Shown: one piece after another, positions 1-64,000 of the stretch | Layout: each line of letters opens with the position of its first letter | Position numbering within the stretch: the stretch's first letter is position 1 | IMG/VR virus record: IMGVR_UViG_3300045988_154277 | Direction: 5' to 3' (one strand) | Source: a virus | Length of the DNA stretch: 64,000 nt | The notes under the pieces: model-generated | What the model saw: only the letters and a program-made list of their open reading frames with translations | Databases searched by the model: none | What the model was told of the DNA's origin: nothing | Made by a program: the position numbers and the translations under genes

Positions 1-3
1 AGT

Positions 4-1581
4 GTGCTGATCAGCAAGCCTGACTGCTGTGACTCTGGTGGTTACATCTATCTGTACTCCAGATTCGGTAACTGTACCATCGAAGATATCACAGTACACA
101 GTATCCCGTTGGCGAACCACACTTACGGTTCTGGAAACTTCAATCACAATGGATTCTTCAATATCGCATCGGATAGCAATTATCGTTCGCTTTCCAAAAT
201 TGACGTTCACGATGTGACCATGTATCTCTATCGCGCGAAAATCGATAGTGACTACGGCAGACATCGTCGACTACTAACAGGACAAGCGAACCTGTGGAAT
301 GTTCACGACATCACGATCGAGGAGGCGTCCGATGGGACTCAGTTAGAAAATGCTACAATCAACAAAACTCCCGTTGGGTATTTCTTGGATATCAATACAT
401 TCAATCCAGGATGTATTGTGGAGAACATAACCTGCAATCTTCCGAAATGCAAAGGTTTGCAGTTTTTCAATTACTACATTGGCTACAAGGATAGTGAATA
501 TAGTACGTTCTTTACCCCCAAAAGTCAATGGCACATCCTTCGCAATATTTCATTTATTGGAGTTGGAGAAGGTGAGGATACAACCAACACTTGGGGTAGT
601 ACGGATGCGATTGTATTCACCGCTAACGATGATCAGTCTCGACTCGACAACAAAGTTAACAATGGACTTAATCCAACCTGTAATCAGATGATCGTTCAAA
701 ACATTAATATCAAAGCGTACTACGACACTATTTCCAGTGGTTTTAGTGTTACAGGCGGTATGTTGGATATGATGAACAATCATCTACAGTGTCGAGTTGC
801 TCTAAGAAAGTGTACTGGTAAGATCGGTTCGATCAAAACTTACTCCGTTGGTGGGGCGTTCACCGACAGTGGTGGTGCCAACTTGGTGTATATCGGAACT
901 ATCACTTGCAACCGTAATAACCCAAGTGAACCATACACCGGTCAGCAAGCTATTGAACCATCTTGGAGATCTCAAATCTTGGTTGGCTCTACTAACACCA
1001 AGTTTATTAGAGACAACAACTTTGAAGATCTTGCAGCGAATGACGGGAACTATTATTACAATCAGAACGACCACATGTATCTCTGTACCTCTGATACACT
1101 GGAAGGTAACTTCGTTGCCCGTAATAAACCAGCGAAGGCAGAGACCTGGTCCGTCTACCGTACCGGTGGTCACTCTTGTACACTGCGGTTCCTCTGTGAA
1201 GTCTCAGATATCGCGAACTATCCTCTCCGTATCGGAGATCTCCCGTTCGCAGGTATCAAGAGGACCCTCCAGAAGGGCATCAACAAGTGTACCTTCTACA
1301 TGACAACCTTCGGGTATAACGACAGCACTCAGATCAAAGACAAGATGCGGTTCCGTGCGAAGCTTCCATCCGGTCTTTACGTTGGTTCCAACGGTGAGTG
1401 GTCGGAAGACAACGAGACCGTCTGGAACAACATCGAACTTCATACATCTTACAAATATACCTTCTACATCGAGATGGAAGAAGTAGGAGATGTGGAGTTC
1501 AGCTACCAGTTCTGGTGGTATATGCTCGGCGGTTACACCTATCTCGATCCGTTCCCTGCGATCGAGCTCATCTCTCAGTGA
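4..1581 (+). CDS. Tail fibre/tailspike-like structural protein; the N-terminus is cut by the window edge, so this is a partial gene
   Basis: Long ORF running to the window start. N/T/G-rich beta-rich composition typical of fibre or spike proteins. It sits immediately upstream of a clear fibre gene and is followed by a hairpin. Confidence 0.4.
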   Translation: MLISKPDCCDSGGYIYLYSRFGNCTIEDITVHSIPLANHTYGSGNFNHNGFFNIASDSNYRSLSKIDVHDVTMYLYRAKIDSDYGRHRRLLTGQANLWNVHDITIEEASDGTQLENATINKTPVGYFLDINTFNPGCIVENITCNLPKCKGLQFFNYYIGYKDSEYSTFFTPKSQWHILRNISFIGVGEGEDTTNTWGSTDAIVFTANDDQSRLDNKVNNGLNPTCNQMIVQNINIKAYYDTISSGFSVTGGMLDMMNNHLQCRVALRKCTGKIGSIKTYSVGGAFTDSGGANLVYIGTITCNRNNPSEPYTGQQAIEPSWRSQILVGSTNTKFIRDNNFEDLAANDGNYYYNQNDHMYLCTSDTLEGNFVARNKPAKAETWSVYRTGGHSCTLRFLCEVSDIANYPLRIGDLPFAGIKRTLQKGINKCTFYMTTFGYNDSTQIKDKMRFRAKLPSGLYVGSNGEWSEDNETVWNNIELHTSYKYTFYIEMEEVGDVEFSYQFWWYMLGGYTYLDPFPAIELISQ

Positions 1582-1610
1582 AGAGGAATCATTCGCCTGT
1601 TCGTTCCTCT
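1582..1610 (+). terminator. Stem-loop AGAGGAA...TTCCTCT after the first CDS; candidate terminator
   Basis: Inverted repeat directly after the stop codon at 1581. Confidence 0.35.
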
Positions 1611-1731
1611 CTAATCAAAACTAGAAACAGGTAACGACAAACAGGTTCGTTAACACAACAAGTGATCAAGGAGATCTGATCGTAGTACCATCGTTCTCCT
1701 TGGTCGAACATTAACATAAAGGAATTCACTT

Positions 1732-4700
1732 ATGGGTTCTATTATCAATCCCAACGAGAAACAAACTTGGGCTATTACAGCTCAAGGTATCACCGTTATG
1801 GGCAAGACGAAGTCTTACAACACCTACGAAGAGATGCTTCGTAGCTCCGATCCTGGTCTGATCAACTACGTAACGGATGCTTCTGGGGATCCCACTGTTC
1901 ACAGTGGATTCGCTGTGTATCGGTATTCGAACGGTATCTTCACCAAAATCTACGAAGGTGAAATGATGGATCCGGATCTCGGTATGGTCTTCGAATGGAG
2001 TAAGATCGTCAATGGCCCCACCTCTGCCCCTGCCGATATCGACGCTGCTGTTGAAAAAACACAGCCGATGGAGATCCAGAAAGATGACACCGGGCGGATC
2101 GTTGGTCTCGCGGTCAACGGCATCCTGCTCGCCACGGAAGAGCAGATCACAGAACTGGAAGGCAAGACCGCTGGTGCTCTGCATTTCAAGGGTGTTGTCG
2201 AGAACAAGGAAGCTCTTCCCACGGAAGGCAATGAACAAGGTGATGTCTACGTCGACAAAGAAGGCAAGGAATACGTCTATGTCGATGGGACTGGGTTCGA
2301 AGAGTTCGGTTCGATCACCGATCTGACCAACTACTACACCAAGGATGAGATCACCTCGATCCTGGCAACTTACCTTCCTCTGACCAATGGAGTTTTCTCT
2401 GGTCTGGTCTATATGGAAGAAGCGGCTACATCCAATGCTGCGCAGAACATCGTGGTTCTCGGCTCCAACGCCATCATGAACCGCATCTCGATCGGACAGC
2501 AGGATCCCACCGGGTTCGATGCTGACAAGCTTTACAGCTTCAAGTATTTCGAAGCTGGTCCGCTCGGTATGAAGGGATTCGTGAACTATCTGAAGTCCAA
2601 GGGCGTGGATGATGCGATCACCTCTGCGATCCGTACCAACGGTGTCCAGATCCAGGATACTGGCAAGAAGATCTCCGACATCCCGTTCTACCAGACTTTC
2701 CAGAACGCCAACGACGATGCTCCTCGCAAGACCATCCAGCTGGCGAACCACGATACTATCTCTGGTATCAAGACGGATGGAACGGGTGTGAATATCGCCA
2801 TGGTCAGTAAGTGGGATAAAGTGGATCTCGGATCCGCGAGTATCCAGCTCAACCTGAACAGCTCCGAACGTCCGACGCTCAACGATAAAGATCCGATCGT
2901 GATTCAGTCTGACCTTGCAGACTATGCGAAGTTCGAACCCAACACCTCCGATCCGAATCGTCCTGATCGCAAAGTTCTCACGCTGAAGAACGATGATAAC
3001 ATCTGTGGTTACACCACGGCTGGTGGCTCTGTCAACCTTGTTATGGTGAGCAAATGGGATGTTGCGGATTTCGGATCCACCTCTGTCCACATGAACCTCA
3101 ACAGCAAAGATGCTGTTACGGTCAATGACAAAGATACCGTCCTTACGGATGCCAACTACAGTGAGTTCATCACGATCCCGTCTCTTGAAGGACTGGCGAC
3201 GGAAGAGTCCGTTCAAGCTCAGATCGCTCAGGAAGCGGAAGATCGTCAGAACGCGGACAGCTCCCTGACAGCCGCTATCGGTCTGAAGCAGAATGCCCTT
3301 ACTGTGGATGGTCAGAAACTTGTTCTCACCGACGATGTTCTGGAACTCGGTGCGGATGTTGTTGTGATGCAGAATCCCTGGGATCCGAACCTCCCGGATC
3401 GTCGTCACATCGTTCTGAAGAACCATGACAGTATCGTTGGAACGATGACCACCGGCAACAATGGTACTCTGATCATGATGTCCAAGTGGGACAAAGTTGA
3501 CATCGGTACCACCCAGGCTCAGATGAACCTCAACTCTCCGAATGGTGTAATCCAGGTCAACGACGATGCGGTTGTCGTTACCTCTGCCAATATCAGTGAA
3601 TACGCTCCGGCTACCGATCTGAGTGGTTATTACACCAAAGCAGAAGTGGATGCCAAAGTTGCTGGTGTTCTGTCCTACAAAGGCACCGTTGCCACTGTGG
3701 AAGAACTGGATGCGATCGAAGCTCCTGCTGTCGGTGATGTCTATCACGTCACTGCCGACAAGGGTGAGTACGCGTTTAACGGAACGAAGTGGGAATCTCT
3801 TGGTTCCGAAGTGGATCTCAGCGTTTATGCGAAGACTGCCGATGTCACCACCGCGATCGACGCTGCTAAGACGGAAGTTGCTGCTTCTGTGACGGCAGAA
3901 GAGGAAGCCCGTTCTGTTGCGGATACCGCCCTGGACAACCGTGTCACTGGACTCCAGAGTGATCTGGTTGGTAAAGTCGACAAGGTGGAAGGTAAAAGTC
4001 TCGTTGATGACGCAGAGATCGCTCGTCTCGCTGAAGTCGAGAACTACGACGACACTGACGTTCGCGGACTGATCACCAATGTGACTACAAGTCTCGAAGG
4101 TAAGGTTGACAAGGTTGCCGGTAAAAGCCTGGTCGATGATGCTGAAATTGCACGTCTGGCGACAGTCAACAACTACGATGATACTGTGCTGTCTACGAAG
4201 GTTGCAAGTGCAGAAGGCAATGTGATCTCGATCAGTGATCGTCTCGCCTCTCTGGAAGCGCAGATCGTCTCTCTGAAACAGACCGATGTTGCTGCTGTGA
4301 CCTCTTCTGCGGATCTTGCTCAGGCTGACAAAGATCTGATCATCACGATCGCGGAACCGATCACCGGCACCACGACTGTGGAAGGTAAGAGCATCGAGGT
4401 CAAACAGCTGACCACGAGCAATGCAACCACCGTCTTCAAGACGGAAGGCGATGTCACGATGAAGAACCTCACCACAACCGGTGATCTTCCGAAGGCGACA
4501 GCGAACGCCCAGATTCGTATCGTCAGTGGCGACTATGTTCGTGTCACAGACAGCGCCATCGATCAGACTGGTTACAACGCGATCGAAATCGGTCTTGGAA
4601 CCGGATCTGGTCCGAGTGCCACGAAGTCGATCGTGATCGACAATGTGAAGTTCAACTCTGCACTGACGAACAACGCGATCAGCATCTTCGCTACGGAAGA

Positions 4701-5097
4701 CGGTTCTGTGATCACGATCTCGAACTGCACCTTCACGAAGTGCTCGAACCCGGTTCGTCTGAGCAACGCCACAGGTGGCAAGGTCACCATCAACCTGGTC
4801 AACTGTGAGTTCACCGAATGGGATAGCTCCAACGACTGGGCTGGTCTCCTGATCATGCAGGATTACACCAGTAAGTCTGTGGAGGCGATCCAGGCGAACA
4901 ACCTGTTCGGACCGGATAAGGTCACGATCAACGTGATCAACTGCACGCATGCCGGCGAGAAGATCGTCGCTCCTGCGAACATCGCAGATGTGTGTGGAAC
5001 GAAGAACGCTGCGACGCAGCTCTTCTACATCTGGAGTAACGAAGAAGGATTCGTCACTTATGACGCAGAGCGTTATCCTGTGATTAACATCCAGTAA
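1732..5097 (+). CDS. Large tail fibre / receptor-binding protein with internal tandem repeats and a C-terminal pectin-lyase-like beta-helix
   Basis: The RBS GGAAT lies before the ATG. There are three roughly 55-aa repeats (PNRPDRKVLTLKNDDNI...MVSKWD..D.G....MNLNS) and two roughly 38-aa repeats (GKVDKV.GKSLVDDAEIARLA.V.NYDDT). The C-terminal NxxxS/T-rich segment (NCTFTKCSNPVRLSNATGGKVTINLVNCEFTEW) is typical of a parallel beta-helix. Confidence 0.6.
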   Translation: MGSIINPNEKQTWAITAQGITVMGKTKSYNTYEEMLRSSDPGLINYVTDASGDPTVHSGFAVYRYSNGIFTKIYEGEMMDPDLGMVFEWSKIVNGPTSAPADIDAAVEKTQPMEIQKDDTGRIVGLAVNGILLATEEQITELEGKTAGALHFKGVVENKEALPTEGNEQGDVYVDKEGKEYVYVDGTGFEEFGSITDLTNYYTKDEITSILATYLPLTNGVFSGLVYMEEAATSNAAQNIVVLGSNAIMNRISIGQQDPTGFDADKLYSFKYFEAGPLGMKGFVNYLKSKGVDDAITSAIRTNGVQIQDTGKKISDIPFYQTFQNANDDAPRKTIQLANHDTISGIKTDGTGVNIAMVSKWDKVDLGSASIQLNLNSSERPTLNDKDPIVIQSDLADYAKFEPNTSDPNRPDRKVLTLKNDDNICGYTTAGGSVNLVMVSKWDVADFGSTSVHMNLNSKDAVTVNDKDTVLTDANYSEFITIPSLEGLATEESVQAQIAQEAEDRQNADSSLTAAIGLKQNALTVDGQKLVLTDDVLELGADVVVMQNPWDPNLPDRRHIVLKNHDSIVGTMTTGNNGTLIMMSKWDKVDIGTTQAQMNLNSPNGVIQVNDDAVVVTSANISEYAPATDLSGYYTKAEVDAKVAGVLSYKGTVATVEELDAIEAPAVGDVYHVTADKGEYAFNGTKWESLGSEVDLSVYAKTADVTTAIDAAKTEVAASVTAEEEARSVADTALDNRVTGLQSDLVGKVDKVEGKSLVDDAEIARLAEVENYDDTDVRGLITNVTTSLEGKVDKVAGKSLVDDAEIARLATVNNYDDTVLSTKVASAEGNVISISDRLASLEAQIVSLKQTDVAAVTSSADLAQADKDLIITIAEPITGTTTVEGKSIEVKQLTTSNATTVFKTEGDVTMKNLTTTGDLPKATANAQIRIVSGDYVRVTDSAIDQTGYNAIEIGLGTGSGPSATKSIVIDNVKFNSALTNNAISIFATEDGSVITISNCTFTKCSNPVRLSNATGGKVTINLVNCEFTEWDSSNDWAGLLIMQDYTSKSVEAIQANNLFGPDKVTINVINCTHAGEKIVAPANIADVCGTKNAATQLFYIWSNEEGFVTYDAERYPVINIQ

Positions 5098-5106
5098 CGT
5101 ATCGAT

Positions 5107-5138
5107 AAGAACAGGGAGAGACATCTCTCCCTGTTCTT
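5107..5138 (+). terminator. Rho-independent terminator (AAGAACAGGGAGAG-acat-CTCTCCCTGTTCTT followed by CTCTATTC)
   Basis: Perfect 14-bp stem followed by a T-rich run, directly after the fibre gene stop. Confidence 0.6.
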
Positions 5139-5166
5139 CTCTATTCAACGCTAACCAGGAGGTTCT

Positions 5167-5880
5167 ATGTTTAGCTGGAATATCAGAAAGAACGCACGTC
5201 CGTTCACTTACAAAGAAGATGTCTTCGTGAAGACTTTAATGATAGGGTTCCGAGATCACTGTCCTCGTCACGGAGCATTCTTACTGCAAGTGAACCTGAA
5301 TGATATCGCATTCAAATGGTCCCCTTACATGGAAGAACAACTGGAGTCCCAAGGTGTGCTGGGAAGTTGGGGATTGGGATCACCGAACACAGTCTATTTG
5401 GTACCTTATTCTGGTATCGTACCTCATACAACCGTATACACGATAGGTGATGAGAAAGCGATCATGACTGGTGGTCATCTGTTACAGCCCGATATGGCCA
5501 GTACCATCGTACACGAGATCACACATCGTTGGCAATTCAAAACGGCACCGGTCCGTTATCTATTGAACCGGTTATGTACTTTGATCTGGGAACACATCCC
5601 AGGGTTAAAGGAGTTGACGATCGAGGGAGATGTTGACCGTAATATCAGTGACAACCGGGAGGTCCATCAATTCTTCTCCTCAGTCAACCAAGCTTATGAC
5701 AACTACATCTATTACCAGAGATGCTTACAGCGAAGAGAGATCTACGAAATAGATCCTTCGAAAAGTGAAGAGGATGTCCGGTTATCCCAGGAACAAGAAC
5801 AATATGCGTCAGATCAATATCACCGCAACGAACCGATCTATCAAGATCTGGCGAAACGATTGTTCGATATCGTGAAATAG
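5167..5880 (+). CDS. Short (C-terminal-domain-only) member of the HExxH paralog family; putative zinc-metallopeptidase-like
   Basis: The motif TIVHEITHRWQ parallels TVVHECKHLWD of the four large paralogs. RBS AGGAGG. Confidence 0.45.
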   Translation: MFSWNIRKNARPFTYKEDVFVKTLMIGFRDHCPRHGAFLLQVNLNDIAFKWSPYMEEQLESQGVLGSWGLGSPNTVYLVPYSGIVPHTTVYTIGDEKAIMTGGHLLQPDMASTIVHEITHRWQFKTAPVRYLLNRLCTLIWEHIPGLKELTIEGDVDRNISDNREVHQFFSSVNQAYDNYIYYQRCLQRREIYEIDPSKSEEDVRLSQEQEQYASDQYHRNEPIYQDLAKRLFDIVK

Positions 5881-5930
5881 AACATATCGTGATCGTGTTG
5901 TGGTGTATACACCACAACACGATCACTTCG

Positions 5931-7052
5931 TTATACTTTCTTCAGATCTGGATCGATCTTGATATACCAACAACCTTTCTTGAATGGACTCCCGTCGAAT
6001 TCCGTCATTTGTTGGATCACGATCGTTTTTGTACGATCGTTCGATTTGAAATAAATCCTCGGAGGATCTTGATCTACTTTGTCATACTCCGAAAGACTCA
6101 TGTGGATATGGTTACGGATGATATCGAAATCTGTCACTTCCAGATACCATCTTTTCCAATCATCTTGAACGATCGTTTTATACCCTTTGGCTAAGCCTAA
6201 TCCAAGAGATGTGCACACCTGTACAGACTCTCCATTTTCAGACCATCTGGAGAGGATTTGTTCTTGTGTTAGCGTGCATGTTTTAGGCTTTTCTGGACAT
6301 TCACACTTGTTGCACAGATCTTTCGTGTCAGAGTCGATATGTGCCAATGTCTTAATATCACTGAATGCATGATCCAATAGCCAACAGATCATATCACCGT
6401 GACAGAGGGGTCCATTCTCTGTACCGTCAGCACACCAACATCCAAGTTTCACAGGTCCATCATCGATCGCACTTTTCTTATCTTTTAACTTCACCACTTC
6501 TCGCAACATTTCAACGTTCTTCAAAAGATAATCGGTGAACATGGCGATCACTTTGTAACGATCGTGGTTCGCATCGATCTTGAAGGGATTACCCAAGATT
6601 CCTACATACGAGTGATACGGACGTCCGATGTAGATATCGAACTCTTCCTTATTGACGTGCACGACACGACCAGGATGTGGTTTCACCGTATCTTCTTCGG
6701 TAACGTCCACAACCACAACATTACGTCCACGTTTACGACTCTCAGCGATCATGTGTTGTGTTCCAGGACTCTTACCGTCCCAGAAAGCGATCACATGATC
6801 ACTATTCCGGATCATCTCGATATTGCGGATCATACCAGCTTCGTGACCGAATCGATCCCACTGCGCTTCGTACACTTCACAAGGATGTCCGTTCATTTCA
6901 GCATACACTTCTGCCAACATATCAACACCTCTGGCACCACCACTGACGATGATCGCATCCTTCGGGATATACTGTTTCAGATAGGTATACACGATGTAGT
7001 AGTTGTTCATCGACCTACTACCAACAACGCAAAAACGTGTTAAGTTACTCAT
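5931..7052 (-). CDS. Fusion protein: N-terminal SLOG/DprA-like Rossmann domain (DUF2493-type, GGARGxD) plus C-terminal DUF4326-like Cys/His domain
   Basis: IIVSGGARGVDMLAE matches the DprA/SLOG signature. GNPF...LGCWCADGTENGPLCHGDMI matches the DUF4326 GNPF/CWC..CHGD pattern. RBS AAAGGAG. Confidence 0.5.
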   Translation of the reverse strand: MSNLTRFCVVGSRSMNNYYIVYTYLKQYIPKDAIIVSGGARGVDMLAEVYAEMNGHPCEVYEAQWDRFGHEAGMIRNIEMIRNSDHVIAFWDGKSPGTQHMIAESRKRGRNVVVVDVTEEDTVKPHPGRVVHVNKEEFDIYIGRPYHSYVGILGNPFKIDANHDRYKVIAMFTDYLLKNVEMLREVVKLKDKKSAIDDGPVKLGCWCADGTENGPLCHGDMICWLLDHAFSDIKTLAHIDSDTKDLCNKCECPEKPKTCTLTQEQILSRWSENGESVQVCTSLGLGLAKGYKTIVQDDWKRWYLEVTDFDIIRNHIHMSLSEYDKVDQDPPRIYFKSNDRTKTIVIQQMTEFDGSPFKKGCWYIKIDPDLKKV

Positions 7053-7201
7053 ATGTTCTACTCCTTTCGTAGATCAAGATTTTCTTCTCATAGAAAAGGT
7101 AGAAGTAGTTGAATAGAAAATGTTATGGTAGGTGTGAACTACTCCCACCTGAAAGAGAAGGTTTTCTGGTATATTCTACATAAACGAAAGGAGAAACTAT
7201 C

Positions 7202-7738
7202 ATGGAAGAACGTCCGTTCACTCTGGAAGAATCCGAACTGATGAAACGTCTGGTTACCGCTCTGATGATACATGCACCTTACATCCAACCAAGATCTTTG
7301 TTCTTGTCCTTGGATGAGATGATCTTCGTTTGGAGGAAGCTGGATGGGAACAAACGGATCGAACATCCGATCTGGTTGTCGAAAACGGTGTATGTACGGA
7401 TGCCTGAAGATGATACGAACATCAAGGAACACATCATTCGGATGGTTCCTCATTTGGTCAGACAATTCTACGAGCAGATGGACTACAAAGAACATCAGTT
7501 CACTCACACGATCAATCACATCCTCTACAAGGATCGACTCGGTAAATACCGAGAACAATATAGGAAGTCCATTTCATTTTACAAAACCTTGTTGAATGCG
7601 TACCGTGCGATCAAGGAGTATGCGAAATGCTTCAAAGGAGATCTCCAAACCCAGTATGAGTTAAGGAGAGACCTTACTATGAAGTACGGGAAGGGATTTG
7701 AGTTAGCATTAGAGATCTACGTGCGTTACATGATATAA
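7202..7738 (+). CDS. Hypothetical protein
   Basis: ORF with RBS AAAGGAGAAA, bounded by a terminator. Confidence 0.45.
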   Translation: MEERPFTLEESELMKRLVTALMIHAPYIQPRSLFLSLDEMIFVWRKLDGNKRIEHPIWLSKTVYVRMPEDDTNIKEHIIRMVPHLVRQFYEQMDYKEHQFTHTINHILYKDRLGKYREQYRKSISFYKTLLNAYRAIKEYAKCFKGDLQTQYELRRDLTMKYGKGFELALEIYVRYMI

Positions 7739-7744
7739 CAAGAT

Positions 7745-7777
7745 GGATACTTGGTGAGATCACACTCACCAAGTATC
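7745..7777. terminator. Bidirectional terminator hairpin (GGATACTTGGTGAG-atcac-ACTCACCAAGTATCC) between convergent genes
   Basis: Perfect 14-bp inverted repeat between the stops at 7738 (+) and 7785 (-). Confidence 0.55.
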
Positions 7778-7784
7778 CATATGT

Positions 7785-8222
7785 TCACTTCTTATCAGAT
7801 TCTTCTGATTTGACTCCGTAGATCTTTTCAGCAAGCGTCGCACTCTGCTCGGTAAGATTCGGAGAGGTCAGGATATCTTTCACATATCCATTCGACTGAG
7901 GTCCTGTCTTCATCTTCAGCACGATATCACCTTTGGCTTCTGCCTGAACATGTCCAGACGGTTGTGTTGTATCTTGTGTATCAGTCCGAGAAGATGCGAG
8001 CTGAGAATTAGCGTTAGTTGTAGTGTTGGTTTGTGTCTCTATCGTCACATTCTCTTTCACAACAACATTGGTAACATCCCACTGTCCAAGACGAAATGTT
8101 GGGATATAGCTACTACCATCCCAAGCGATCTCGACTCCAGTTCCACGAGAGTTGGACACAACGTTGTGTCCACACCCTATCACCAGGGTGAGCAATACAC
8201 TCAATAAGAATATTCTGTACAT
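7785..8222 (-). CDS. Lipoprotein (signal peptide plus lipobox LVIGC)
   Basis: N-terminus MYRIFLLSVLLTLVIGCG. RBS AAGGAG. Last gene of the patatin operon. Confidence 0.55.
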   Translation of the reverse strand: MYRIFLLSVLLTLVIGCGHNVVSNSRGTGVEIAWDGSSYIPTFRLGQWDVTNVVVKENVTIETQTNTTTNANSQLASSRTDTQDTTQPSGHVQAEAKGDIVLKMKTGPQSNGYVKDILTSPNLTEQSATLAEKIYGVKSEESDKK

Positions 8223-8225
8223 AGA

Positions 8226-8423
8226 TCACTCCTTGGGATGCTTCTGTTGTTCACGGATCGCATCCGCTTGTTCTTGTGTGAGGTATCCTTTTTCCACTTG
8301 TTCGATCAGCCATTTCTCATCGTTGCTCTGATGGTAGTCGTTCTCCATAGAACAACCGGCTGTCCCGATCATCAGGTAACCAGACGCCAAACAAGCACAG
8401 ACGAATAAGCGTATCGTTCTCAT
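8226..8423 (-). CDS. Small lipoprotein (lipobox GTAGC)
   Basis: N-terminus MRTIRLFVCACLASGYLMIGTAGCS. RBS AAAGGA. Overlaps the patatin gene stop by 4 nt. Confidence 0.5.
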   Translation of the reverse strand: MRTIRLFVCACLASGYLMIGTAGCSMENDYHQSNDEKWLIEQVEKGYLTQEQADAIREQQKHPKE

Positions 8424-9220
8424 TGTAACAATCCTTTCGTAAGTTCATAACAGTAATCTCTCAGTTGGAACTTCGGAGACCAGTTCAGAAGACCCCCTCC
8501 GAATCCATCTTCCGGTTGGATCAGAGTGACGTTCGGTTCATCGAAGTACTTTTGCCGTTCCAACTCTTTGTACTCACGGTTCATCACCCCATCCAACAGT
8601 TCCAGAAGTCCAGTGATCAACCCATCTTCTGTTGTATCGTTGTACACGGTCTTCGGACAGAGGAATACGAAGACGTGATCGTACTGACAGAGATTGTTCT
8701 TGGCTGGAGCTGGGATGTTATCAAGAACACCACCGTCTCCATACAGGATGCTGTCGATCATCACTGGTTTGAACAGGAACGGGATAGAGGTTGCTGCCAG
8801 AGCGGATGCTGGAGTAGCTGGCATATGGATCGACTCCCAGTCGATCATACGAGTCAGAGAGGTCATCACTCGCAAACTTGCCAGTCCAGTCATCTCCTGT
8901 TCCAACAGCTTCTTTACTCCATCATTGTCGATCATGTGTCTTGCACAAGAACACATGGTTGATAATGCTCCAGGAACACAGACGTGGAAGAACTCACTTA
9001 CCTTCCTGGTCTGCATCAGTTCTCTGAACCAAGCACTCTCATGTCCACTGTAATAGAGTGAAGAGAACAGAGTAGAACCGGAGCTGGTATGTGCTTGTCC
9101 TGGGATCATCCCATACTCTTCGAATGCTCGCATCACGCCAGTCAAGCACTCCACACTCATCATCCCACCGCCCTGACCAACCAACAGAACCTGGTTGTTC
9201 ATACTTTCAAAGATATTCAT
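8420..9220 (-). CDS. Patatin-like phospholipase
   Basis: Gly-rich oxyanion box LVGQGGGMMS, a Ser-containing GSTL region, and a catalytic Asp block YGDGGVLDNIP (DGGxxxNxP). I moved the start to M11, which has AGGAGG 6 nt upstream. Confidence 0.6.
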   Translation of the reverse strand: MNIFESMNNQVLLVGQGGGMMSVECLTGVMRAFEEYGMIPGQAHTSSGSTLFSSLYYSGHESAWFRELMQTRKVSEFFHVCVPGALSTMCSCARHMIDNDGVKKLLEQEMTGLASLRVMTSLTRMIDWESIHMPATPASALAATSIPFLFKPVMIDSILYGDGGVLDNIPAPAKNNLCQYDHVFVFLCPKTVYNDTTEDGLITGLLELLDGVMNREYKELERQKYFDEPNVTLIQPEDGFGGGLLNWSPKFQLRDYCYELTKGLLQ

Positions 9221-9279
9221 CTCAAACCTCCTATACATAAGGTTACACACTCATATCATTACAACTAGGAGGTATCAAC

Positions 9280-10146
9280 ATGGCTATTCAAATCTGTAAA
9301 CAATGCTGGGCCAACCCTTGTATCTGTGGAAATCAATTTAAAGATTCCACTACGGATCACATCCTTCTCCTGATGGAAGGATTGACCAAGATCCTGAAAC
9401 AGAGAGATGTTCCAATCGACATCAAAGTGGATGGCAAAGATATCAAAGAGCATCTTCTCAGCAAGAACCGTGGGTTGGGTTATACCAATGGAAGTACCCT
9501 TCTCTCTATCCTGGAGGAACAGAAGTTCCGGATCCCGAAAGTCTATCGAGATTACATCCAGTCGAAGACTTTGGCTTCGGAAGTATACTTCGATTTGAAG
9601 AACTCCTTATCTATCCCCCACAGGACAGCTTTTGCGGTCGTCTTGTACACAACTTCCCTTGTGTATACGGACAATTCTTTGCAGTATTTCTTCTACAACC
9701 TGTTGAACGACTCAACGTGCATCTTCTGCAATCCGAAGATGAAAGAGTTGATCCGCTATACAGATCCACATCCTGAGTTCTGCAAGAACCTCTATACGGC
9801 AACCCACCAGATCCACATCATCGTTCAAGAGAAACTGAAGAAAGAAGTCGACCTCGAATGGCTGATCGCATGGGGGATCTTAACCCGTATCGATACGTTC
9901 TTCAGAGGTGATCTTAACATCAAGTTCCAAGCGATGAAAGAGATCGTTGAGCTGATCGGTGGAGGACATAACTTCACGATCAATGATGTCTTCATGCAAC
10001 CGAAGGATATGGTCGATGTGATGGATCATCTCACCAGGAGAGATTACGAATGGTGTGAGATCGAAGATGATGATACTCTCCGTTACTTCTTCAACAAAGA
10101 GCAGATCAAACAGCCGTTCTTCGGTATGCTACCAGCACATGAATAA
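9280..10146 (+). CDS. Hypothetical protein with an N-terminal Cys cluster (CKQCWANPCIC)
   Basis: ORF with RBS AGGAGG, followed by a bidirectional terminator. Confidence 0.45.
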   Translation: MAIQICKQCWANPCICGNQFKDSTTDHILLLMEGLTKILKQRDVPIDIKVDGKDIKEHLLSKNRGLGYTNGSTLLSILEEQKFRIPKVYRDYIQSKTLASEVYFDLKNSLSIPHRTAFAVVLYTTSLVYTDNSLQYFFYNLLNDSTCIFCNPKMKELIRYTDPHPEFCKNLYTATHQIHIIVQEKLKKEVDLEWLIAWGILTRIDTFFRGDLNIKFQAMKEIVELIGGGHNFTINDVFMQPKDMVDVMDHLTRRDYEWCEIEDDDTLRYFFNKEQIKQPFFGMLPAHE

Positions 10147-10148
10147 AA

Positions 10149-10186
10149 CTATAGATACAGGGATGGTGCCATCCCTGTATCTATAG
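10149..10186. terminator. Bidirectional terminator (CTATAGATACAGGGATGG-tg-CCATCCCTGTATCTATAG)
   Basis: 18-bp perfect inverted repeat between convergent stops at 10146 and 10196. Confidence 0.6.
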
Positions 10187-10195
10187 AACATATGT

Positions 10196-11320
10196 TTACT
10201 CAGCGTCGTCTTTCGGTTCTTCTGAAAGATCCAGTCCAGCAAGCTGATCACCGATCACGTTGCTAAGAGACACCATCCCAGGACGACTGTCAAGGAAAGG
10301 ATCCTTGTGTTGTACCGGTTGTTTCTGCTTTGGAGGACGGTTCTGCTTCTTCTGCTGGGTGGGTTTCTGGGGACGAGACTGATGCTCCTGTTGGACAGGT
10401 TGTACTTCCCCAAGCACCGTATACGACCCACCGTTGTCCAGACCTTCCAGTCGACGAAGCTTCCGTTCTTTTGCACGCTTCTTCCGCTCTTCAGCAGCAG
10501 CGAGGATCTGTTCCGGAGTCTTGTCGGTCTTGGTCTTGTAGAAGTCCTGCAACACTCCGCAGATGTAGGTAAGCTTCTTCGTATCGTTATGAAGGAGCTT
10601 ATCGATATTCCGAAACACAGTTTTGATCGCAACAACCCCTTCTGGAAGCTTGTATGCGGGATCTGGTACGGTACGGAACAGACGGGCAGCTGCCTGCGGC
10701 AACAGGATCCGACCACCATCTCTCGTATGAACGGCTTTGTGACAAACAGAAGCGACGAGTTCATAAAGACGTTCCATGTGTCTGGAACGATCCTTTTCCG
10801 GAAGCTTGTTGAGTACTGATTTGTCACAGCAGAGCTCTTCATGGAACTCGGTTAAGACATCCACCAGAACATCATCATAGAAGCTGTTGCCTCCCTGAAG
10901 ATTACGGTTCATCAAATCACAGAACCAGGCGAAATCATCCTTTTTCATATTGAGCTTACGAAGGGACTCGATCCGTTCTCCTGTGATCTTCTTGCGAAGA
11001 GTAGCAGCACGGCGTTCCGCTCTCTGACTGCGAACTTCTTCTTTCTCATTGCCGGGAAGGAGAGCGAGGATGATCGCCTCTGCGCACTTGGCTTTGGTGG
11101 GAAACCGTTTGTTACTGATGAACTTGTTGGTCTTGGGAACGAACAGTTCCACATGGTAGTTACCACGACCGTTGTATTTGCGATGAGTTTGGATCTCGAT
11201 CCCACGGAACATCACGATCCCTCTCTGCCAGATCACTTCGCCTTTTTCGTTGTACTGGGTTTTGAGGATCTTCTCGTTCTTGACGGCGTCATTCCAATCG
11301 TTGAAAAACTGAGTAAACAT
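10196..11320 (-). CDS. Hypothetical basic protein with a K/R/Q-rich C-terminal tail; possible DNA-binding partner of the upstream tubulin-like gene
   Basis: RBS AAGGA. Low-complexity basic tail (RKKRAKERKLRR...QKPTQQKKQNRPPKQKQ). Its promoter region carries a long palindrome. Confidence 0.4.
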   Translation of the reverse strand: MFTQFFNDWNDAVKNEKILKTQYNEKGEVIWQRGIVMFRGIEIQTHRKYNGRGNYHVELFVPKTNKFISNKRFPTKAKCAEAIILALLPGNEKEEVRSQRAERRAATLRKKITGERIESLRKLNMKKDDFAWFCDLMNRNLQGGNSFYDDVLVDVLTEFHEELCCDKSVLNKLPEKDRSRHMERLYELVASVCHKAVHTRDGGRILLPQAAARLFRTVPDPAYKLPEGVVAIKTVFRNIDKLLHNDTKKLTYICGVLQDFYKTKTDKTPEQILAAAEERKKRAKERKLRRLEGLDNGGSYTVLGEVQPVQQEHQSRPQKPTQQKKQNRPPKQKQPVQHKDPFLDSRPGMVSLSNVIGDQLAGLDLSEEPKDDAE

Positions 11321-11330
11321 GTAAGTGTCC

Positions 11331-11365
11331 TTGACTTGTCAACCTGGGTGATATATCACCCAGGT
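11331..11365. promoter_or_regulatory. Palindromic operator-like element (TTGACTTGTCAA followed by ACCTGGGTGATATATCACCCAGGT) over a sigma70-like promoter for the 10196..11320 gene
   Basis: 12+12-bp perfect palindrome. On the minus strand it reads TTCACA, then a 17-nt spacer, then ATATAT. Confidence 0.45.
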
Positions 11366-11399
11366 GATACTGTTGTGAATTGTTTAGACGTATGGTTGA

Positions 11400-12458
11400 T
11401 CAGATGATCAACCCTGCGGCAGTATCATTGCCAGATCCTGCCAGATCTTTGTTGCTGTGATCCTTCTGGATCGTGTTTTCTTGATAACGTTCTCTGGTTT
11501 CGTTCAGGAAGTTGATAAGCTCCTGAGGAACCGTCTTACCGATCGCCGAGAAGAAACGTTTCTCTTCAGCGATACCGACACAGGTGAATGCGGTGAGTAC
11601 ATCCGGAGTCAAACCGGTATCGTTCACCACCATGCAGGCGTGAAGAACATCTCCAACACCGATCACACTGTCATCTTCTCCTGCCAAGTCTTCAGCCTGA
11701 TCGCTATTGGTAGCGGTGACAGACAAAAGATAAAGTCCTGCAGGGCAGTTCATTGTGGTAGGACGCAGATAGTGCATCTTGTCGTTGTAGTCGATCTCCT
11801 CGATCTCTTTGGAGGTGAGAAGGTCGATCATTTCGATCGTTCTCTGAGCCGCTGTCTTATTGACAGCGAATCGTCCAACACCATGGTTGTTGAAAAGCAT
11901 CAATGGGAAATAATGTCCGTTCTTCTCAGCAGAGGATGCGAACGAACGAATCGTATTGATACTGTTGATGCAATCTCTCTCAGAGGAAGCATCCACAACA
12001 CCAACCAGGACTACACAACGATTGCTGTTGCGAAGGATCCTGTGCGCAAGCAGAGGGGCGATCACAGAACCAGATCCACCTGCCAAACTGAACAGGATGA
12101 ATGTGATGTCAGATGCTTGCTTGAACAGATCCGGATGGGTATCGATATACTTCTGGATCGCATCGAGGTTCTTACCACGGTCTTTCCCGGAGCCAAGCTC
12201 ACCGATCGCATCGAACGGGATCTCCTGTGGGATCCCACTGACGTTGGATGCCGAGGTATCGATCACTCGATAGTCGATCTTCGCATCGAACTGTGGGTTG
12301 CATTTGAGGATCGCTTTGAGGATGTTCTGACCACATCCTCCAGCAGCGATTACCTGAACGGTTGGTTGTTTTACCGTGGGGTTCATCACCTTCTGTTCGT
12401 CCTTGAGATCGGACAGATCAGAGAGGTTCGGAGCAGCATACGAAGGTTTCTGCGCCAT
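11400..12458 (-). CDS. Tubulin/FtsZ-like GTPase (PhuZ/TubZ-like)
   Basis: T1-like loop VIAAGGCGQNILK and T4-like loop SLAGGSGSV (compare with GGGTG[ST]G). Size is about 350 aa. RBS AAGGAG. Confidence 0.5.
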   Translation of the reverse strand: MAQKPSYAAPNLSDLSDLKDEQKVMNPTVKQPTVQVIAAGGCGQNILKAILKCNPQFDAKIDYRVIDTSASNVSGIPQEIPFDAIGELGSGKDRGKNLDAIQKYIDTHPDLFKQASDITFILFSLAGGSGSVIAPLLAHRILRNSNRCVVLVGVVDASSERDCINSINTIRSFASSAEKNGHYFPLMLFNNHGVGRFAVNKTAAQRTIEMIDLLTSKEIEEIDYNDKMHYLRPTTMNCPAGLYLLSVTATNSDQAEDLAGEDDSVIGVGDVLHACMVVNDTGLTPDVLTAFTCVGIAEEKRFFSAIGKTVPQELINFLNETRERYQENTIQKDHSNKDLAGSGNDTAAGLII

Positions 12459-12513
12459 ATCATTCTCCTTATGTTAGTTGACGAGTTGAGACATATCATC
12501 TATACGCGTAGCA

Positions 12514-12541
12514 TAAACATATATTCCAGAGAGGAGCATAC
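12514..12541. terminator. Hairpin TTCCAGAGAGG-agcata-CCTCTCTGGAA downstream of paralog A
   Basis: 11-bp perfect stem. A degenerate CGTATAGAT box follows on the minus strand. Confidence 0.45.
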
Positions 12542-12558
12542 CTCTCTGGAATACAACG

Positions 12559-13926
12559 TTATTTGGATGTTTGTCTCTTATACTCAGCTTCTACAGCTTG
12601 GATGATCTTCTTAGCCCAGGCTCGATCTGCATTTGTGATAACATACTTGTTAGCAGCATTTCTGGCTCTAGATTCTTGCACACGATCTGGGTAAGCAACA
12701 CCACTTTTGTTAGAGTCAAATGGAAGATCATGTTGACTATCCCATAGATGTTTACATTCATGCACGACAGTGTGTATGAACCAATCTTCTTTCGAAGTAT
12801 TATAATTGGATACGAATGCATAAGTCCACCTAGCTATCCACGATAGCAAGTATGTTGCATTTATCCAAAGATTATAACCTTTTAAAGTATTATCGGTGTA
12901 ACACCATCCACCAACTGTCGATATCGTTTCATCTACTGGGTTAGCCCATGCGGATGGCGATACATTTGTTACGACAACAACACCTAGATTCAATGATCCA
13001 CCAAAATAAGACTCCAATCTATTCCTTGTGCCTAAATCAAAAGGGAACATCATGTGGATATGGATCTTTGATCCAGAATAGATCAGGTGTAAGTTTTTCA
13101 AATGATCAGCCAATATGTTTAGTTGATCATACACACGATCTATAACTGTAAACAAAAAGCTTACATACTCTTTGACAGACGTGATATCTTGTATGTTACA
13201 ACCAACACCGTGTAGTATGGGAGCTATGGTTTTACCAAAATCAATTAAGTTTGTAACACATACGGATTCAAACTCGTTACGGTTGTTTTCAGTTAGAGAA
13301 GTAAACCGATCAATATCCTGTCTAAACGATGTCAATATGGATGTGCATTTATCTAAGATATCCAATCTTACATGAAGGTATTCTTGTACCAATTCAGCGT
13401 GTGCTTTTACTCGAGCTCTAGTATACACAAACTCACCGTCTTCATCACTTAACAACCGTTTTAATTGAGCAGTAATATCCTCTATATCGTGAAGTACATC
13501 TCGCTCTGTTATAAATCGAGTCCTTATTGGATTGTCGTGTATTTTACCCAATGTCATTTCTATTTTGTTTAAGTTCTGTTTAAGGTATATTTCCCCATTC
13601 GGATCCGATGTAGAAAACATGGCTGTTAACTTAACTTTGATCAATTGATACGTGCGTATTAACCAAGATAACATTTTCTTGAGAATGTCCTTTAACCACG
13701 CAACGAACTGCTGAATAGCGTTCTTAGCCGCATCCATCAGGTTTTCACAGGCAAACATGTGTTCTATTACGGCTAGGTCTTGATTTGAACACGTTAACAA
13801 CGTAACAGCATTCTCATATGCATCTAATCCAGATTGAATCATATTAAACAACAACGCCTTATCAGCTAGTTGTGTTTTATACTCGTTGTATGCTAAACAA
13901 TCGTGGTATATCGTATCTACGTTCAT
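12559..13926 (-). CDS. HExxH paralog family, large member A (putative zinc-metallopeptidase-like)
   Basis: VVHECKHLWDSQHD and a C-terminal DRAWAKKIIQAVEAEYKRQ stretch, both shared with 21707.., 27944.. and 26192... Conserved N-terminal AYENA...WLKD. I moved the start to the Met that has GGAGA upstream. Confidence 0.55.
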   Translation of the reverse strand: MNVDTIYHDCLAYNEYKTQLADKALLFNMIQSGLDAYENAVTLLTCSNQDLAVIEHMFACENLMDAAKNAIQQFVAWLKDILKKMLSWLIRTYQLIKVKLTAMFSTSDPNGEIYLKQNLNKIEMTLGKIHDNPIRTRFITERDVLHDIEDITAQLKRLLSDEDGEFVYTRARVKAHAELVQEYLHVRLDILDKCTSILTSFRQDIDRFTSLTENNRNEFESVCVTNLIDFGKTIAPILHGVGCNIQDITSVKEYVSFLFTVIDRVYDQLNILADHLKNLHLIYSGSKIHIHMMFPFDLGTRNRLESYFGGSLNLGVVVVTNVSPSAWANPVDETISTVGGWCYTDNTLKGYNLWINATYLLSWIARWTYAFVSNYNTSKEDWFIHTVVHECKHLWDSQHDLPFDSNKSGVAYPDRVQESRARNAANKYVITNADRAWAKKIIQAVEAEYKRQTSK

Positions 13927-13947
13927 GGTGTTCTCCAATCTATAATG

Positions 13948-13982
13948 TGCTATGAGAGAGATCACATATCTCTCTCATAGCA
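13948..13982 (-). promoter_or_regulatory. Hairpin (TGCTATGAGAGAGAT-cac-ATATCTCTCTCATAGCA) between small gene A and large gene A
   Basis: About 15-bp perfect stem inside the cassette, in the same position as the poly-G/C hairpins of cassettes B and D. Confidence 0.4.
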
Positions 13983-13983
13983 T

Positions 13984-14298
13984 TTAGAGTAAACGATCAA
14001 CTACGGATCTCTGGTCTGGCCTCAATTGACTGTAGTTAAAACACCAATAGAGATTTGCATCGTATCTATCTACAAGTACAATTAAATCCCTTGACCAATA
14101 AAAATATTCAACAGAGTGATTCGTAATAATAGAGTCAAAACGAACTGGTGTAGCACATTTGGGTTCTTGTATTGCTGAACTCAGTGTATGATACAACTGC
14201 AGTAACCAAGGCTGTGTTTTTCCAGACAACAGCTCTGTTGATGATCGATATCGGTCATTTGGTGGGTCCTCTGGTGGACAATAATACCAGTTAGTCAT
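13984..14298 (-). CDS. Small partner protein A of the cassette (about 100 aa, C-terminal L.xDQ motif)
   Basis: C-terminus QLRPDQRSVVDRLL resembles CLRDDQVERLEEL, LSPDQQAYVDD and LRKDQLTSDQLDYI of small B, C and D. Confidence 0.45.
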   Translation of the reverse strand: MTNWYYCPPEDPPNDRYRSSTELLSGKTQPWLLQLYHTLSSAIQEPKCATPVRFDSIITNHSVEYFYWSRDLIVLVDRYDANLYWCFNYSQLRPDQRSVVDRLL

Positions 14299-14303
14299 CA
14301 CAT

Positions 14304-14663
14304 TTACTTCTTCTGTGAATTCATCATCGAATCAAGCATCTCGCTGAAGTTGTTACAGACTTCTTTCCATACGAACCCAAGGAACGACTCACCACTTCCA
14401 CTGGATTTCGGTTTCCTGGATCTGGCTTTCTTCTTGGCAGCCAACAGATATATCGCTGGGTCTACTTTAGGAAGCTCGATCTCACTGAACTCCACTTCGT
14501 GACGACAGCAAGGACAGATCCAGACTTGCTTATTGTACGGGTCCATCTCGGTCCCACACTCAGGACACTTCGGTCCGAACTCACGATTACACTTACAGCA
14601 CATGTAGTCTTCGTTGAACAACACGAAGTCACGGCATCCACATTCTGGGCAACGAACATCCAT
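14304..14663 (-). CDS. Multi-CxxC zinc-ribbon protein
   Basis: CPECGC...CCKC...CPECG...CPCCRH. RBS AAGGAGA. Its stop abuts the start of small gene A. Confidence 0.5.
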   Translation of the reverse strand: MDVRCPECGCRDFVLFNEDYMCCKCNREFGPKCPECGTEMDPYNKQVWICPCCRHEVEFSEIELPKVDPAIYLLAAKKKARSRKPKSSGSGESFLGFVWKEVCNNFSEMLDSMMNSQKK

Positions 14664-14786
14664 AATCATTCTCCTTCTTTTAGTTGGTTGTTGCATAGTA
14701 TCTGCTTATCACTACTATTTGAAATATACCGTCCTCTCCTAAGCATGGTATGCCATTCGTACAGTATAACAAGATAGGAGACTATC

Positions 14787-15734
14787 ATGGTCGATTTAAA
14801 CGTATTGAAACCATCCAAGCCTCGTGAACAAGAGGAGAGGATCGAGGATCTGTGTACCTTAGTTTGCACATCCTACGATACTGCCAATATCGAGGACATG
14901 GTTGCATTGGAAGAGGAGCTTTCTACTCTATTTCAATATTTGAAATTGGACACACTAACTCCCCTGGCTTTGGAAGATCTTCATAAAGTCGGTATCCTCA
15001 GTGAAGAAGCGGTGGATATAGTGAAGATCCGAAAGGGTATCGTCAGTTCTGCCAAAAGCGTTGGGAACAGTCTTGCCAAGTTCGCTGCTTGGGTTCATAA
15101 CACTTTGCAGAACAAGACCGTCACAGAGAAGTACATCTTGAAACGATTCGCGAAGTTAGAACAGACATTATCTACCGCTGAAACCTCCCGTGGATACGTG
15201 AAAGATGTTCCCACCTATGACGTTGTACAGAAGCGGCTTGTCGGTATCCTACAGGTCTGTGATTTCATCAAAGAGCTATCCTCTCAACAGGATACCACAG
15301 GTGGTTACAACGATGGAATCTTCGAGAAAGTAGCTTTGGTATCCAATGGAGTGTTGAAGTTGACAGCTCCTTATTCAGAGTCTACTTATCGGAATCTGGA
15401 ATGGTCGAAGCCAACCTTGTCCAGCTATGAAGTTCTCAAGTCTCCTTGGAACAACTCCAATAACTTGCAGAAACTGAGAAACTTGGTAATCGAAGCCAAG
15501 TATGAATCTCTGGAAGATCTTGCAACAGCAGCTAAGGTATTAGCGAAACGATGCAGTAAATTCAGGGAAGAGACTGCTTATGCTGCCCCTGATTACAACG
15601 AAGTAGCGAATACTTACAACGCTGCTTACGTGATCAACAAGATGGTCAAGCAGATCAACCAAGCGATCAACAAAGAGATCAACACTCTTGTGATCTCGTA
15701 TATCACCCACCTTATCAACTATACAACCATTTGA
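14787..15734 (+). CDS. Hypothetical protein
   Basis: ORF with RBS GGAGA, divergent from the zinc-ribbon gene. Confidence 0.45.
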   Translation: MVDLNVLKPSKPREQEERIEDLCTLVCTSYDTANIEDMVALEEELSTLFQYLKLDTLTPLALEDLHKVGILSEEAVDIVKIRKGIVSSAKSVGNSLAKFAAWVHNTLQNKTVTEKYILKRFAKLEQTLSTAETSRGYVKDVPTYDVVQKRLVGILQVCDFIKELSSQQDTTGGYNDGIFEKVALVSNGVLKLTAPYSESTYRNLEWSKPTLSSYEVLKSPWNNSNNLQKLRNLVIEAKYESLEDLATAAKVLAKRCSKFREETAYAAPDYNEVANTYNAAYVINKMVKQINQAINKEINTLVISYITHLINYTTI

Positions 15735-15746
15735 GGTATTACAACT

Positions 15747-16775
15747 ATGGCACTCTCAGCTATCCTGTTCTATACGAACAAGGTTTATCCTAAAGATATC
15801 GTTCTCGACAAAAACACGATCCCGGATGATCCCAATGAACGATTGAAAGACAAAGTCTTCATGTCTGTCGTGTTCACCGTGAAGCACTTCTGTGAATACA
15901 AAGACTTCGTCGTTCCTGAGACAACATTCAAAGATGATTTGAAATGCACCAAAGAACAGATGGAGAAGATCCTGAAGTCGTTGTCAGACAAGTTCAATGT
16001 GACGTTCGACAAACATTGGTTCGGTACAGTACAGGATCTTACGATCTACGTAAAGGACCATCAGGCGAAGAAGTCCGAAGAGTCATTGTTGGATGTTGCA
16101 ATAGTTGTCGGAGGTGCTGTTCTCATCGCAAGTGCTGCGTCCGCATTGTGGAATAAGATCTTTAAGAACGATGATTCCAAGTATTACGTTGATCTTGATG
16201 AATGGGATAAGTTTAAGAAAGAGTATGCTAAGATATGCGATATTATTCTTAAACATGCGAAGGATGATCCTTTCTTCTCAAAAGAACAACACAAAACATA
16301 TACAGTTGATGAAGGCATTGCCATTTACCAGATGATCATCCAACGATTTGAAGCGTTCCTGAAACTTCCGCATAAGAAAGCAGATGAATCACGTGAAGAA
16401 TATCAAAGACGCCTGCTTGACACCATGCGTAGTTTGAAATACGACGATCCCGATACATTCTACAAGAAACTCCCGCAGCGTAAACCACATACTTACATCG
16501 AAGCTCAGTACTTCGATATCGCAAAAGTTGATAAGTGCATCAAAATGCTTGGTACCATTGATGGAATGTATTCTCAAATGGAAAAGCATGAAGAGAGTAT
16601 CTGCGCAGACAACGATGCAAATCGTGTGTGGTTCGATCTGCGTCTTGGAGGAGAACAAGACTTTTCTGAATCATTCGATTCTTATACATTCGGAGCAGAC
16701 TTCAGAAGCAATGTTCCTCGTATCCTGAAATACGTAAAAGAACAACTTGAACAAGCGAAGAAACAATCCAAGTGA
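15747..16775 (+). CDS. Hypothetical protein with one predicted TM helix
   Basis: Hydrophobic segment LLDVAIVVGGAVLIASAASALW. Followed by a terminator. Confidence 0.45.
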   Translation: MALSAILFYTNKVYPKDIVLDKNTIPDDPNERLKDKVFMSVVFTVKHFCEYKDFVVPETTFKDDLKCTKEQMEKILKSLSDKFNVTFDKHWFGTVQDLTIYVKDHQAKKSEESLLDVAIVVGGAVLIASAASALWNKIFKNDDSKYYVDLDEWDKFKKEYAKICDIILKHAKDDPFFSKEQHKTYTVDEGIAIYQMIIQRFEAFLKLPHKKADESREEYQRRLLDTMRSLKYDDPDTFYKKLPQRKPHTYIEAQYFDIAKVDKCIKMLGTIDGMYSQMEKHEESICADNDANRVWFDLRLGGEQDFSESFDSYTFGADFRSNVPRILKYVKEQLEQAKKQSK

Positions 16776-16780
16776 ATATA

Positions 16781-16820
16781 CCAGTAAGGATAGTGAGGAT
16801 GACTCACTATCCTTACTGGT
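16781..16820. terminator. Bidirectional terminator (CCAGTAAGGATAGTGAG-gatg-ACTCACTATCCTTACTGG)
   Basis: 18-bp perfect inverted repeat between convergent genes. Confidence 0.6.
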
Positions 16821-16823
16821 GTC

Positions 16824-17591
16824 TTATTGAGGTTGGATGCTGTTCAACCGATCAGCCAGTCCTTTACCGAAGAGGATAACACACTGTTGATCTTCCATCA
16901 ACTGGTCGTATTCCGTCTTGGTAAGGAGACCGCACGATGTGAACTGCATGTAGATCTGCTTGAACAGATCCAATTGCTGAGTGATGCCAGCAACACCATC
17001 GAGATGTGCTCCAGCAGCGAACACGCTCGGAGGAGAGATCTCACAGAACATGTTGTCCGAGATCGTCTTCTCACATGGAAGGGTAAGGAAGAGTGCACCT
17101 CCAGTGCAGAGGATATAAGGACCGTGGATCCTGGTCCTCTTGCACAATGCAACATCTTTTAGTTTCTTCTGAAGGATGTTGTACATCCCAACCGCGAAGA
17201 ACTCATCGATGTAAGAAGGCGCCCAGATCTCCAAGTAATCGTTGGATGTTACCTGATCCAGCAACAAGATGAACTCGTTCATCATCTCATTACCGATCAT
17301 AGGGTGGCACATGTTCACCGTGTTCAGATAGAACGTCCATTTCACAACGGAAGCATCGTCTTCCTCGACTACCAGCCTTTCGAATGGGAGATTGCGACAT
17401 GTCGTTCTTGGTATATTCTGACCTTCTACTGGTTGATCACAGTTTTGATTCGGAACCATAGCTTCTGCACTATAGGATTCCAAACTCGACTGAGGGAAGA
17501 CTTTGGTATCATCCTGGGCATCCACAACCAGAGTAGCACCAGGAAGTGCAGACAACTTATCTTCCGTACGCTTTACGAAATCAAGCTTCAT
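16824..17591 (-). CDS. Hypothetical protein (last gene of the protease operon)
   Basis: I moved the start to the internal Met, which is preceded by GGAGGTG and overlaps the ClpP stop. Confidence 0.45.
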   Translation of the reverse strand: MKLDFVKRTEDKLSALPGATLVVDAQDDTKVFPQSSLESYSAEAMVPNQNCDQPVEGQNIPRTTCRNLPFERLVVEEDDASVVKWTFYLNTVNMCHPMIGNEMMNEFILLLDQVTSNDYLEIWAPSYIDEFFAVGMYNILQKKLKDVALCKRTRIHGPYILCTGGALFLTLPCEKTISDNMFCEISPPSVFAAGAHLDGVAGITQQLDLFKQIYMQFTSCGLLTKTEYDQLMEDQQCVILFGKGLADRLNSIQPQ

Positions 17592-18219
17592 ACCGCACCT
17601 CCATAACTCTCTGTTTTTCTGATGGAGTATCTTCCATAGCAGCCAACCGTTCATTCACGGTGACACCACTCAGATATACATCTTTCCTGTGGTTTACAAC
17701 ATTCTCAATGTCTTCCACAGTGAGGATCCCTCTGGTGATCCGTGTCAGAAGTCCTGTGAAGTAATTGCAAAGACCCGTTGTCTGGTCTTTCACATCCATC
17801 GATTTACCGAAGTATCCGCCTGATGGCATATGGAACATCAGTGTAGCCATGGGAGAGATCCTCCTCACCTTGCCACCGCACCAGATCACAGCAGCGATAG
17901 ATGCACACATCCCGATCGCATCGGTGATGATCTGTCCTTTGGAGTTCTGGATCGCATGGAAGATGTCGATACCAGTTTCCACCCAACCTCCATTCGAGCA
18001 AAGATAGATCGTCATCTCATCTGTCTCACGAAGGTTCATGATCGTGTGAATCAGTTCCAAATAAGGATCCGGCATGATCACTTCTTGATCCAAGAACACG
18101 GTGTACTTGCAAGAACCGTCTTCCATAGTCTTGCCGCAGATCTTACCGCTCTGTCCTGGTTTCAAAGACAGGAAAGTAGCGATCCTGGCGTTGTTCTCTT
18201 GTGGTTGTTCCATACTCAC
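17581..18219 (-). CDS. ClpP-family (S14) serine protease; possible prohead maturation protease
   Basis: IYLCSNGGWVETG...GMCASIAAVIWCGG...MFHMPSGG aligns with ClpP IYLYINSPGGVITAG...GQAASMGAFLL...MIHQPLGG (Ser and His sites). Confidence 0.75.
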   Translation of the reverse strand: MSMEQPQENNARIATFLSLKPGQSGKICGKTMEDGSCKYTVFLDQEVIMPDPYLELIHTIMNLRETDEMTIYLCSNGGWVETGIDIFHAIQNSKGQIITDAIGMCASIAAVIWCGGKVRRISPMATLMFHMPSGGYFGKSMDVKDQTTGLCNYFTGLLTRITRGILTVEDIENVVNHRKDVYLSGVTVNERLAAMEDTPSEKQRVMEVRYEA

Positions 18220-19007
18220 CTCCCGAACAGCGTGTGGAATACCTGATGGGAATGACCCTGGTCGTCAACAACGGCACCGTTCTTCGCATCCAGGATCCCA
18301 ACTACCGTTCTGGCGATAGAGACCTTATCCACTTCCAGGATATCCAGAAGCTGCTGATCATGGATCGACTCACAACCGAGTGCGTTGGCGATCTCAGGAA
18401 GATGATCTTTCGGATCGAACTCGTAGGAGAGACCCTCCAGACCTTTCACGTAGACTTTGGAAGCCTCCGCATATCCAGGGCAGTCCACGGCATCGATCGT
18501 CACAAGAGCGTTCACTCGTTGTTTGATCACATTGCCTTCCTGACCGATCTTGGCAACCAGAGACCGCAACGAGAACGCTGCGTTCTTCAGAGGATCTTCC
18601 AGACGATCCTTCAGATACGGACCATAAGGTCCAGAGCATTGGATATCACCATAGACCACAACATGTCCCTGTTCAGTAGGTTGTCCAGTCCACACACGAT
18701 GGATCGTGTGAGATTCGTTCTTGGAGTCGATGAGCATCACCCGGGGAAGATCTTTGTCTTCCCAAATCATCGGATGTCCCCACTCTCCAGTGAGCTGTCC
18801 TGCTTTCAGGCGTCTCACGAAAGGAGAGTACGGGTTGGTCAGGGCATCGACCATGCTGGTAACCTCATAGTCTTTGAGGTTACGGGATACTTTACCCAAC
18901 ACCATCAAGGGAATGTCATGGTAAACCCCGTTCTTATCAGGTTTCAGGCTCTTCTGGTTCCCTTCCAGGAGAAGAGCTGAACTGATATCAAAAGCTATCG
19001 TGTTCAT
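18216..19007 (-). CDS. Hypothetical protein upstream of ClpP; possibly prohead/scaffold-associated
   Basis: Overlaps the ClpP start by 4 nt. Has a GEWGHP segment and an SLRSL segment. Confidence 0.35.
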   Translation of the reverse strand: MNTIAFDISSALLLEGNQKSLKPDKNGVYHDIPLMVLGKVSRNLKDYEVTSMVDALTNPYSPFVRRLKAGQLTGEWGHPMIWEDKDLPRVMLIDSKNESHTIHRVWTGQPTEQGHVVVYGDIQCSGPYGPYLKDRLEDPLKNAAFSLRSLVAKIGQEGNVIKQRVNALVTIDAVDCPGYAEASKVYVKGLEGLSYEFDPKDHLPEIANALGCESIHDQQLLDILEVDKVSIARTVVGILDAKNGAVVDDQGHSHQVFHTLFGR

Positions 19008-19026
19008 ATGTATTCCTTATTAGAAG

Positions 19027-19713
19027 TTAATTGCGAAGCAGATCTTCGATATCGCTCGAAGTGTCGTTGTTCGGGTTGACGATCATGCCGTTGATCGCAT
19101 CTTGCAGATAGCCACCGATCAGTTTGGCTGTGGTACTCATCGTTGCATGAGCGGAGTCATTCAACTTCAAGAACCTCGGTGGATTGATCATATCCGTTTT
19201 CCTGTAGAACTTACGGACATCCTCTCGATCTCTGGCAAGGTGAGAGAAGATCATCTCGAAGGTTGCATGATTCACATTCATCTTGGACTTGGTGATCTCT
19301 TTCACGATATCGAAGATGAACGCACAGGTGTTGTAATCGATGAACTTCGGGATCTTCCCGTTCTGGATATACTCATTGAAAAGTACATAAGCAAGGTAAG
19401 AGTTCCTCACCACTTCACGGTGGTTCAAGAACACATCTCCTTGCTTGAACAGACATCTCAGATAGTCGATCCCTCCGATAGTAACGAACTGCACATCAGA
19501 AGGAGACATACTGATCATCGCAGGAAGGAAGATACTGTGATCTCCCACATCTTTAATGGTGAATTCGAAGATAGCCAGAGCATCTGTGGTATCTCCAATC
19601 TTCAACAACCCATATCGTTCATAGGACTTGGGAACGTAAGCGAGCATCTCGTGTCCTGTGAACAGGACACGATCATCCTTGTATTCCAAATAGTCATTAA
19701 AGTTAAACATCAT
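19027..19713 (-). CDS. Hypothetical protein
   Basis: ORF inside the co-directional operon. Confidence 0.4.
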   Translation of the reverse strand: MMFNFNDYLEYKDDRVLFTGHEMLAYVPKSYERYGLLKIGDTTDALAIFEFTIKDVGDHSIFLPAMISMSPSDVQFVTIGGIDYLRCLFKQGDVFLNHREVVRNSYLAYVLFNEYIQNGKIPKFIDYNTCAFIFDIVKEITKSKMNVNHATFEMIFSHLARDREDVRKFYRKTDMINPPRFLKLNDSAHATMSTTAKLIGGYLQDAINGMIVNPNNDTSSDIEDLLRN

Positions 19714-19721
19714 CTAACTCC

Positions 19722-21578
19722 TTATTGCACGGTATGCCACACGATGGAGTTGTGCCACGGGCTACTTCCAGAGTGTGCTGTATTCGATTCATAGAGGTGG
19801 TTAGACTCTGTACCTATGTACCAACGAGACTTCGAAGTATCGTAAGCGACGATCGTTTCCAGTTGTGCTGGATAGATGCTGTTCGCCAGTTTCCACATAC
19901 GAGATGTACCAGATGTCGTAACATCCACTAGTGTGTAGTTCCCGGTACGGAGAGGATCGATGTTCTCCACATGGATCGTACTTGCATTGATGCGGGTGAC
20001 GATCGGGAGCTGTTCTTCTGGTTCCACAGGTTCTTCCGGTGTGGGTGGTGTATCTTCACCACCTGGTTCTTCCTCCTCTACCGGTAATCGAGCTACCGTA
20101 AGATCGTACAAGAGATAAGAAGGAAGTCTCCTAACATCTGTGTACTCCATCGAAAATGGATTGTACTTATCGGTGTACGAAGTATTGTGTTTCCGGATCG
20201 CAAGGTTCGGAGCCACTAGATCATACAAATTATCACGATGCATCAATCGAAGTTCTTGTTGTACAGGGAATGTCACAAGTTCGTTCGAGTCGTACTGGAT
20301 CCTGACATAGTCGACAACTTCTCTGGTATACCGGTTGATCAAAAGACCACCTGTTTGACAAGGGAACGTCAATTTGTCCGGATAGAGAACCATAAGAGGT
20401 TCGATGAAGCTGTGAACCAGAGGTTCTTCACTATGCAAGATCGCTACAAAAGGAACCGTTTTATCCGCATATTTTTGGATCGCAAGTTCCTCTTCTGTTG
20501 TCCCAGTGAAATGATCTGGATCGTTGAATAAGTTGTGGATCGTAGCTTCCACATTGACACGAACCATTGTGGTGTTCTTCAAGGTCTTCTGGAACTTCTG
20601 GAGGTTCGCTGCCAAGATCACCTCAAGGAGTTGACGATCCAGTTCTATTTCAACACGATATCGTGTTCCTTCTGAGAAGATCTTGACGTGGTCTGTGGAT
20701 GACTCGAACATCCGTCCACCGATGCACACCATCGGGTATCCAGACGTTGTTCCTTCCGGAAGCAAAAAAGAGATCTTGATGATAGAGTGTTGGTAGACTT
20801 GGATCGTCCCTTGAAATTTCACAGGATCATCGTCTTTTACGACAGTATCCTGGATCGATAATTTCTCATCGACACTTGTGATCTCAACTGGTTCACAGTC
20901 TGACAATTTGACGATCGTAAGATCACCGAGATCACTGTAATCCACAAGGAGGATGTTCTTGTTCAGGTCTTCTACTTTCGATGCTAGCTGTGCGCCTTGA
21001 TAAGCGAACAGAACGTCTTCGTATACTTCTGGATAACAAGCGATCCCATTGACGAACGGGATCGTATTCTGGAACTTCACCACTTCTCCTGGGATCGCTT
21101 TGCTGAATACAAGATCTGGAAGATTCCATTTTAAACGATTGTTGTTACGGACTCCCGGAGAGCGGTGAGATCCATAACCGACATCGATCCCGAAGTTGTT
21201 CTCCACACTGTAGATGTTCAACTGTGTTGTGATATTCGTAGTAAATGGAGTCGGGATCAGTGTTTTAACACCATCTTGGATGGTCAGCATCCTGTAAGGA
21301 ACCATGGTAGCAACACGATATCGATCCAATGTAGTAAGGTCCAACTTCGTCAGATACTCTTCCATCTGAGTCCAGTCGGTTACTCCATTCGCAGAGACTG
21401 GTTGTTCTGCATAGAGTTGCATCAGATCAATATACTTCATAACACCATCATCGTCCTCTAAACAAAGGACGAGATCCTGTGTTCCTTGGTAGGATAGTGC
21501 ATCCGAGAGTGTGATAGCAGAGGTATCATAGCAAGAGCTATGTCGATCTGCGTGACGTATGATACCCTTAATAAGCAT
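19722..21578 (-). CDS. Large hypothetical virion-associated protein (acidic Pro/Glu-rich stretch); portal-like by position only
   Basis: Roughly 620 aa, first gene of the operon that ends with ClpP. GAGAGGTG RBS before the internal ATG. Confidence 0.3.
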   Translation of the reverse strand: MLIKGIIRHADRHSSCYDTSAITLSDALSYQGTQDLVLCLEDDDGVMKYIDLMQLYAEQPVSANGVTDWTQMEEYLTKLDLTTLDRYRVATMVPYRMLTIQDGVKTLIPTPFTTNITTQLNIYSVENNFGIDVGYGSHRSPGVRNNNRLKWNLPDLVFSKAIPGEVVKFQNTIPFVNGIACYPEVYEDVLFAYQGAQLASKVEDLNKNILLVDYSDLGDLTIVKLSDCEPVEITSVDEKLSIQDTVVKDDDPVKFQGTIQVYQHSIIKISFLLPEGTTSGYPMVCIGGRMFESSTDHVKIFSEGTRYRVEIELDRQLLEVILAANLQKFQKTLKNTTMVRVNVEATIHNLFNDPDHFTGTTEEELAIQKYADKTVPFVAILHSEEPLVHSFIEPLMVLYPDKLTFPCQTGGLLINRYTREVVDYVRIQYDSNELVTFPVQQELRLMHRDNLYDLVAPNLAIRKHNTSYTDKYNPFSMEYTDVRRLPSYLLYDLTVARLPVEEEEPGGEDTPPTPEEPVEPEEQLPIVTRINASTIHVENIDPLRTGNYTLVDVTTSGTSRMWKLANSIYPAQLETIVAYDTSKSRWYIGTESNHLYESNTAHSGSSPWHNSIVWHTVQ

Positions 21579-21662
21579 GGGCAACACCTCTCGTTAAAGG
21601 TTGACTTTTAAGCATAGCATGACCCGATCAAGTGTGCTAGAACACAAAAGAATAAGCTTAAA

Positions 21663-21700
21663 AAGCGATCTAGATGTGAGATAACACTCACATCTAGATC
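21663..21700 (-). terminator. Conserved cassette terminator (ATCTAGATGTGAG-ataac-ACTCACATCTAGAT plus T-run)
   Basis: 13-bp perfect stem and then CGCTTTTTAAG on the minus strand. Same ATCTAGATGT stem motif as at 26135 and 27905. Confidence 0.55.
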
Positions 21701-21706
21701 AGATCA

Positions 21707-23068
21707 TTACTTGTTCTTCTGTCTCTTATACTCAGCTTCTACAGCTTGGATGATCTTCTTAGCCCAGGCTCGATCAGAGTCTGTGATTTCAAACGTACGT
21801 GCTGCGTCATTGGCAACATGTTCGTGTTCTTGTTCATCGTAATCTTTGGTCATATCAATCGTAGTACCCATCTGCGAATCGTACAAATGACGACACTCGT
21901 GTACAACAACGAATAGAAATTGGTCTACTTTAGAAGAAGTACCAACAGTGACTGCATTAAAGATACGATCAAACCACGACAAGATCACCTTCACATTGAC
22001 ATAGAAGTCAACCGTATTGGTACCTGTACCAACCATACACCATCCCATCATAGCGGTAGGTTTGTCATCAAGTGGATTAGGCCACAAAGCTGGATTCGTA
22101 TTCGTCACAACCATATTTCGAATCCTGAATGCCATCCCATAATGTTCACCAAGTCTCTTCACGAAATCTTGGTCCATAGGAAAGGTCATGTTGATACTGT
22201 ATCCGTCTTTCGTATAAGCTTTATGAAGATCTTGCAGATACTTCGATGCGAATTCACACACTGTATCCAATGCACTTATGGTAATGGTCAGGAACTTAAC
22301 GAATCCTTTTACGATATTGGAAGGCTGAGCCTCTTCATCCACATCTGCACGAACAAACAGATTGTAATGATTGGATACAACTTTATCAATCTTCTCAACC
22401 AACGTCTCCATGTCGGTTGTGTCAGTAACTTGTTTCTTGAATTCGTCAAGTGCTCTAATGTACTGACCGATCGATCCTGATATTTGATTCAAATCATTAC
22501 CAAGTGCTGTTGCATGTTTGTAGATCTCTCTTCTACGATAAGTGATACCACCATCTTTCTCCACTAAGCCAGCTTTAAACATATCATCCAGTTGTCGGTT
22601 AAAGTCTTCCAAATTGGAGAAATCTGTGTTGTCACTCAATTCGATTCGAAGATCAGAAAGCTTATTTATGACAGTCATCCAAGCTTGATACACTTTGTCG
22701 ATATCATACTTCCATTTCATAGGCTGGTCCAAACCAGGAGAGAAGTGTGTCTTGATGGAAGCTTTGATATCTCGAAGGACTCGAAATAGCTTACCGACAA
22801 AAGCAATGATCCTGTCTTTCAGCCATTTGAAGAATTGACTAACTCCTTCTTTCGCTTGTTGGAAGATCCCTTCTTCACCTATTAGCATCTGGAAGTGTTC
22901 GGTATAACCGTATTTGCGTTCATATTGGTTCACGATGGTGGCATTTTCATAAGCCACGATACCAGAGATGATCTCTTTGTAGAGATCATTGAGTTCGTGA
23001 AACCGTTGGATATGTTTTATAGCTTGTTCTTGTGCAAGCATCTCATCGAAAAAAGAAATGTTGTACAT
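21707..23068 (-). CDS. HExxH paralog family, large member B
   Basis: VVHECRHLYDSQ and C-terminal DRAWAKKIIQAVEAEYKRQKNK. RBS GAGGA. Confidence 0.55.
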   Translation of the reverse strand: MYNISFFDEMLAQEQAIKHIQRFHELNDLYKEIISGIVAYENATIVNQYERKYGYTEHFQMLIGEEGIFQQAKEGVSQFFKWLKDRIIAFVGKLFRVLRDIKASIKTHFSPGLDQPMKWKYDIDKVYQAWMTVINKLSDLRIELSDNTDFSNLEDFNRQLDDMFKAGLVEKDGGITYRRREIYKHATALGNDLNQISGSIGQYIRALDEFKKQVTDTTDMETLVEKIDKVVSNHYNLFVRADVDEEAQPSNIVKGFVKFLTITISALDTVCEFASKYLQDLHKAYTKDGYSINMTFPMDQDFVKRLGEHYGMAFRIRNMVVTNTNPALWPNPLDDKPTAMMGWCMVGTGTNTVDFYVNVKVILSWFDRIFNAVTVGTSSKVDQFLFVVVHECRHLYDSQMGTTIDMTKDYDEQEHEHVANDAARTFEITDSDRAWAKKIIQAVEAEYKRQKNK

Positions 23069-23095
23069 AATTGTCCTCTGTGTTATAGTTATGCG

Positions 23096-23134
23096 AGAGG
23101 GGAGTTGTTACCCCCCCCCGCAGTGTGTCACACT
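23096..23134 (-). promoter_or_regulatory. Hairpin GGGGAG...CCCCCCCCC (C9 tract) plus palindrome AGTGTG-t-CACACT, between small B and large B
   Basis: Homopolymer C9 at 23111-23119. Confidence 0.4.
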
Positions 23135-23403
23135 AGTTCCTCTAACCGTTCGACCTGATCATCCCGTAAGCACTCTCTTGGAAATGGAGTTCCGAGATTA
23201 GACTCCATAACCAATTTAGCACCACGGATGGGAAGAGTGGAGTGTGTAACCCAATAGATGTTGTCTCTACTGATCACGCACATGTGATCATCTTCCCACA
23301 TACGATCAAGTTTGTTTTGAAGAGCTATTTTGGAAAGCAGACTGTTGTTACGAATCTGCTCGTATTGTTGACGCTTCAGTGTATTCACATCGCTGATGAT
23401 CAT
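23128..23403 (-). CDS. Small partner protein B
   Basis: Start moved to Met after AAGGAGG. C-terminal motif LGTPFPRECLRDDQVERLEELV is homologous to small D. Confidence 0.45.
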   Translation of the reverse strand: MIISDVNTLKRQQYEQIRNNSLLSKIALQNKLDRMWEDDHMCVISRDNIYWVTHSTLPIRGAKLVMESNLGTPFPRECLRDDQVERLEELV

Positions 23404-23456
23404 ACCAACCTCCTTGTTTATTTTGATGCAGAAGGAGCATATGATACTCAAAGGTT

Positions 23457-23489
23457 TAGATGCTGGAGAGGTCGTAACTCTCCAGCATC
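23457..23489 (-). terminator. Hairpin GATGCTGGAGAG-gtcgtaac-CTCTCCAGCATC after the 56-aa gene
   Basis: 12-bp perfect stem. Confidence 0.4.
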
Positions 23490-23498
23490 TAGGTCACA

Positions 23499-23669
23499 CT
23501 ACACTACCAATTGGTAGGTGTCGTAACCCGTTCGGATAACGCGCTTCACAGCGACATACCCATCGGGTGTTTTCACCCTGAGTCCGTCAACCGGAAGCTT
23601 ACCCAGAGCGATCAACCGAAGTTGACGTTCTCTCTGGACGTCCTTAGACTGTTTGTTAATAACAACCAT
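23499..23669 (-). CDS. Small 56-aa protein (not in the ORF track); paralog of the 39496..39678 gene
   Basis: AGGAGGA lies 6 nt upstream. The sequence MVVINKQSKDV...GKLPVDGLRVKTPDGYVAVKRVI resembles MAVINSRPKDY...GRLPASSLRVRTHDGRYVQVAKVV. Confidence 0.4.
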   Translation of the reverse strand: MVVINKQSKDVQRERQLRLIALGKLPVDGLRVKTPDGYVAVKRVIRTGYDTYQLVV

Positions 23670-23755
23670 GACACGATCCTCCTGTTTATGTGTTGCTTAC
23701 AATACGACCCCTCCTAGTGTGAAACTAGAGGCCAATCAAAATCTTTGAGTGAACC

Positions 23756-23794
23756 CAGGTAGGGTAGGATACGTTATGTATCCTACCCTACCTG
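23756..23794 (-). terminator. Hairpin CAGGTAGGGTAGGATAC-gtta-GTATCCTACCCTACCTG
   Basis: 17-bp perfect stem immediately after the 76-aa gene stop. Confidence 0.55.
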
Positions 23795-23798
23795 TCTA

Positions 23799-24029
23799 TC
23801 AGTTCTTACACCACTTGGGATCGATAACTTCTTCGATCTCATGCAGTGTTGCTGCAATTGCCCGATCACACCGTCTCCAAGTGTAACCGTACTTCTTCAC
23901 CTGCATACGCTTCAGTCTCCAGTGTGCAACACGTCTGTTTAGTTTCTGGATCATGATGCGTTTCATGATCCCAGCGATGATGTTGTCAGTACTGTTGGCG
24001 ATACGTTCGCTCTGTAACTTAGTAACCAT
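23799..24029 (-). CDS. Small basic hypothetical protein (76 aa)
   Basis: ORF downstream of a TATATAT box. First gene of the transcription unit feeding cassette B. Confidence 0.4.
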   Translation of the reverse strand: MVTKLQSERIANSTDNIIAGIMKRIMIQKLNRRVAHWRLKRMQVKKYGYTWRRCDRAIAATLHEIEEVIDPKWCKN

Positions 24030-24074
24030 GATGAACCCCCTTATGATTTGTTATCTTCCTGGTGCTTTCATAAG

Positions 24075-24100
24075 AGTTATATATATTCGAAATATTTTGA
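24075..24100 (-). promoter_or_regulatory. Variant of the recurring TATATAT box (TTATATATATTCGAAATATTTTGAACTACAC)
   Basis: Shares the TATATAT core and the GAACTACAC segment with the copies at 47459 and 61830. Confidence 0.35.
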
Positions 24101-24108
24101 ACTACACT

Positions 24109-24138
24109 ACTCTAGAGGGATACATGTATCCCTCTAGA
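24109..24138 (-). terminator. Hairpin CTCTAGAGGGATAC-at-GTATCCCTCTAGAG
   Basis: 14-bp palindrome directly after the 24161 gene stop. Confidence 0.55.
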
Positions 24139-24160
24139 GTAGGTATGGTGTTATCAACTG

Positions 24161-25273
24161 TTATTGACCGAATATAGGATAAAACCGTCTGTAGTTGGTG
24201 TGAATAGCTTCCAGATAGTATCCTCTTTTTACAGGGATAAAGATGGTTTGATCTGTTACACCACCATCTTTCCCAGCACGTCTCCCATCGGATGTTGTAT
24301 GGGTTGCAAGAAGTTGTGATTTAGATGCGTCTTTATAGATATGAACAGTAGTTACGCGTGTGGGTTCAGCATTGGAGTTAACCCACCGTACATAGAACCA
24401 TCCGTCAGACGGAGTGGTGTATGTGTAAGTCGCAACGTATGCGTTCTCTCCTAAATTGATGCTACGCTCGTATTCGGGCATACCTAACGCACCGCCCTCT
24501 ATAATGCTGTTGATGGTATTAAGCGCATCCTGGATCTTCTGGTCCATCTGTTTGGTATAATCGGTGATCAACTTCAATACATCCTGAACATTGACATATC
24601 CAGCCATGGGAGCTTGATTGAACACCTGGATGTAAAGAGCCATCGTCACACAAGGTGCGACAACCTCATTTGAGAATCCGAATGCATCTGTGCTGTATCT
24701 GCCGTATGCAGCATCTTTTATAAGGTCGCCTCCTTTAGCATTATTTGGCAGTATACTTGTGTCCAACATCGGTTCATCGGCACTGCTGGTGTTGGCTAGT
24801 GATTGACAATCGTTTCCATATCCAGATAAGTGTGGGTATTGGTTTGCTGGATAGTACACATCGTATCGCATTGCCAATGTTAAATCAGGTAACCCGCTCA
24901 AGTAGGTTTTGTTGTGTACATTGACAGCTTGGTTGGATTCGTATCCTCTGATATATCTCGTAACCTTAGGAAGACGGATGTCACTTCCTTCGATCACAAA
25001 CATACCGGATTGTCCTGTGGAGGCCAACTCCGCTTCATATTGTGCATTTGTCCCAGTACGGATGTAGTTTTTCGAACCATACTCCACTGCTTTCTGGTAG
25101 AACTCTGGGTAGAGTGTTTGACATCCTCGGATCCACTCTCCGGTATTCAGCGGGTATGCACCTGGAGGTGTTTCTCTGGACATGGAGTAGAACACTTCGA
25201 ATATATTCTTGGCACCAGAGATCTCTTTCTTCAGATCATCGGTCATCGGAATATTACGTCTCTTAAACGACAT
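24161..25273 (-). CDS. Hypothetical protein (start moved to MSFKRRN)
   Basis: AAAGGA RBS before the internal Met. The longer ORF would run into a perfect palindrome. Confidence 0.45.
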   Translation of the reverse strand: MSFKRRNIPMTDDLKKEISGAKNIFEVFYSMSRETPPGAYPLNTGEWIRGCQTLYPEFYQKAVEYGSKNYIRTGTNAQYEAELASTGQSGMFVIEGSDIRLPKVTRYIRGYESNQAVNVHNKTYLSGLPDLTLAMRYDVYYPANQYPHLSGYGNDCQSLANTSSADEPMLDTSILPNNAKGGDLIKDAAYGRYSTDAFGFSNEVVAPCVTMALYIQVFNQAPMAGYVNVQDVLKLITDYTKQMDQKIQDALNTINSIIEGGALGMPEYERSINLGENAYVATYTYTTPSDGWFYVRWVNSNAEPTRVTTVHIYKDASKSQLLATHTTSDGRRAGKDGGVTDQTIFIPVKRGYYLEAIHTNYRRFYPIFGQ

Positions 25274-25300
25274 AGTGATATCCTTTCGGTTATGTAAAGG

Positions 25301-25335
25301 TTTGTTTACGATGGTATGATACCATCGTAAACAAA
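25301..25335. promoter_or_regulatory. 35-bp perfect palindrome (TTTGTTTACGATGGTAT-g-ATACCATCGTAAACAAA) between divergent genes
   Basis: 16+16 bp perfect inverted repeat centred between the starts at 25273 and 25365. Confidence 0.45.
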
Positions 25336-25364
25336 GCATCTACTATAGAGGAAGGAGTCTTCAT

Positions 25365-26135
25365 ATGCCATTCCATAGACGTAAGTTGGAGATCAATGAT
25401 GAGTTCCGAGCATCGATCCAGAAGTTGATCGATGATGCAACTGCCGCATTAAATACCAAAGTGGACGAAGCCCTGAAACAGATCGATGAGAAGATCAGTG
25501 GTGGTGTAGTTGGATTCCCGAACTACGCTGCTGCATCCCAGATCTCCGATCCAACAACACTGAGAACAGCAACCAGCAACGGTTACCTGATGATCCAGAA
25601 CGGATGGGGTAACAACTACGGGATGGGTCCTTGTCGATTGACCATCGGATCGAATACCTTCATCATCGGTTATAACCATAACGAAGGAAAGCACTATTCT
25701 CAAGGAAGTACAGCAGGTATGTTCCCCGTGAAACAAGGAGAGTCTTGGAAGCTGGATACACGTGGCTCTTCTTACCGTGTGGTATACTGGGTACCTTGCT
25801 ATACCACAGGAACAGGAGGCTCCGGTGGGAGCGATCCATCTACTGGATCTGGTGGTCTTAGTTTCCCAGACTACTCTCTTGGTTCAGACATCATGAACGA
25901 TTACATCTCCGGTTGGACAGCACGAGTGGATGGTTGGGTATACGTTCGTATCAACCGCAGTGGGTACATCGTCTGTATCAACGGTGCTGAGGTAACTCGC
26001 GGTTCCGAGTCTAACTCTGAAATGTGTTGTTTCGTGCCAATCAAAGCAGGTCAGACTGTAACGATCCGGAAGTTCTCGGACAACAGTATCGTAGCTACCA
26101 CCAAAGAACCGATGATATTCTATCCATTATTGTAA
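25365..26135 (+). CDS. Hypothetical structural protein with a Gly-rich linker (fibre-like)
   Basis: RBS GGAGG. Contains TGTGGSGGSDPSTGSGG. Confidence 0.4.
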   Translation: MPFHRRKLEINDEFRASIQKLIDDATAALNTKVDEALKQIDEKISGGVVGFPNYAAASQISDPTTLRTATSNGYLMIQNGWGNNYGMGPCRLTIGSNTFIIGYNHNEGKHYSQGSTAGMFPVKQGESWKLDTRGSSYRVVYWVPCYTTGTGGSGGSDPSTGSGGLSFPDYSLGSDIMNDYISGWTARVDGWVYVRINRSGYIVCINGAEVTRGSESNSEMCCFVPIKAGQTVTIRKFSDNSIVATTKEPMIFYPLL

Positions 26136-26175
26136 ATAGGATCTAGATGTAGGAGAATGATCTCCTACATCTAGT
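26135..26175 (-). terminator. Conserved cassette terminator (ATCTAGATGTAGGAGA-atg-ATCTCCTACATCTAG)
   Basis: Same stem motif as at 21663 and 27905. Confidence 0.5.
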
Positions 26176-26191
26176 TGATATAACGCTTATT

Positions 26192-27544
26192 TCACTGTGC
26201 CTGACGACGTACTTCAGTATCCAACCGTTGTAAGACCATTCTAGCGAATGCAATATCAGCAGGAGTTGACTTGTAGTTATCAGCTGCATATCGAGCACGC
26301 GACTCATAGGTACGATCAGCATATTCGTGCGAACCCGTCTCGACTTTAAATGTACCACCTATCCTGTTTTGAATATCAAACAAATGTCGACATTCGTGAA
26401 CGATAGTTTTAATGAGCGATTCTTCTTTAGAACCACGTAATCTACTCCATCGAGATATACTGGACATCAGAAAGTTGTAATTGCACCAAATATTCGGTAT
26501 TGGTACATCTTCGAACATCCACCCTGTGATAGAACTCTTTACTCCAGTTATTGGATCTGGCCAAGTTCTCGAGTCCCTGTTAGTGACTATCAACTGATTA
26601 ACTTTGAACACACCACCATAGTACTCTCCAAGACGGCGACATAAATCGTGACTTATAGGAAATGAAAGATGTATATCGATCTCATTGCACATATACGCAT
26701 GTCGTAAGTTAACTAAGTATCCTTCCAACGTACTAACGTTGATACTTGTATACTTTATCTTAAGTAAGAGTAGTTTCAACAAAGTGTTGCACACGATAAT
26801 CTTTTCATCGAGTGTAGTGACTTTAATGGTATCGTTAGCGCTCATATAGTTGTGTTGAAGTGTCTCACACATAGAACGAATCAAACGATCAACACGATGT
26901 GTTATACTAGGATCGTTTGCATTGAGTTGGTTTATAGTATCTGTCAATGACAGTATCTCTGGAAGATGCTGATTCAACATAGTGATCGACTGACATATCA
27001 CCTCAGCATGTGACTTCAACCTAGTTGCGGTAACTGCATTTCCACGAACAATCGTATTTAGAAGATGTCCAAGATCTGATGATTGTGATATTAACAATCG
27101 TTCTGTTAGTTCAACCTGCTCTGGTCTATTGACCCAGAAATCAATAGGATCTTGTAGAATAACAAACAACTTTTGTTCTATTGTGGATATGTCATAGCCC
27201 AATTTGATCAAACGATCGAGATCGTCAACATGAAGGATAGTCATAATCTTTGATTTAATCTTAGTGATTAAATTCAACACAAATGCAACTATCTTTCTAA
27301 TTGTATCTTTCAACCAAGTTATGAAATTTTCAATAACCTGCCTGGCATCATCAATTAGACTCTCGTCTCCGATTAGATCATGAAAATCCCTGGTGACACC
27401 ATGCTGTTCATAAAACCTTACAACAACTGTAGCATTGTGATATGCGTTGAAAGCGATATCTTGTTTCTGAATTATGTCGTCCAAACATTGTAGTTCGATA
27501 TAGTCGTGAACAGCATCGTAGCAATCAAATACATCAATATTCAT
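26192..27544 (-). CDS. HExxH paralog family, large member C (the most divergent of the four)
   Basis: IVHECRHLFDIQ and C-terminal ADIAFARMVLQRLDTEVRRQ. ATGA overlap with small C. Confidence 0.55.
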   Translation of the reverse strand: MNIDVFDCYDAVHDYIELQCLDDIIQKQDIAFNAYHNATVVVRFYEQHGVTRDFHDLIGDESLIDDARQVIENFITWLKDTIRKIVAFVLNLITKIKSKIMTILHVDDLDRLIKLGYDISTIEQKLFVILQDPIDFWVNRPEQVELTERLLISQSSDLGHLLNTIVRGNAVTATRLKSHAEVICQSITMLNQHLPEILSLTDTINQLNANDPSITHRVDRLIRSMCETLQHNYMSANDTIKVTTLDEKIIVCNTLLKLLLLKIKYTSINVSTLEGYLVNLRHAYMCNEIDIHLSFPISHDLCRRLGEYYGGVFKVNQLIVTNRDSRTWPDPITGVKSSITGWMFEDVPIPNIWCNYNFLMSSISRWSRLRGSKEESLIKTIVHECRHLFDIQNRIGGTFKVETGSHEYADRTYESRARYAADNYKSTPADIAFARMVLQRLDTEVRRQAQ

Positions 27545-27870
27545 TTTAAATCCTCTAGCGATTCCAGTAACTCAGCATACATATCTCGTATAGACTTTCC
27601 GTTCCTATCATCAACATATGCTTGTTGGTCAGGGCTGAGTTTCCATTTTACAAAACAATGACAACCGCTAAGGTACTCATTAAATGCCGAACATCCAACC
27701 ATATCGATCCAAACAAAACCTTGGTGCGTGTACATATAACCATAATAACACACTGATTTGAACCTCTCTTGAGCTTCTTGAGGTGTTTCATATGCCGCGA
27801 TATCCATCAAACGTTTCTTAGCATCATCATGGTGCTTTTGCATCTCTCTTGTAACTTGTTCCGTACACAT
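27541..27870 (-). CDS. Small partner protein C
   Basis: Start moved to Met after AAAGGAGAAA. C-terminal WKLSPDQQAYVDD motif. Confidence 0.45.
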   Translation of the reverse strand: MCTEQVTREMQKHHDDAKKRLMDIAAYETPQEAQERFKSVCYYGYMYTHQGFVWIDMVGCSAFNEYLSGCHCFVKWKLSPDQQAYVDDRNGKSIRDMYAELLESLEDLK

Positions 27871-27904
27871 GTGAGTTTCTCCTTTCACTATCATATCATA
27901 AAAT

Positions 27905-27942
27905 CTAGATGTAGGCGTGTGCTCTCCTACATCTAGATAGAT
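27905..27942 (-). terminator. Conserved cassette terminator (TCTAGATGTAGG-cgtgtgctc-TCCTACATCTAGAT plus TTTTAT)
   Basis: Stem plus T-run on the minus strand, between large D and small C. Confidence 0.55.
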
Positions 27943-27943
27943 C

Positions 27944-29419
27944 TTATTTCTGCTTCTGTCTCTTGATTTCTGCTTCTACCTGGTCAAGGATCTTCTTCGC
28001 CCAAGCACGGTCACGATCAGTGATCTCGAACTTGGTAGCAGCTTCCTGAGCTCTTCGTTCATGTTGGTATTTGCGATATTTGAAGAACGAGTCTCCTTCT
28101 CGCATCACATCGAACTCTTTCCCATACTGCATATCCCAGAGATGTTTGCACTCATGAACGACAGTACCGATGAACGCATCGTATTTGTTGATGCGATTGT
28201 CATTCAAGAACGCACCACTGAATCTTGCGATCCAAGATGTCATGAACCGTGCACTCACCCAAAGTTCCGTTGGGAATGACACACCAGATCCATTGCCTGG
28301 ATAACACCATCCCATCAACCCAGGAGTTTCAGTAGCGATGTTCCAGGTGGTCGGACTCATATTCGTCACGATAAGCTTCGTCACTTTGATCGGAGCTCCA
28401 TAGAAATCAGAAAGTCTCTTGATCATCGCCTGATCGAACGGGAACTCCATATGGATCGACACTTCACCTTTGTTGTACGCAGAATGCAGCTCTTTCAAAA
28501 TAGATACCCCTTTACGAATGCATCTATTGAAGAACTGACTGTAAGAAGTTGCGAATGCAATACAAGCACTTGCCTGGATCCGGAGTACTGCGATAAAACT
28601 GCTTTCATCTGATACATTAACGTGTTCATATATTTTGGTTTTGTTTGTATCAAGCAACAGGCTCCGTGCTCCAGGGAATCGTCTTATGAAATCCGCGATC
28701 TTATCTCTGGTACGTGTAAGATCATCGTGTTCATTCAACGACTTTTGGAGGGTATCGATCATCTTACCCATCGTGTTCATCATCGTAACATAACTGTTGT
28801 TGATTATGTACTCAAACTTCTGAGCATATTCACAGAACTTCATACGAGGATAAGAGGTTTCCTTCTTACATTCTTCAATCCCACCACACAGTGTATTGTA
28901 CGCTTGATTTAAAAAGTCGTTTAAAACAGAAACCATCTCACCGATGGTGGTAGCTTGTCTGACGTCGTTACCGATCTGGTTTTCTTTGGTTGCCATCTCG
29001 AACACAGAACGGAAGAACCCAGCTACTCTAATGATCTCATAAGGACTCTTAGTTGCGATCATCTTGTTGATATGAATAAGCGACCACACCATCGATGTTA
29101 AGATATCTACGATACTACTTATGATGTTGAAGATGAGGCTAGCCAGTTGGATCAACTTCTTCTTCAACCAACTAATGATGCTACCAAGTACTTCTTTGGC
29201 GGAGTCGAAAAGGCCTTCCTCTCCGATCAGCAGTTTGAAATGTTCTGTGTATCCGTACTTGTCCTGATACTGTTCCACCACGGTAGCGTTATGGATCGCC
29301 ATCAGTCCGTTGGTTACTTCCATACCCAAACGTTCCGTCTCCATCAGGTTACGATCCAGTTCGTTCAGTTTCAACTGATACTGGTAATCCTCTAAGAATG
29401 TAATATCTTCCACGGTCAT
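27944..29419 (-). CDS. HExxH paralog family, large member D
   Basis: VVHECKHLWDMQYG and C-terminal DRAWAKKILDQVEAEIKRQKQK. Confidence 0.55.
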   Translation of the reverse strand: MTVEDITFLEDYQYQLKLNELDRNLMETERLGMEVTNGLMAIHNATVVEQYQDKYGYTEHFKLLIGEEGLFDSAKEVLGSIISWLKKKLIQLASLIFNIISSIVDILTSMVWSLIHINKMIATKSPYEIIRVAGFFRSVFEMATKENQIGNDVRQATTIGEMVSVLNDFLNQAYNTLCGGIEECKKETSYPRMKFCEYAQKFEYIINNSYVTMMNTMGKMIDTLQKSLNEHDDLTRTRDKIADFIRRFPGARSLLLDTNKTKIYEHVNVSDESSFIAVLRIQASACIAFATSYSQFFNRCIRKGVSILKELHSAYNKGEVSIHMEFPFDQAMIKRLSDFYGAPIKVTKLIVTNMSPTTWNIATETPGLMGWCYPGNGSGVSFPTELWVSARFMTSWIARFSGAFLNDNRINKYDAFIGTVVHECKHLWDMQYGKEFDVMREGDSFFKYRKYQHERRAQEAATKFEITDRDRAWAKKILDQVEAEIKRQKQK

Positions 29420-29457
29420 TCTCCTTGTTATAAGACCTTATGTGACAAAAAAGAAAA

Positions 29458-29481
29458 GGGGAGAGGTGTTACCCCCCCCCC
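29458..29481 (-). promoter_or_regulatory. Hairpin GGGGAGAGG...CCCCCCCCCC (C10 tract) followed on the minus strand by TTTTCTTTTTT; an attenuator- or terminator-like element between small D and large D
   Basis: Homopolymer C10 at 29472-29481. The minus strand reads GCGGGGGGGGGGTAACACCTCTCCCCTTTTCTTTTTT. Confidence 0.45.
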
Positions 29482-29492
29482 GCATATTATCT

Positions 29493-29765
29493 TCAGCTGA
29501 GGTGCTGAAGGATGTAGTCCAACTGATCGGAAGTCAGTTGGTCTTTACGGAGATACTCCGTGTTAGAGATCGGTTCTGGATTGCCCAGAGGACAGATGTA
29601 TTGGACAATCCGGATGTATTCTCCTTCATCATGGAAGAACGATCCAGATGTCGCGTATGTTGCGATCAGATGATCTGCTCTTGCTCGAGCATCCTCGATC
29701 TTCAATCGATCTGCCGCTCTCCGATACGCGATGCGTTTCATCAGCTCAATTACTGCATTACTCAT
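29493..29765 (-). CDS. Small partner protein D
   Basis: Start moved to ATG after AAGGAG. The C-terminus is homologous to small B. Confidence 0.45.
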   Translation of the reverse strand: MSNAVIELMKRIAYRRAADRLKIEDARARADHLIATYATSGSFFHDEGEYIRIVQYICPLGNPEPISNTEYLRKDQLTSDQLDYILQHLS

Positions 29766-29800
29766 GTCGTTATCTCCTTGGTTCGTTTCTAGTTTCACTT

Positions 29801-29830
29801 AGTTATATATAAGCCAAAATACTTTCAAAT
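29801..29830 (-). promoter_or_regulatory. TATATAT box (GGCTTATATATAACTAAGTGAAAC on the minus strand) upstream of cassette D/C
   Basis: Member of the recurring hairpin-plus-TATATAT unit. Confidence 0.35.
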
Positions 29831-29832
29831 AC

Positions 29833-29869
29833 ACTAGCTACAGCAGGGATGTTGCTCCTGCTGTAGCTA
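29833..29869 (-). terminator. Hairpin CTAGCTACAGCAGG-gatgttg-CTCCTGCTGTAGCTAG
   Basis: 14-bp perfect stem after the 29876 gene stop. Confidence 0.55.
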
Positions 29870-29875
29870 GTTAAA

Positions 29876-31630
29876 TCAGGGTTCTGCTATGACCATCACA
29901 GGCACACCGTAAAGCAGTTCGAAGGAGCTGTCGTCGATTTGTTTCCAGAACTCAACCACGAGAGTACTATTGACGTACTGATCCAGGTTGGCGTTCAGAT
30001 ACAGAGGATCGGCGAACTTCTCCACCTCTCTAGGTTGTGTCAGGATAGCGATACCAGAAACTGGTGCACGCACGGTGAAGTGTGTTGGGATCGGAGGAGC
30101 GGACTCCTGACCGATCTTCGGCGGTCTGCTGTTGAAATAGAAGTTCTCCAGGAACACTTCGGTCGCTGTTTGAGACATCGTCGTCTTAAACAGTTCACTT
30201 GGGATCCTGTAGGTGTTCACCACAGTACCGTCCGTTGAGGTGATCGGACCGTAGTAGATCACCGGAGCGATATGTGGAGGCGTGTTGTCCCCATACGTAG
30301 GTTCTTCTGTTTGGCTGTAGTCGTCCTTCAGGAGGAACCACGGATACGTATCGTTCGGATTTCTCAACTCGATCGACACCTTCTGACTGTAAGGCTCTTG
30401 CACTCCACTGTCTGGTGTCTGAGTGGTTTCGATCAGCAGTTCTTGACGGGTACCGAACGCGTTCGGTACGAACTCACCGTAGATCGGTTCACCAGCAGGT
30501 GTCTTCCCGGTGATCGTCTTGACCGATGCGATCTTAGAGAGGATCGAGAATCCTTTCCGGTTCTCTTTGTAACCGAAGAGTTCCAACTTCCAGTTGCTCA
30601 GATCACTCTGCCATACCGGGATCACAGAGATCTTGGAGAGTGAATACTTAGTGGTATTCACGATTCGAACTGTCTTATTGCAAGCCAGGAACCGAACACC
30701 TTCCCCTTCTGCGATCGTAGCAGGAGTATCGTCGGAAATATAGTACTTCGCAGTGAGAGTGAACTCTGCACCGGCATATTCCGTAGAGACATCCTCTAAT
30801 CCATACAAGAACCCAGATACCCCGTCGATACTCACGATCTGAGTAGTACCATCAGCGTAAGTGATCTGCGGATAGAGTGCAAGCTCTTCTTTGTTCTGAT
30901 GAGTATAGAGGATGATATCTCCATCCAGCATCTGGTTCGCCACGATGTCGAATGCGACGATCGGGTTGGAACCATCGGTCAGCTCGTTCAAGATCAGAGC
31001 TTGTTTGGTGATCAGCTGTACCACAGCGATCAAGATGCCGGAAGCGTCGTAGATGTGGAGAGCGATCTGCTCTCCATCTTTGAATGTAGCATAACTGTAG
31101 CAATTCACACACTTGCGAACACCAGGAACCGCTGTTTCTACAACGGGAACTCTGGTACCCGTGGGTTTGTTCGTGGTGTCGAAGTTCTGACTGACCACAG
31201 TGGTTGTACCATCTGCGTTGGTGCGGATCAGTTCATACTGCGCACCGTGATGTCCAAAGAACGCAAGCTTGTTGTCGATCACCAGTCTGGTGAGACGGAT
31301 GATCGTTCCGGTACTGTCCGTGATCGCTACCGTTGCATAATACAACATGTAGATGTCGTTCCCGTAAGAGAGAACACGATCCGGTTGTCCATCCTCGGTC
31401 ATCACGATCGCTGTTGGAACCATCGTCACTTTGTACGTGGTGGGATCCACTGCGGTAACGGTATAGAGCTGATTGTGAAGACCCTTCGTATCGTCGACGA
31501 TCTGCGAACACACTTCCGGTATGATCTTACCGGAAGCGGATGCGTCGGTTCCGTCGATATCCGGATCATAGATCCGGCTCAACGGATAGACACGAGGTTG
31601 GTCTTCCCCGTAGACTGAAATAGTAGCCAT
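29876..31630 (-). CDS. Virion structural protein (tail/baseplate-like)
   Basis: Large T/G/N-rich beta-type protein in an operon with 31652.. and 34635... Confidence 0.45.
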   Translation of the reverse strand: MATISVYGEDQPRVYPLSRIYDPDIDGTDASASGKIIPEVCSQIVDDTKGLHNQLYTVTAVDPTTYKVTMVPTAIVMTEDGQPDRVLSYGNDIYMLYYATVAITDSTGTIIRLTRLVIDNKLAFFGHHGAQYELIRTNADGTTTVVSQNFDTTNKPTGTRVPVVETAVPGVRKCVNCYSYATFKDGEQIALHIYDASGILIAVVQLITKQALILNELTDGSNPIVAFDIVANQMLDGDIILYTHQNKEELALYPQITYADGTTQIVSIDGVSGFLYGLEDVSTEYAGAEFTLTAKYYISDDTPATIAEGEGVRFLACNKTVRIVNTTKYSLSKISVIPVWQSDLSNWKLELFGYKENRKGFSILSKIASVKTITGKTPAGEPIYGEFVPNAFGTRQELLIETTQTPDSGVQEPYSQKVSIELRNPNDTYPWFLLKDDYSQTEEPTYGDNTPPHIAPVIYYGPITSTDGTVVNTYRIPSELFKTTMSQTATEVFLENFYFNSRPPKIGQESAPPIPTHFTVRAPVSGIAILTQPREVEKFADPLYLNANLDQYVNSTLVVEFWKQIDDSSFELLYGVPVMVIAEP

Positions 31631-31651
31631 ATGTCATCCTCACTTGGTATA

Positions 31652-34630
31652 TTACGGTTGATCGACACGGATATCTCTGTTCGGATCTTCCGGCAACAGA
31701 GCGCGTTTCAACTGCTCCAGAGTACGGTAGAACTCTGGGGTCCCCGAGTCGTAAAGTCTATACGATGGCAGGATATCGATGAACGTCAGATCGAGCATAC
31801 CCGACTCCAGAACAGGAGGTTGATCTATTCCAAGATCCCCTGTCTCCCAAGTGAGGTTGGATGGATCTGCCAACCCATCGGTTGGATCCACTGCGTAGTA
31901 GAACACTCCAGTGACGGATTTCAACGAAGATACGATCTCCCAGTGACCTTGTTCCTGGTGGTACCAGATGAACAGGTTGGAGAATGCATTATACCACCTT
32001 CTCTCTTGTCCTTTAGCACTCTTGTCGACAGGACGATATGTCTGGTTGACCTTCTTCGTTCCTGCTCCTCCGACGATCAGGTTACCAGTTACTCCAGCCA
32101 GAGCACTATCCTGGTCTTCTGCAGTCAGATATCCAGCAACCTGATCTCTCATCCGAGCTAAATCAGCGTCATACACCAAGGTGAAATCCCCATTCAACAC
32201 ATCGTTCATGATCTCGTTGACCAGAACCGAATAGATGTGATGACTATGTGGGATCACGACGAAACTATCATCCACAGGATGCAGCCCTCTGAAATATTCC
32301 AAGATCGCGATGCATCGTTCCGTATCGAGGTCATCTCCGTACTGCTGCATCATGTCGTTGACGCTTTCCGGAAGCATCCCTCTGGTGTACCAGATCGCTC
32401 CGTTGCGCACACTGTTTGGGAGTTTCAGAAGTCCGTATTCATATTGCAGATCACGGATCGCCAATCCATCACAAGTGAGCATCGCCAGCTCTTGATACCA
32501 ATACAAGAGCACGTTCAACGTATCGATGTAGTGAACTTTAACGAATCCATTCTCCTCTGTAAAACAGGGATCTGTTGTCACGTAGATCGTGAGGTTGTTA
32601 TCCTCTGTTCCAGAGTTCAAGTATTCACTGTTATTCACCTGGATCGTTTGCGATGCGATATTCCCAAGCATACTCTTATTGACAGCATGAACGTAGTCAA
32701 CGTCACGAACCAACTCACGTCCATTCAGATACACGATCGGATGAACCGTGTGGACCAACGGGATCTGGATCTGAGATCCATCACTCCACTGAGTAGCGTT
32801 CACCATCAACATACCGGAGCCGATACTGTGACCGTACAGCTCACCTAATTTAAAGGTACGATTGTAAGCAGTGGTCATCAGTCGTTTCGAACAGATCAGG
32901 AAGGTTCTTCCGAACTGATCCTCTCCGAACGAGATCGTCGATGTACCGTCTTCATTTTCAGTGATCGAGTAGTACGTCGACGTTAAACTCTCCGGATCGA
33001 TTTGTTCGTAGGTCTGATCTACTGAATACTGATCGGCGAAATAGTTGCTCTTCGGTTCATCGTCATCACGTTCTCTGACACGGAACACTACGACATCACC
33101 AGTGACGGTCAAGGTATTGTTCCCCTCCATCGGAGACAAATATTCCGCATAGAACTTCGAATTCTCAAAGAGTTCCACCACGATCTCTGTATTCAGTGGT
33201 AAAGGAACACTCTTATCGATACTGATGACGACATACTGTCCGTGCTTGTTCACGTTGTAGAGTGTGTCGTCCAGATGTTTTCCATCGACAAACACATGTG
33301 CTCCAATATATCGAAGTGGGATCATCGCCAGTGGAAGATCCACGGTGAACACATGGGTGGTGTTCGGTCCGATGGTTGTTCTGGTAACACGTTTGCACAG
33401 CAGAGACATCGTGTTGTAGAATCCAAGAGCTTGGATGTACCCTGTTAAGGAGTTCACTCCACTGAACAGTGGGTTCTTGAACATCAGGTCCACATATTTG
33501 CTGGATTCCAGATGATCTGCCCTCCAGAAGGGAAGGGATGAGTCTCCTCTTCCCACCAGGAAGTTAAGGATCTCCTCATCGGACAGCTGATACAACATGA
33601 ACAGATAGTTCGCTTCTCGGATCAGCTTCAATCCTTTGTTGTGACGTCTTGCGATCACTCGGATCTCGATCTCCGTGGTATCCAATGCATTCATGTATGC
33701 ATTCAGGAGGATCTCGCTGATCGCGAAATCGTTGTGTGTCAACTGGATGATCGCATCGGTTGTGTTGAACCGATGGAGGAACAGCCCCTTCAGATGAGAG
33801 TTCGCAGTCGATGTATTTAGAGGACGGACGAACATATCACAAGTGTTATGTGTGATCAGATAGTTCTCCGGGTTATCCTCTTTTGGGATATGCATGATGT
33901 AGTTGAATCTCGCGTACTTCTTACTGCGGTAGAGGTAGTTCTGACCAACCACAGACAAGTTCACTGTGAAATCACTGACGATGTCGGGATCCGTGATCAG
34001 CTCGATGTAGTCTCCGATCTGGATATCGTTCATCGAAGCAACCTGGCTTTCACGTCCGTTGATGAACACGATATTCGCCAGACGAGCCATATCCCAAGCT
34101 TGGTTCCTGCTCTCCAGGTTGTTAGGACGGAGACAATCCGTCGATAAGTTCGTCAGAGGTTCTCCGTCACTATCCACATAAACAGAGACGAAGATCTTCT
34201 TAAAGTTGTATCTTGCACCGAGTATCGTCCTGGCCATCTTCGCTTCGATCGCCATGATGAAGGAACTACGGCACGGATAGTTGGTAATGTAGATCCCACG
34301 TCTCCACAACCACTCCCCGTTCGTACCGGTCACTCTGAAATCAAATGGGTTGGTATCCAGCCACTCGTCCAAAGGTACCCAGTCTGGAACGTTGATATTG
34401 AGGTTCCCCATACAGCATTTGGGAACCTCATATACGTAATAAGAGTCGGTATAGGGGAGTAAAAGAGAGACCGGTCCAAGATCGACCGATCCCATCCGTG
34501 GTATCGCACTGATACACCGTGCTATAAAGTTCTGACGATACTCTGTTGTCGGCATGTTCCAAATGTGATCCAGACAGTACTTGTTCAGATATTTGGACAT
34601 CACCGTAGAAGTATCAATCGTAATGGACAT
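31652..34630 (-). CDS. Large virion structural protein (baseplate/tail-like, 992 aa)
   Basis: Long ORF, tightly coupled (4-nt gap) to the upstream gene. Confidence 0.45.
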   Translation of the reverse strand: MSITIDTSTVMSKYLNKYCLDHIWNMPTTEYRQNFIARCISAIPRMGSVDLGPVSLLLPYTDSYYVYEVPKCCMGNLNINVPDWVPLDEWLDTNPFDFRVTGTNGEWLWRRGIYITNYPCRSSFIMAIEAKMARTILGARYNFKKIFVSVYVDSDGEPLTNLSTDCLRPNNLESRNQAWDMARLANIVFINGRESQVASMNDIQIGDYIELITDPDIVSDFTVNLSVVGQNYLYRSKKYARFNYIMHIPKEDNPENYLITHNTCDMFVRPLNTSTANSHLKGLFLHRFNTTDAIIQLTHNDFAISEILLNAYMNALDTTEIEIRVIARRHNKGLKLIREANYLFMLYQLSDEEILNFLVGRGDSSLPFWRADHLESSKYVDLMFKNPLFSGVNSLTGYIQALGFYNTMSLLCKRVTRTTIGPNTTHVFTVDLPLAMIPLRYIGAHVFVDGKHLDDTLYNVNKHGQYVVISIDKSVPLPLNTEIVVELFENSKFYAEYLSPMEGNNTLTVTGDVVVFRVRERDDDEPKSNYFADQYSVDQTYEQIDPESLTSTYYSITENEDGTSTISFGEDQFGRTFLICSKRLMTTAYNRTFKLGELYGHSIGSGMLMVNATQWSDGSQIQIPLVHTVHPIVYLNGRELVRDVDYVHAVNKSMLGNIASQTIQVNNSEYLNSGTEDNNLTIYVTTDPCFTEENGFVKVHYIDTLNVLLYWYQELAMLTCDGLAIRDLQYEYGLLKLPNSVRNGAIWYTRGMLPESVNDMMQQYGDDLDTERCIAILEYFRGLHPVDDSFVVIPHSHHIYSVLVNEIMNDVLNGDFTLVYDADLARMRDQVAGYLTAEDQDSALAGVTGNLIVGGAGTKKVNQTYRPVDKSAKGQERRWYNAFSNLFIWYHQEQGHWEIVSSLKSVTGVFYYAVDPTDGLADPSNLTWETGDLGIDQPPVLESGMLDLTFIDILPSYRLYDSGTPEFYRTLEQLKRALLPEDPNRDIRVDQP

Positions 34631-34634
34631 GTTG

Positions 34635-35663
34635 TCACCGTTTAACCTTATTGATCACAGCTCCTGTTCCCATGATGTCATTGGCGAACTGGAGGATCTT
34701 GCCTTTGGTGTTACGTAATTTGATCACATTCGACATCGTCGGGATTTTCGCCCCGGATGCCACTCTCAACAACTGGTAAACCCAGTATGGGGGATACTCC
34801 AACGCGATCGCCATCGTGATGCTGTCTGCTGCACTGGAGGAGAGGAACCGATAGAGCTGAGTTTTCGTCAGCTTCCGCATCCGGTGAGGACCTCTCTGTT
34901 GTAGAGCAGTGCAAATCACTTCTGGTGTCCAGAGTTTATTCGGATGATGGTTAAGATCTTCCACACTCTTGATCCTGGATTGAATATCGTTCATGGTTCC
35001 AAGGAACCCACAACGATTCAACAGAGCAGGATAGAGGTTGGGACCTTCTCCCCCGAGAAGCTGTGCATAATACGCAGCGAACAGAGTCTGAACGAACATC
35101 GATTCATTGTAGTCCAACCCATAGATACGACCCAACTCTACACCGATCGTCGTAGCATACGATTCGATCACGAACGATGCCAGTTTCGGGGAGAGCCAAG
35201 GGTCATGATCCTCATATCCAGTAACCAGTGCAGCACGCACAAACAGACTCGCCAACATGGTCGAATCTGTAATATTGTACTGGACATTGTATGGGTCTAC
35301 TTTTGTCGATATGGAGGTCAAGTTCACCCAACATTTCTGAAACCGTGCCGGTACAGAAAGGTTGCGAACCGACTTCCCGTCGACTACGATGTCTTGGATC
35401 GTTAAGACTTCAGGTATATCGTCCACTACCCCACTTAAGTTGTAGCAGAGGAAGCTTTGAAGCTTATCCGATTCAACAAGATCCTGATAGATCTTGGAGA
35501 TCGGAGTGCTAGAGAAGATCCGTGTCTGCGCAACGTGGGATAACTGATCGGGTGTCAGCACAGTGTCCGCTGTGTCCTTAATAAGAAACGCTACGGCTTG
35601 CTGTAACGGGACTTGCCCGATCCTATCTGCGACGATCGAGACGTCAAAAAGAGATAATTTCAT
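34635..35663 (-). CDS. Virion structural protein
   Basis: First gene of the minus-strand structural operon. Confidence 0.4.
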   Translation of the reverse strand: MKLSLFDVSIVADRIGQVPLQQAVAFLIKDTADTVLTPDQLSHVAQTRIFSSTPISKIYQDLVESDKLQSFLCYNLSGVVDDIPEVLTIQDIVVDGKSVRNLSVPARFQKCWVNLTSISTKVDPYNVQYNITDSTMLASLFVRAALVTGYEDHDPWLSPKLASFVIESYATTIGVELGRIYGLDYNESMFVQTLFAAYYAQLLGGEGPNLYPALLNRCGFLGTMNDIQSRIKSVEDLNHHPNKLWTPEVICTALQQRGPHRMRKLTKTQLYRFLSSSAADSITMAIALEYPPYWVYQLLRVASGAKIPTMSNVIKLRNTKGKILQFANDIMGTGAVINKVKR

Positions 35664-35741
35664 ATCTTTAACCTCGTGTTGTCTAAGATGATTCTAAAGT
35701 CATAGGATCGTCGGCGACAACAAGTAACTGGAGAAATCTTT

Positions 35742-37868
35742 ATGGCGACGACTATTAAGCCATTCCCACATTATCAGATCAATGTGAAAGATAACTCCAT
35801 CTACAACGTGGAGTACACGACCATCCTCCCGGTGCATCGTCCGATCTGGATCATGCGCGCTCAGGAAGGACCGGTTGGGGATCCCGTGTGGTGTCCGACG
35901 TATACATTCGCTGCGGCTACTTTCGGTGAACAGACCTTCACCAATACCAATAAGAAGTACTACAGCAAACAGGCGAAAGTCCTGGTGGATACGCTGACCT
36001 ACAACGGTGCCTTCATCTGTCGTGCCGCCGATGAAACTGCTCTAAACTCAGTGGTGATCATCGAAGCTTGGGTTCGTCAGGTGAATGGAACCGAAGAAGA
36101 CGGAATCCTCCAGTACCTTTACGATGATGATGGACATCGACAAGTCGATGATGATGGCAACTACAAGCCGAAGAAAGACGGTGCTGGCAACAATGTGTAT
36201 GAACCTGGTCTCGAGATCAAGTACACACAGCGTTCCGCTCTGCTCTCTTCGGAAGAAGTTAGCGGTTTCGACTTCAGCTCTCTGCAGATGCGTCCAGAGG
36301 AGGATGGCGGCAAGAACTGGTCGGTTTACCCGATCATGGTCTTCGAAGCCCTCTATCCCGGCGAATACGGCAACGACCTCTGCTTCTCCCTGTTCTACAA
36401 GAACTCTGAGAACCTGGCTGGAGATGTCAACTTCTACAAGACGTTGTTCTACACTTTCGCTCCGGCTCGGAGAGATTACAACAGCACCACGGTTACTCCT
36501 CATTACGACATCTATAACACCACTCAGAACAGCTTCGCTGCGAACCCAGAGACGCTGAACCCCGATACTGGTGCTGAGATGTCGATGCAGGCGGTGTGCA
36601 ATAAAGCCTACGATGAAGATACGCATCAGCTTCCGTACACCATCTACACCTATGAAGAGAACCTGAACAAGATCGGTAACCTTATCGCTCAGTTTGAAAC
36701 GGAAGGGTCTCTTGGACTTACCAAACCTGATAATGTTTCGAATAGCGCTTTCGGCTACATGGTCAATGTGATCTCCTGCCGCAACCTCGGTGGAACGCCG
36801 TATGATCACGTCCGTCTGATCACCATCGACGAGACCGATGAAACTGTCGTTCAGCTTGCTGAAGACAGCTACATCTACCTGGCTGGTGGTTACGATGGCA
36901 GCGACATCGGCGATGAGATGGTTCAGAAGTGCATCCAGCAGTTCTGTGCTAAAAAACTCAATCCGAAGATCGTGGACAAGTTCCGCTATCCATTCACTCA
37001 CATGTACGATGTGGGTTACAACTTCGACACCAAGTACGCGATGCTCGATTTCCTCGATGTTCGCGACGACGTGATGATCGAACTGAGCACCCAGGTGCTC
37101 ATGGCGGATGGTACAGGTCGTACGATCCAGATGAACGACCAGATGACCGATGAGTCCAACGGCGAAGCTCTGCGTAGCCGTGCTCTGCTCATGCGGGAAT
37201 CGGTTCTCAAAGGCACCGACTGCTGCCGTTGTGCGATCTATGCGCATACCGGGTTCCTTGCGGATGGTGTCTACAGTGAACCCATGCCGTTCACTTACTG
37301 GAGTGCGATGAAGCACGCTATGTATGGCAACCTGCCGTATATGAACACGACCGAACCACGTGGTTGGCCTCAGAGCTACAACGAGTACTTCAAAGTCTCG
37401 TCTGTCAACTGGATCAACTACGATCCGGAAGGTCAGTCTCGTGTTTGGGACACTGGTATCAACTATGTCCAGTGGGCAGACATGTCTCGCATCTTCTATC
37501 CTGCTCTTCGCACCGTGTACCGTGCGGAAACCTCGGTGCTCGTCGATCAGTGGTTCGTCGATGCGGTGGTCTACACCAAGCATGTGGTTCGTAAAGCCTG
37601 GGGTAAGTTCAGCGGACGCAACGACAAAGTTGCTGTGCTGCAGCAAGGGATCAAGGAGTACCTTGATACCGAGCTCTCTTACCTGTACAACGGCAAGTAC
37701 GATTTCGAAGTCTCGGTCTATCAGACCGCCGAAGAACAGCGTATCGGATATATCCAGCACGTCCTGATCCGACTCACCAGTCCTGCCACCATGCGTGTGC
37801 TCGACGTTGATATCGAGGTCAACCGTGAAGGTTACAATCCGGAAGAAACAACTGCTGAAGCAGCGTAA
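35742..37868 (+). CDS. Major virion structural protein (tail-sheath-like or capsid-like, 708 aa)
   Basis: Size and composition. Paired with a 342-aa gene and then a terminator. RBS GGAGAAA. Confidence 0.35.
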   Translation: MATTIKPFPHYQINVKDNSIYNVEYTTILPVHRPIWIMRAQEGPVGDPVWCPTYTFAAATFGEQTFTNTNKKYYSKQAKVLVDTLTYNGAFICRAADETALNSVVIIEAWVRQVNGTEEDGILQYLYDDDGHRQVDDDGNYKPKKDGAGNNVYEPGLEIKYTQRSALLSSEEVSGFDFSSLQMRPEEDGGKNWSVYPIMVFEALYPGEYGNDLCFSLFYKNSENLAGDVNFYKTLFYTFAPARRDYNSTTVTPHYDIYNTTQNSFAANPETLNPDTGAEMSMQAVCNKAYDEDTHQLPYTIYTYEENLNKIGNLIAQFETEGSLGLTKPDNVSNSAFGYMVNVISCRNLGGTPYDHVRLITIDETDETVVQLAEDSYIYLAGGYDGSDIGDEMVQKCIQQFCAKKLNPKIVDKFRYPFTHMYDVGYNFDTKYAMLDFLDVRDDVMIELSTQVLMADGTGRTIQMNDQMTDESNGEALRSRALLMRESVLKGTDCCRCAIYAHTGFLADGVYSEPMPFTYWSAMKHAMYGNLPYMNTTEPRGWPQSYNEYFKVSSVNWINYDPEGQSRVWDTGINYVQWADMSRIFYPALRTVYRAETSVLVDQWFVDAVVYTKHVVRKAWGKFSGRNDKVAVLQQGIKEYLDTELSYLYNGKYDFEVSVYQTAEEQRIGYIQHVLIRLTSPATMRVLDVDIEVNREGYNPEETTAEAA

Positions 37869-37878
37869 GAGGTGAACT

Positions 37879-38907
37879 ATGGCTTCTAAGAATCAAGAAA
37901 ACCTCGGTCGGTTCTTCTACGAACCGGAACAAGCTGCTCAGATCACCGGTGTCCAGCAGGGTACCTCTCTTCCGATGACCTCGGATGAGAAAGGCATGTC
38001 CTCGGGTCTCCAGCTCGGATCCGGTTCCAACATGCCGCTGTTGGACGTCGCTACGCCGTGTACGTTTACCCCTGTCGTCCTGGTGGTGACTTCGCTCCCT
38101 GCCATGTACGTCGTGGATGGTAAGCCGACCCGCATGGCGTGGGTTCTGAAAGACCTCATCGAAAGTCACGCGAAATCTGTTACTGGCATCGACTTCGGTT
38201 ATACGCTCGGTACACAGGAAGGTCCTGTCGGTCACGACAGCCAGAACTTCCTTGTCCCTGCGAAAACCACTCGTGGTCAGGTCAGTCCTTCGTTCACCTT
38301 CGATGAACTGAGTGGCAACCTTGTCTGGAACACGTTCAAGAAGTGGATCTGGGACATCCAGCATCCCGATACGAACGCGAGTATGGCCAACGTGGTCTTC
38401 CCTGGCGCTTACACGATGTCCGCTTATGCGCTCTCGTTCATGGCGATCCAGTTCGACCCAACCATGCGTCCGGATCACATCATCGACGCCGCCCACTACG
38501 CCAACGTCTGGCCGACGGGCACTGGTGATATCGGATTCCAGCGTGTGATCGGAACGGTTCAGCACCCGGAACGTACGATCCCGATGACGGCTATCGTTCA
38601 ACACAATGATTACATCAAGACCATTGCGATGACGATCGCTGAGCAGTTGGCGCTACACAAGCACAACTACAACATCGCGCCCCCGTACAAATCGAGGGTG
38701 GACAAACCGCTCGAAGGCATGGGTCTCGGTGTGGAACACGAAGAGCGTATGGGTTGGGCGAAGCAGGATGGTATCTCTTCGTTCGATACTCGTCCCTCCA
38801 GTGGCACCACCACCTCGACATCTCATGCGGTTCACCCGGATCAGATGCAGTATCCGGATGGTGTGTCCAACTTCCAGCGTTCCGACAGGAACTGGGACCA
38901 GAACTAA
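37879..38907 (+). CDS. Virion structural protein (tube-like partner?)
   Basis: Starts 10 nt after the previous gene. Followed by a terminator. Confidence 0.35.
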   Translation: MASKNQENLGRFFYEPEQAAQITGVQQGTSLPMTSDEKGMSSGLQLGSGSNMPLLDVATPCTFTPVVLVVTSLPAMYVVDGKPTRMAWVLKDLIESHAKSVTGIDFGYTLGTQEGPVGHDSQNFLVPAKTTRGQVSPSFTFDELSGNLVWNTFKKWIWDIQHPDTNASMANVVFPGAYTMSAYALSFMAIQFDPTMRPDHIIDAAHYANVWPTGTGDIGFQRVIGTVQHPERTIPMTAIVQHNDYIKTIAMTIAEQLALHKHNYNIAPPYKSRVDKPLEGMGLGVEHEERMGWAKQDGISSFDTRPSSGTTTSTSHAVHPDQMQYPDGVSNFQRSDRNWDQN

Positions 38908-38920
38908 TCGTTCTATCGAT

Positions 38921-38953
38921 ATCTACCAAGGAAGTGTATTCTCCCTTGGTAGA
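38921..38953 (+). terminator. Terminator ATCTACCAAGG-aagtgtattctc-CCTTGGTAGAT plus ATTTTAC
   Basis: 11-bp stem plus T-rich tail after the stop at 38907. Confidence 0.55.
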
Positions 38954-39096
38954 TATTTTACTTATATCGATCGCATACGATGCCCGGATTGAACACATAC
39001 ATGAATGATCCATCCGTTAATGCTGTTTGATCATTTCTCATGATTTTATCCCTGCTATAGCAGGGATGTGTTTAAACGAGATGACAAAAAAGAAGA

Positions 39097-39123
39097 AGGT
39101 GTGCCCCGTAGAGCACACCTTAC
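39097..39123 (-). terminator. Terminator (minus strand: AAGGTGTGC-tctacggg-GCACACCTT plus CTTCTTTTTTGTC)
   Basis: Stem plus T-run directly after the stop at 39134. Confidence 0.6.
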
Positions 39124-39133
39124 TATCCTCTGC

Positions 39134-39361
39134 TTATCGAAGCAGAACTTTTACACGATCTGCAATCACACACATCGTGTCAGTGATCACAGTCGTGAGT
39201 AACGCTGTCGCTTTTGGCATGAACAGCCAGATACCCCAGGTACAGAACCACAAAGCGTTTTCTGTTGTGTAGGCTTTGAAGAGTCCGAACAGTGGGATGT
39301 ATCCGTAGAAGAAGACGGAGAGTGCGATGACGACGACAGTGTCAGTTGTTTTGGTGTTCAT
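39134..39361 (-). CDS. Small two-TM membrane protein; holin-like candidate
   Basis: 75 aa with two hydrophobic helices (VVVIALSVFFYGYIPLFGLF and WFCTWGIWLF...ALLTTVI). RBS AAGGAAGGAG. Confidence 0.4.
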   Translation of the reverse strand: MNTKTTDTVVVIALSVFFYGYIPLFGLFKAYTTENALWFCTWGIWLFMPKATALLTTVITDTMCVIADRVKVLLR

Positions 39362-39495
39362 AATAGAACTCCTTCCTTTTAATTGTTTACGATTACAAAC
39401 ATTATTTGAATAAAGCACGAGTGACATAGCCTATGGCTAGAAGAGTGTTCGCATCACTCAACTAGCAAACAAATTGATTTGGTTAACAGCTCAGT

Positions 39496-39678
39496 TTACT
39501 GAGCTACAGGGATGATGTCGTAAACACCATTCCCAAGGTCAACAACCTTCGCTACTTGAACGTAGCGTCCGTCGTGTGTTCTCACACGAAGACTGGATGC
39601 AGGAAGTCGACCTGTGATGACTTGGCGCAGAAGCCTTGCCATTGTGTAGTCTTTTGGACGTGAGTTAATCACAGCCAT
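39496..39678 (-). CDS. Small 60-aa protein; paralog of the 23499..23669 gene
   Basis: RBS GGAGGTG. Sequence similarity is listed under the 23499 entry. Confidence 0.45.
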   Translation of the reverse strand: MAVINSRPKDYTMARLLRQVITGRLPASSLRVRTHDGRYVQVAKVVDLGNGVYDIIPVAQ

Positions 39679-39822
39679 AAGTACACCTCCAAGGTTAAGA
39701 CAGTGGCATTGGTTAACGGTAAGGTGAGATTACGATACATCACCAATGAACAACAGAAGCTGATGTAATCACCACTTAACTACATCACAAACAGGAGGCG
39801 AGTCACTCGTCGCTCTATTCGC

Positions 39823-39847
39823 TTAAGTAATATATACGTGAAAAACG
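39823..39847 (-). promoter_or_regulatory. Recurring TATATAT box (TTAAGTAATATATACGTGAAAAACG)
   Basis: 25-mer shared with the 47459 and 61830 copies. Adjacent to the hairpin at 39864-39899. Confidence 0.45.
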
Positions 39848-39863
39848 TTTCACTTACACTTTT

Positions 39864-39899
39864 AAATAAAGCGATACAGGAGTTGAGGGTTGCCCCTCA
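39864..39899 (-). terminator. Hairpin ATACAGGAGTTGAGGG-ttgc-CCCTCAACTCCTGTAT
   Basis: 16-bp perfect stem after the stop at 39920. Confidence 0.55.
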
Positions 39900-39919
39900 A
39901 CTCCTGTATCTTAATTACG

Positions 39920-42796
39920 TTAGAATGATGGTGGCGGTGGTGTTTCGTCGAAGTTCATGTCCTGAGGTTCTTGTGGTGTACCACCTTCCTCCGGAGCACT
40001 ACCTTGTCCTCCTCCACCTTGATCCACTTGGTCGAATGCCTGATCCAAGTCAGATGCTTGTTCCTCAGGATTCATAGTTCCACCTTCTTCTGGAGCTCCA
40101 CCCGTGGGTTGTTCTCCACCGAACTCATCGGTAGTTCCTCCCATATCGGATCCTCCACCCATATCACCGTACGGGTTATCACCTTGTTCTTCCAGGTGTT
40201 TCCTGGCTTCATCTACGACATATTTCTTGAAGTTATCGAACTTAAGCTTCTGGTTCGTAACGTAGTCGTAGAGATCGAATGCGTTCTTGATGTTGATATC
40301 CTTCGGGAATGGGATATCGAACGAACTCTGGAATCCAACTTGCTTGATGTAATCACGAATCATATCCGATTTAACGGTTTCTCGGAAGAGGGTGAACATC
40401 TCTTTCGCATCCTGATCCATGATCTGATTTTCATTGAAGATCATCTGCAGAACACGATCGATCGCATCCGCATACGAAGTGATCTCTTCGTACTGGGCTT
40501 TGTCGACCACGATCTGAGGAGCAGGCAAGGAAATCTTGATGTTCTTGATCACCGTCTGAAGTTGTTTCTTGATGGAGTCTTTGTTCAGCTCCACTTCCTG
40601 CTTCGACTTCGGAGGTTTCGGATCGGATCCTTCTGCTTCATTGGAAGCTTTCATATCCTTACGGCTCTTGGAAGAGGTCTTCAGGATCTCTTCGATCCTC
40701 TTCTGCAGTGGGGAGGAGTACTTGAGATATGTACGGATCAGCTTGTTTCCGAACTTGGTCGTCGTCTTCTGTTCTCCCTTGATCTTGTTGTTGTACATCA
40801 AGTTCGTAGTAGCAACAGAACGAGAGTATTCCTGTTCCCCTGTTTGGTTAAGAGCAGCATGAGGAACTTCCAACCCGGTGATGATCCAGTTGCTCAGCTG
40901 TTCCAGGAACGCCGTATCAGGAGAGATCGCATTCGCAGATTTCCTATCGGTTGTGATGTTGAGGTTCTCACGAAGTCCTTTCATGTTCTTCGGGAGCAAC
41001 GTAAGTGATCTCTGGAGGAGATCTCGTTGTACCGTCAACGGTTCGTTATCGAACCGCAACATCTTCTTCTCGATGAACGCATCTCGCACCATAGCGAGAT
41101 ACTGTGTGACGTTGGCGTTCTTCTCATCCACATCCACTTCGATGACTTTGTTGTCGATCGCATTCTCTGTGGCAGCCATGATACCGGAGATCAGAAGAAC
41201 CGTTCTCAAGGAGAGAAGTGTACTCAGATCCTCGATACGCGATTTACCAGTTCCATCGATGTGGTAATCATAAGCCATGTACACCATCATGGAAGCTGGG
41301 ACGAATACCAACCCTACTCTCTTACGATCCAAGAGATAACGGAAAAGACAGAGTGTCGTCGCTTCATGCTCTTCGATCGTAGCCCCTGAGAAACCATATT
41401 CTTCCAGTTTGTTGTTGAGCAGGTTCCTCATCGTAAGACCGAACATCATGGCAGTCGCTTTGAAGCGTTGATCGTCGTTGATGCCAGCTGCATATTTGTA
41501 CGCTGCTGGTTGACCGAATGTCGCCTGCATCGCACCTTCTGTCAACTTACGAGGACCGTTGTAGGTAGAACGATCGTAGACATGATCGGTCAATGGAGTA
41601 CCCCACTGGTTCACCAGAATGAAGTAACCGATGTGCTTATCGGGTGCACCAGGGATCGTCACTGGGATCACAGAGGAGTAAGGAAGATCAATCACGGTTG
41701 GATGGTGTTTCTCTTCCAAAGACTCTTCTGTATCGAGAAGATAAGTTGGATTAGCAGCATCCATCAAGAAATGTTCCAGAACTTTCTTCTCCATGTTCTT
41801 CGCAGCACCGTCGTAACGACTCTTCGTATTCAACTTCGTCGCATCGTACGTGATCACAACGGACTTCTTCGCTTCGGAGAACAGCTCCTTGATCGCTTTC
41901 TTGGTCTCTCTTGTGGTTGCAACTACCTCTGGATCTGTGAAGACCTCGTAAGACTTATCACTCAGTCTCCAATTTTCGAACATCTGATCGATATCTGCAT
42001 CGATCTTGTTGAGAAGATCATCATAGTGCTGTTTCTTACGACCCTCTGTTGGACGGATCGTTGGAATAAGCAACTCCATAGATGCGTCTTTGGCGTCGTA
42101 CATCATCGGTGGATCGTTATCATATTCCAGACGTTCACTTCCCATCGTGAAGTTGCCAGGGATCATCTGTTGATTCATCTGAGGATGATTGACATTCTTG
42201 ATGATCTCTTTGACATCGTGACCTGCTTTGATCTCATCGATATCCACCGCCGCATTCAGTGTATCGATATTCACCTGAGGTACTATGAGGATCGGAGAAG
42301 CGCCATCTTGGAAGATGGCTTTCTTCATCCAAGTCTTCATACGAGGAGCCAACTCAAACGTACCGTTGAAGAACTCAGTCAACTCAGAGGAGATCTTATC
42401 TTCGATATCCTGACCGAGATCGGTCTTCTCCAATAAGATCTGAATGCTGTTCGTCTGAAGATCGGTGGGACTGATCACAGAACTCACCCAGATATCGGCA
42501 GCGTCTTTCAGCTCAGGAGCCAACACCCCGAAACTTTGAGCAGTCCGAGACCAATTACCAGCCTGCTGAGAGATACCCAACAGCTGGTCAAGGAATTCAG
42601 AAGTGGAAGGAAGTTGTTCCGTATGGGAACCGTCGGGTGAGTAGATACCAGGAAGGTACCGCATCTCGGTTGGGGTATGAAGAGAGAGTTCGACATCCTG
42701 ATGTTGATCCTGTTCCGGGTTGTCTTCCGGGAACGAAACACCGAGGATTTTGCCTAACCTCTTCAGCCCTCTTGTAAAACTATTGTCTGTAGGCAT
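39920..42796 (-). CDS. Very large virion protein (958 aa) with an acidic Gly-rich C-terminus; portal-like or head-associated candidate
   Basis: Size and the acidic, disordered C-terminal tail (GGGSDMGG...EEGG...). Confidence 0.3.
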   Translation of the reverse strand: MPTDNSFTRGLKRLGKILGVSFPEDNPEQDQHQDVELSLHTPTEMRYLPGIYSPDGSHTEQLPSTSEFLDQLLGISQQAGNWSRTAQSFGVLAPELKDAADIWVSSVISPTDLQTNSIQILLEKTDLGQDIEDKISSELTEFFNGTFELAPRMKTWMKKAIFQDGASPILIVPQVNIDTLNAAVDIDEIKAGHDVKEIIKNVNHPQMNQQMIPGNFTMGSERLEYDNDPPMMYDAKDASMELLIPTIRPTEGRKKQHYDDLLNKIDADIDQMFENWRLSDKSYEVFTDPEVVATTRETKKAIKELFSEAKKSVVITYDATKLNTKSRYDGAAKNMEKKVLEHFLMDAANPTYLLDTEESLEEKHHPTVIDLPYSSVIPVTIPGAPDKHIGYFILVNQWGTPLTDHVYDRSTYNGPRKLTEGAMQATFGQPAAYKYAAGINDDQRFKATAMMFGLTMRNLLNNKLEEYGFSGATIEEHEATTLCLFRYLLDRKRVGLVFVPASMMVYMAYDYHIDGTGKSRIEDLSTLLSLRTVLLISGIMAATENAIDNKVIEVDVDEKNANVTQYLAMVRDAFIEKKMLRFDNEPLTVQRDLLQRSLTLLPKNMKGLRENLNITTDRKSANAISPDTAFLEQLSNWIITGLEVPHAALNQTGEQEYSRSVATTNLMYNNKIKGEQKTTTKFGNKLIRTYLKYSSPLQKRIEEILKTSSKSRKDMKASNEAEGSDPKPPKSKQEVELNKDSIKKQLQTVIKNIKISLPAPQIVVDKAQYEEITSYADAIDRVLQMIFNENQIMDQDAKEMFTLFRETVKSDMIRDYIKQVGFQSSFDIPFPKDINIKNAFDLYDYVTNQKLKFDNFKKYVVDEARKHLEEQGDNPYGDMGGGSDMGGTTDEFGGEQPTGGAPEEGGTMNPEEQASDLDQAFDQVDQGGGGQGSAPEEGGTPQEPQDMNFDETPPPPSF

Positions 42797-42829
42797 CCTA
42801 TGCTCAAACCTTTAAATTAGGAGGTTCAA

Positions 42830-45661
42830 TTGGTTCAGTTAGAATTATACATCAGGGAACCGATCAACTTCTTGAGGACTCTTACACTGAAGAACAGTCA
42901 CTTCGCTGATCTGATTTGGAAGAACGATGTACAACCTGAGTATCAGGATCGATTACCCACTGAGTTGAACCCGTATTACCGGCATATTCGTGGGGAATAT
43001 ATCCTTGCCAATGATACAACGGAAGTGTTCGGAGTTCAGATCCCGAATCATCGGATCTATCGACGTCTCGATGAGATGATTTACATCCAATCTCTCGATA
43101 CGCAACAGCAAGTTCCTTTTACCAAAGAGACGCTTGCTAAGCATCCGAAGACAGCTTCGTTGTATAGGATACCGAATTCCTATTACACAAAACTGTGCGA
43201 GAGCTACCCTCAATATAGCGACTTAATCAAGTCCATCGTGTATCCCATCCAAGAGGAAGTCTGGTGTCCAAGACACCAGCGTATGGAGACGATTGAAACA
43301 GCAGATAACTACACGATCTTCGGATATGATGAAGATATGTTCCAAGAGAACGAACGTACCTCAATCTACACGGCGCTTAAGACAACCCTTGAAATGGTTC
43401 GTGTCCGTTGGGATGTGAAGGAGTTCGACTACGAAGACATGTTCCCGATCGTACATCAGGGGATCTTGTGGCATCTTCTATATCTGACGATCTTCGGACA
43501 GAGGATCCTCAACGTCCGTACCTCCAAGGTACATGAGTTCCATATCTGGAGCTATCTCAATAGCAAGGGTATCGGTGATTACAGAGATGTTCTTTCTTTG
43601 AACCAGGCTCTGTTCTTGTACCGTAACATCAACTATCTGTTGAAGAACAAAGGAACTCAGAAGAACTTCAGTATCCTGATCGGTGCACTTCTCAGACCGA
43701 TGAATGTTTCTCTGTACAGCAAGTCTATCGTGCAGGATGTTACCAGAGGTACTTCTTCTGTTGTCACATCCGGTACAAGTGATGTTGATACGGTCGTTAA
43801 ACCGAAGACGGTTGTCTTGGATCACAACACGTTGAGCGCTTCGTTTTCGAACACTTGTAAACCGTATCCTCAGATCTTGTCGAATGTTGCTGGAGATGAT
43901 GCGATCATCGAACAGGCGGAATGTCTTGTGGATAACACCAGACATCGCGAGTATGGTAAAGCGGTTGATATCGTACAGAGGATCCTGAACCAGTACAAAA
44001 TGGGAGATGGATACACTCGGGTAGAGGAGATGAACACCGGTACGATCGAGGCAACATCGATCACGTACGATAAAGAACAGGAATCCTATCTGGAATACCA
44101 AGATGAGAACTTGTTTGAAGTATCTACTGACAAACAAGACCGTCGATTCGCTGTTACTCCTCACACTTTCTTAGATACGAAAGCTCACGAGATCGACAGA
44201 AACATCACGTCTACTCTGTATAACCAAGTGTATGCGAAGTTCGTTCAAGAGTCGATCTTGTACCGTGCATCCGAGAAAGACCTGAACTTCAGTATCATCA
44301 TAACTCCACCGGATACCAAAGTACCGCTTGCACTGGATGCAGATCAAGTGGTCGCTCTGTTGCTGTACTGTGCGTGTCGGGAAGTTGGGATCACTTTGGA
44401 GAAACCCCCTGTTGCTGCAGAAGTCATGTGGCCGTATAAGAAGGAGTTCCCGGAGATCCCTGAGATCTTCCACTATCAAGGGCACAAGAGACATACGAAA
44501 TCTTACCTCACGGATTACGGGTTTACCGATATGGTACCCTACCCCCTACCGCTCATCTCAGCGGACGATATGGCAGAAAAGATCCACAGCCAGGCGATCA
44601 ACTTTTTGCACAACTTCATCGAAGTGCATCGATCTGCATCATCGATCCACATGGAGATCTTGTTGAAGGTCTACCAGCAGAGATGCGTGAAAGGTTGGAT
44701 CCCGTTGAGTCTGATCAATAACATCCCATACACACAGTTCTTCCGTGTCGTAGATGGATTAGCAGATGTGATCGAACAGTACGACGCCAGTGTTGGTCCA
44801 GAACTGGAATATTCAAGGTTCTTCGATGCCTTAATGGAACAGTTCTATCCTGTGGATACTCCTCTTCTCCTGGAGAGTGAGACTGCTCTGAACGAGAAGT
44901 ATCGCAGAGTGAAACAGTTCTTCGTTGAGATGTGTTCGTACAACATCACGTTCTTCGATCACATCGAAGGGATGACGAACGTATCTCATACATTCTGGCA
45001 CAGTACGTTCGATGTACAGAAGAATATCCAGATCGCACGATTCGAATACATGTGGCATGAGTACTCCATGAAGTGGATGATCCATCATGTGTTCCAAGTC
45101 CCAACGGAACTACTGTTCCGTATGGATGTCCACGGACCTTACGAATACATCTATCGATACGTGTGGGAACTGTGTGATTTCACAGATATCAAACTGGAAC
45201 ATGTCATCCGAACTTACTTCACTTTGTGTGAACGAGATCTGGACATCTCCGGTAAGCTACAACCCAGATGGGAACGTCGCGATAACACGATCACCGATAC
45301 GATCCGAGTAGATCTCGGTGATGATCCGAATATGTACGATCATTACGATCTCACTCAAGAAGAACAAAGTCACTACATGGCTTGTCGTCAAGAGGATCGT
45401 GCGGATGGAAAACGTGTGAAGATATACACTCCATATCCTCAGCATGATCCGAATGATGGTGTGATCATTACCCATTTCAGCATGGGTGTTGAATCCTGGT
45501 CTCCATCGGGAAGTGTAACACCTGTATATCAGAACAACAATGTGGTTGAAGTAATCGAGGAGAAATCTCAATCGTGGAATGAGATCCCAGATTACAAGTT
45601 GATCACAGAGAATGAAACAACAACCTTTGAAAAGATTAACCATAACTACGTAGGAGTTTAA
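42830..45661 (+). CDS. Large hypothetical virion-associated protein (943 aa); TTG start
   Basis: AGGAGG lies 5 nt before TTG. Long ORF. Confidence 0.45.
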   Translation: MVQLELYIREPINFLRTLTLKNSHFADLIWKNDVQPEYQDRLPTELNPYYRHIRGEYILANDTTEVFGVQIPNHRIYRRLDEMIYIQSLDTQQQVPFTKETLAKHPKTASLYRIPNSYYTKLCESYPQYSDLIKSIVYPIQEEVWCPRHQRMETIETADNYTIFGYDEDMFQENERTSIYTALKTTLEMVRVRWDVKEFDYEDMFPIVHQGILWHLLYLTIFGQRILNVRTSKVHEFHIWSYLNSKGIGDYRDVLSLNQALFLYRNINYLLKNKGTQKNFSILIGALLRPMNVSLYSKSIVQDVTRGTSSVVTSGTSDVDTVVKPKTVVLDHNTLSASFSNTCKPYPQILSNVAGDDAIIEQAECLVDNTRHREYGKAVDIVQRILNQYKMGDGYTRVEEMNTGTIEATSITYDKEQESYLEYQDENLFEVSTDKQDRRFAVTPHTFLDTKAHEIDRNITSTLYNQVYAKFVQESILYRASEKDLNFSIIITPPDTKVPLALDADQVVALLLYCACREVGITLEKPPVAAEVMWPYKKEFPEIPEIFHYQGHKRHTKSYLTDYGFTDMVPYPLPLISADDMAEKIHSQAINFLHNFIEVHRSASSIHMEILLKVYQQRCVKGWIPLSLINNIPYTQFFRVVDGLADVIEQYDASVGPELEYSRFFDALMEQFYPVDTPLLLESETALNEKYRRVKQFFVEMCSYNITFFDHIEGMTNVSHTFWHSTFDVQKNIQIARFEYMWHEYSMKWMIHHVFQVPTELLFRMDVHGPYEYIYRYVWELCDFTDIKLEHVIRTYFTLCERDLDISGKLQPRWERRDNTITDTIRVDLGDDPNMYDHYDLTQEEQSHYMACRQEDRADGKRVKIYTPYPQHDPNDGVIITHFSMGVESWSPSGSVTPVYQNNNVVEVIEEKSQSWNEIPDYKLITENETTTFEKINHNYVGV

Positions 45662-45667
45662 TCGATC

Positions 45668-46501
45668 ATGGCAGATACTGTTTTCAAATCTGCGGGTTCC
45701 GTAACAACGATCATCGGAGCCATGAACCAGTTCCAAGCTTTCGCTGACTTGGACTTCGTGGAAGACCTCAGAACCACGTTGAACACCAAGTACAACATCC
45801 TGGCGGAACGTCGTCCGTCTACGGTACCGATGCTTCGTTACTTCGGGATCGGTGTTCGTGGATATCAGAACACGGATGGCAACCAAGGTGCTCTTCCGTT
45901 CAGCCCTAAAGCTACGGATATGGATCTGTACACTCCGATCCCGTTCCGGTGTGTCCCTGCAACCAACGATCTGACTCAAACCGAACGTCAGAAATATCGC
46001 ATGCGTGTTCGTGCCACCTATAACGGTGTCGAATACATCTGTTACTATCTCAAAACGATCACCTGGGACCCTTCCCATATTGAGCTGGTCCAGAAAGATA
46101 CAGATGATGTTGAGACCCCATACGCTCTGGATCCATCCAACCTGAACCCGGAACCTCCAACATTCGAGACTGGTGGTTCTATCGACACGAACCTGAACCG
46201 TGTGATCGTTCGTGCGACTGGTGTCTGTGAAGTCACTGGTTCGGAAGTGATGGAAGCCGTGAATGTCATCTACGGTGCGAATCTGATGTATGCACGTATC
46301 AGTGAGTTCGGGTTCTACACTGGATGTGAAGTCGGTGTGGATGCGGATGAACAGCCTGTGGATGGATCCGGTGTCAATACCGAAGCAACCTATGTTCAAC
46401 TGTGCAAGAAACGCTGCACACTCGGTACCGATCTGAGTGATCCTGGTTCCTATATGAGACCTTACATCTCGTTTGAATCGAGCTGCTGTCTCGAGATCTA
46501 A
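45668..46501 (+). CDS. Hypothetical protein
   Basis: Starts 7 nt after the previous stop. Followed by a terminator. Confidence 0.45.
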   Translation: MADTVFKSAGSVTTIIGAMNQFQAFADLDFVEDLRTTLNTKYNILAERRPSTVPMLRYFGIGVRGYQNTDGNQGALPFSPKATDMDLYTPIPFRCVPATNDLTQTERQKYRMRVRATYNGVEYICYYLKTITWDPSHIELVQKDTDDVETPYALDPSNLNPEPPTFETGGSIDTNLNRVIVRATGVCEVTGSEVMEAVNVIYGANLMYARISEFGFYTGCEVGVDADEQPVDGSGVNTEATYVQLCKKRCTLGTDLSDPGSYMRPYISFESSCCLEI

Positions 46502-46519
46502 TCGAAGACAAAAGAAGAA

Positions 46520-46557
46520 CTACTAGAGAAGAGAGTAACATCTCTTCTCTAGTAGTA
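46520..46557. terminator. Bidirectional terminator ACTACTAGAGAAGAGA-gtaaca-TCTCTTCTCTAGTAGT
   Basis: 16-bp perfect stem between convergent genes. Confidence 0.6.
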
Positions 46558-46561
46558 TCAT

Positions 46562-46807
46562 CTATCGGATCAGGGAACATATCGTATCTTCGGTGTAGCA
46601 TGTGGATGATCCATTCACATAGATCTCTGTGACCTCATCCACCGAGTCACAGTTCAGAGTTACTTGTTGACGACCGTCATCGGTCGTGATATCGATCTCT
46701 GGGAACTCCACAGGGACGATGTGTCCGTATTCCTCTGTGTCTTTTCCTTTGATCTTGACCGATCTTACACCGTGTTTTGCTAAGAGTTCCAATAAGAATA
46801 CATTCAC
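46562..46807 (-). CDS. Small hypothetical protein (GTG start)
   Basis: AAGGAGG lies 6 nt before the GTG. Confidence 0.35.
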   Translation of the reverse strand: MNVFLLELLAKHGVRSVKIKGKDTEEYGHIVPVEFPEIDITTDDGRQQVTLNCDSVDEVTEIYVNGSSTCYTEDTICSLIR

Positions 46808-46902
46808 GGGAACCTCCTTCAGTTAGTGTTGCGTTACCATACCATACTTTCCTATTATCTGTTATCATTTTGTGAAGAACCGACCGTCTCTGTTACATTG
46901 CA

Positions 46903-47097
46903 CTACAGCGGCACGACAGTTACGTCACCAAGGAGATCCTGTTTTGTAACGGGAGTCTTGGCTAATGTATCCATCGACAACTTGTTCTCAGACATAGCTT
47001 TTGCTATACCTTTAAGAAACACAGTGGTTTGCGGTTTCTGAACGAGAGTTGGAATTGGAAGGGTGATTCCATTTCTAACGATAGTTCTTGTATACAT
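46903..47097 (-). CDS. Small 64-aa protein, tandem paralog 1
   Basis: RBS AAAGGAGGTG. About 50% identical to the 47204..47395 product (for example TPVTKQDLLGD against TPVTAQDLLVN). Confidence 0.5.
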   Translation of the reverse strand: MYTRTIVRNGITLPIPTLVQKPQTTVFLKGIAKAMSENKLSMDTLAKTPVTKQDLLGDVTVVPL

Positions 47098-47203
47098 ACG
47101 GCACCTCCTTTCACCGTCGTTACCTTAGACGGGGTGAAGTTCAACGTAGTGGTATAACAAGACGATCGGCTCTTCTCAAAATCCTGACAGAGTGTATCAC
47201 AGC

Positions 47204-47395
47204 TCAACCGAGTGGTGTGACAATGGCATTCACCAAGAGGTCCTGTGCTGTGACAGGAGTCCTAGCCAATTGATCCATCGTCGTCCGATTTTCTTTTAGA
47301 AGAGTTGCTGTCTTCTTCAAGAATGGTGTGACACGTGATTTCTGAGTAATCAGAGTGGGTACACGCACACGGGTCGAATTTGTATAGTGATTCAT
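47204..47395 (-). CDS. Small 63-aa protein, tandem paralog 2
   Basis: RBS AAAGGAGGTCC. The upstream region is duplicated too. Confidence 0.5.
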   Translation of the reverse strand: MNHYTNSTRVRVPTLITQKSRVTPFLKKTATLLKENRTTMDQLARTPVTAQDLLVNAIVTPLG

Positions 47396-47458
47396 GTTGG
47401 ACCTCCTTTCTCCACCGTTACCTTAGGTGGTGTTGTGTTTAGTGGTTAAGTTGTGATC

Positions 47459-47512
47459 CTCTGTCAGGTACTCATTAAGTAATATATACGTGAAAAACGA
47501 TGAACTACACTG
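47459..47512 (-). promoter_or_regulatory. 54-bp element identical to 61830-61883 (CTCTGTCAGGTACTCATTAAGTAATATATACGTGAAAAACGATGAACTACACTG); candidate late promoter
   Basis: Exact 54-mer repeat. Minus-strand reading: TTTTTCACGTATATATTACTTAATGAG. Confidence 0.45.
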
Positions 47513-47543
47513 AGGGTGCTGACTACGCACCCTCAGTGTAGTT
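47503..47543 (-). terminator. Hairpin AACTACACTGAGGGTGC-tgactac-GCACCCTCAGTGTAGTT (17-bp stem)
   Basis: Covaries with the 61874-61912 hairpin. Confidence 0.5.
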
Positions 47544-47566
47544 GTGTTATTATACAAAAAAGATAG

Positions 47567-47600
47567 TGATAACAGAGATGTCCGGACATCTCTGTTATCA
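47567..47600 (-). terminator. Rho-independent terminator TGATAACAGAGATGTCC-GGACATCTCTGTTATCA with an A/T run
   Basis: Perfect palindrome flanked by AAAAAAGA on the plus strand (a T-run on the minus strand) after the stop at 47615. Confidence 0.6.
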
Positions 47601-47614
47601 CTTAGTGTGTAAGG

Positions 47615-49315
47615 TTACACCATCATCTTCACCGGCATCAGCCTGATCCAGTCATCGGAGGTGCGCACTGCGATGTAGGAGATCAGAACATTCGAACACG
47701 GCTGGAAGAAGATCGTGAACGTACGAGGATCATTCTGCTTGGACTTCACCATGAAGTACTCACAGTGAGAGGACGGTTTTTCCGGACCACCAAGATCCTG
47801 GGGTTCACAGTTGAACCTGAAGTTCGGCAGTAACATACCGTTGAACGGAAGCGTGGTATACACGACGTTCCTGTTCTTCATACGGACAACCGTATATCTG
47901 AGCAACAGGTCGATCATGTTGGTATAGATCTGCATCGCCTCCAGTGCCTGCGGAGTCTTCTCACCATCGTTGTCGGTATGGAGAGACATCTCACGATATC
48001 TTGCGATATCGCGGATCGGGTGCCCATCCACCAAGACATTGCCATAAACAGCGATGTAGTCGTTCAGACCCTCCGGTGTATTGGGATCGCTCAGCTGGAT
48101 ATCGAGGATCGACTTCAAGATCGTGGAACGAGCCACTGTGTTCAGACGATCACGGAACCCAGCCTGGGACCGAAGTTTGTCGACTTTGGCATCCACCGTC
48201 TCTTCCAAGTCCAGATAGGACAGCAGTTCCCTCAGTGAGTTGATCTTGAACGAACTGTCGGACGGATCCACCGTATTGTCATACAAAGCACCATACATGG
48301 CTGCCATGTTGAACTCCAGGATGAAGATCCCTTCCAACCTGTTCTTGAGATTGGCTTTCAGTTCGCCGAGGATGGCTTCCATGTTGCGGATATATGCACA
48401 CTTGGAGTTCGCCGGAGATGCTTTCGCCATCTCTTTCAGCTTCTTGATCACCGCTTCCGATTCTGCTCTGGGAACCTCATAGGCTTGCAACTGGTTGTAG
48501 TTGACCGATATGTACCTCTCTCTGGAGAGACAGTCCCGCATCCCATGGATCGCCGTCTCGACGGCTTCCTTCGGAGATACGAATCCACGATCCGTATCGA
48601 TCGTAGCCATATCGATCTCCTCTTCCGTAGCGGCATCCTTGTACTGGACGATCGTACCATCACCCCAACCGAGGTGAACATCCGTACCCGCACGACCACT
48701 TTCCGTATTGGTGACCAAGACCGGGGGATTGTAGAGTTCGGGAAGGTCCATCTTCTTCGTCCAGGTCTTCAGATCGGTACCTTCCGAAGACGGCTGCGGC
48801 TGTTGTACAGGCTGCTGAGGCGGAGTGACGATCTGTGTGTTCACCGGAGCTGCTTGCGGGGCAGTCGGAGGCGTCACCACACCATTCGGGTTCGCATAGA
48901 ACCCACCCTGATGAGGAACCGGAGCTTGAACCTGCCCAGTGAACAGAGAGGTTGTCTGATATCCGTTGTTCGCCAACATCGGGTTGTACATCTGAGGTTG
49001 TACCACAACGCCGTTGGTATACTGCGGCTGGTACATCGCCTGACGCTGAACCTGAGCGAACCTGGCAAGCATCTGCTGGATGAGATTCGACAGATACTGC
49101 TGGATCTGTTGATCCGTCGGTTCCGTTCCAAGGGGGAACTTGTTGAAGATAAGGTTGACGAACTCACCGAAGTGCTGGTTGAACTCGTTCACCAGATACG
49201 GCTGGACGTTGGGCAGGATCTGCCCATTGGCGACGAAGGTCTGCAGCATGTTGTTGAACAGAGCATTCACCCTGTTCGAGAACATCGCTGTCGGCGTGTA
49301 GCTAATATTAGCCAT
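47615..49315 (-). CDS. Hypothetical Gln/Pro-rich protein (start moved to MANISY)
   Basis: AGGAGAAAACATT before the internal ATG. Q/P-rich low-complexity middle segment. Confidence 0.45.
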   Translation of the reverse strand: MANISYTPTAMFSNRVNALFNNMLQTFVANGQILPNVQPYLVNEFNQHFGEFVNLIFNKFPLGTEPTDQQIQQYLSNLIQQMLARFAQVQRQAMYQPQYTNGVVVQPQMYNPMLANNGYQTTSLFTGQVQAPVPHQGGFYANPNGVVTPPTAPQAAPVNTQIVTPPQQPVQQPQPSSEGTDLKTWTKKMDLPELYNPPVLVTNTESGRAGTDVHLGWGDGTIVQYKDAATEEEIDMATIDTDRGFVSPKEAVETAIHGMRDCLSRERYISVNYNQLQAYEVPRAESEAVIKKLKEMAKASPANSKCAYIRNMEAILGELKANLKNRLEGIFILEFNMAAMYGALYDNTVDPSDSSFKINSLRELLSYLDLEETVDAKVDKLRSQAGFRDRLNTVARSTILKSILDIQLSDPNTPEGLNDYIAVYGNVLVDGHPIRDIARYREMSLHTDNDGEKTPQALEAMQIYTNMIDLLLRYTVVRMKNRNVVYTTLPFNGMLLPNFRFNCEPQDLGGPEKPSSHCEYFMVKSKQNDPRTFTIFFQPCSNVLISYIAVRTSDDWIRLMPVKMMV

Positions 49316-49856
49316 AATGTTTTCTCCTATGCATAGATTACTTAAGTGACCAGTTGGACGACTGACCACGGGTCATTAGTCGAATACGTGCGAGATTTCT
49401 TTATACCAGGACGGTATGATAAAGAAACCTGTCTCCATGTCGACTTGGATCATTGGGTTGATCTCACCGGATACAACTGGTGCGGATGGCCTAATGTTGT
49501 TGTTATCATAGCGTTTGCTCGTTAGACAAACTATTCTCTACGTTTCCGTAGATGTTCGGACTATCTTTCAATCCTTATGACTAAGGACAACCGGTCTTTG
49601 GAACACACTTGTGTTCTACTCAGCGTTTCAGCATGATAGTCTCTGATCCTTCTTCCTGGTAACAGGAAGCTTGGAAGCTGATATCCCATTATTACTTCAT
49701 AAGAAGTCTGATCCTTAGCACCATGTGGATACATGGCTTTTATTTCAGCATAGATCATATCAATCATTCTTTCTGCTTTCGCGACTATCACGTTCATCCT
49801 TACGGATCCCGTTGTAGTTGATTGATCTCTTAGGGTATCCCAGCCGTTAACACGGT

Positions 49857-51347
49857 TTATGCAGCCACAGTGTTACCACTATAGCGCCCCCATACACACC
49901 AGTCATGTGTGAGAGGTAGAGCCAAGATACTTTCAACCACCAACTGAGACGGGTGTGCCTTGAGGAGTGCGACAGGCATATTCCGTCCACCTGTTGTCGA
50001 TTTGGTTTCTGTATTCTCCAGTGAGCGAAATCTCTTCGTGAGTACAGTCAGAAGACTATTGTCGTTGCAAATCGTTGGATTCGCACGGAACACGGAGTTC
50101 GCCATCATCCAGCTCTCTCCTTGAGAAGCTGTGGTGACGAATCGTTTCACCGTATCCGGTGTCAATCCTTCGTTCTTCGCATTGATCACTCCGAAAAGCT
50201 TCGTATTGATTGACGACACCAATGGTGCCATCAACTGACTCAACGAACCGATCTTCTTAGAGAACAAGTTCGTCGGTTCGTAACTGACGATCCACCGATC
50301 GATGTTGTAGAACACCTCTCGGAGAAGTTCGTAGATGCCGTTGACTTGGATGCCGATCGTAGCCAACTGATACTGTGCCGGTGGGTCCAGCAAAGTCGCA
50401 GTGGTCTCAAGATGCTTCTCTGCATTGTCGTAGAGCAGCTGAGCATTCGTAGTACTCGGATAGGTGTATTTGCCTAGCACGGTCTTGTAATAGACCGGGT
50501 GGGTCGCTATCAAATCACGTAATCCGAATCTCGTATACTCAGTGAGACACATCAGGTAAGATGCGATCACCCTTCTCTTGAAGAGATCGTCAAGACAGGA
50601 GTTGTGAACCTTAAGGTAGATATCTTCTCTGATCTCGATGTGAGAGTACTCGTTCGACTCTTCCATCTTCGGTACCAAGGAGATCTCTCCAGGCTGAAAC
50701 CCATAATACTGCATCGTCTTATCGAACGATAGTTCGACCAGATGATACAGGATGATTGGGGTAACACCAGCCTTCTTCCCGCGTCCTCTCTTTCCTTGAT
50801 GGATCTTCACTGTGGGTACGATCTCACGACATACTCTGCCGTCAGTCGTTGTGAAGACGAACTGCTCTGATCTTCTGAAAGTCAATGGTGCACGCATGAC
50901 TTTAATGATCAGACCATCTTGGATACGATGAAGACCGCCGCGCTCTACGATGGCGAACATCGGGAAATATTGCGTGTCGGATAGGATCACCGCTCCATGA
51001 TCCAGATAAGGGATACTGATGTGCAGTGGGTATTGCACATTTTCGAACTCGAAGATGAACTTCAACTGTTCGAATGAACTCTTCTGGATTTGGATCTTCT
51101 TCTTCAGGATCGTGTTGTTACGGATATACTCGATACGCTCGTCAGGAGTTAACCGTTGATACCCAATATAACGTAATCGACCTTTGAAAAGCTTTACTGA
51201 TTCTTGGAACATCACATCGAGATAATCAGGTATCTTCTTAATACTGTTCTCTCTGAAGTGAAGGAGGAAGTCGTCGTTGAAATCCGGGAGCAGATCACTT
51301 GCTCCGATCAGGACATTCCTCAGTACTGGATTGAAATGTTCATCCAC
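49857..51347 (-). CDS. Hypothetical protein (496 aa)
   Basis: ORF co-directional with the 51376.. gene. Confidence 0.45.
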   Translation of the reverse strand: MDEHFNPVLRNVLIGASDLLPDFNDDFLLHFRENSIKKIPDYLDVMFQESVKLFKGRLRYIGYQRLTPDERIEYIRNNTILKKKIQIQKSSFEQLKFIFEFENVQYPLHISIPYLDHGAVILSDTQYFPMFAIVERGGLHRIQDGLIIKVMRAPLTFRRSEQFVFTTTDGRVCREIVPTVKIHQGKRGRGKKAGVTPIILYHLVELSFDKTMQYYGFQPGEISLVPKMEESNEYSHIEIREDIYLKVHNSCLDDLFKRRVIASYLMCLTEYTRFGLRDLIATHPVYYKTVLGKYTYPSTTNAQLLYDNAEKHLETTATLLDPPAQYQLATIGIQVNGIYELLREVFYNIDRWIVSYEPTNLFSKKIGSLSQLMAPLVSSINTKLFGVINAKNEGLTPDTVKRFVTTASQGESWMMANSVFRANPTICNDNSLLTVLTKRFRSLENTETKSTTGGRNMPVALLKAHPSQLVVESILALPLTHDWCVWGRYSGNTVAA

Positions 51348-51375
51348 TTATGCACTCCTCTCTTATGTGTTGTTG

Positions 51376-52560
51376 CTACTTTGCCCCAGTCTTCATTTTG
51401 ACATAAGCTTCCAACAACTTCACGATGCCCCCGATCACTACGGGGACAGAAGCTGCTACTGCTACATGCCACAACTTGATCTGGGACTCCGCTACCTTAT
51501 TGTCTGATATCGTGACGTTGTTGTCCGATATCTTAGACTTCGTTTCAGTCTCTTTGCGTCTGGCGTTGATATCGCCAAGATCCGCTTGCGTCTTATGGTC
51601 TCCGATGATCGTGTTATATTGATCTCGATATCGATCACGTTCTGCAGTTGTCTGCTCTAGCGTGATCTTCAACTTATCACGCTCTACCTTAAGACCCTCG
51701 ATCGTCACTTTATTACGATCTTCGATTTCAGCGGTTACTTGTTTCTCTCGGTTCTTGAGATCTTGTTCTGTGATCTTACGATACTCACGCTTAAATCGTT
51801 GTGCTTCTCTTCTTGATGTTGCGATGGCTAGATTCAGATTGGAATGTAGTTCGATCACATCGACTGGTTCCTTCGGATCTAACATCGCTTCCAACGATTC
51901 TGTATACGTCATCACTTCACCACCTAACGTCATAGTGGTATAGATCGCACATTGATTGGTGATATCGAGTTGATGAGTGATCGGGATCTCAAAGATCTCA
52001 TCGAACATCACACCATACATCACATCTGTGTTCAGTTTCCGGAACGGATCGTTCACTACGAATTGAACCGTAGGACGATCCTCACGGGTTGCACTGATCT
52101 CACTTTCCGCATTGTTCAGCAGTTGGGCGTAGTTCATGCTGCTATACGGGTGGCTCACAAGATCCGCTCGATCACGGAGACAGATCACCACATTCAGTTC
52201 CTGGATGTAGACTTGGAACTCATTGATCAACAGATTCATCGGGATCGAGATCACGTAGCCTTTCATCAAGACCTGAGTACCATCGTCTTTGATGGATTTA
52301 CCAACAACAGAACGGACGGTGATCGTCACCTGCTGACGTCCGAAGAAGTGCATGTTGCCAGAACACTCCGGAGGCAGGTCAGTTCTCTTCCCACTGAAAT
52401 CAATCACACAGAGATTGGTCGTGCTCGTATTCGAATACGAGATCTCCGTGTAATAGTGGGTTCTAGTCGAAGTTAGCGAGCCCAACGCATCCGCTTGTTC
52501 GACCTTGTAGGGGTTGTCGTTGTACATGGATGATATCCTTTGGTTGATTTGATTGAACAT
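51376..52560 (-). CDS. Hypothetical coiled-coil protein with a C-terminal TM anchor (start approximate)
   Basis: C-terminal VAVAASVPVVIGGIVKLL. The longest ORF runs into the TATATAT box, so the true start is probably an internal Met. Confidence 0.4.
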   Translation of the reverse strand: MFNQINQRISSMYNDNPYKVEQADALGSLTSTRTHYYTEISYSNTSTTNLCVIDFSGKRTDLPPECSGNMHFFGRQQVTITVRSVVGKSIKDDGTQVLMKGYVISIPMNLLINEFQVYIQELNVVICLRDRADLVSHPYSSMNYAQLLNNAESEISATREDRPTVQFVVNDPFRKLNTDVMYGVMFDEIFEIPITHQLDITNQCAIYTTMTLGGEVMTYTESLEAMLDPKEPVDVIELHSNLNLAIATSRREAQRFKREYRKITEQDLKNREKQVTAEIEDRNKVTIEGLKVERDKLKITLEQTTAERDRYRDQYNTIIGDHKTQADLGDINARRKETETKSKISDNNVTISDNKVAESQIKLWHVAVAASVPVVIGGIVKLLEAYVKMKTGAK

Positions 52561-52569
52561 ACTTTCTAG

Positions 52570-52588
52570 TAGTAATATATACGTGAAA
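52570..52588 (-). promoter_or_regulatory. TATATAT box copy (AGTAATATATACGTGAAAG)
   Basis: Same core as at 39823, 47459 and 61830, immediately 5' of the 51376.. gene. Confidence 0.4.
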
Positions 52589-52657
52589 GTTGGTTCAGCG
52601 AATATCAACCGAACGAAGGACCCATGTATTCCATTGTCTTGAAGATTAGAAATATAT

Positions 52658-52693
52658 TGATCACTACGTGTAGTTAACTACACGTAGTGATCA
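52658..52693 (-). terminator. Hairpin TGATCACTACGTGTAGT-ta-ACTACACGTAGTGATCA
   Basis: 17-bp perfect palindrome after the stop at 52699. Confidence 0.55.
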
Positions 52694-52698
52694 TCACG

Positions 52699-54456
52699 TT
52701 AACGTAAGACCCATCTGGCTTCATCGATCGCTTTGGTGATATCCGAGTCGAATCGCCATTTGGTTCCAGTGTTGTCACCGAACGATTTCCCGTTGTTGAA
52801 GATCTGTTCGGCAGCTCTAGAGAGTTTCCGATAAGAGCTCCTACCGGAATTATACGAGTTCGAAGATCCATTCTTCGAGAAGACGACTTCTCCTACATCC
52901 TTCAATGCATCCAACTGTCGATAGGTCTCATCATCCAAGACTTCCTTAGCGATACGATCTCCGACATTCGTCAGTTTGTTGAAGAGTTTAGAGTCAGTTG
53001 CTTCATTCATCAACTTTGATACATTATCCACGATGGATCGATCAACACCCAATGCTTCTGCAACATCCCCAACGGTGGATTTCACAGCCTTACAACCGTA
53101 GGATGCGCCTTTGGACAAGATGCCACCAACATTGATCCCAAGGTCATCGATGAGATCCGTGTAATTGCTGAGGTTGTACGGGTTGTTGATCACATTCTCA
53201 GCCATACTGATGATGTCGGATGAGAAGATCCCTTTGTCCTTGGAGAAGTTATCCAAGAGTTTACCGAAGGTGGATACATCTCCGGCATTCTTGGCAACAT
53301 CCAGACCTTTGGTGATGATACCATCGACCAAAGAACTAGTATCAGAGAGGTTGATACCTCCAACACTTTCCAGGACATCACCACCGACACTTTTCGCGAA
53401 GCTGGTAGCAGCACTGGTGATGTTGCTGAGATCGAAAGACCCATTGTTCGATATCGCATCGACAACAGAGCCACCGACACTATCGAGAACTTTATCCGTG
53501 ATACCTTCAAACGTACCACCGGTGATGTCACTGAAGATACTGCTAGCAGTTGTCTCACCGAGGATCGAAGTCATCGAGTTAGAACCGAGCTGCATCCCGT
53601 TGATGCTGGATGCTAGAGTGGAAGTCAGACCAGAGCTTCCACTTAAAGCACCGGTGATCAAACTGGCAGTACCCGATCCACCGAGAAGACCTCCCGTGTA
53701 TCCAGATACCACATTACCAACCAGATCACTTCCGATCGAAGAGAGACTCGGCGTCTCACCTTGGATGATCCCCAACCCAGCATCGGCTACGGTACCAACA
53801 ACAGAAGATGCGATCGTTGGAGGAACCACACCCCCTGTCATAGCAGAGACATACATCCCAGCACCGGATACAGCAAGGTCTCCTAACCCACTGTTCAGAA
53901 GACCTTCTGCACCGCTAGCCAGAGATGATAAATCCCCACTCAGAAGACCGCTAGCTCCACTTGTCAGAGAAGAGAGACCACCTCCCATAGCAGAGCTCAA
54001 TCCACCAGTCAAGGAGGAGAGCCCACTACCACCCAACGCAGATGCTAAACCTCCACCCAGAAGGTCTTTACCTTCGTTGAATAACCCTTGTGTCAATGAG
54101 TTAGCTGTGAGTTCTCCGGTTAAACCACCCAGCAGATCAGAAGACAACGGGTTCGTCACTGCACTTGGCATGATCGATGTCAAGGCAGGTGCAGTGAACC
54201 CAGTTACAAACATATCCTGTGCATGAGACATCATGTCCGTGGCGTAGCTCTGCATCGCAGACAGGTCCAAGTTCGCGATGTCGAGAGCGATCCCACCACG
54301 GACGGTATCGAGAAGACCACGTACATTCGTCGCAGCTTGTAACTGCGACATCATGTTGTTGGCACTCTCGTTGATGATGTCCATTGGATTAAACGGAGCG
54401 ATCTTAAACAACCCACTAAGGTCGAGCGGACTGACTCCGGTTAAATCTGTCAACAT
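52699..54456 (-). CDS. Gly/Ser/Leu-rich low-complexity virion protein (tape-measure- or ejection-protein-like)
   Basis: Repetitive GGLSS/SGLxG segments. RBS AAGGAGAG overlapping the stop of the giant upstream gene. Confidence 0.45.
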   Translation of the reverse strand: MLTDLTGVSPLDLSGLFKIAPFNPMDIINESANNMMSQLQAATNVRGLLDTVRGGIALDIANLDLSAMQSYATDMMSHAQDMFVTGFTAPALTSIMPSAVTNPLSSDLLGGLTGELTANSLTQGLFNEGKDLLGGGLASALGGSGLSSLTGGLSSAMGGGLSSLTSGASGLLSGDLSSLASGAEGLLNSGLGDLAVSGAGMYVSAMTGGVVPPTIASSVVGTVADAGLGIIQGETPSLSSIGSDLVGNVVSGYTGGLLGGSGTASLITGALSGSSGLTSTLASSINGMQLGSNSMTSILGETTASSIFSDITGGTFEGITDKVLDSVGGSVVDAISNNGSFDLSNITSAATSFAKSVGGDVLESVGGINLSDTSSLVDGIITKGLDVAKNAGDVSTFGKLLDNFSKDKGIFSSDIISMAENVINNPYNLSNYTDLIDDLGINVGGILSKGASYGCKAVKSTVGDVAEALGVDRSIVDNVSKLMNEATDSKLFNKLTNVGDRIAKEVLDDETYRQLDALKDVGEVVFSKNGSSNSYNSGRSSYRKLSRAAEQIFNNGKSFGDNTGTKWRFDSDITKAIDEARWVLR

Positions 54457-54469
54457 AATCAGACTCTCC

Positions 54470-57400
54470 TTAGAGGTTGGTATCGAGCATCATCGATTGA
54501 AGGAGTTTACTTCCCACTACAGATGCTCGAGTACGACTATTCGGATCGATCGTATCCAGATCAGCTTCTCCGTTCTCTTCCAACATCCTGCGGAACTCGC
54601 TATACCCGTGGATGTTACCACCACGGATGTTCACCAATTCCTGCATCGTCTTGCTGAGTCCACGAGCAGCGAGGATCTGGATCTCCGGGTTCGTGATGGA
54701 ACAAGCGCGACTGTCACCAGTAACTTGCCCAGTCAACCCATCGATCGTCCGATCATTATCCGGAACTGAAATCTTCTCATCCAAGAACTGTTGTTGTCTT
54801 CGGATGGGGAGTTTCACGAACATATACTTGTTGTCGGTCAGATACTTACGACCAGTTGCACGGTCATACATCCAAACACGTTGGAAGAGATCCAACCCGA
54901 TCATATCACAAGCTTTCAGAAGATCTTCGTTCTGCAAGTTCACGATCATGTTGGGAGCGACGATGTGGAGCTGCCACTTGCCTTCCTTCATGTAGTTCAT
55001 GAACTGATCAAACTCTTTGTCATTCATCTGTCCTATGATCTGACGATACCGTTTGGAGTTCAGTCCGGACGGTTCCATCGTATCACAGAGCTTACAGATG
55101 TAGTCCAAGATCTCCTTCTTTTTCTGAGCGATCTTGGATGATGCGGTTGATGCTTCCATAGAAGAACCTAATTGTTCTGTTGACGATTGAGACTCCGAAT
55201 CAAAAGAAGTACATTCCAATGATTCGACAGCTGGTCCGAACTGTTTTACCATACTTGGATCAAACTTAGTTTCCCAAGTCACAGTGATCTTCTGTTTCGA
55301 AGTGTACTTCAATGGTTCATCATCCACATATCGACACTCACGTTTCGTATCTCCACCACCAAACGTTTTTAACTTAGACTTTACATCATCAGTCAGTTTG
55401 ATAGAGTAAAGATACCCAGTGGATTCACCATGTGTTTCTTTAAACGTCTTTGCGTTGTGATACACAGTGATGTGTTTTGGAATTGTATTAAGTTTGGAGA
55501 CGTCTTGTTTCCAAACATCATAACTCCAATGAATAGAACGATAACCGTGGTTCTCTTCTCCATACAAATCTTGTTTGTTTATGATGAAGATAGAAGCGAT
55601 CCCTTTCAGAGGAGAAAGGAAGATTGACTTCTTATATTGAGAAGCTCGTCCATAACCTTTCAGTTCTGTCAGATCGTTTGGAGATCCATGATAGAGTTCA
55701 TCACCCCATGTTTTCATCTGAGCAGAAGTTAGCTTTTCAGCTGACATCTTCAGCACATCAGTCTTCAAGACCATCAAGTACATCTTCTCTCTAGTTTCTA
55801 CAATCTTGAATCCCATAGACTCATACAGATGACACACCTTCTGGTTCGTCTTGTACGCACAGATGTAGATCTCAGTTGTGATTGGGTTGTGTTTCAGCAC
55901 ATATTGAATCGTAGCAGATACACTCTGCTTACCATAGCCCTTTCCCTGATACTTGGGGAAGATACCGAGATTAAACAAATCCACGGTGTTGTCTTTATAG
56001 AACATCACACCGATCGATCCGATCACCTCTGATCCATGCATCAACAAGAAGAACTGACGTCCTTTCTTCAGATCAGCTTTGACATCACTCGGAGTCCATT
56101 TCTTATAGTCATCTGGATCGTCGTCAATCAGATCAGCTGTATCTGTCACATACTTGACTTCTACCTGATTGGATAGATCCAGTTCCTTCAAAGTAATGGA
56201 ACTAGCTGGTAACGTCAGAGATTCAAGACTTATAGGTAACACTTCCATAGACACATGGACAACATCGCCTTCCAATTCCAGACTGGCTAAAGACTTAGAC
56301 ATCCTTTTTGGTTTCGGGGCTTTCCCTCCAGTCAGTTTTGGATTATGAACGTATTGTACATCCACATTGGTGTAAGTATTTGGTTGTATCCCATTAATAC
56401 TCAAATGATTTGGATCACCAGTGTATCTTAGGATAGTCTTCTTGTCTGATACTGTTTCCGAAAGAAAGTCTTGTGTACAGCGGTTTGTTGGAACTTTGTA
56501 AACATCGACCGACACAGTCTGCGTTGGCTTACAACGATATCTCCAATTAGGTTTTCCAATATCGTTGTATTCAACGATGATCAGAGAGTTGTGAAGATTG
56601 ACCTGTTTTGGTATAATGTTAAACAGAACAGTTCCACGTTTCATATTCCAAGTTGCAGTTTTAGCACCAAGCGCAACAGCATAATTGCTATCTGCACACA
56701 CTAGAATTCTATTCCCTACCTTAGGAAGATCCGTTCCACCTGCTGGAATACCAACGTAAACAGGTTTCCCCTTAACGTCAACCACTTCAACTTCGCCAGC
56801 CTGGACATTAGCTGCCTTTTCCTCTGACACCACGCAATCCTCAGGGATATCCAACGACTCAAAACCACGGAAGAACGCTTTCACGTTCTCACGTTCTTTC
56901 TTATCAACGATCTGATCGAACTGGTCTCCGGACCACTGCATGATATCCTCCATACGGGTTGAGAGGTTCGCTTCCTTGCCGGTATCAAGAACCAGACTGA
57001 TGATTTCACAATCTGTATCCTGACCGATACGGTGCACACGGTCAGATGCCTGCTGATACTCGATCGATCTCCAAGGTTTGTTCAGGAAAATCACTGTGTT
57101 GGCAGCCGTCAAGGTTGCTCCAGTACTCAACATCTTCAAAGATGCGATCAATGGATTCAACGACTGATCCTCTTGGAACCGTTTTACCGTGTTAGTCAGT
57201 TCAGAAGCTGTTTTACCGTATACAGCAAGTGGAGAATACCCTTCCTTCTGGAAGTAGTTATAAGCCAACTCGATCGTATCCACATAAGACGTGAATACAA
57301 CAGTCTTCTTCATGGCATCATCCACATACTGCTTCAGATCAGCAGCTTGCATCATCTCAGAGGTCATCTGCATACGGAGATGTGTCAATAAGGTACCGAT

Positions 57401-59623
57401 CACCTCTCCTTTGATCTTGAGAGGAAGGTACTTCACAACAGACTTCGACCAGATGAACTTCTTCTTGAGATCATCAGGAAGAGCAGGGATCAGAACGTCG
57501 CGTTCATACTGATTCGCCCAAACGATATCAGCGTTACCACGAGCATCAACGATATTCGAGTTGCGCAACTCGTCGATGATGTTCATATACCGTTGGAACT
57601 CAGGTTGATCACCGATACCAGGTTCATTCTGCAACCATTCGATCGCGTCTTCGAATGCTGTGATATACGCTGTGAGATTCTGTTGATAATAATCCTGTCG
57701 TTCTTTGACGAAGGTAATGATCTGTTTCTCCACTTGGGATACCGTATACTTCCATCCTGTTGACATACGGACAGAGACCGTTGTTTCTTTCTTCTCAGGA
57801 AGTGACAAGATATCCTTCGTAACACGAGTGATCATACGAGTGAGTCTTGCATTTAAGACGTCGTTTGCGATCGCCGTGTTGAAACCGAATGTCGCTTTGA
57901 AGATCGCACATGCTTCATCATCGAAGTAAGGATCCAAAACAGACATGATCGGGATGAGTTCGACTCCTGCGCACTTGATGGGCGTGCCACTGAGCAAGAG
58001 TAGATCTGCATTCTGATTGTATCTGGCAAGATCCAACAACAACTGTGTACGAAGAGACGAAGTTCTCAGGAAGTTATGAGACTCATCTACGATTACACCG
58101 AGGTTGTTGAGTTTGTTCTTGATCAAGAACTCTTTCACTTCTTCGATCCTCTCATAGTTCACGATGATCCATCGGGAGGATGTAGTGAGAGGACCTTTGG
58201 TATACCCAGCAACCCACACCTTCTGTTTTTGGTTGAAGAACTTAATCAGATGTGTGTTCCAAGTCTCCAACATCGTGTTCTTCGGACAGATGATAACGAC
58301 ATGTTCTTTCTTCAGAGCTGTCATCAACCCTAGAGCTGTGATCGTCTTACCAAGTCCTTGTTCGAAGGACAACAGATAACCTCTCAGGTGGTTCGTCGTC
58401 TTATTGGTTACATAGTTCTTGATGAACTCGATCTGATGCTCATAGAACTTGGCGTTGATCTCTCTATTGAGAACAGTCAGATCTGCGAATTCTGTCGGTT
58501 GAACAGCAGTACCTACCCAAGTATGACTTTTGATCGTATCGGTTAAGCTAACAGGGAATTGAAACTTATCCAAAAGATAGATGAGTTCCGGTATGAAGAA
58601 CTTATGGATACTGATCGTTCTCTTCTGAGCGAAGAAGAACCGGATACCGATCACCTTGAACAGGTGTTCCAGTTTCGTAGTTTTATACTCTTTGCGGAGT
58701 TTGTTGAAGAACTGGATCACCGGAAAGTTCCGTATCGTGTAATACATCCCCTCTTCCACAACAGGATCGAACAACCCTTCTGAAGATATCACAATAGCTT
58801 CAGTAGATGTGGTTTCCTCTCCGACCTGCGAAGTCACACTCATCTTAAGCTTAGGCGGATCCGGGATCGGCTCGCTGCTCTGAACATAGAGTTTAGATGG
58901 GATCCACATCAAGCAAGCTTCCAACACTTGAGTATATCTCGGACCATAAGACCAACGTTTGTCTTTGTTCTTCAGCCACCAGTCTTTCGCGGTATCACCC
59001 ATCTCGATACCAACAGCAGCCCAGTCAGCTACCATTTCACCGAGAGCCATCAGGATCGCAGGATGCCCTCCCTTATCCTTATATGCATCCTTCAGTTTTT
59101 CATCTGAGATCACCCACTGTTCTTTCTCAGGATCCGGACGATGCATATAGTTCTCAGGGTGATGGTCGTTGAGTTGGTGGTGCTTAGGCCATTCAATCTC
59201 TTCATAGACTCGCTTTGCTTCTGGAGAGATCTCATAGAGATCCTTATACTTATAAAGCGGAGCATTCAGTGCGAAAGACGCAACATGTTCGTTCCCTTGA
59301 AGCTTATCGTAATCATGCTGTTGGACTTTGGCGATGAACCGATCGAAATATCCTCCGAACTGGAAGAACTCGCGAAGGTAGTTCGCGCAGATCTTCACAT
59401 TCTCAACGTGGTTCTTCGTCCTTTGAATATGGTAACGTAAGATCCACTGAGCCAATTCAGCATCCGACAGAACAGTGTTGTTCTTCGTGATACAGGACTC
59501 GATGATCTTTAATACAGTTCTGTTAGGATCACACTCGATCAGTACTTGACCGCCTTTTTTAGACAGGTTGTTATAGTACATCGTATCGAATGGGACCTGT
59601 TTGAAATTGAGTTGGTCACTCAT
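54470..59623 (-). CDS. Giant multidomain protein (1717 aa): SNF2-family helicase plus GNAT acetyltransferase plus uncharacterised N- and C-terminal regions
   Basis: Helicase motifs LLSFEQGLGKTITALG (I), VIVDESHNF (II, DExH), LLLSGTPI (III) and QASDRVHRIGQ (VI). GNAT motif A IFPKYQGKGYGKQ and motif B HLYESMGFKIV. RBS AAGGAGG. Confidence 0.75.
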   Translation of the reverse strand: MSDQLNFKQVPFDTMYYNNLSKKGGQVLIECDPNRTVLKIIESCITKNNTVLSDAELAQWILRYHIQRTKNHVENVKICANYLREFFQFGGYFDRFIAKVQQHDYDKLQGNEHVASFALNAPLYKYKDLYEISPEAKRVYEEIEWPKHHQLNDHHPENYMHRPDPEKEQWVISDEKLKDAYKDKGGHPAILMALGEMVADWAAVGIEMGDTAKDWWLKNKDKRWSYGPRYTQVLEACLMWIPSKLYVQSSEPIPDPPKLKMSVTSQVGEETTSTEAIVISSEGLFDPVVEEGMYYTIRNFPVIQFFNKLRKEYKTTKLEHLFKVIGIRFFFAQKRTISIHKFFIPELIYLLDKFQFPVSLTDTIKSHTWVGTAVQPTEFADLTVLNREINAKFYEHQIEFIKNYVTNKTTNHLRGYLLSFEQGLGKTITALGLMTALKKEHVVIICPKNTMLETWNTHLIKFFNQKQKVWVAGYTKGPLTTSSRWIIVNYERIEEVKEFLIKNKLNNLGVIVDESHNFLRTSSLRTQLLLDLARYNQNADLLLLSGTPIKCAGVELIPIMSVLDPYFDDEACAIFKATFGFNTAIANDVLNARLTRMITRVTKDILSLPEKKETTVSVRMSTGWKYTVSQVEKQIITFVKERQDYYQQNLTAYITAFEDAIEWLQNEPGIGDQPEFQRYMNIIDELRNSNIVDARGNADIVWANQYERDVLIPALPDDLKKKFIWSKSVVKYLPLKIKGEVIGTLLTHLRMQMTSEMMQAADLKQYVDDAMKKTVVFTSYVDTIELAYNYFQKEGYSPLAVYGKTASELTNTVKRFQEDQSLNPLIASLKMLSTGATLTAANTVIFLNKPWRSIEYQQASDRVHRIGQDTDCEIISLVLDTGKEANLSTRMEDIMQWSGDQFDQIVDKKERENVKAFFRGFESLDIPEDCVVSEEKAANVQAGEVEVVDVKGKPVYVGIPAGGTDLPKVGNRILVCADSNYAVALGAKTATWNMKRGTVLFNIIPKQVNLHNSLIIVEYNDIGKPNWRYRCKPTQTVSVDVYKVPTNRCTQDFLSETVSDKKTILRYTGDPNHLSINGIQPNTYTNVDVQYVHNPKLTGGKAPKPKRMSKSLASLELEGDVVHVSMEVLPISLESLTLPASSITLKELDLSNQVEVKYVTDTADLIDDDPDDYKKWTPSDVKADLKKGRQFFLLMHGSEVIGSIGVMFYKDNTVDLFNLGIFPKYQGKGYGKQSVSATIQYVLKHNPITTEIYICAYKTNQKVCHLYESMGFKIVETREKMYLMVLKTDVLKMSAEKLTSAQMKTWGDELYHGSPNDLTELKGYGRASQYKKSIFLSPLKGIASIFIINKQDLYGEENHGYRSIHWSYDVWKQDVSKLNTIPKHITVYHNAKTFKETHGESTGYLYSIKLTDDVKSKLKTFGGGDTKRECRYVDDEPLKYTSKQKITVTWETKFDPSMVKQFGPAVESLECTSFDSESQSSTEQLGSSMEASTASSKIAQKKKEILDYICKLCDTMEPSGLNSKRYRQIIGQMNDKEFDQFMNYMKEGKWQLHIVAPNMIVNLQNEDLLKACDMIGLDLFQRVWMYDRATGRKYLTDNKYMFVKLPIRRQQQFLDEKISVPDNDRTIDGLTGQVTGDSRACSITNPEIQILAARGLSKTMQELVNIRGGNIHGYSEFRRMLEENGEADLDTIDPNSRTRASVVGSKLLQSMMLDTNL

Positions 59624-59680
59624 CAGTAACCTCCTTGGTTCGACATATCTATTGTGAATTGCATAGCATGCCTGAACATC

Positions 59681-59717
59681 AAGAAATCTAACTGAGGTAG
59701 AGAGCTACTCTACCTCA
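59681..59717 (-). terminator. Hairpin CTAACTGAGGTAGAG-agctact-CTCTACCTCAGTTAG
   Basis: 15-bp stem after the stop at 59735. A degenerate TTCACAATAGATAT box follows on the minus strand. Confidence 0.5.
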
Positions 59718-59734
59718 GTTAGGGTCGATATATC

Positions 59735-60520
59735 TTACATATTGTTCAGTGTACTGCAGATCGCTCTTACAGTACTGATCTCCTGGCGCACTACAAGATC
59801 AGAGAAGTTCAACCAGCATACAGCACATTTACGAATATCTCGTACCGTGCTATCGTTCGATGTGCGAAGCTTCGTATTGTATTCATTTACAACACGATTA
59901 CCAGCATCATCAAGTTTCCAACTGATATCATCCATCTGCAGAACGATAGACTGCATCCGTTTCACGGCTTGTTCAGAACTCCATTTGGAAGATTTGAACT
60001 TGACGACGGGACGAGCCACTCGCGGATCGAAGGTCAAATCATCGTTCTTGTCCAGATAGAAGTTCTTCTGACCGTTCAGAATGGTACGGATCGTTGCAAG
60101 CAATTTCACCATAGAAGTATGCTTCAACGGATCGATACCGACGAAGCCTTGGGTCACTTTCGTAGTAGCCAAAACGAGAGCTTGGATATCCTCGTACTTG
60201 TAGGGATCGGTTTCTTTCTCGGCAAGACGTTTAGGATCCAAGCTGTTCAGCCAATCATAGTAACCTTCGAATGTTTGATTGATTCCATTTTGCCAATTCT
60301 GTTTCTGCTGAGCTCTTCGACGTTCAGCACGCTCTTTCTGTTTCTTGCGGAACCACTCGATAAGATTGGAGATGATACCCTCTTCCGAGATGTAGAGAGA
60401 CTCGGTTCCGATGAATAACTCATCTGGAATACGATCCGATGTGACCGTTTGCATACGTACGTCGAACGATGGATCATTCGTGGTTTTGTTCAGGATATCA
60501 CCCAGGTGAAGATCGATCAT
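59735..60520 (-). CDS. Hypothetical protein (start moved to MIDLHLG)
   Basis: AAGGAG 6 nt before the internal ATG. Confidence 0.45.
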   Translation of the reverse strand: MIDLHLGDILNKTTNDPSFDVRMQTVTSDRIPDELFIGTESLYISEEGIISNLIEWFRKKQKERAERRRAQQKQNWQNGINQTFEGYYDWLNSLDPKRLAEKETDPYKYEDIQALVLATTKVTQGFVGIDPLKHTSMVKLLATIRTILNGQKNFYLDKNDDLTFDPRVARPVVKFKSSKWSSEQAVKRMQSIVLQMDDISWKLDDAGNRVVNEYNTKLRTSNDSTVRDIRKCAVCWLNFSDLVVRQEISTVRAICSTLNNM

Positions 60521-60677
60521 AGTAAACTCCTTGATGTTGATAGTTACATAGGATGCTCTGTGCATCAAACGTTCTTCAAACAAAAAGAAAACATCAATAC
60601 CATCGAATACAGGAGGAGTCTCCAGCTCCTCCTGGGTTGCGTTGTTGATGTTCAGCTATAAACTAAGATAGGTTAGG

Positions 60678-60833
60678 TTACGCTACCTTAAATTCACAGT
60701 TGTAGGTACGACCAGTTAGCCAGACCTCGTATTGGATCTTGCGAACCGCCAATTGTGATGCGACAAAGGCATCGTAACCTTGATCCAAGTAATGTTGGTT
60801 CAAGGTATAATACCGTTGTGCAAATTCGGACAT
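60678..60833 (-). CDS. Small 51-aa hypothetical protein
   Basis: Perfect RBS AAAGGAGGTGAG before MSEFAQRYY. Confidence 0.4.
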   Translation of the reverse strand: MSEFAQRYYTLNQHYLDQGYDAFVASQLAVRKIQYEVWLTGRTYNCEFKVA

Positions 60834-60941
60834 AAACTCACCTCCTTTCAAAGTTAGTAGTTTGGAAACATGTTGACAATGCAACATAGCGACCTGTGTG
60901 GGTGTAGGGATGTTCGCGCATCCCTACACCCACACACCTAT

Positions 60942-61478
60942 TTACGCATCCACGTGAAGCTTATATTCCCTACACACTCGATATAATTCCCAGATGTCCT
61001 GATCGTCCAGATGTTCGAACTCCGCATGGAGACATTTCGTCTTAACGGAGGTTATCTCATCTCTCTTGTTCGATCTCAGGAACCAGAATAACATGATCCC
61101 AGTCAAATTACTGGTCAATGCTCTCTCGTATTTCTTGAGAGCGATGTCCTGGTAGAAGAGATCGCGTGTTGGGAAGGACGATGTGATATCATCCTTCTCA
61201 TCATAGAACGGGATGTTGATCGATCCAAGGAGATGCGATTCATCATCCCCGTGAGTTAAATAGGATACCACATACGGGTACACTTCCTCATCAGGACGAT
61301 ATTCGATAATGATCTCATCAACTTTGGGTTTGTCACACTCCGGGCACTTGCTGTATTTGTCAGCTATGTGTTCCCGAATGACCTTCTCCAATCTGTCACG
61401 AGAGGTGATTCCCGGCATCAAAATGTTGTTGACATCTCCAGTGGGTGCTCCATAGAACGTTCTGTAAATAGCGTGCAT
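60942..61478 (-). CDS. Hypothetical protein
   Basis: ORF with a CPECDKP zinc-knuckle-like pair. Confidence 0.4.
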   Translation of the reverse strand: MHAIYRTFYGAPTGDVNNILMPGITSRDRLEKVIREHIADKYSKCPECDKPKVDEIIIEYRPDEEVYPYVVSYLTHGDDESHLLGSINIPFYDEKDDITSSFPTRDLFYQDIALKKYERALTSNLTGIMLFWFLRSNKRDEITSVKTKCLHAEFEHLDDQDIWELYRVCREYKLHVDA

Positions 61479-61829
61479 TTTCTTTTCCTTTTTAGTTATT
61501 GATTATACATGTTGTGAGTACCTGCAGAGTTACATATCCGGACTAGACGTTAGTAATCAACGCCTTTGGAAGGTTGTCCCAAGTGCTTTGGGGCATTCCA
61601 AACTCCTGAACAAAGAACTGCTCAGTGCGTTTGAGATCTCTCCCAAGAAGCAAGTAGACGCTCCGCATATGGACGACTGCAGGATGCAATCCCCATTTCG
61701 AATTAGCCATTGCCATTCGACACCACCGTCCTTTCTGATCTCTTCTTTGAACTACGTGATCAACGTAGGTTCTTGCGATGCTGGTTACATCGCAAGGGTC
61801 GTGGATGAAGTTGTGTAGGAACGATATGT

Positions 61830-61883
61830 CTCTGTCAGGTACTCATTAAGTAATATATACGTGAAAAACGATGAACTACACTG
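61830..61883 (-). promoter_or_regulatory. Second copy of the identical 54-bp TATATAT-box element
   Basis: Exact match to 47459-47512. Confidence 0.45.
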
Positions 61884-61912
61884 GGTAGGATCATCTCCTA
61901 CCCAGTGTAGTT
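61874..61912 (-). terminator. Hairpin AACTACACTGGGTAGGA-tcatc-TCCTACCCAGTGTAGTT
   Basis: 17-bp stem. The outer 10 bp are identical to the 47503 hairpin and the inner 7 bp carry compensatory changes. Confidence 0.5.
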
Positions 61913-61916
61913 GTTA

Positions 61917-62237
61917 TCATAACAGTCCGTGAGACTTGACGGTATTCGCTCTTGCGAATGAGAATGGAACACTCATATCTAGATTCGGGATAACTGTCGT
62001 GCTCGCTCTGGACGGTACTTGTTTAACCAGTCCATCATCTCCGCATATAAACGAAGATGGGTTCGCAAGGAAAGTCTTCAGGTCGATCCTGTTACCAGAG
62101 TGATCCGTAATCACATTTTCGGATACAGAACGAACACGAAGACCATTGGTATCTTCAATAGGAGCTTTCTGTGACTCATTGTACACTTCGGCTCTTACAA
62201 CCACGTCGTCTTCATTGACATATACTGCGATACGCAT
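61917..62237 (-). CDS. Hypothetical protein (106 aa)
   Basis: RBS AAGGAGG, coupled to the upstream gene. Confidence 0.45.
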   Translation of the reverse strand: MRIAVYVNEDDVVVRAEVYNESQKAPIEDTNGLRVRSVSENVITDHSGNRIDLKTFLANPSSFICGDDGLVKQVPSRASTTVIPNLDMSVPFSFARANTVKSHGLL

Positions 62238-62247
62238 AGTTGCCTCC

Positions 62248-63963
62248 TTAGACCAACAGGTCGACTTGCTGCAGAACGAATCGATCGTTCAACAGACTGT
62301 TGGTTCCAGTTTGACTCTTCAGGGTCAATGTGAAGTCGGTGATCGTTCTCATGGAACTCTTCGCACTGACCTGTCTGTTCTGCTGAGTCAGAGAACACGA
62401 GATCGCACAGAGATCCTGGATATAATACATCACGATCGGTTCAACACGATCCTGCAATTCGATCACCTGGTTGGAAGACTCCTCGATCACCTGGTTCTTA
62501 TACCGGTCGAAGACCTTCACTTTGATACCTCTGATTTGAGAGATATCGATGTCGTTGTTGTTGATCGTGTGGTTGACCACCATACCCGCTCCATCGATGA
62601 ACGGATCTTCGGGCATACCTCTATCCACAACCCAGGTGTTGTCGGTTGTAATGGCAGCATCTCCATCTCCATTCTTGTAAGACACATTCTCGATGTCCAC
62701 CACATTGACTGTACCAACCCAGGTAGTGTAACGATCGCCCAACACCGATACCGTATTGGTGACAGCAGAGTTCGCTTGAGATGCGATCCACTGTGTACCA
62801 TCCGGGAGAACTGTCTCCGTTTCCGTATTGGGGTGTTTCACACCACCACTGTCGATCACATCCCACACGGTAGCACTACCTGTCTTATCGTAGAACGTAA
62901 GCTGAACATCACCAGGTGTTTTGCCATTGATCGACATCTGCAGGATGAACCCGTGATTGATATCGGTACTGTCATACACGATACGGAACTTCGGAACGAT
63001 CCGAGTATCGAAGTGAGACAACCCATTGTCCTCATATGTGGTTCCATGGACCGACACGTTCGACAACGAGATCTTACCAGAGATCATGTTGTACGTCAAT
63101 GCGAAGTCTGCGTTGTAATCGTAAGTTGGGACTTCCAACCGGAAATACCCAGTACCCACATTGACGATGGGGTTCATCTCGGTCCACGGACCGTGCGATA
63201 CTGCTGCGATATCCACCCAGTTATCGTCACTGTACTGGATCGCGTTGTACGAGAAGTTGGTGATCTCGTAAGTGAACGACACCTGCTTGTAGTGGCGTAC
63301 CGCTTCTTCCACGATCGTCAACCGGTTTTCGATCTCTGTGATGATCGGCTGAGCCGGAAGGTTCTCTGTTGTGATGAATTGACCGCTTCCCAACAACTGG
63401 ATCACATCGATCAGCTCGTCACGCAGACTGTAGAAGTCGTTGGCTGTGATCTCTCCTCCGAACGCACGGTAGTCCACTTGGATCGTACCAACGATCGGTG
63501 TTGTGAGCACGATATACTCATACACGCCACTCTTGTGAGAAGAGACTCTCGTTTTCCCGTGATTCACACCACGAACGATATAGTCTCTACCTTCCACAAG
63601 ATCAGTTCCGTTGTAGGTGAGAACAAGATCGTGTTTGTAGAAGGATCCGTTCGCAGGTCTGATCACGTACTTGTTGTTCGGAACGTTGACCTGATGCTCT
63701 TCGTTGAAGATATGGTTGTTCTCATTCAGACCGGTATAGTCCTCATCCAGGATCTGGAGTGTTGCCAGAGTGTCGCTGGTTACATCGACCACTGGGTCTT
63801 TGACATACTTCAAATACTGAAGATCTTTCAGCATCGCAAGCATCAGACCTGGTGTTGGTGTGGGACCGACACTGGTGTCCGGGTAATCGGTCAAGTACCG
63901 ATAGAACCCTTGGTATTCCACACTGATTTGGAACTCTTGTCCGGTCAGAACGGATCCTGTCAT
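62248..63963 (-). CDS. Virion structural protein (fibre/baseplate-like); the start may lie at or near the window edge
   Basis: Beta-rich T/N/G/V composition. Long ORF. Confidence 0.45.
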   Translation of the reverse strand: MTGSVLTGQEFQISVEYQGFYRYLTDYPDTSVGPTPTPGLMLAMLKDLQYLKYVKDPVVDVTSDTLATLQILDEDYTGLNENNHIFNEEHQVNVPNNKYVIRPANGSFYKHDLVLTYNGTDLVEGRDYIVRGVNHGKTRVSSHKSGVYEYIVLTTPIVGTIQVDYRAFGGEITANDFYSLRDELIDVIQLLGSGQFITTENLPAQPIITEIENRLTIVEEAVRHYKQVSFTYEITNFSYNAIQYSDDNWVDIAAVSHGPWTEMNPIVNVGTGYFRLEVPTYDYNADFALTYNMISGKISLSNVSVHGTTYEDNGLSHFDTRIVPKFRIVYDSTDINHGFILQMSINGKTPGDVQLTFYDKTGSATVWDVIDSGGVKHPNTETETVLPDGTQWIASQANSAVTNTVSVLGDRYTTWVGTVNVVDIENVSYKNGDGDAAITTDNTWVVDRGMPEDPFIDGAGMVVNHTINNNDIDISQIRGIKVKVFDRYKNQVIEESSNQVIELQDRVEPIVMYYIQDLCAISCSLTQQNRQVSAKSSMRTITDFTLTLKSQTGTNSLLNDRFVLQQVDLLV

Positions 63964-64000
63964 CAGGATCCCACGAACAAGGTTCGCTTGGAAGGTAGAA

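What the first reader, a model, noticed from the sequence alone, without database searches (positions are those of the whole stretch)
23096..23134. C9 and C10 homopolymer tracts inside hairpins between the small and large cassette genes
In cassettes B and D the intergenic spacer between the small and large gene contains GGGGAG(A)...(C)9-10, at 23111-23119 and 29472-29481. In cassette A the same position holds a 15-bp perfect hairpin (13948-13982). In cassette C the two genes instead overlap by ATGA. On the transcribed strand the D copy reads as a G-rich stem plus TTTTCTTTTTT, which is a terminator or attenuator. Long poly-C/G runs are hotspots for slipped-strand mispairing, so read-through into the large gene could vary in phase or be tuned between copies.
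Basis: partly seen in the sequence, partly recalled or inferred. Interest (0 to 1): 0.55.

Follow-up and report, generated by a model that had tools for sequence, protein, structure and literature searches.

The report
Poly-G-armed gene-end hairpins in jumbo phage
The two long C runs are real: each is one arm of an RNA hairpin just after a small gene in a gut jumbo phage, one of them a standard transcription terminator, and although their length drifts by a base or two between genomes nothing shows that this acts as a switch.

Summary
C9 (23111-23119) and C10 (29472-29481) are the only G or C runs of 6 or more in 64 kb. Both lie 5-11 nt after the stop codon of a small minus-strand gene, ahead of a large HExxH paralogue.

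On the transcribed strand each run is the G arm of a purine:pyrimidine stem held together partly by G·U pairs. D reads G10-UAACA-CCUCUCCCC followed by UUUUCUUUUUU, a textbook intrinsic terminator. It is kept in all 12 related D loci. B reads GC-G9-UAAC-AACUCCCCUCUCGC with no U-tract.

These hairpins are not specific to the cassettes: 31 of 54 genes in this phiKZ-like phage end with a strong hairpin. B orthologues carry unrelated hairpins at the same spot.

The pure G run arises from GGGGAGGGG-type arms by A-to-G changes opposite U. Its length does vary: D is 9, 9, 10, 10, 11, 11. B is 9 in the window and 10 in a record otherwise identical over 21,470 nt.

The stem pairs in several registers, and the predicted energy change is about 1-4 kcal/mol. 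Length tuning is therefore possible but unshown, and an on/off switch is unlikely. This is an ordinary element with a small twist.

The parts
29458..29481 (-). D hairpin: G10 (29472-29481), loop UAACA, 3' arm CCUCUCCCC. It starts 11 nt after the stop codon of D-small.
   Evidence: It is conserved in 12 related D loci. Sense strand folds at -18.9 kcal/mol and antisense at -9.9.
29445..29457 (-). U-rich tail of the D terminator: UUUUCUUUUUUGU.
   Evidence: The tail motif CTTTTTTGT recurs after other hairpins at 39084-39095 and 47554-47565, and (with 1 mismatch, 19 nt downstream of its hairpin) at 60580-60591. The T-run is conserved in all D relatives.
23093..23121 (-). B hairpin: GC-G9-UAAC-AACUCCCCUCUCGC, with the tract at 23111-23119. 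It starts 5 nt after the stop codon of B-small and has no U-tract.
   Evidence: The same hairpin carries G10 in L016 and in the ENA record of this same phage.
13948..13982 (-). A hairpin: a perfect 15-bp stem with a 5-nt loop, starting 1 nt after the stop codon of A-small. No U-tract; the tail is CAUUAUAG.
27541..27544 (-). ATGA stop/start overlap of C-small and C-large. This cassette has no hairpin between the two genes.
29493..29765 (-). D-small gene (90 aa). It belongs to the small-protein family with the C-terminal motif F..E.LR.DQ.
27944..29413 (-). D-large gene (489 aa counted from GTG). It is an HExxH paralogue.
23128..23403 (-). B-small gene (91 aa).
21707..23068 (-). B-large gene (453 aa). 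It is an HExxH paralogue.
29802..29811 (-). Promoter-like motif TATATATAAC upstream of D-small. It is invariant in 6 relatives; L014 and L016 read ACGTATATATAAC.
24076..24085 (-). Promoter-like motif TATATATAAC at the head of the run of genes 76 aa, 56 aa, B-small, B-large.
21667..21700 (-). Hairpin after B-large (14-15 bp) with tail CUUUUUAAGC. It shares a CTAGATGT core with the hairpins after C-large (26143-26174) and D-large (27903-27938).

Best explanation
The window is part of a roughly 278-kb phiKZ-like jumbo phage from the human gut. In this phage most genes end with a strong RNA stem-loop a few bases after the stop codon. The two C runs are the template of the G arm of two such gene-end hairpins, on the transcribed minus strand.

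The D hairpin is G10-UAACA-CCUCUCCCC followed at once by UUUUCUUUUUUGU. I read it as an intrinsic terminator or attenuator. It closes a short unit that begins at a conserved AT-rich motif resembling an early promoter and contains only the D-small gene. The spacer between the terminator and D-large holds no conserved promoter-like motif. D-large would therefore depend on read-through or on a promoter further upstream (inferred).

The B hairpin is a GC clamp plus G9-10 paired to CUCCCCUCUC, with no U-tract. The A hairpin is a 15-bp perfect stem. Both belong to the commoner class without a U-tract. That class most likely acts as a weak terminator or as a 3'-end protecting or processing stem (inferred).

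The homopolymer is a by-product of the stem design. The pyrimidine arm mixes C and U, so its partner can be GGGGAGAGG, GGGGAGGGG or pure G, because G pairs with both C and U. Relatives show the A-containing forms, and A-to-G transitions opposite U give the pure run. Once pure, the run slips by 1-2 bases. The slippage is tolerated because the stem pairs in several registers.
For: Phage identity: tail sheath, virion proteins and a split RNAP beta subunit; PhuZ-type tubulin, Peptidase_S80, phiKZ_gp29PR and PhiKZ_VTX; a 278,450-nt scaffold; a human gut relative.

Hairpins are general in this phage:
- 30 perfect stems of 9 bp or more, of which 22 have 13-18 bp.
- 31 of 54 genes are followed by a hairpin of -12 kcal/mol or better, usually within 1-18 nt of the stop codon. 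The A, B and D small genes fit this at 1, 5 and 11 nt.
- Every gap in the run 370 aa, 76 aa, 56 aa, B-small, B-large, 618 aa holds one hairpin.

D is a terminator:
- It is the top hit of the terminator scan.
- 8 of the 9 tail bases are U.
- The tail motif CTTTTTTGT recurs after other hairpins: exactly at 39084-39095, with one mismatch at 47554-47565, and, 19 nt downstream of its hairpin, at 60580-60591.
- The stem and T-run are the best conserved part of the spacer in relatives whose D-large protein is 61-89% identical.

The function is at RNA level on the minus strand: the sense strand folds at -18.9 and -21.9 kcal/mol against -9.9 and -14.5 for the antisense.

Origin of the run: the 5' arms in relatives are GGGGAGGGG, GGGAGGGGG and GGAGGGAGGGGG. 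All changes are one-sided and keep a standard pair. 96.8% of cells are paired.

Slippage:
- D is G9, G9, G10, G11, plus G10 in L016 and G11 in L054.
- The only indel between L005 and L007 over 11 kb is this tract.
- The window and the ENA record have 0 mismatches and 1 gap over 21,470 nt, and that gap is the B tract.

Tolerance: slid registers remain 94-95% paired, and predicted energy changes are small.

Promoter-like motif: TATATATWAC occurs 6 times against 0.06 expected, always intergenic on the minus strand, and is invariant upstream of D-small in relatives.

Precedent: in phiKZ, 133 termination sites were mapped, and 61 of them share a short C-rich/G-rich hairpin motif. Early promoters of phiKZ-like phages are AT-rich and highly conserved (PMC10914365; PMC8244752; PMC5312081).

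The same design occurs in unrelated viruses. L047 has G9-TAACAA-CTCCCCTCT-ATTTTCT between two tandem genes.
Against: - No transcript data exist for this phage. Termination at D and the role of the U-less hairpins are inferred.
- The phage uses its own multisubunit RNA polymerases, and their response to such hairpins is known only by analogy with phiKZ.
- The D hairpin shows no two-sided compensatory change. Structural support rests on conservation, wobble-preserving changes and strand asymmetry.
- B and D share TGC-G9/10-TAACA although their proteins are only 31% identical. Neutral turnover does not explain this. It needs either sequence exchange between cassettes or selection for this particular hairpin.
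- If D terminates efficiently, it is unclear how D-large is expressed.
Confidence: 0.68

Rival explanations
1. The G tracts would be contingency loci placed inside terminator stems. Slipped-strand mispairing changes stem length, and so read-through from the small gene into the large gene varies between phage lineages or within a population.
For: - Tract length differs among close relatives, and the tract is the only indel in two comparisons.
- In B, G9 gives a bulged stem at -23.7 kcal/mol while G10 gives a continuous 14-bp stem at -27.8. In D, energy falls from -18.1 to -20.5 between G9 and G11.
- The lineage also carries a G11 inside a coding region in L008 and L009.
- Phage contingency loci have been reported, though in ORFs (PMC12633550).
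Against: - The tract is in neither an ORF nor a promoter spacer.
- The stem is register-tolerant, and all observed lengths give very stable hairpins.
- B has no U-tract, so there is little termination to modulate.
- Relatives do well with non-repetitive arms such as GGGGAGGGG, and B orthologues use unrelated hairpins. The homopolymer state is therefore not conserved.
- Length differences of one base in G9-11 runs are also what sequencing or assembly error produces.
Confidence: 0.1
2. The hairpins, especially A and B which lack a U-tract, would not be terminators. They would be 3'-end protecting or RNase-processing stems within polycistronic RNA, setting the relative stability of the upstream (small-gene) and downstream (large-gene) segments.
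For: - Most gene-end hairpins here lack a strong U-tract. Only 4 of 31 have 7 or more U among the 9 tail bases.
- Hairpins punctuate every gap inside what looks like one unit that starts at the 24076-24085 motif.
- The stems are very long (13-20 bp) and very stable.
Against: - D has a canonical U-tract.
- The mapped phiKZ terminators include many with only a short TTAT tail. By my count from the tails, 7 of 31 tails here contain UUAU, against a rough expectation of about 1.5.
- There are no data on RNA ends.
- This reading partly overlaps the best explanation rather than excluding it.
Confidence: 0.3
3. The tracts, or at least their length differences, would be artefacts of sequencing or assembly.
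For: - All sources are short-read metagenome assemblies.
- The two records of the same phage differ only by one G in the B tract. This is what two assemblers would give from ambiguous homopolymer reads.
Against: - The tracts themselves occur in independent samples and studies. These are ERZ28568400, ERZ27286185, ERZ27286304, SRR31242546, ERZ28643250 and UONW01000014.
- They are always opposite a complementary C/U arm and at the same position. Their existence is therefore not an artefact.
- Differences of two bases (G9 against G11) between genomes 98.6% identical are harder to ascribe to error.
Confidence: 0.35
4. The hairpins would act at DNA level, as breakpoints for shuffling, loss and gain of the cassettes.
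For: - Cassette content varies among relatives. A is absent in L002 and L004. B-large is deleted in L005, with B-small joined directly to the downstream hairpin. A B-type cassette sits in the D position in L013.
- A 56-nt stretch is identical between A-large and B-large.
- The hairpins after B-large, C-large and D-large share a CTAGATGT core.
Against: - The G-tract hairpins are much weaker on the antisense strand and depend on G·U pairs. This points to RNA rather than a DNA cruciform.
- Hairpins follow most genes, not only the cassette genes.
Confidence: 0.07

Closest known systems
Bacterial-type intrinsic (Rho-independent) terminator
   Same: D has a G/C-rich 9-11 bp stem, a 3-6 nt loop and an immediately adjacent U-rich tract (8 of 9 bases). 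It sits just after a stop codon on the transcribed strand.
   Different: - The stem is purine arm against pyrimidine arm, with two G·U pairs and a homopolymeric 5' arm.
- The polymerase that would read it is probably a phage multisubunit RNAP.
- B and A lack the U-tract.
Conserved terminator motif of phage phiKZ, 5'-BCCYCCCCHWWDGGGRRGGBYTTATKYYGT-3' (61 of 133 mapped sites; PMC10914365)
   Same: Both occur in a jumbo phage of the same broad group. Both are a short stem of one C-rich and one G/purine-rich arm, with a 4-5 nt A/U-rich loop, placed at gene ends.
   Different: - The arm order is reversed: G arm first here, C arm first in phiKZ.
- The tail is a long U-run (D) or AUAAC (B), not TTAT.
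- Only two copies occur in 64 kb. The bulk of the hairpins here are long, unique, perfect stems.
Contingency loci / phase-variable homopolymer tracts, including poly-G tracts in Campylobacter phage receptor-binding genes and tracts in T2/T4 ORFs (PMC12633550 and its reference 47)
   Same: A G run of 9-11 whose length differs between close relatives.
   Different: - Known cases sit in ORFs, where they cause frameshifts, or in promoter spacers.
- Here the run is one arm of a register-tolerant RNA stem.
- No on/off consequence is predicted, and none was measured.
Intercistronic stabilising stem-loops (REP-type or puf/mal-type mRNA 3' protection)
   Same: Very stable hairpins without U-tracts lie between co-oriented genes. 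They could set the ratio of upstream to downstream gene products.
   Different: The sequences here are unique rather than a repeated family. There is no evidence of processing.

Membership tests
Intrinsic terminator | Stable G/C-rich stem-loop (stem of 5 bp or more, loop of 3-8 nt) on the transcribed strand | tested here: met
   D folds at -18.9, B at -21.9 and A at -24.0 kcal/mol, with z-scores of -2.7, -5.2 and -5.5. D is the top hit of the terminator scan.
Intrinsic terminator | U-rich tract directly 3' of the stem | tested here: inconclusive
   Met for D, whose tail UUUCUUUUUUGU has 8 U in 9 bases. Not met for B (UAACUAUAAC, 3 of 9) or for A (CAUUAUAGA, 3 of 9).
Intrinsic terminator | Placed downstream of a stop codon, with conservation of structure in relatives | tested here: met
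   The hairpins start 1-11 nt after the stop codons. The D stem and T-run are kept in all related D loci, with only changes that preserve pairing. A hairpin is present at the B position in all 6 B orthologues, though with different sequences.
Intrinsic terminator | Transcripts actually end there | not testable with these tools
   No RNA data exist for this uncultured phage.
Contingency locus (phase-variable simple repeat) | Homopolymer long enough to slip (about 7 or more) | tested here: met
   G9 and G10 in the window; G9-G11 in relatives.
Contingency locus (phase-variable simple repeat) | Length polymorphism between near-identical genomes or within a population | tested here: inconclusive
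   Assemblies differ, and the tract is the only indel in two comparisons. Read-level heterogeneity and error rates could not be examined.
Contingency locus (phase-variable simple repeat) | Position where a length change switches expression (an ORF frame, or promoter -10/-35 spacing) | tested here: not met
   The tract is intergenic, after the stop codon and before the next start codon. It forms one arm of a stem that pairs in several registers.
Contingency locus (phase-variable simple repeat) | Repeat state itself conserved or selected | tested here: not met
   D orthologues carry GGGGAGGGG, GGGAGGGGG or GGAGGGAGGGGG. Most B orthologues have unrelated hairpins.
phiKZ conserved terminator motif | C-rich 5' arm, G-rich 3' arm and a TTAT tail | tested here: not met
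   The arm order is reversed and the tail is different.
Leader-type attenuator with alternative antiterminator fold | A competing structure that excludes the terminator stem | tested here: not met
   The minimum-energy fold and the centroid fold of the spacers show only the terminator stem. The one extra feature is a weak pairing of about -3 kcal/mol between the U-tract and the ribosome-binding region. No exhaustive search was made.

The most novel reading that the evidence does not exclude
The poly-G arms would be intergenic contingency tracts. By changing terminator stem length they would set, lineage by lineage or within a population, how much polymerase reads from a small early-type gene into a variable HExxH virion-protein paralogue. 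This would be a phase-tunable attenuator in a jumbo phage, a class of contingency locus not described so far.
Probability: 0.08. Interest if true: 0.55.

Novelty: new member of a known kind. Interest (0 to 1): 0.25.

Why it matters
As it stands the finding matters little. It adds an example of gene-end terminator hairpins in an uncultured gut jumbo phage. It also shows how a mixed C/U arm lets the partner arm decay into a slippery G run at little predicted cost to the stem.

It is useful in three practical ways:
- The hairpins and the TATATATWAC motif give a first transcription-unit map for this phage clade.
- Annotators are warned that the two tracts are the least reliable bases of the assembly.
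- The tracts would be convenient strain markers.

It would matter more if tract length were shown to change read-through into the variable virion-protein cassettes.

Tried and rejected
- PHROGs gave no hit for any of the eight cassette proteins. Pfam gave only sub-threshold metallopeptidase hints.
- Megablast of 21000-30000 against the phage collection found nothing.
- The search for related loci in IMG/VR with D-large found no relative.
- Rfam at E-value up to 1 over 12000-32000 gave only three chance-level matches, none at the hairpins.
- A profile search of the large-protein alignment against PDB sequences gave only coiled-coil noise.
- Foldseek of the AlphaFold model (pLDDT 75.7) gave nothing significant in the PDB. 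In BFVD it gave only weak matches (E 1e-3 to 1e-1) to jumbo-phage virion and internal head proteins. I treat that as a lead, not an assignment.
- Exact-pattern scans of IMG/VR for the hairpin cores found about 36 loci. The six sampled share no protein with the window. These are convergent terminators, not relatives.
- Sigma-70 promoter-like sites are fewer than in shuffles (26 against 41.8), so host-type promoters were not pursued.
- I considered G-quadruplex and H-DNA and rejected both from the sequence. There is a single G run, and the element is an inverted repeat rather than a mirror repeat.
- I considered a frameshift or fusion of the small and large ORFs and rejected it, because a stop codon precedes each tract.

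Full report
**What the window is**

The large genes around the finding match tail sheath, virion structural proteins and a split RNA polymerase beta subunit of phiKZ-like phages. Related contigs carry precomputed Pfam hits for PhuZ-type tubulin, Peptidase_S80, phiKZ_gp29PR and PhiKZ_VTX. The best protein matches in the phage collection are only about 24% identical, to Erwinia, Xanthomonas and Pseudomonas jumbo phages. There is no DNA match at megablast level.

The B-large protein is encoded on a 278,450-nt metagenome scaffold, ENA ERZ28568400, BRIT16-1 scaffold_10. A relative 92% identical lies on a 279-kb human gut metagenome contig. The window is therefore part of an uncultured gut jumbo phage of the phiKZ type.

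**The observation**

- C9 at 23111-23119 and C10 at 29472-29481 are the only C or G runs of 6 or more in 64 kb.
- A C9 run is expected 0.08 times per shuffle.
- The four cassettes lie on the minus strand. Each is a small gene (about 90-117 aa) followed by a large gene (450-489 aa) with an invariant HExxH.
- The large paralogues are only 26-31% identical over their full length.
- The small proteins share little beyond a C-terminal F..E.LR.DQ motif.
- Cassette A has a perfect 15-bp hairpin at 13948-13982.
- The cassette C genes overlap by ATGA.

**Anatomy on the transcribed strand**

- D reads UGA-AGAUAAUAUGC-G10-UAACA-CCUCUCCCC-UUUUCUUUUUUGUC, then 30 nt, then the ribosome-binding site and the GTG start of D-large.
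- B reads UAG-UGUGACACACU-GC-G9-UAAC-AACUCCCCUCUC-GC-AUAACUAUAAC, continuing to the ATG of B-large.

The G run pairs with a mixed C/U arm, so two or three of the pairs are G·U. As a result the sense RNA folds well (-18.9 and -21.9 kcal/mol) and the antisense RNA poorly (-9.9 and -14.5). This argues for a function in the minus-strand RNA rather than in the DNA. D is the top hit of the terminator scan. B and A have no U-tract.

**The hairpins are not special to the cassettes**

The window holds 30 perfect stems of 9 bp or more, and 22 of them have 13-18 bp. Of 54 genes, 31 are followed within 80 nt by a hairpin of -12 kcal/mol or better, usually starting 1-18 nt after the stop codon. The A, B and D small genes fit this at 1, 5 and 11 nt.

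In the run 370 aa, 76 aa, 56 aa, B-small, B-large, 618 aa, every gap holds exactly one hairpin. One of the long hairpins, upstream of D-small, shows two double compensatory pairs in relative L014. The paired modules at 47503-47543 and 61874-61912 keep the outer stem and differ in a compensated way in the inner stem. The class is therefore under selection for structure.

**A terminator subclass and a promoter-like motif**

Only four of the 31 gene-end hairpins have 7 or more U among the first 9 tail bases. D is one of them, and their tails are alike (CUUCUUUUUUGU, UCUUCUUUUGUC, AUCUUUUUUGUA, UUUCUUUUUUGU).

TATATATWAC occurs six times against 0.06 expected. All six are intergenic and on the minus strand, with an extended form TTTCACGTATATATTACTTAA. 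This matches the published description of virion-RNAP early promoters of phiKZ-like phages as extended, highly conserved AT-rich elements with a T-rich upstream part (PMC5312081; PMC8244752). It is a resemblance, not a test.

One site (29802-29811) lies upstream of D-small and is invariant in six relatives. Another (24076-24085) heads the run that ends with cassette B. Several such motifs are followed by one or a few small genes and then a hairpin with the CUUUUUUGU-type tail.

D-small with its G10 hairpin therefore looks like one of several short units built as promoter, small gene, terminator. No conserved motif lies between the terminator and the start of D-large in the more distant relatives. 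D-large would then depend on read-through or on a promoter further upstream. This step is inferred.

**Relatives: structure is conserved, the homopolymer is not**

The D spacer was recovered from 12 related D loci, comprising 7 distinct sequences, in relatives whose D-large protein is 61-89% identical. All of them keep the stem, the loop (UAACA, or UAAUU in L016) and the T-run. These are the best conserved part of the spacer.

The 5' arm takes several forms:

| Locus | 5' arm |
|---|---|
| L006, L007 | G9 |
| window | G10 |
| L005, L054 | G11 |
| L016 | G10 |
| L014 | GGGGAGGGG |
| L010 | GGGAGGGGG |
| L008 | GGAGGGAGGGGG |

All differences are one-sided and keep a standard pair (A-U to G·U, G-C to G·U). 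96.8% of cells are paired, and there is no two-sided change. The pure G run is therefore one state of a purine arm, reached by A-to-G transitions opposite U.

At the B position, L016 and the ENA record have the same hairpin with G10. The other B orthologues (57-83% protein identity) carry unrelated hairpins: perfect 14-15 bp stems in L002/L014 and L004, and shorter ones in L013 (9 bp) and L003 (a 10-bp palindrome). Position and structure are kept there, but sequence is not.

**Tract instability**

- The ENA record of this same phage is identical to the window over 21,470 nt, with 0 mismatches and one gap. That gap is the B tract, G10 against G9.
- L005 and L007 are 98.6% identical over 11 kb. 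Their only indel is the D tract, G11 against G9.

The tracts are thus the most length-labile sites of the region. This agrees with slippage, but equally with homopolymer error in short-read assemblies. The reads are needed to decide.

The existence of the tracts is not an artefact. They recur in six independent samples, always opposite the complementary arm.

**Would length matter?**

- In D, the predicted energy goes from -18.1 (G9) to -19.5 (G10) to -20.5 (G11) kcal/mol.
- In B, G9 gives a bulged stem (-23.7) and G10 a continuous 14-bp stem (-27.8).
- Sliding the 3' arm by 1-3 columns leaves 94-95% of cells paired.

All observed lengths give very stable stems. B has no U-tract to act on. The homopolymer state is not conserved. 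I therefore rate tuning as possible but unshown, and an on/off phase switch as unlikely.

**Comparison with known systems**

D meets the sequence criteria of an intrinsic terminator. B and A fail the U-tract criterion.

In phiKZ, 133 termination sites were mapped, and 61 of them share a short C-rich/G-rich hairpin with a TTAT tail (PMC10914365). The elements here are of the same kind, but the arm order is reversed and the tails differ. They are not members of that motif family.

By my count from the tails listed, 7 of 31 contain UUAU, including the A tail. My rough expectation is about 1.5. This is a lead towards a phiKZ-like tail signal, not a test.

Phage contingency loci described so far lie in ORFs (PMC12633550). 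The tracts here fail the positional criterion.

The same hairpin design occurs in unrelated viral contigs. L047 carries G9-TAACAA-CTCCCCTCT-ATTTTCT between two tandem genes. About 18 contigs carry GGGGAGGGGG-TAACA-CCTCTCCCC followed by a T-run. The six contigs sampled share no protein with the window. It is therefore a recurrent terminator design.

**An open point**

B and D share TGC-G9/10-TAACA although their proteins are 31% identical. There are two candidate explanations.
- Sequence exchange between cassettes. This has a precedent in a 56-nt stretch that is 100% identical between A-large (12572-12627) and B-large (21720-21775).
- Convergence on a favoured hairpin, which the unrelated viral examples make plausible.

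I could not decide between them.

**Verdict**

The broader picture, however, is ordinary gene-end punctuation in a jumbo phage. The homopolymers are a tolerated by-product of a wobble-paired purine:pyrimidine stem. Interest is low to moderate.

Noticed in passing
window 24076-24085, 29802-29811, 39827-39836, 47479-47488, 52572-52581, 61850-61859 (all minus strand): TATATATWAC occurs 6 times against 0.06 expected, always intergenic. Its extended form is TTTCACGTATATATTACTTAA. It resembles the AT-rich early (virion RNAP) promoters described for phiKZ-like phages. Several sites head short units of small genes that end at a hairpin with a CUUUUUUGU-type tail.
   Followed up: partly
whole window, e.g. 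5889-5926, 16780-16820, 23756-23794, 60895-60936: Gene-end hairpin punctuation runs across the window. 31 of 54 genes are followed by a hairpin of -12 kcal/mol or better. 22 perfect stems of 13-18 bp are present, and those between convergent genes serve both strands.
   Followed up: partly
window 12572-12627 and 21720-21775: A 56-nt stretch is 100% identical between the 3' ends of A-large and B-large (both encode DRAWAKKIIQAVEAEYKRQ). The two proteins are about 30% identical overall. This suggests recent gene conversion between paralogues.
   Followed up: no
window 12559-14301, 21707-23403, 26192-27870, 27944-29765; loci L002, L004, L005, L006, L010, L013: The small-plus-large cassettes are accessory and mobile within the clade. 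A is absent in L002 and L004. C is absent in most relatives. B-large is deleted in L005, with B-small joined to the downstream hairpin. B is wholly absent in L006 and L010. A B-type cassette occupies the D position in L013. The window's B region is 91% identical to L016 while its flanks are 85% identical.
   Followed up: partly
window 21707-23068 and paralogues: The large proteins have an invariant HECxH..D..Q block (H390, E391, C392, H394) in a mostly helical protein. The AlphaFold model (pLDDT 75.7) has only weak BFVD matches, to jumbo-phage virion and internal head proteins. They may be packaged metalloprotease-like proteins. Function is unknown.
   Followed up: partly
window 47503-47614 and 61874-61985 (approx.): A module of hairpin plus promoter-like motif is duplicated. 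The two copies share the outer stem AACTACACTG...CAGTGTAGTT and 52 identical bases downstream. Their inner stems differ in a compensated way.
   Followed up: no
L008 and L009, 329-339 (minus strand): A G11 run lies inside the N-terminal coding region (MHQKYMGLLQRGGGGGHPDY...) of an accessory 232-aa gene that is absent from the window. It is a candidate true frameshift contingency tract in this phage clade.
   Followed up: no
window 23111-23119 compared with L001/L017 (ENA ERZ28568400 scaffold_10): The window is not byte-identical to the public scaffold that carries the same genes. Over 21,470 nt there are 0 mismatches and one missing G, in the B tract. A second record of the same phage exists but was not shown.
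   Followed up: yes
L047 2116-2146; L020 and about 17 other IMG/VR loci: Unrelated viral contigs carry near-identical terminator hairpins: G9-TAACAA-CTCCCCTCT-ATTTTCT, and GGGGAGGGGG-TAACA-CCTCTCCCC-TTTTTATTTCTT. The shared loop sequence is unexplained.
   Followed up: partly
window 21667-21700, 26143-26174, 27903-27938: The hairpins after B-large, C-large and D-large share a CTAGATGT(A/G)GGAG core. The hairpin after A-large (12522-12553) does not. The duplication unit seems to include the 3' hairpin.
   Followed up: no
window 54470-59623 (minus strand): A 1717-aa ORF combines helicase, acetyltransferase and C-terminal RNA polymerase beta-subunit PHROG matches in one reading frame. This is an unusual fusion, if it is real.
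   Followed up: no

Follow-up and report, generated by a model that had tools for sequence, protein, structure and literature searches.

Box copies and their neighbors in the window

The window, i.e. the whole 64,000-nt (64-kb) stretch of viral DNA that was analyzed, contains a repeated TATATATTAC box. Six copies (TTTCNNN-TATATAT(T/A)AC) are present, all intergenic and all on the minus strand, to which the promoters, hairpins, and genes listed by coordinate below are also assigned. The window was scanned using a weight matrix of 36 columns derived from 22 sites, with a threshold of 8 bits. Exactly six matches were returned (ends at 61850, 47479, 39827, 24076, 52572, and 29802), and these were the same four copies and two variants that had been listed in an earlier, sequence-only reading of this DNA. 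The copies scored 27.7–43.5 bits, compared to maxima of 5–12 bits in shuffled sequence. Degenerate boxes that had been proposed near 59645, 49415, and 12495 scored below 8 bits, which is within the shuffled range, and they are not copies of the motif. The 20-mer TAAGTAATATATACGTGAAA is found exactly at 39824, 47476, and 61847 and with two mismatches at 52569 (chance expectation, none); a bipartite pattern occurs five times in the window (0 expected).

The highest-scoring copy (43.5 bits) is the predicted early promoter P61 (61850..61882), which reads AGTGTAGTTCATCGTTTTTCACGTATATATTAC and whose predicted start is ca. 7 nt further downstream, near 61843. The terminator-type hairpin located there (61874..61912; 17-bp perfect stem, 5-nt loop, z = -7.25) supplies, as its minus-strand 3' arm, the AGTGTAGTT element of P61. 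The first downstream ORF (61543..61716, 57 aa) was called in 10 strains. The predicted early promoter P47 (47479..47511) is the same 33-mer as P61, and its AGTGTAGTT element is overlapped by a hairpin at 47503..47543 (17-bp stem, 7-nt loop). Directly upstream of that hairpin lies a second, tandem hairpin (47565..47602) in which a 19-bp palindrome is followed by ATCTTTTTTG; it resembles a canonical intrinsic terminator and ends a 566-aa gene. Downstream of P47 are small genes (46562..47395) of 63, 64, and 81 aa, the first two being paralogs; these are typical early-type ORFs. As had been reported, 47459–47512 and 61830–61883 are identical 54-mers, in which the box is accompanied by ca. 20 nt of leader, by the spacer, and by the arm of the outer stem.

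At the predicted early promoter P39 (39827..39860, AGTGTAAGTGAAACGTTTTTCACGTATATATTAC, 35.1 bits), the AGTGTA element lies outside the hairpin. The terminator hairpin (39873..39910; 17 bp followed by GCTTTATTT, z = -8.5) comes after a 958-aa virion structural gene; its end is at 39910, not at 39899 as first placed. The predicted early promoter P52 (52572..52588, 31.0 bits) has only the core (TTTCACGTATATATTAC) without the AGTGTA element, and a terminator hairpin (52658..52693), an 18-bp palindrome followed by ATATATTTCT, is found at the end of a 585-aa gene. The two remaining predicted early promoters are variants of TATATATAAC. P24 (24076..24108, AGTGTAGTTCAAAATATTTCGAATATATATAAC, 35.1 bits) is abutted by a hairpin with an 18-bp palindrome (24107..24142), and P29 (29802..29835, AGTGTATTTGAAAGTATTTTGGCTTATATATAAC, 27.7 bits) by a hairpin (29833..29871; 15 bp, 9-nt loop) that follows a 584-aa virion structural gene and overlaps the AGT of the P29 AGTGTA.

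After the boxes come small hypothetical ORFs and, in the case of P52, an operon that it heads (51376–52527 and 49857–51347). The second gene of this operon (49857..51347) encodes a homolog of the PHIKZ123 subunit of the non-virion RNA polymerase (nvRNAP), with an E-value of 2.7e-11 to PDB 7ogp_E. It also resembles the “putative nvRNAP beta subunit 1” of Erwinia phage RAY and matches phrog_2943. Besides this gp123 homolog, other phiKZ hallmarks are encoded in the window: the phiKZ gp29 sheath Pfam domain, PhuZ, the S80 protease, and a PHIKZ128 homolog. Within the 64 kb, an nvRNAP subunit homolog was the only one found, and no virion-RNAP subunit was identified. The source would be a phiKZ-like, probably nucleus-forming jumbo phage with a genome of ca. 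278 kb, often encountered in metagenomes of the human gut. It represents an uncultured gut lineage that branches deeply, and its sheath protein is at most 26% identical to that of any GenBank phage.

Because the box is nearly palindromic, its direction had been described as unclear. This was resolved by the minus-strand location of all six copies, by the asymmetric flanks (AGTGTA...TTTCA upstream), and by the downstream signals: in 23 of 26 copies from the window phage and two relatives, a Shine-Dalgarno sequence and a start codon lie 36–174 nt downstream on the same strand. In the same set, a purine occupies the seventh position past the box in 24 of 26 copies. The upstream element, AGTGTAG(TT), is situated 10–11 nt 5' of TTTC and often coincides with the 3' arm of a hairpin; it is present, as AGTGTA(G/A), at most copies in the clade. 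On comparison of the motifs, AGTGTA(G/A) is a new detail, without counterpart in published logos.

Gene-end hairpins and their variation among strains

Each of the six boxes is preceded by a perfect hairpin of 15–18 bp, and the folding z-scores of the box-adjoining hairpins range from -4.7 to -10.7. At several copies in the window phage and its relatives (P52, P39, L040, and L041), however, the hairpin is absent or distant. In all, the window has 25 perfect stems 11 bp or longer, of which 24 are intergenic, 3–20 nt after stop codons, including positions between convergent genes; in most, the transcribed strand shows a T-rich tail. Since only seven of the 25 adjoin a box, the “composite” of the sequence-only reading, correct in that a hairpin stands beside each box, consists of two adjacent elements that are independent of each other. 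The hairpins make up a class of their own, found genome-wide at gene ends, and most likely serve as intrinsic terminators of the preceding unit. At 47503 and 61874, the T-run begins 5 nt past the stem, and one of these hairpins follows a canonical terminator; therefore, termination is perhaps not their sole role, and they may have roles beyond it.

Variation was assessed in ca. 10–12 gut-metagenome strains per locus, and the copies are at the same positions in all strains examined. No strain departs from AGTGTAGTTCA, TTTCACG, or TATATAT-AC; the differences fall in the spacer, the W position, the leader, and the loops. P61 is unchanged in 12 strains except for one N position, and in its hairpin the stem is invariant and the loop alone varies. 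At P47, the strains differ only in the spacer (TCGTT/ACGGA), at the W position (T/A), and in the leader, and the tandem hairpin at 47565..47602 shows no change in 11 strains. P39 is conserved in 11 strains, with the loop of the hairpin at 39873..39910 inverted (GCAA to TTGC) in one strain. At the P29 locus, the 11 strains differ at a single base of the spacer and at two bases of the loop, and nowhere else. In the stem at 47503..47543, seven haplotypes contain two compensated substitutions and no one-sided changes, and the loop is inverted between strains.

These data uphold the proposal to the extent that pairing in the stems is maintained. The 47503 and 61874 stems read as had been claimed, with the outer part retained and the inner 7 bp changed in a complementary manner (AACTACACTG-AGGGTGC/GCACCCT-CAGTGTAGTT v. 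AACTACACTG-GGTAGGA/TCCTACC-CAGTGTAGTT). The accompanying contrast of “structure rather than recent copying” was too sharp: pairing is maintained, but the 54-mers are paralogs, whose identity to one another is not universal among strains, and the loop inversions point to DNA-level exchange between hairpin arms. Because the stems exceed typical intrinsic terminators in length and the loops are inverted, it is suggested that stem perfection is kept partly by DNA-level processes. In the proposed arrangement, a hairpin would adjoin a box at each point where one unit is succeeded, on the same strand, by an early one. In several copies, the AGTGTAG(TT) element doubles as the descending arm of the terminator. 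The outer stem would then be fixed by the promoter element and its complement, with the inner stem and loop free to change if paired; hence the conserved outer and covarying inner segments.

Outside the window, a 197-kb contig with 96.8% identity in its overlap with the window carries seven occurrences of the bipartite pattern, and a 361-kb relative carries 12. In the rest of IMG/VR and among 596 Gb of cellular genomes, the pattern was encountered as singletons only, and a control pattern of similar information content yielded 20 unrelated singletons. By these searches, the box pattern is restricted to one phage clade. The copies hold the same positions in a relative whose amino-acid identity is about 70%; P61 has an ortholog (L034) in a relative at 67–70% amino-acid identity, and P24 has near-identical copies (L005 and L045) in a relative contig.

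Assignment of the box to a promoter class

The box is probably (ca. 80%) an early-class promoter of a phiKZ-like jumbo phage, located beside ordinary gene-end terminator hairpins. This assignment takes as its basis the observed motif, its statistics, positions, and orientation, its conservation in strains and relatives, the hairpin pairing, and the match to published motifs. The published early motifs are TATATTAC for phiKZ, ...TTTRARR_BTATATTAC..GTG for 201phi2-1, and TTTCARRYAKATATTATYWAAGTG for OBP/N1M2 (PMC7058600, Table 2), the last also given as TBYAWWWWWTTTCARRYAKATATTATYWAAGTGWA; that of AR9 is AAATATATATTAT-(6N)-G (PMC5312081). The phiKZ motif has been described as an extended -10 preceded by a T-rich block, which lies upstream of -19 (PMC8244752), and the early operons of every RNAP-encoding jumbo phage carry such a motif upstream (PMC7598289). 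The gut-phage box shares with them the AT-rich core TATAT[T/A]A[C/T], the T-rich TTTCA block just upstream, a ..GTGA-like stretch just downstream, and an intergenic location co-oriented with the genes ahead (small hypothetical genes and nvRNAP). Six copies per 64 kb is in line with the 31–41 per genome in N1M2, phiKZ, and AR9. The present core, however, is two bases longer (TATATATWAC) and is accompanied by AGTGTA(G/A), and the start sites of the gut-phage box are predicted ones, the box being known from its sequence. The gene-context argument is soft, because early promoters do not drive all of the nvRNAP genes of 201phi2-1.

The polymerase involved, the start site, the early timing, and termination were deduced by analogy to phiKZ, 201phi2-1, OBP/N1M2, and AR9. 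A multisubunit virion RNA polymerase, injected with the DNA, would recognize the core TTTCNNN-TATATAT(T/A)AC and initiate at a purine ca. 7 nt past the final C. That placement would put the AT-rich block at ca. -16 to -7, the T-rich block at ca. -23, and the AGTGTA(G/A) element at about -40 to -34. Transcripts made in this way would span small early genes and the gene for at least one subunit of the non-virion RNA polymerase. Injection of a virion RNA polymerase and a nearby hairpin are also features of the early promoters of coliphage N4, to which the present arrangement bears an analogy. The N4 enzyme is single-subunit and recognizes a short hairpin within the promoter (ca. 5–7-bp stem, 3-nt loop), whereas the gut-phage hairpins have 15–19 bp and lie upstream of about -34 when they are close to the box.

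The sequence-only reading had described a late terminator-promoter unit, with a box resembling T4-type late promoters. From such a promoter, a TATAAATA-like -10, host RNA polymerase with a gp55-type late sigma factor would transcribe late genes. The order of terminator then promoter on the minus strand stands. The box shares with the T4 late promoter (TATAAATA; gp55/gp33/gp45-dependent) a short AT-rich, TATA-centred box in a large lytic phage, and two of the upstream neighbors are virion structural genes. However, the window has no occurrence of TATAAATA, a terminator hairpin separates those upstream structural genes from the boxes, and none of the six matches falls on the plus strand, which carries the sheath, tube, and gp128-like structural genes. 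Further, the conserved region is ca. 17–33 nt rather than 8 nt, so that the motif is much longer, and temporal class and polymerase would both differ from those of T4. The motif fits the phiKZ-like early class, and phiKZ-like late promoters are of the TATG type. The T4-late explanation is thus effectively refuted at the sequence level. There is a slim chance that the box belongs to a different temporal class, middle or continuous, and is read by the non-virion instead of the virion RNA polymerase. Several 201phi2-1 genes have promoters of an unexpected class, but the phiKZ-like middle and late motifs differ from the box (TACT with an A-run at -22, and TATG at +1, respectively), and a distinct CTATGC motif, found 21–43 nt upstream of other genes in the window, is a better late-promoter candidate. 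It is improbable that host RNA polymerase reads the box, be it with a sigma factor of the host or through an extended -10 resembling the host's, as it does the early promoters of most phages. TATAAC and TATTAC do resemble a -10 hexamer; nevertheless, no sigma-70-type two-hexamer calls coincide with the boxes (the host's own consensus may differ), and such calls are rarer than in shuffled sequence (19 v. 28.8). Moreover, the TATAT(T/A)A(C/T) core is common to Pseudomonas, Klebsiella, and Bacillus jumbo phages and the gut phage; it therefore tracks phage lineage rather than host. Transcription in phiKZ does not depend on the host RNA polymerase.

It is very improbable that hairpin and box together are primarily a mobile or recombinogenic cassette (MITE-like, or resembling the promoter-early stem-loops, PeSLs, of T4-like phages), with copies arising from spread instead of regulation. 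The identical 54-mers at loci 14 kb apart favor it, as do the loop inversions, the insertion hotspot where the 39-kb early operon ends (TnpB or additional genes are carried there by strains), and the 47-kb copy, whose different spacer and leader in some strains suggest exchange between copies. PeSLs likewise place a terminator stem-loop before an early promoter, between small early genes, in near-identical copies at distant loci (PMC2839356, PMC4122927). Their promoters, however, are of the sigma-70 type for host RNA polymerase, whereas the gut-phage box appears to be of the jumbo-phage vRNAP type; as to modular shuffling, the one strain difference examined near a gut-phage hairpin is a within-gene deletion, not a cassette-bounded swap. 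The constant positions in strains and in the relative, the strict association with strand and gene start, the lack of terminal inverted repeats and target-site duplications (0 of each), and the lack of clustering in cellular genomes also stand against spread. Finally, the hairpins could be RNA 3'-end stabilizers, processing sites (e.g. RNase III-type), or DNA cruciform sites, an unlikely but conceivable alternative that would leave the promoter reading unchanged. Stems of 15–19 bp that are wholly Watson-Crick with zero G-U pairs, the tandem hairpins at 47.5 kb, and the interaction of DNA arms shown by the loop inversions are in its favor. Against it are the location of 24 of 25 hairpins directly after stop codons, convergent genes included, their mostly T-rich tails, and the fact that experimentally mapped terminators of phiKZ and 201phi2-1 (more than 130 in each) are stem-loops at the same kind of position. 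Those terminators, a conserved hairpin then TTAT (PMC10914365, PMC11512511), are also very numerous, directly follow genes, and are sometimes bidirectional for convergent genes; T-rich or TTAT-like tails recur here (e.g. GCTTTATTT at 39873). The gut-phage stems differ in being longer and perfect, in having no common sequence motif, and, in some cases, in incorporating a promoter upstream element.

Read as an early-class promoter, the box would thus be a known kind of signal, found here in a new lineage, that of an uncultured human-gut phage.

Copies and class of the TATATAT box

The four claimed copies of the box (TTTCNNN-TATATAT(T/A)AC) were read directly, yielding the text TAAGTAATATATACGTGAAA on the plus strand and TTTCACGTATATATTACTTA on the minus strand. 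With up to three mismatches allowed, matches were located at 39824, 47476, and 61847 (all exact) and at 52569 (two mismatches); none occurred in 100 shuffles. A weight matrix of 36 columns was built from 22 sites in this phage and two relatives, and the columns of AGTGTA, a conserved element 10-11 nt upstream of the box's TTTC, were left out. Scanning the window with this matrix at a cut-off of 8 bits (128 kb, counting both strands) returned six matches, all on the minus strand, with ends at 61850, 47479, 39827, 24076, 52572, and 29802 (hereafter P61, P47, P39, P24, P52, and P29) and scores of 27.7-43.5 bits; the top score in shuffled windows was 5-12 bits. These six are the four copies and two variants of the sequence-only reading, whose observation was sound, whose coordinates were nearly exact, and whose account of the unit's architecture and minus strand agrees with ours. 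The two variants (24076 and 29802) carry TATATATAAC in place of TATATATTAC. Three “degenerate boxes” that had been proposed near 59645, 49415, and 12495 were placed outside the family because none reached the matrix threshold of 8 bits.

Near two of these degenerate sites (59.6 and 49.3 kb), the sequence CTATGC, at 59666 and 49336, is a better promoter candidate. CTATGC (extended form CATSCTATGY) is similar to TATG(+1), the late promoter of phiKZ, and was noted at 59666(-), 49336(-), 21617(-), 14698(-), and 42798(+), as well as ca. 34 nt upstream of the start of 59735-60520(-). It is found 21-43 nt upstream of five gene starts, co-oriented with them, and eight of its 14 occurrences are intergenic, while 9% of the window is intergenic.

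All six copies of the box are intergenic and lie on the minus strand ahead of minus-strand genes. The core, TATATAT(T/A)AC, is present in 6/6 window copies; its presence in all 26 collected copies follows by construction, because the core served as the search anchor. In every copy, TTTC(A/G) is located directly 5' of the core. A Shine-Dalgarno sequence and start codon follow within 174 nt in 23 of the 26 copies, and the seventh nucleotide after the box is a purine in 24. By analogy with phage AR9, the transcription start site should be this purine, 7 nt past the final C.

In all jumbo phages that encode multisubunit RNA polymerases of their own, bioinformatics detects a strongly conserved AT-rich motif near -10, which sits upstream of early operons and is read by the virion RNA polymerase (vRNAP) (PMC7598289). 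The published early consensus sequences are TATATTAC for phiKZ, TTAWTAVAA_HYWTTTRARR_BTATATTACDWHDGTG for 201phi2-1, BSHAWWWWWTTTYARRYAKATATTATYWWADTG for OBP, and TBYAWWWWWTTTCARRYAKATATTATYWAAGTGWA for N1M2 (PMC7058600 Table 2), and AAATATATATTAT-(6N)-G(+1) for AR9 (PMC5312081). The consensus of the present phage's copies is AGTGTAGTTCAAAAWATTTCRNNTATATATWAC-TTnnGTGA. Common to the box and the published motifs are a TTTCA block, an ATATTA(C/T) core, and a downstream GTG(A); the AT-rich core of ca. 10 nt is of the TATATTAC / ATATATTAT type (compared with PMC7058600 Table 2 and PMC5312081), and the TTTC(A/G) of the box agrees with the TTTCARR of OBP and N1M2 and with the “T-rich motif upstream of -19” of phiKZ. 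As judged from sequence, the gene context agrees with the early class: ORFs of 57-90 aa (small hypothetical genes) lie downstream of five copies, and the sixth, P52, heads a 383-aa ORF that is followed, as the operon's second gene, by a homolog of PHIKZ123, a subunit of the non-virion RNA polymerase (nvRNAP). No subunit of the virion set was identified when the large ORFs of the 64-kb window, out of a genome of ca. 278 kb, were compared with PHROGs, Pfam, and the PDB. In its sequence, the box appears to have every testable feature of the jumbo-phage early-promoter class, a known class that is now found in an uncultured gut lineage. A probability of about 0.8 was assigned to the model in which the box is an early promoter of the phiKZ-like class with a terminator upstream.

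Several features were observed close to the probable early promoters. Directly downstream of P47 are tandem paralogous ORFs of 63 and 64 aa (47204-47395(-) and 46903-47097(-)); the exact 63-aa sequence was present in 2 contigs vs. more than 100 index blocks of the collection for its neighbors, as for fast-evolving early genes. The leader of the P61 transcript, ca. 61745-61775(-), contains a 9-10-bp hairpin (CTTGCGATG...CATCGCAAG) in which one pair is C-G, A-U, or U-A across strains; a second, invariant hairpin of 6 bp is next to it, and the two may form a structured 5'UTR element. At a locus of the relative contig IMGVR_UViG_3300045988_142450 (L007, ca. 20-85(-)), a 12-bp hairpin and a T8 run occur ca. 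3 nt past the early promoter. This points to a very short early RNA or to an attenuator similar to the terminators reported in 5'UTRs of phiKZ.

Other readings of the box

The sequence-only reading had taken the box for a T4-type late promoter. Because the T4 late octamer TATAAATA has 0 occurrences on both strands of the 64 kb, this candidate was rejected; both the temporal class and the polymerase that it entailed were wrong. No box stands ahead of the structural genes: those on the plus strand encode the sheath (35742-37868), the tube (37879-38907), and a gp128-like protein (42830-45661), and that strand has no box match, while two minus-strand virion genes are upstream of a box, with a terminator hairpin between. 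A sigma-70 promoter was rejected as well because no sigma-70-type call fell on any box. N4-type promoters are recognized through a short hairpin that they contain. The hairpins here differ in that they are 15-19 bp long, lie upstream of AGTGTA or overlap that element only, and at several copies are at least 60 nt away or absent; since the promoter does not contain the hairpin and not every copy has one, the box is not a hairpin promoter of the N4 type. The closest likeness in arrangement is to the PeSL cassettes of T4-like phages, in which a terminator stem-loop is followed by an early promoter and the whole is repeated, as are the six composites in the window (PMC4122927). However, the PeSL promoter is a sigma-70 promoter, whereas no sigma-70-like call was made at the boxes and the phage is phiKZ-like. 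Shuffling of the PeSL type was not seen in the one strain difference examined near a hairpin, which is an intragenic deletion.

A MITE-like mobile repeat, which the sequence-only reading had named as the outcome that would count against it, did not materialize. Four exact copies of the 17-mer core are present in IMGVR_UViG_3300045988_142450 (197 kb), and one of these loci is 96.8% identical to window 60958-63008. The bipartite pattern AGTGTA-N10-11-TTT-N4-TATATATWAC was counted five times in the window, seven times in the 197-kb contig, and 12 times in another contig of the same sample (361 kb), whose genes are ca. 60-87% identical to window genes in translated comparison; elsewhere in IMG/VR it was encountered only as singletons. 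A control pattern of similar information content (TATATAWAC core) gave 0 matches in the window and 20 singletons in unrelated IMG/VR contigs. In 596 Gb of bacterial and archaeal genomes, 28 singletons were found vs. a chance estimate of ca. 17 or more. Because the pattern clusters only in the two related jumbo-phage contigs and is a singleton elsewhere, the motif is specific to the phage clade and is not a cellular mobile repeat; the latter was rejected on the chance-level cellular scan and on the fixed positions of the copies among strains. The MITE hallmarks of terminal inverted repeats and target-site duplications are absent. In blastn, the 50-nt promoter consensus returned chance matches only, and no Rfam family was matched in the window.

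Gene-end hairpins, the upstream element, and strain variation

A perfect-stem hairpin of 15-18 bp is located upstream of each box on the minus strand, with folding z-scores of -4.7 to -10.7. The whole window was scanned for hairpins with a perfect stem of 11 bp or more and a loop no longer than 10 nt, and 25 were found vs. ca. 0.2 estimated by chance. All except one of these (24/25) are intergenic, 3-20 nt past a stop codon, and in six cases the flanking genes converge. On the transcribed strand, a T-rich tail (5-10 T in 15 nt) follows most of the hairpins; in two, the T-run begins 5 nt past the stem. Consensus terminator-scan calls were made, on the minus strand, at 47543-47503, 61912-61874, 52693-52658, 59722-59688, 47602-47565, and 46556-46519. 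In stem-loop, T-tract, and gene-end position, the hairpins fit predicted intrinsic (factor-independent) terminators. Their retention at gene ends in a relative at ca. 70% amino-acid identity argues for a function. The “composite element” of the sequence-only reading held in part: the hairpins are real, but only 7/25 adjoin the six boxes, and a single unit was not upheld. Since the hairpins form an independent class that is mostly away from boxes, the composite is a juxtaposition of the upstream unit's gene-end hairpin and the next unit's promoter.

Five of six copies in the window, and each of the four 17-mer matches of the relative contig, have AGTGTA 10-11 nt upstream of TTTC; both sets had been collected without reference to the element, and the chance expectation per site was ca. 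5e-4. The element is outside any hairpin at P39 and at six loci in relatives (L005, L007, L040, L041, L045, and L050) and therefore belongs to the promoter. It makes up the outer portion of the 3' arm of the hairpin at P61, P47, L012, L034, and L035, and it overlaps the stem by 2-3 nt at P24 and P29. P52 and several copies in relatives are without it, so it is optional. GTGTAG was not enriched as a general hairpin motif (32 observed vs. ca. 28 expected). The conserved outer stem of the sequence-only reading is explained in that the promoter fixes CAGTGTAGTT and hairpin pairing fixes its complement, AACTACACTG; the loop and the inner 7 bp can vary provided that pairing is kept.

Between 10 and 12 strains were aligned at four loci. 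Unchanged across strains were AGTGTAGTTCA, TTTCACG, and TATATAT-AC; variable were the spacer (TCGTT vs. ACGGA), the W position (T vs. A, the same alternation as among paralogous copies), the leader, and, most of all, the loops of the hairpins. In the 47-kb hairpin, fully compensated changes were seen in two strains (A-T to G-C and G-C to A-T), and no one-sided change was found (119/119 pair cells paired in seven haplotypes). Only the 47-kb haplotypes entered this pair count because a joint MAFFT alignment of the 47-kb and 61-kb hairpins misregistered the inner stems. The 39-kb stem has one uncompensated change, at the penultimate outer pair. In the 361-kb relative, the P61 ortholog keeps the arrangement, with an outer and inner stem of GATCTACACTGGGGTAG/CTACCCCAGTGTAGATC vs. 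AACTACACTGGGTAGGA/TCCTACCCAGTGTAGTT in the window.

Comparison with loci L079-L109 of other strains showed that the loops can have either orientation: at the 47-kb hairpin (window 47520-47526), GTAGTCA and GTCGTCA vs. TGACTAC and TGACGAC; GCAA vs. TTGC at the 39-kb hairpin (window 39890-39893), and GGTGA-type vs. approximately TCACC-type at the 61-kb hairpin (window 61891-61895). The same internal loop polymorphism was seen in both loop orientations. The arms therefore recombine or template-switch recurrently at the DNA level, a process that would also carry a mutation from arm to arm. Given such copying and the lack of any G-U pair in the stems, compensatory change cannot by itself establish that RNA structure is under selection.

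The identical 54-mers at 47459-47512 and 61830-61883 were recovered by the repeat finder (family D6). Their identity takes in a leader of ca. 20 nt that is not conserved among the other copies, and spacer, W position, and leader differ between the 47-kb and 61-kb copies of the same genome in 4/10 other strains. For these two reasons, the identity is ascribed to paralogy, probably with exchange between copies, and not to constraint alone. The earlier argument for selection on structure rather than recent copying had set against each other two alternatives, each of which is partly true.

Further variation was noted elsewhere. Three strains have extra genes, including TnpB, where the 39-kb early operon ends. 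There, between the operon end and the tail-tube gene (L098 2166-3183, L094 2158-2895, and L099 2158-2796, equivalent to window ca. 38910-39130), one strain has an IS605-type TnpB (Cas12f-like) and two have an extra gene of 212-245 aa; this insertion hotspot adjoins the hairpin at 38919-38956. A G-run (8-11 G) followed by TAACA and a C-rich stretch occurs at 23106-23118(-) and 29467-29479(-), in the intergenic leaders of genes for 453-aa and 489-aa proteins. The length of the run varies among strains (G8-G11), which may reflect either a tract prone to slippage or an artefact of assembly.

An extended model, which we regard as rather unlikely, would make the early promoter bipartite. AGTGTAG(TT), hitherto undescribed and at about -40, would be a contact site for the vRNAP; the descending arm of the upstream terminator, repeatedly built from AGTGTAG(TT), would physically couple termination to the next initiation; and the hairpin-promoter cassettes of a nucleus-forming phage would be PeSL-like modules that swap sequence between loci and flip their loops via arm recombination.

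Phage identity and implications

A megablast comparison of 8 kb with GenBank phages gave no match. The window matches scaffold_10 of ena:ERZ28568400 (278,450 bp), and exact-protein look-ups placed the phage in many gut metagenomes, with contigs of ca. 277-281 kb. Its sheath has the Pfam phiKZ_gp29PR domain and shares no more than 26% identity with any of 218 jumbo-phage sheaths. Also encoded are a PhuZ tubulin homolog (11400-12458(-)), an S80 prohead protease (18216-19007(-)), a PHIKZ128-like virion protein (42830-45661(+)), and the PHIKZ123-like nvRNAP subunit (49857-51347(-); PDB 7ogp_E, E 2.7e-11), whose counterpart in Erwinia phage RAY is annotated “nvRNAP beta subunit 1”. The phage is a deep-branching, phiKZ-like jumbo phage and probably forms a nucleus.

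Two other gene observations were made. The 1717-aa protein of 54470-59623(-) combines an SNF2-family helicase with a GNAT acetyltransferase; its C-terminal region matches a PHROG labelled “RNA polymerase beta subunit”, and its called length is 1477-1717 aa among strains. The paralogous proteins of 12559-13965(-) and 21707-23068(-) are 30% identical, and both have an HEC(K/R)HL motif. Their last ca. 20 residues are near-identical and fall in an 81%-identical DNA repeat of 102 nt at 12545-12646 and 21693-21794, which suggests gene conversion or a common C-terminal signal.

The outcome is a testable promoter model, comprising a consensus of ca. 33 nt and predicted start sites, for an uncultured, phiKZ-like gut phage of ca. 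278 kb. With it, early operons, and therefore candidate host-takeover genes too, can be delimited by sequence alone, and there are set positions at which to look for 5' ends in gut metatranscriptomes. The AGTGTAG in terminator arms and the loop-flipping perfect hairpins are modest additions that introduce no new principle. The TATAT(T/A)AC core of jumbo-phage vRNAPs persists in a lineage whose sheath is ca. 25% identical to those of cultured relatives, and this persistence is useful for studies of promoter recognition by sigma-less split RNA polymerases.

Follow-up and report, generated by a model that had tools for sequence, protein, structure and literature searches.

What does a phage gain from a 1717-aa protein in which a SNF2-type helicase and an acetyltransferase share one chain? 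The window analyzed here is a 64,000-nt stretch of a phage genome of ~278 kb, and positions 54470..59623 of its minus strand form a single unbroken open reading frame with an ATG start; all modules and linkers given below lie on the same strand. A sequence-only reading had described the product as a SNF2 helicase-GNAT fusion with uncharacterised ends, packaged and co-injected like the anti-restriction protein DarB of phage P1. The open reading frame and the quoted motifs were recovered as described (GLGKT, DESH, SGTP, QQASDRVHRIGQ and YQGKGYGKQ are all in the translation), and both domain identifications held, with Pfam SNF2-rel_dom, Helicase_C and Acetyltransf_1 above their gathering cut-offs. 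The ends, however, are not uncharacterised. A DUF5662 domain lies at the N-terminus, and the last 220 aa correspond to the C-terminal part of the beta subunit of a virion RNA polymerase (vRNAP), here called betaC. This module had been overlooked and redefines the gene. From N- to C-terminus the order is a 60-aa putative leader, DUF5662, SNF2, a first candidate ADP-ribosyltransferase (ART)-fold domain (L1), GNAT, a second one (L2) and betaC. The reading that fits best is a "polyvalent protein" with a vRNAP subunit as its base; homology suggests that it is packaged, and motifs that it is cleaved. We put the probability that the gene belongs to a phiKZ-like (chimallivirus-type) jumbo phage of the human gut and encodes a head-packaged, co-injected polyprotein at roughly 60%.

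A merger of neighboring genes through sequencing or assembly error is refuted, since independent contigs of ~278 kb in IMG and ENA encode an identical 1717-aa protein, the fused architecture recurs in ~80 related clusters (90% identity) drawn from many samples, and two IMG/VR genomes carry the fusion. Inteins or introns were likewise rejected as the source of the inserts seen in relatives, which are ordinary in-frame enzyme domains; domain searches of the protein and its relatives gave no intein or homing-endonuclease family match. No match to the gene was found by megablast among 50,697 phage records, an NCBIfam scan of the protein gave generic sub-threshold matches only, and our literature search found no paper describing a SNF2-cassette-betaC fusion.

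The SNF2 ATPase module (aa 297-915; 56879..58735) is a homologue of the head helicase known as gp203 in phiKZ and OBP_263 in OBP. BLASTP against phiKZ gp203 gave E 2e-78 at 29% identity over 656 columns, and aa 297-925 align end to end with residues 23-653 of the 703 in gp203, which assigns the module to the gp203 type of chimallivirus head helicases. Further matches were to PHROG 62 (E 2.6e-77) and, by tblastn, to 446 phage records. Both Pfam lobes were detected, SNF2-rel_dom at aa 396-625 (64.4 bits, cut-off 24.9) and Helicase_C at aa 768-867 (60.5 bits, cut-off 23.5), and together with motifs I (GxGKT), II (DExH), III (SGTP) and VI (QxxxRxxRxGQ) they place the module in the SNF2/Swi2 family; SNF2, Rad54, SWR1 and ISWI were the best PDB matches. 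The module belongs to the jumbo-phage clade associated with phage RNA polymerase (RNAP). From the literature, gp203 is known to be proteolytically processed and head-packaged, to co-pellet with and bind packaged DNA, and to be dispensable (PMC12676376, citing Thomas et al., 2012 for virion presence and processing). On the basis of phyletic pattern and gene neighborhood, this helicase had been predicted to be linked to the phage RNAP (PMC7824862), and such a link was speculated on for RAY gp131 (10.1101/2023.02.24.529968), like gp203 and OBP_263 a virion-associated SNF2 helicase of chimalliviruses. Whereas gp203 is a separate protein encoded far from gp149, the helicase is joined here to DUF5662, to enzyme cassettes and to betaC.

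The betaC module (aa 1497-1717; 54473..55135) is a full-length homologue of a vRNAP subunit of ~225 aa, namely phiKZ gp149, PhiPA3 gp172 and SPN3US gp218. It matched PHROG 3233, "RNA polymerase beta subunit", with E 1.8e-64 over profile positions 3-222 of 225. With tblastn we retrieved 293 phage records at about 35% identity (E up to 4e-37), in which the gene stands alone, encodes ~225 aa and is annotated as virion structural protein or RNAP beta subunit; phiKZ gp149 is tied to these homologues through annotation. PhiPA3 gp172 matched the window with E 1.4e-39, and the betaC alignment has 26 invariant columns. Searches of the PDB, with the single sequence and with a profile, matched no RNAP chain, so that the assignment as a polymerase subunit derives from the literature on gp149 and gp218. 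Within betaC, the stretch NPEIQILAARGL..T.QEL resembles, by eye, what we take to be conserved region I of beta. gp149 is an injected vRNAP subunit (10.1101/2024.03.24.586471; PMC10612078; PMC8287921) and SPN3US gp218 an essential, ejected head protein; the SPN3US vRNAP assembles before prohead entry, and the vRNAP beta subunit of 201phi2-1 loses a 275-aa propeptide (PMC5694885). Among cultured phages betaC is always a separate gene, as it is in 76 of 80 IMG/VR loci (218-237 aa), whereas in our phage it closes a 1717-aa chain. betaC and the helicase are each single-copy within the 64 kb window. Of the phiKZ and PhiPA3 proteins used as tblastn queries against it, only gp203 and gp172 matched; phiKZ gp177, gp178, gp179, gp180, gp201 and gp202 and the neighbors of PhiPA3 gp172 did not, and any homologues of gp178 and gp180 may be encoded outside the window.

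The fusion of these two modules gives "Rosetta-stone" support for a coupling between SNF2 proteins and RNAP. If our reading is true, it is natural evidence that the gp203 helicase is a vRNAP cofactor. The conserved fusion argues that gp203 works or travels with the injected polymerase, for which there was earlier only a gene-neighborhood prediction. A cellular likeness is Escherichia coli RapA/HepA, a SNF2-family ATPase functionally coupled to multisubunit RNAP; RapA itself was absent from the NCBIfam matches and from the PDB matches at E<=1e-5, where generic SNF2/Rad54-like proteins rank highest.

Conservation among relatives separates constant from exchangeable parts. We found 87 metagenomic relatives, on 250-300 kb gut-phage contigs. 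betaC was present in 81 of them, all 81 retaining the extreme C-terminus of the protein, and SNF2 occurred together with betaC in 77, down to 50% identity. betaC is the best-conserved part of the protein, with a median identity of 93% among relatives. Between the constant modules, cassettes (GNAT, ART-like, HD, NADAR and unknown domains) are swapped even in near-identical phages: 17 relatives whose SNF2 and betaC are >=94-96% identical carry different cassettes and are 1281-1666 aa long. As a recombination hot spot, the cassette region equips close phages with different effector sets. The GNAT segment of our protein matches only 19 of the 87 relatives and GNAT sometimes lies upstream of SNF2, so the SNF2-GNAT pairing, which had been singled out as the unusual feature of this gene, is optional. 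Variants lacking SNF2 exist and retain betaC, in keeping with the literature, since the helicase is dispensable and the vRNAP essential. In a possible intermediate, IMG/VR locus L009, betaC carries a 340-aa extension that ends in a linker rich in the protease-type motif described below.

The N-terminal 60 aa (59444..59623) are unusually conserved. Their median identity is 93% (67 relatives), and they are 88-100% identical in relatives whose adjoining DUF5662 domain is only 67-75% identical; this segment may be a leader or targeting sequence. The DUF5662 domain (aa 64-234; 58922..59434; Pfam PF18907, E 2.2e-10, 40.8 bits, cut-off 27) has an HD-like residue pattern, H...HD...HH...D, and is also found N-terminally in other large multidomain proteins. 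A sequence search of the PDB with the N-terminal 260 aa, DUF5662 included, gave nothing meaningful, and tblastn of the N-terminal 291 aa against cultured phages gave no match. Between DUF5662 and SNF2 lies a linker (aa 256-289; 58757..58858) with GEE, STE and SSE motifs, at which relatives carry inserts of 0 to about 1500 aa.

Three cassettes follow the SNF2 core. The GNAT acetyltransferase (aa 1170-1283; 55775..56116) is clear: Acetyltransf_1 covers aa 1176-1272 (E 1.1e-11, 45.5 bits, cut-off 20.7), and the acetyl-CoA motif QGKGYG conforms to motif A (Q/R-x-x-G-x-G/A). It is RimI-like but under the NCBIfam cut-off (48.8 vs. 86.4), no equivalog level being reached. The cassettes L1 (aa 941-1107; 56303..56803) and L2 (aa 1306-1463; 55235..55708) on either side of it are divergent domains with a candidate fold of the ART superfamily. 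L1 has invariant Y, T, F and E residues and LRY-G; L2 has an invariant Y-H-(G/A)-(S/T)-like motif and invariant N, G and Y. Neither matched Pfam, hhalign detected no relationship between the two, and Foldseek of an L2 model against BFVD gave no significant match.

How could such a chain yield a functional polymerase subunit? The linkers suggest an answer. The two constant modules and the cassettes are separated by short segments rich in S/A/G-x-E motifs: besides the one upstream of SNF2, these are aa 916-944 (56792..56878; FESLD, SEE, AGE), in which FESLD aligns with ITESLE of phiKZ gp203, aa 1108-1149 (56177..56302; ASLE, VSME, ISLE), and aa 1464-1496 (55136..55234), which contains AVESLE...SSTEQLGSSMEAS and is the predicted maturation site releasing betaC. 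Stand-alone gp149 homologues begin exactly at this last site, and regardless of the preceding cassette, nearly all listed relatives have [S/A]-x-E-[A/V/T/Q] 8-12 aa ahead of the betaC homology. In our protein, with linker boundaries set after viewing the sequence, [SA]xE density was 7.8 per 100 aa in linkers vs. 0.51 in modules (P = 0.0002 against composition-matched shuffles). With HMM envelopes as boundaries, a family-wide count gave 1.08 motifs per 100 aa within the ART-like domains vs. 3.9 and 6.7 in their two flanks, and the flank counts were 7-11 SD over shuffles. The shuffles speak against composition as the sole cause. Yet the S/A/G-x-E motif is short and the linkers abound in Ser and Glu, and a conserved flexible acidic linker is a possible alternative.

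The motifs resemble the consensus of the prohead proteases of this phage group, LSxE or S/A/G-x-E in phiKZ (PMC10449902) and A-x-E in SPN3US, where nearly all reported cleavages remove N-terminal propeptides and are not internal multi-site cuts (PMC10052503). A homologue of the phiKZ-type head maturation protease is encoded at 18216..19007 on the minus strand (PHROG 3014, E 1.9e-29); among its tblastn matches, in 150 records of phiKZ-like phages, are genes annotated as head maturation protease. Linkers enriched in S/A/G-x-E (LSxE-like) motifs and a protease gene thus occur in the same window, as one would look for in a prohead-protease substrate, and this protease is predicted to be the enzyme that cuts the polyprotein.

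Upstream of the gene we noted a decamer, CATGCTATGC (59661..59670, minus strand), 38 nt before the start codon. It contains TATG, the core of phiKZ late promoters (PMC7618050), and is a candidate late promoter core of the non-virion RNAP type. Its three exact matches in the window all lie 25-40 nt before start codons in the same orientation, which weakly suggests a late promoter here; with one mismatch allowed there were 7 matches vs. 5.3 expected, i.e., no enrichment. A perfect 15-bp hairpin followed by a T-tract (59688..59722, minus strand) is terminator-like and parts the gene from the upstream gene. Sigma-70 promoter-like sites occurred at chance level.

Downstream, the described junction was confirmed: in ...CTC TAA GGAGAG TCTGATT ATG, the stop codon adjoins the ribosome binding site of a Gly/Ser-rich 585-aa gene (52699..54456, minus strand), which is probably translationally coupled to the 1717-aa gene and whose synteny is conserved in relatives. 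The 585-aa gene had no Pfam, PHROG or tblastn match, and the tape-measure- or ejection-like identity suggested for it found no support in these searches. Pfam and PHROG scans were blank for the neighbors of 585, 410, 282, 178, 106, 571 and 584 aa, the last of which had no tblastn match either; the sole exception in these neighbor scans was a "polymerase" match at 49857-51347. Three genes downstream lies a gene resembling the N-terminal part of a non-virion RNAP beta subunit. The placement of the gene between structural genes thus stands only at a distance, where tail sheath, virion proteins and the head protease are encoded, the immediate neighbors having no detectable family.

Taken together, we propose the following sequence of events. 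The gene would be transcribed late, possibly as its own unit. The betaC end would assemble with the other vRNAP subunits, and the whole chain would ride into the prohead with the polymerase, because the vRNAP of SPN3US must assemble before prohead entry. There, the prohead protease would cut at the sites clustered in every inter-module linker, a step suggested by motif statistics and conservation, and free betaC with about the same N-terminus as its stand-alone homologues, together with the helicase and the cassette enzymes. On infection all pieces would be ejected with the DNA and the vRNAP would transcribe the early genes. The SNF2 translocase may handle the injected DNA or, like RapA, work on the polymerase, and the ART-fold and GNAT enzymes might modify host or phage targets, by analogy only with T4 Alt and phiKMV Rac. 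That the protein is virion-packaged and co-injected, as the sequence-only reading had it, is very probable, since two modules are homologous to proven head proteins of phiKZ and SPN3US. More tentatively, and at somewhat less than even odds, a vRNAP subunit may have been turned into a delivery vehicle: betaC would drag hypervariable effectors and SNF2 into the capsid, the protease would free them for injection at time zero, with the conserved termini serving as recombination anchors of a polymorphic-toxin-like locus. If true, this would be a mode of loading and diversification of injected effectors that has not been described before in phages. The linker motifs supply precise predicted cleavage sites for the question of how a multisubunit vRNAP and its cargo are targeted to the prohead and released, with cargo that may piggy-back on vRNAP assembly.

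The alternative that survives best, though we consider it rather unlikely, is that the chain stays uncleaved as a giant vRNAP subunit in which SNF2 and the cassettes are permanently tethered via betaC; SNF2 would then serve the polymerase as an integral recycling or translocation factor in the manner of RapA, with modifying enzymes on the same chain. Gene fusions usually signal physical or functional association, the helicase-RNAP link was predicted independently (PMC7824862; 10.1101/2023.02.24.529968), and the fusion is kept in the 77 relatives. Packaging and ejection in one piece are known for large proteins, the N4 vRNAP among them, and ART domains occur fused to N4-type vRNAPs (PMC5512222). 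However, protease-type motifs are conserved at every junction, exactly where the stand-alone homologues start, and phiKZ gp203 is itself a processed head protein (PMC12676376). Furthermore, the free ~225-aa betaC of other loci, the SNF2-less variants and the freely varying cassette number do not fit an obligatory tether; the latter two indicate that the upstream modules are not needed for betaC function.

An improbable explanation is the DarB-like role originally proposed, in which a packaged helicase and modification enzymes shield incoming DNA from restriction. Virion packaging is probable, SNF2 plus modifying enzymes is the general polyvalent-protein layout with DarB as archetype (PMC5512222), and some relatives carry NADAR, HD and other plausible counter-defense domains. 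Yet kinship with DarB finds no footing in the domain content: the pair of adenine methyltransferase and SNF2 defines the DarB type (PMC5512222), and the Pfam, PHROGs and NCBIfam results contain no methyltransferase domain. In addition, the SNF2 module is an orthologue of gp203 and not of the DarB helicase, its constant partner is an RNAP subunit, and phiKZ-like phages are thought to guard incoming DNA by compartmentalization (10.1101/2024.03.24.586471).

Still less credible is an unpackaged cytoplasmic or nuclear replication or recombination helicase with a degenerate or repurposed betaC-like tail. Jumbo-phage SNF2 proteins were also suggested to substitute for UvsW in recombination (PMC7824862), and in OBP and PhiPA3, genes for UvsX and RNase H are found close to the homologues. 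Against this, both constant modules are orthologous to experimentally confirmed head proteins, betaC as the most conserved part of the protein is not degenerate, the linkers carry protease motifs, and the gene has a TATG-type upstream motif and may form its own transcription unit. An early replication helicase had been named among the findings that would overturn the sequence-only reading; the available evidence points the opposite way.

The proposed polyprotein is thus closest in kind to the polyvalent proteins of Iyer, Burroughs, Anand, de Souza and Aravind (2017), which include P1 DarB and N4-type vRNAP fusions (PMC5512222). Like these it combines several unrelated enzymatic domains in a variable architecture, and the homology of two modules to head or ejected proteins suggests a similar transfer into the host with the DNA. 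It differs in its chimallivirus-like lineage and in its anchor, a fragment of a multisubunit vRNAP and not an N4-type single-subunit RNAP or MuF. It also has neither the methyltransferase-SNF2 pair nor a built-in zincin-like peptidase, release being predicted via the capsid maturation protease. A second parallel is found in phage T4. There the prohead protease trims the internal proteins and Alt, an ADP-ribosyltransferase, at an x-x-E site. The shared concept is that of enzymes carried in the head and injected along with the DNA for host reprogramming (PMC5512222). The ART-fold cassettes, unlike T4 Alt, are highly divergent, without demonstrated sequence homology to it, and part of a polymerase-subunit-linked polyprotein.

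Injected in the first seconds, before the protective compartment exists, such enzymes would make the cassette region a catalog of candidate early effectors, including two unannotated candidate ART-fold families. The protein family comes from human-gut metagenomes, a setting in which phiKZ-like phages have received little study. A paper on NAD+ and gut jumbo phages (PMC11662467) mentions neither ART, SNF2, RNA polymerase nor virions. One of the two ART-fold families has 234 cluster representatives in a wider protein database, and the relatives described here have a domain vocabulary in common with further L2-containing proteins: HD, InPase, GNAT and NADAR.

The 1717-aa gene is a single unbroken open reading frame with an ATG start when the window is translated (54470-59623, minus strand). 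A sequence-only reading had described its product as an SNF2-GNAT fusion, and the motifs quoted for it were all recovered in the translation (GLGKT, DESH, SGTP, QQASDRVHRIGQ and YQGKGYGKQ). The assignment is borne out by Pfam, where SNF2-rel_dom (aa 396-625), Helicase_C (aa 768-867) and GNAT (Acetyltransf_1, aa 1176-1272) all score above the gathering cut-offs. [quoted passage not shown] The order of modules is leader, DUF5662, SNF2, first ART-fold cassette, GNAT, second ART-fold cassette and betaC, ART denoting a predicted ADP-ribosyltransferase fold.

The betaC assignment rests on the last 218 residues, which match phrog_3233 ('RNA polymerase beta subunit') over the whole profile length (E 1.8e-64). 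Using tblastn, the C-terminal 316 aa matched 293 phage genomes, all of them phiKZ-like jumbo phages, and in each the match was a stand-alone gene of ~225 aa, annotated as 'virion structural protein' or 'RNA polymerase beta subunit'. The PhiPA3 counterpart, gp172, is annotated as similar to phiKZ gp149. The vRNAP travels in the phage head and enters the host together with the DNA (PMC8287921; PMC10612078; bioRxiv 10.1101/2024.03.24.586471). The SPN3US homologue gp218 (25 kDa, 'vRNAP betaC') resides in the head, is ejected and is essential; its knockout yields particles lacking all five vRNAP subunits, hence vRNAP assembly precedes prohead entry (PMC5694885). Within IMG/VR, betaC stands alone (218-237 aa) in 76 of 80 loci, and its fusion to SNF2 was found only in the closest relatives (at least 50% identity). 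A 235-kb contig (IMGVR_UViG_3300001528_000425) holds an intermediate architecture without helicase, a 565-aa ORF (7993-9690) with an N-terminal extension of 340 aa, in which an uncharacterised domain of ~270 aa and an S/A/G-x-E-rich linker precede betaC.

An end-to-end alignment pairs the SNF2 core (aa 297-925) with phiKZ gp203 (E 2e-78), which is annotated as a structural protein; the core has homologues in 446 phage records, including OBP_263, a 'virion-associated SNF2-domain containing helicase'. Where PMC12676376 cites Thomas et al. 2012, gp203 is described as proteolytically processed, packaged in the head, co-pelleting with packaged DNA and dispensable in the laboratory. Phyletic pattern and gene neighbourhood led Iyer et al. 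to predict that the helicase partners the phage RNAP, possibly in a RapA-like manner (PMC7824862), and the same partnership was speculated for RAY gp131 by Prichard et al. (10.1101/2023.02.24.529968). Kinship with RapA at the sequence level was unsupported by NCBIfam and PDB comparisons. In cultured phages SNF2 and betaC are never joined (the best coverage of the 1717-aa protein was 39%, with both modules at separate sites in every record listed), whereas here they form one chain. This natural fusion is evidence tying gp203 to the vRNAP and, together with the published prediction, suggests a functional link between helicase and polymerase.

Among 5.8 billion proteins searched, 87 relatives were recovered, mostly on metagenomic contigs of 250-300 kb, and the segments of the 1717-aa protein were mapped onto them. 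One relative's contig came from a Hadza gut metagenome and another from a sample labelled BRIT16-1. BetaC was present in 81 of the 87, always (81/81) as the C-terminal end of the protein, and 77 relatives combined it with SNF2. Median identity was highest in leader and betaC (93%), followed by SNF2 (80%) and DUF5662 (75%). Two regions are hypervariable among the relatives: the stretch that follows DUF5662 spans 39 to ~1500 aa, and the one separating SNF2 from betaC 27 to ~1000 aa. Seventeen relatives that are at least 94-96% identical to the 1717-aa protein in SNF2 and betaC measure 1281-1666 aa and differ in their cassettes. Its GNAT segment was matched in only 19 of the 87, and distant members carry a GNAT upstream of SNF2. 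The commonest cassette is the type found as second ART-fold domain (68 copies, up to three per protein); others are canonical HD, NADAR and many without a Pfam match. SNF2 itself can be missing: four proteins on full-size contigs (P0066, P0067, P0076 and P0082) keep leader, DUF5662, cassettes and betaC in the same synteny, and around one of these genes (8001-11405 of a 270-kb contig, ENA ERZ16268218 scaffold_190) no helicase or SNF2 gene lies within 8 kb. A 361-kb contig (IMGVR_UViG_3300045988_163688) carries the fused gene twice, in opposite orientations near both contig ends, which probably reflects an assembly concatemer or terminal redundancy and no true duplication.

The first 60 residues (59444-59623) are 88-100% identical in relatives whose neighbouring DUF5662 is only 67-75% identical, and may serve as a targeting signal or as a recombination anchor. 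The DUF5662 segment shows the residue pattern H...HD...HH...D; a PDB sequence search revealed no relative of it, and tblastn against cultured phages gave no match. The two ART-fold cassettes, which have no Pfam model, were modelled from alignments of family members. The second (aa 1306-1463) reached pLDDT 86, has the invariant residues Y-H, N, G and Y, and found no match in BFVD; the first (aa 941-1107) reached pLDDT 78 only in the best of five models. No relationship between the two was detectable. When 1.84 billion representatives were scanned in full with HMMER, the second type turned up in 234 clusters, some of small stand-alone proteins and others of large multidomain proteins that add a DUF5662, GNAT, HD, SNF2, InPase, ligase/phosphoesterase, transglutaminase-like or Ham1 domain. 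Among relatives and other carriers, NADAR, an ADP-ribose-processing domain, lies at aa 12-163 of P0077, HD domains in P0072 and P0074, and InPase in P0146. NAD+/ADP-ribose chemistry recurs on a putative 'writer' side (predicted ART fold) and an 'eraser' side (NADAR). The ART-fold and GNAT cassettes may modify host or phage targets, in analogy to T4 Alt and phiKMV Rac, which PMC5512222 and PMC7824862 cite.

Prohead proteases of phiKZ-like phages cleave after S/A/G-x-E, a consensus refined to LSxE for phiKZ (PMC10449902) and to A-x-E for SPN3US (PMC10052503). The sequences of the linkers between the modules are ...TSTEAIVISSEG..., ...FESLDIPEDCVVSEEKAANVQAGE..., ...ASLELEGDVVHVSMEVLPISLES... and ...AVESLECTSFDSESQSSTEQLGSSMEAS..., and cuts are predicted near aa 270-282, 922-944, 1116-1134, 1296 and 1467-1490. 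With linker edges set by eye, the 153 linker residues contain 12 [SA]xE motifs (7.8 per 100 aa) and the 1564 module residues only 8 (0.51 per 100 aa); shuffling the linker residues gave a mean of 5.1 (P = 0.0002). Family-wide, where domain edges were taken from HMM envelopes, the 30-aa flanks of ART-like domains hold 3.9 and 6.7 motifs per 100 aa versus 1.08 inside, 7-11 SD above composition-matched shuffles. Furthermore, [S/A]-x-E-[A/V/T/Q] stands directly upstream of betaC in nearly every relative, independent of the preceding cassette (SSMEAS, LSMEAQ, LSVEAQ, VSTEAL, PSMEAA), and the initiator Met of stand-alone gp149 homologues aligns a few residues past it. The extension of the 565-aa ORF ends, right before betaC, in HVESLEAL...SMESRQ...PGMEALSV...PAMEAMQV. 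At 18216-19007 the window has a gene homologous to that of the phiKZ-type head maturation protease (PHROG 3014, E 1.9e-29; tblastn matches to 150 phiKZ-like phages). Precedents for processing are gp203, in the account of PMC12676376, and the 201phi2-1 vRNAP beta subunit, which sheds a 275-aa N-terminal propeptide (PMC5694885). In phiKZ gp203 (30657-32768 of its locus), 'ESLE' at residues 649-653, 50 aa ahead of the C-terminus, aligns with 'FESLD' at the SNF2/cassette junction; this may be a conserved processing site closing the helicase module.

The evidence best fits a head-packaged polyprotein, injected with the DNA and built on a piece of a multisubunit vRNAP, to be counted among the polyvalent proteins (Iyer et al. 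2017, PMC5512222). Packaging is suggested by homology to two head proteins and cleavage by the linker motifs. The constant betaC end would contribute an essential activity and plausibly open the way into the prohead. The SNF2 module represents the gp203 head helicase, the cassette region would diversify the set of injected enzymes, and the maturation protease is predicted to cut the parts apart. In the main rival reading the chain is left uncut and forms a giant vRNAP subunit to which the motor is tethered; the motif-rich linkers and the protease gene speak for cleavage. The parts were already known (gp203 helicase, gp149 betaC, packaged ARTs and GNATs, polyvalent proteins, prohead-protease processing), and no account of their fusion into a cassette-swapping polyprotein anchored on a multisubunit-vRNAP fragment turned up in the literature searched. 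The polyprotein reading offers a concrete, testable model of cargo loading and release in jumbo-phage heads, and the cassettes list candidate effectors of the first minute of infection for gut chimallivirus-like phages, which have been little studied.

Little speaks for a replication helicase expressed early. CATGCTATGC lies 38 nt ahead of the ATG, and the degenerate 10-mer CATG[CG]TATGC has three exact copies in the window versus ~0.24 expected by our own estimate, at 14744-14753 (plus), 21612-21621 (minus) and 59661-59670 (minus). All are intergenic and 25-40 nt upstream of a start codon in the gene's orientation (14787-15734, 19722-21587 and the 1717-aa gene); with one mismatch allowed, no enrichment was seen in the window. 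Within the 10-mer lies TATG, which forms the core of late promoters in phiKZ (PMC7618050), a weak hint that the gene may be expressed late. Kinship with P1 DarB, proposed earlier along with packaging, has little or no support, since Pfam, PHROGs and NCBIfam revealed no methyltransferase, its defining component. An assembly artefact is refuted: independent contigs of ~278 kb in ENA (ERZ28568400 scaffold_10) and IMG carry the identical 1717-aa protein, so the ORF is real, and it has a family of fused relatives.

The window derives from a phiKZ-like phage, and a PhuZ-like tubulin gene (11400-12458, minus; phrog_4733, E 1.1e-33) marks it as chimallivirus-like. A tail sheath and several virion proteins are also encoded. 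The proposed placement in a structural operon holds in part: structural genes are present, but with tubulin, virion, protease and RNAP-like genes the neighbourhood is mixed. The stop codon does adjoin the Shine-Dalgarno sequence of the gene that follows (CTC TAA GGAGAG TCTGATT ATG). The RNAP-like gene (49857-51347, minus; 496 aa) resembles an N-terminal part or subunit of non-virion RNAP beta (Erwinia phage RAY, 21% identity, E 2e-11). Its product stops without obvious continuation, and small ORFs are followed by a 584-aa ORF (47615-49369, minus) for which no matches were found; possibly an RNAP gene is split or interrupted here. A perfect 15-bp hairpin with a T-tract (ATTTCTT; 59688-59722, minus) separates gene 59735-60583 from the 1717-aa gene, and several further intergenic regions of the window contain similar perfect palindromes. 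Two ORFs of ~1130 aa overlap on opposite strands (1726-5148, minus; 1732-5097, plus); only the plus-strand ORF has PHROG matches (phrog_31410 and a weak tail-fibre match), and the minus-strand one is probably a shadow ORF.
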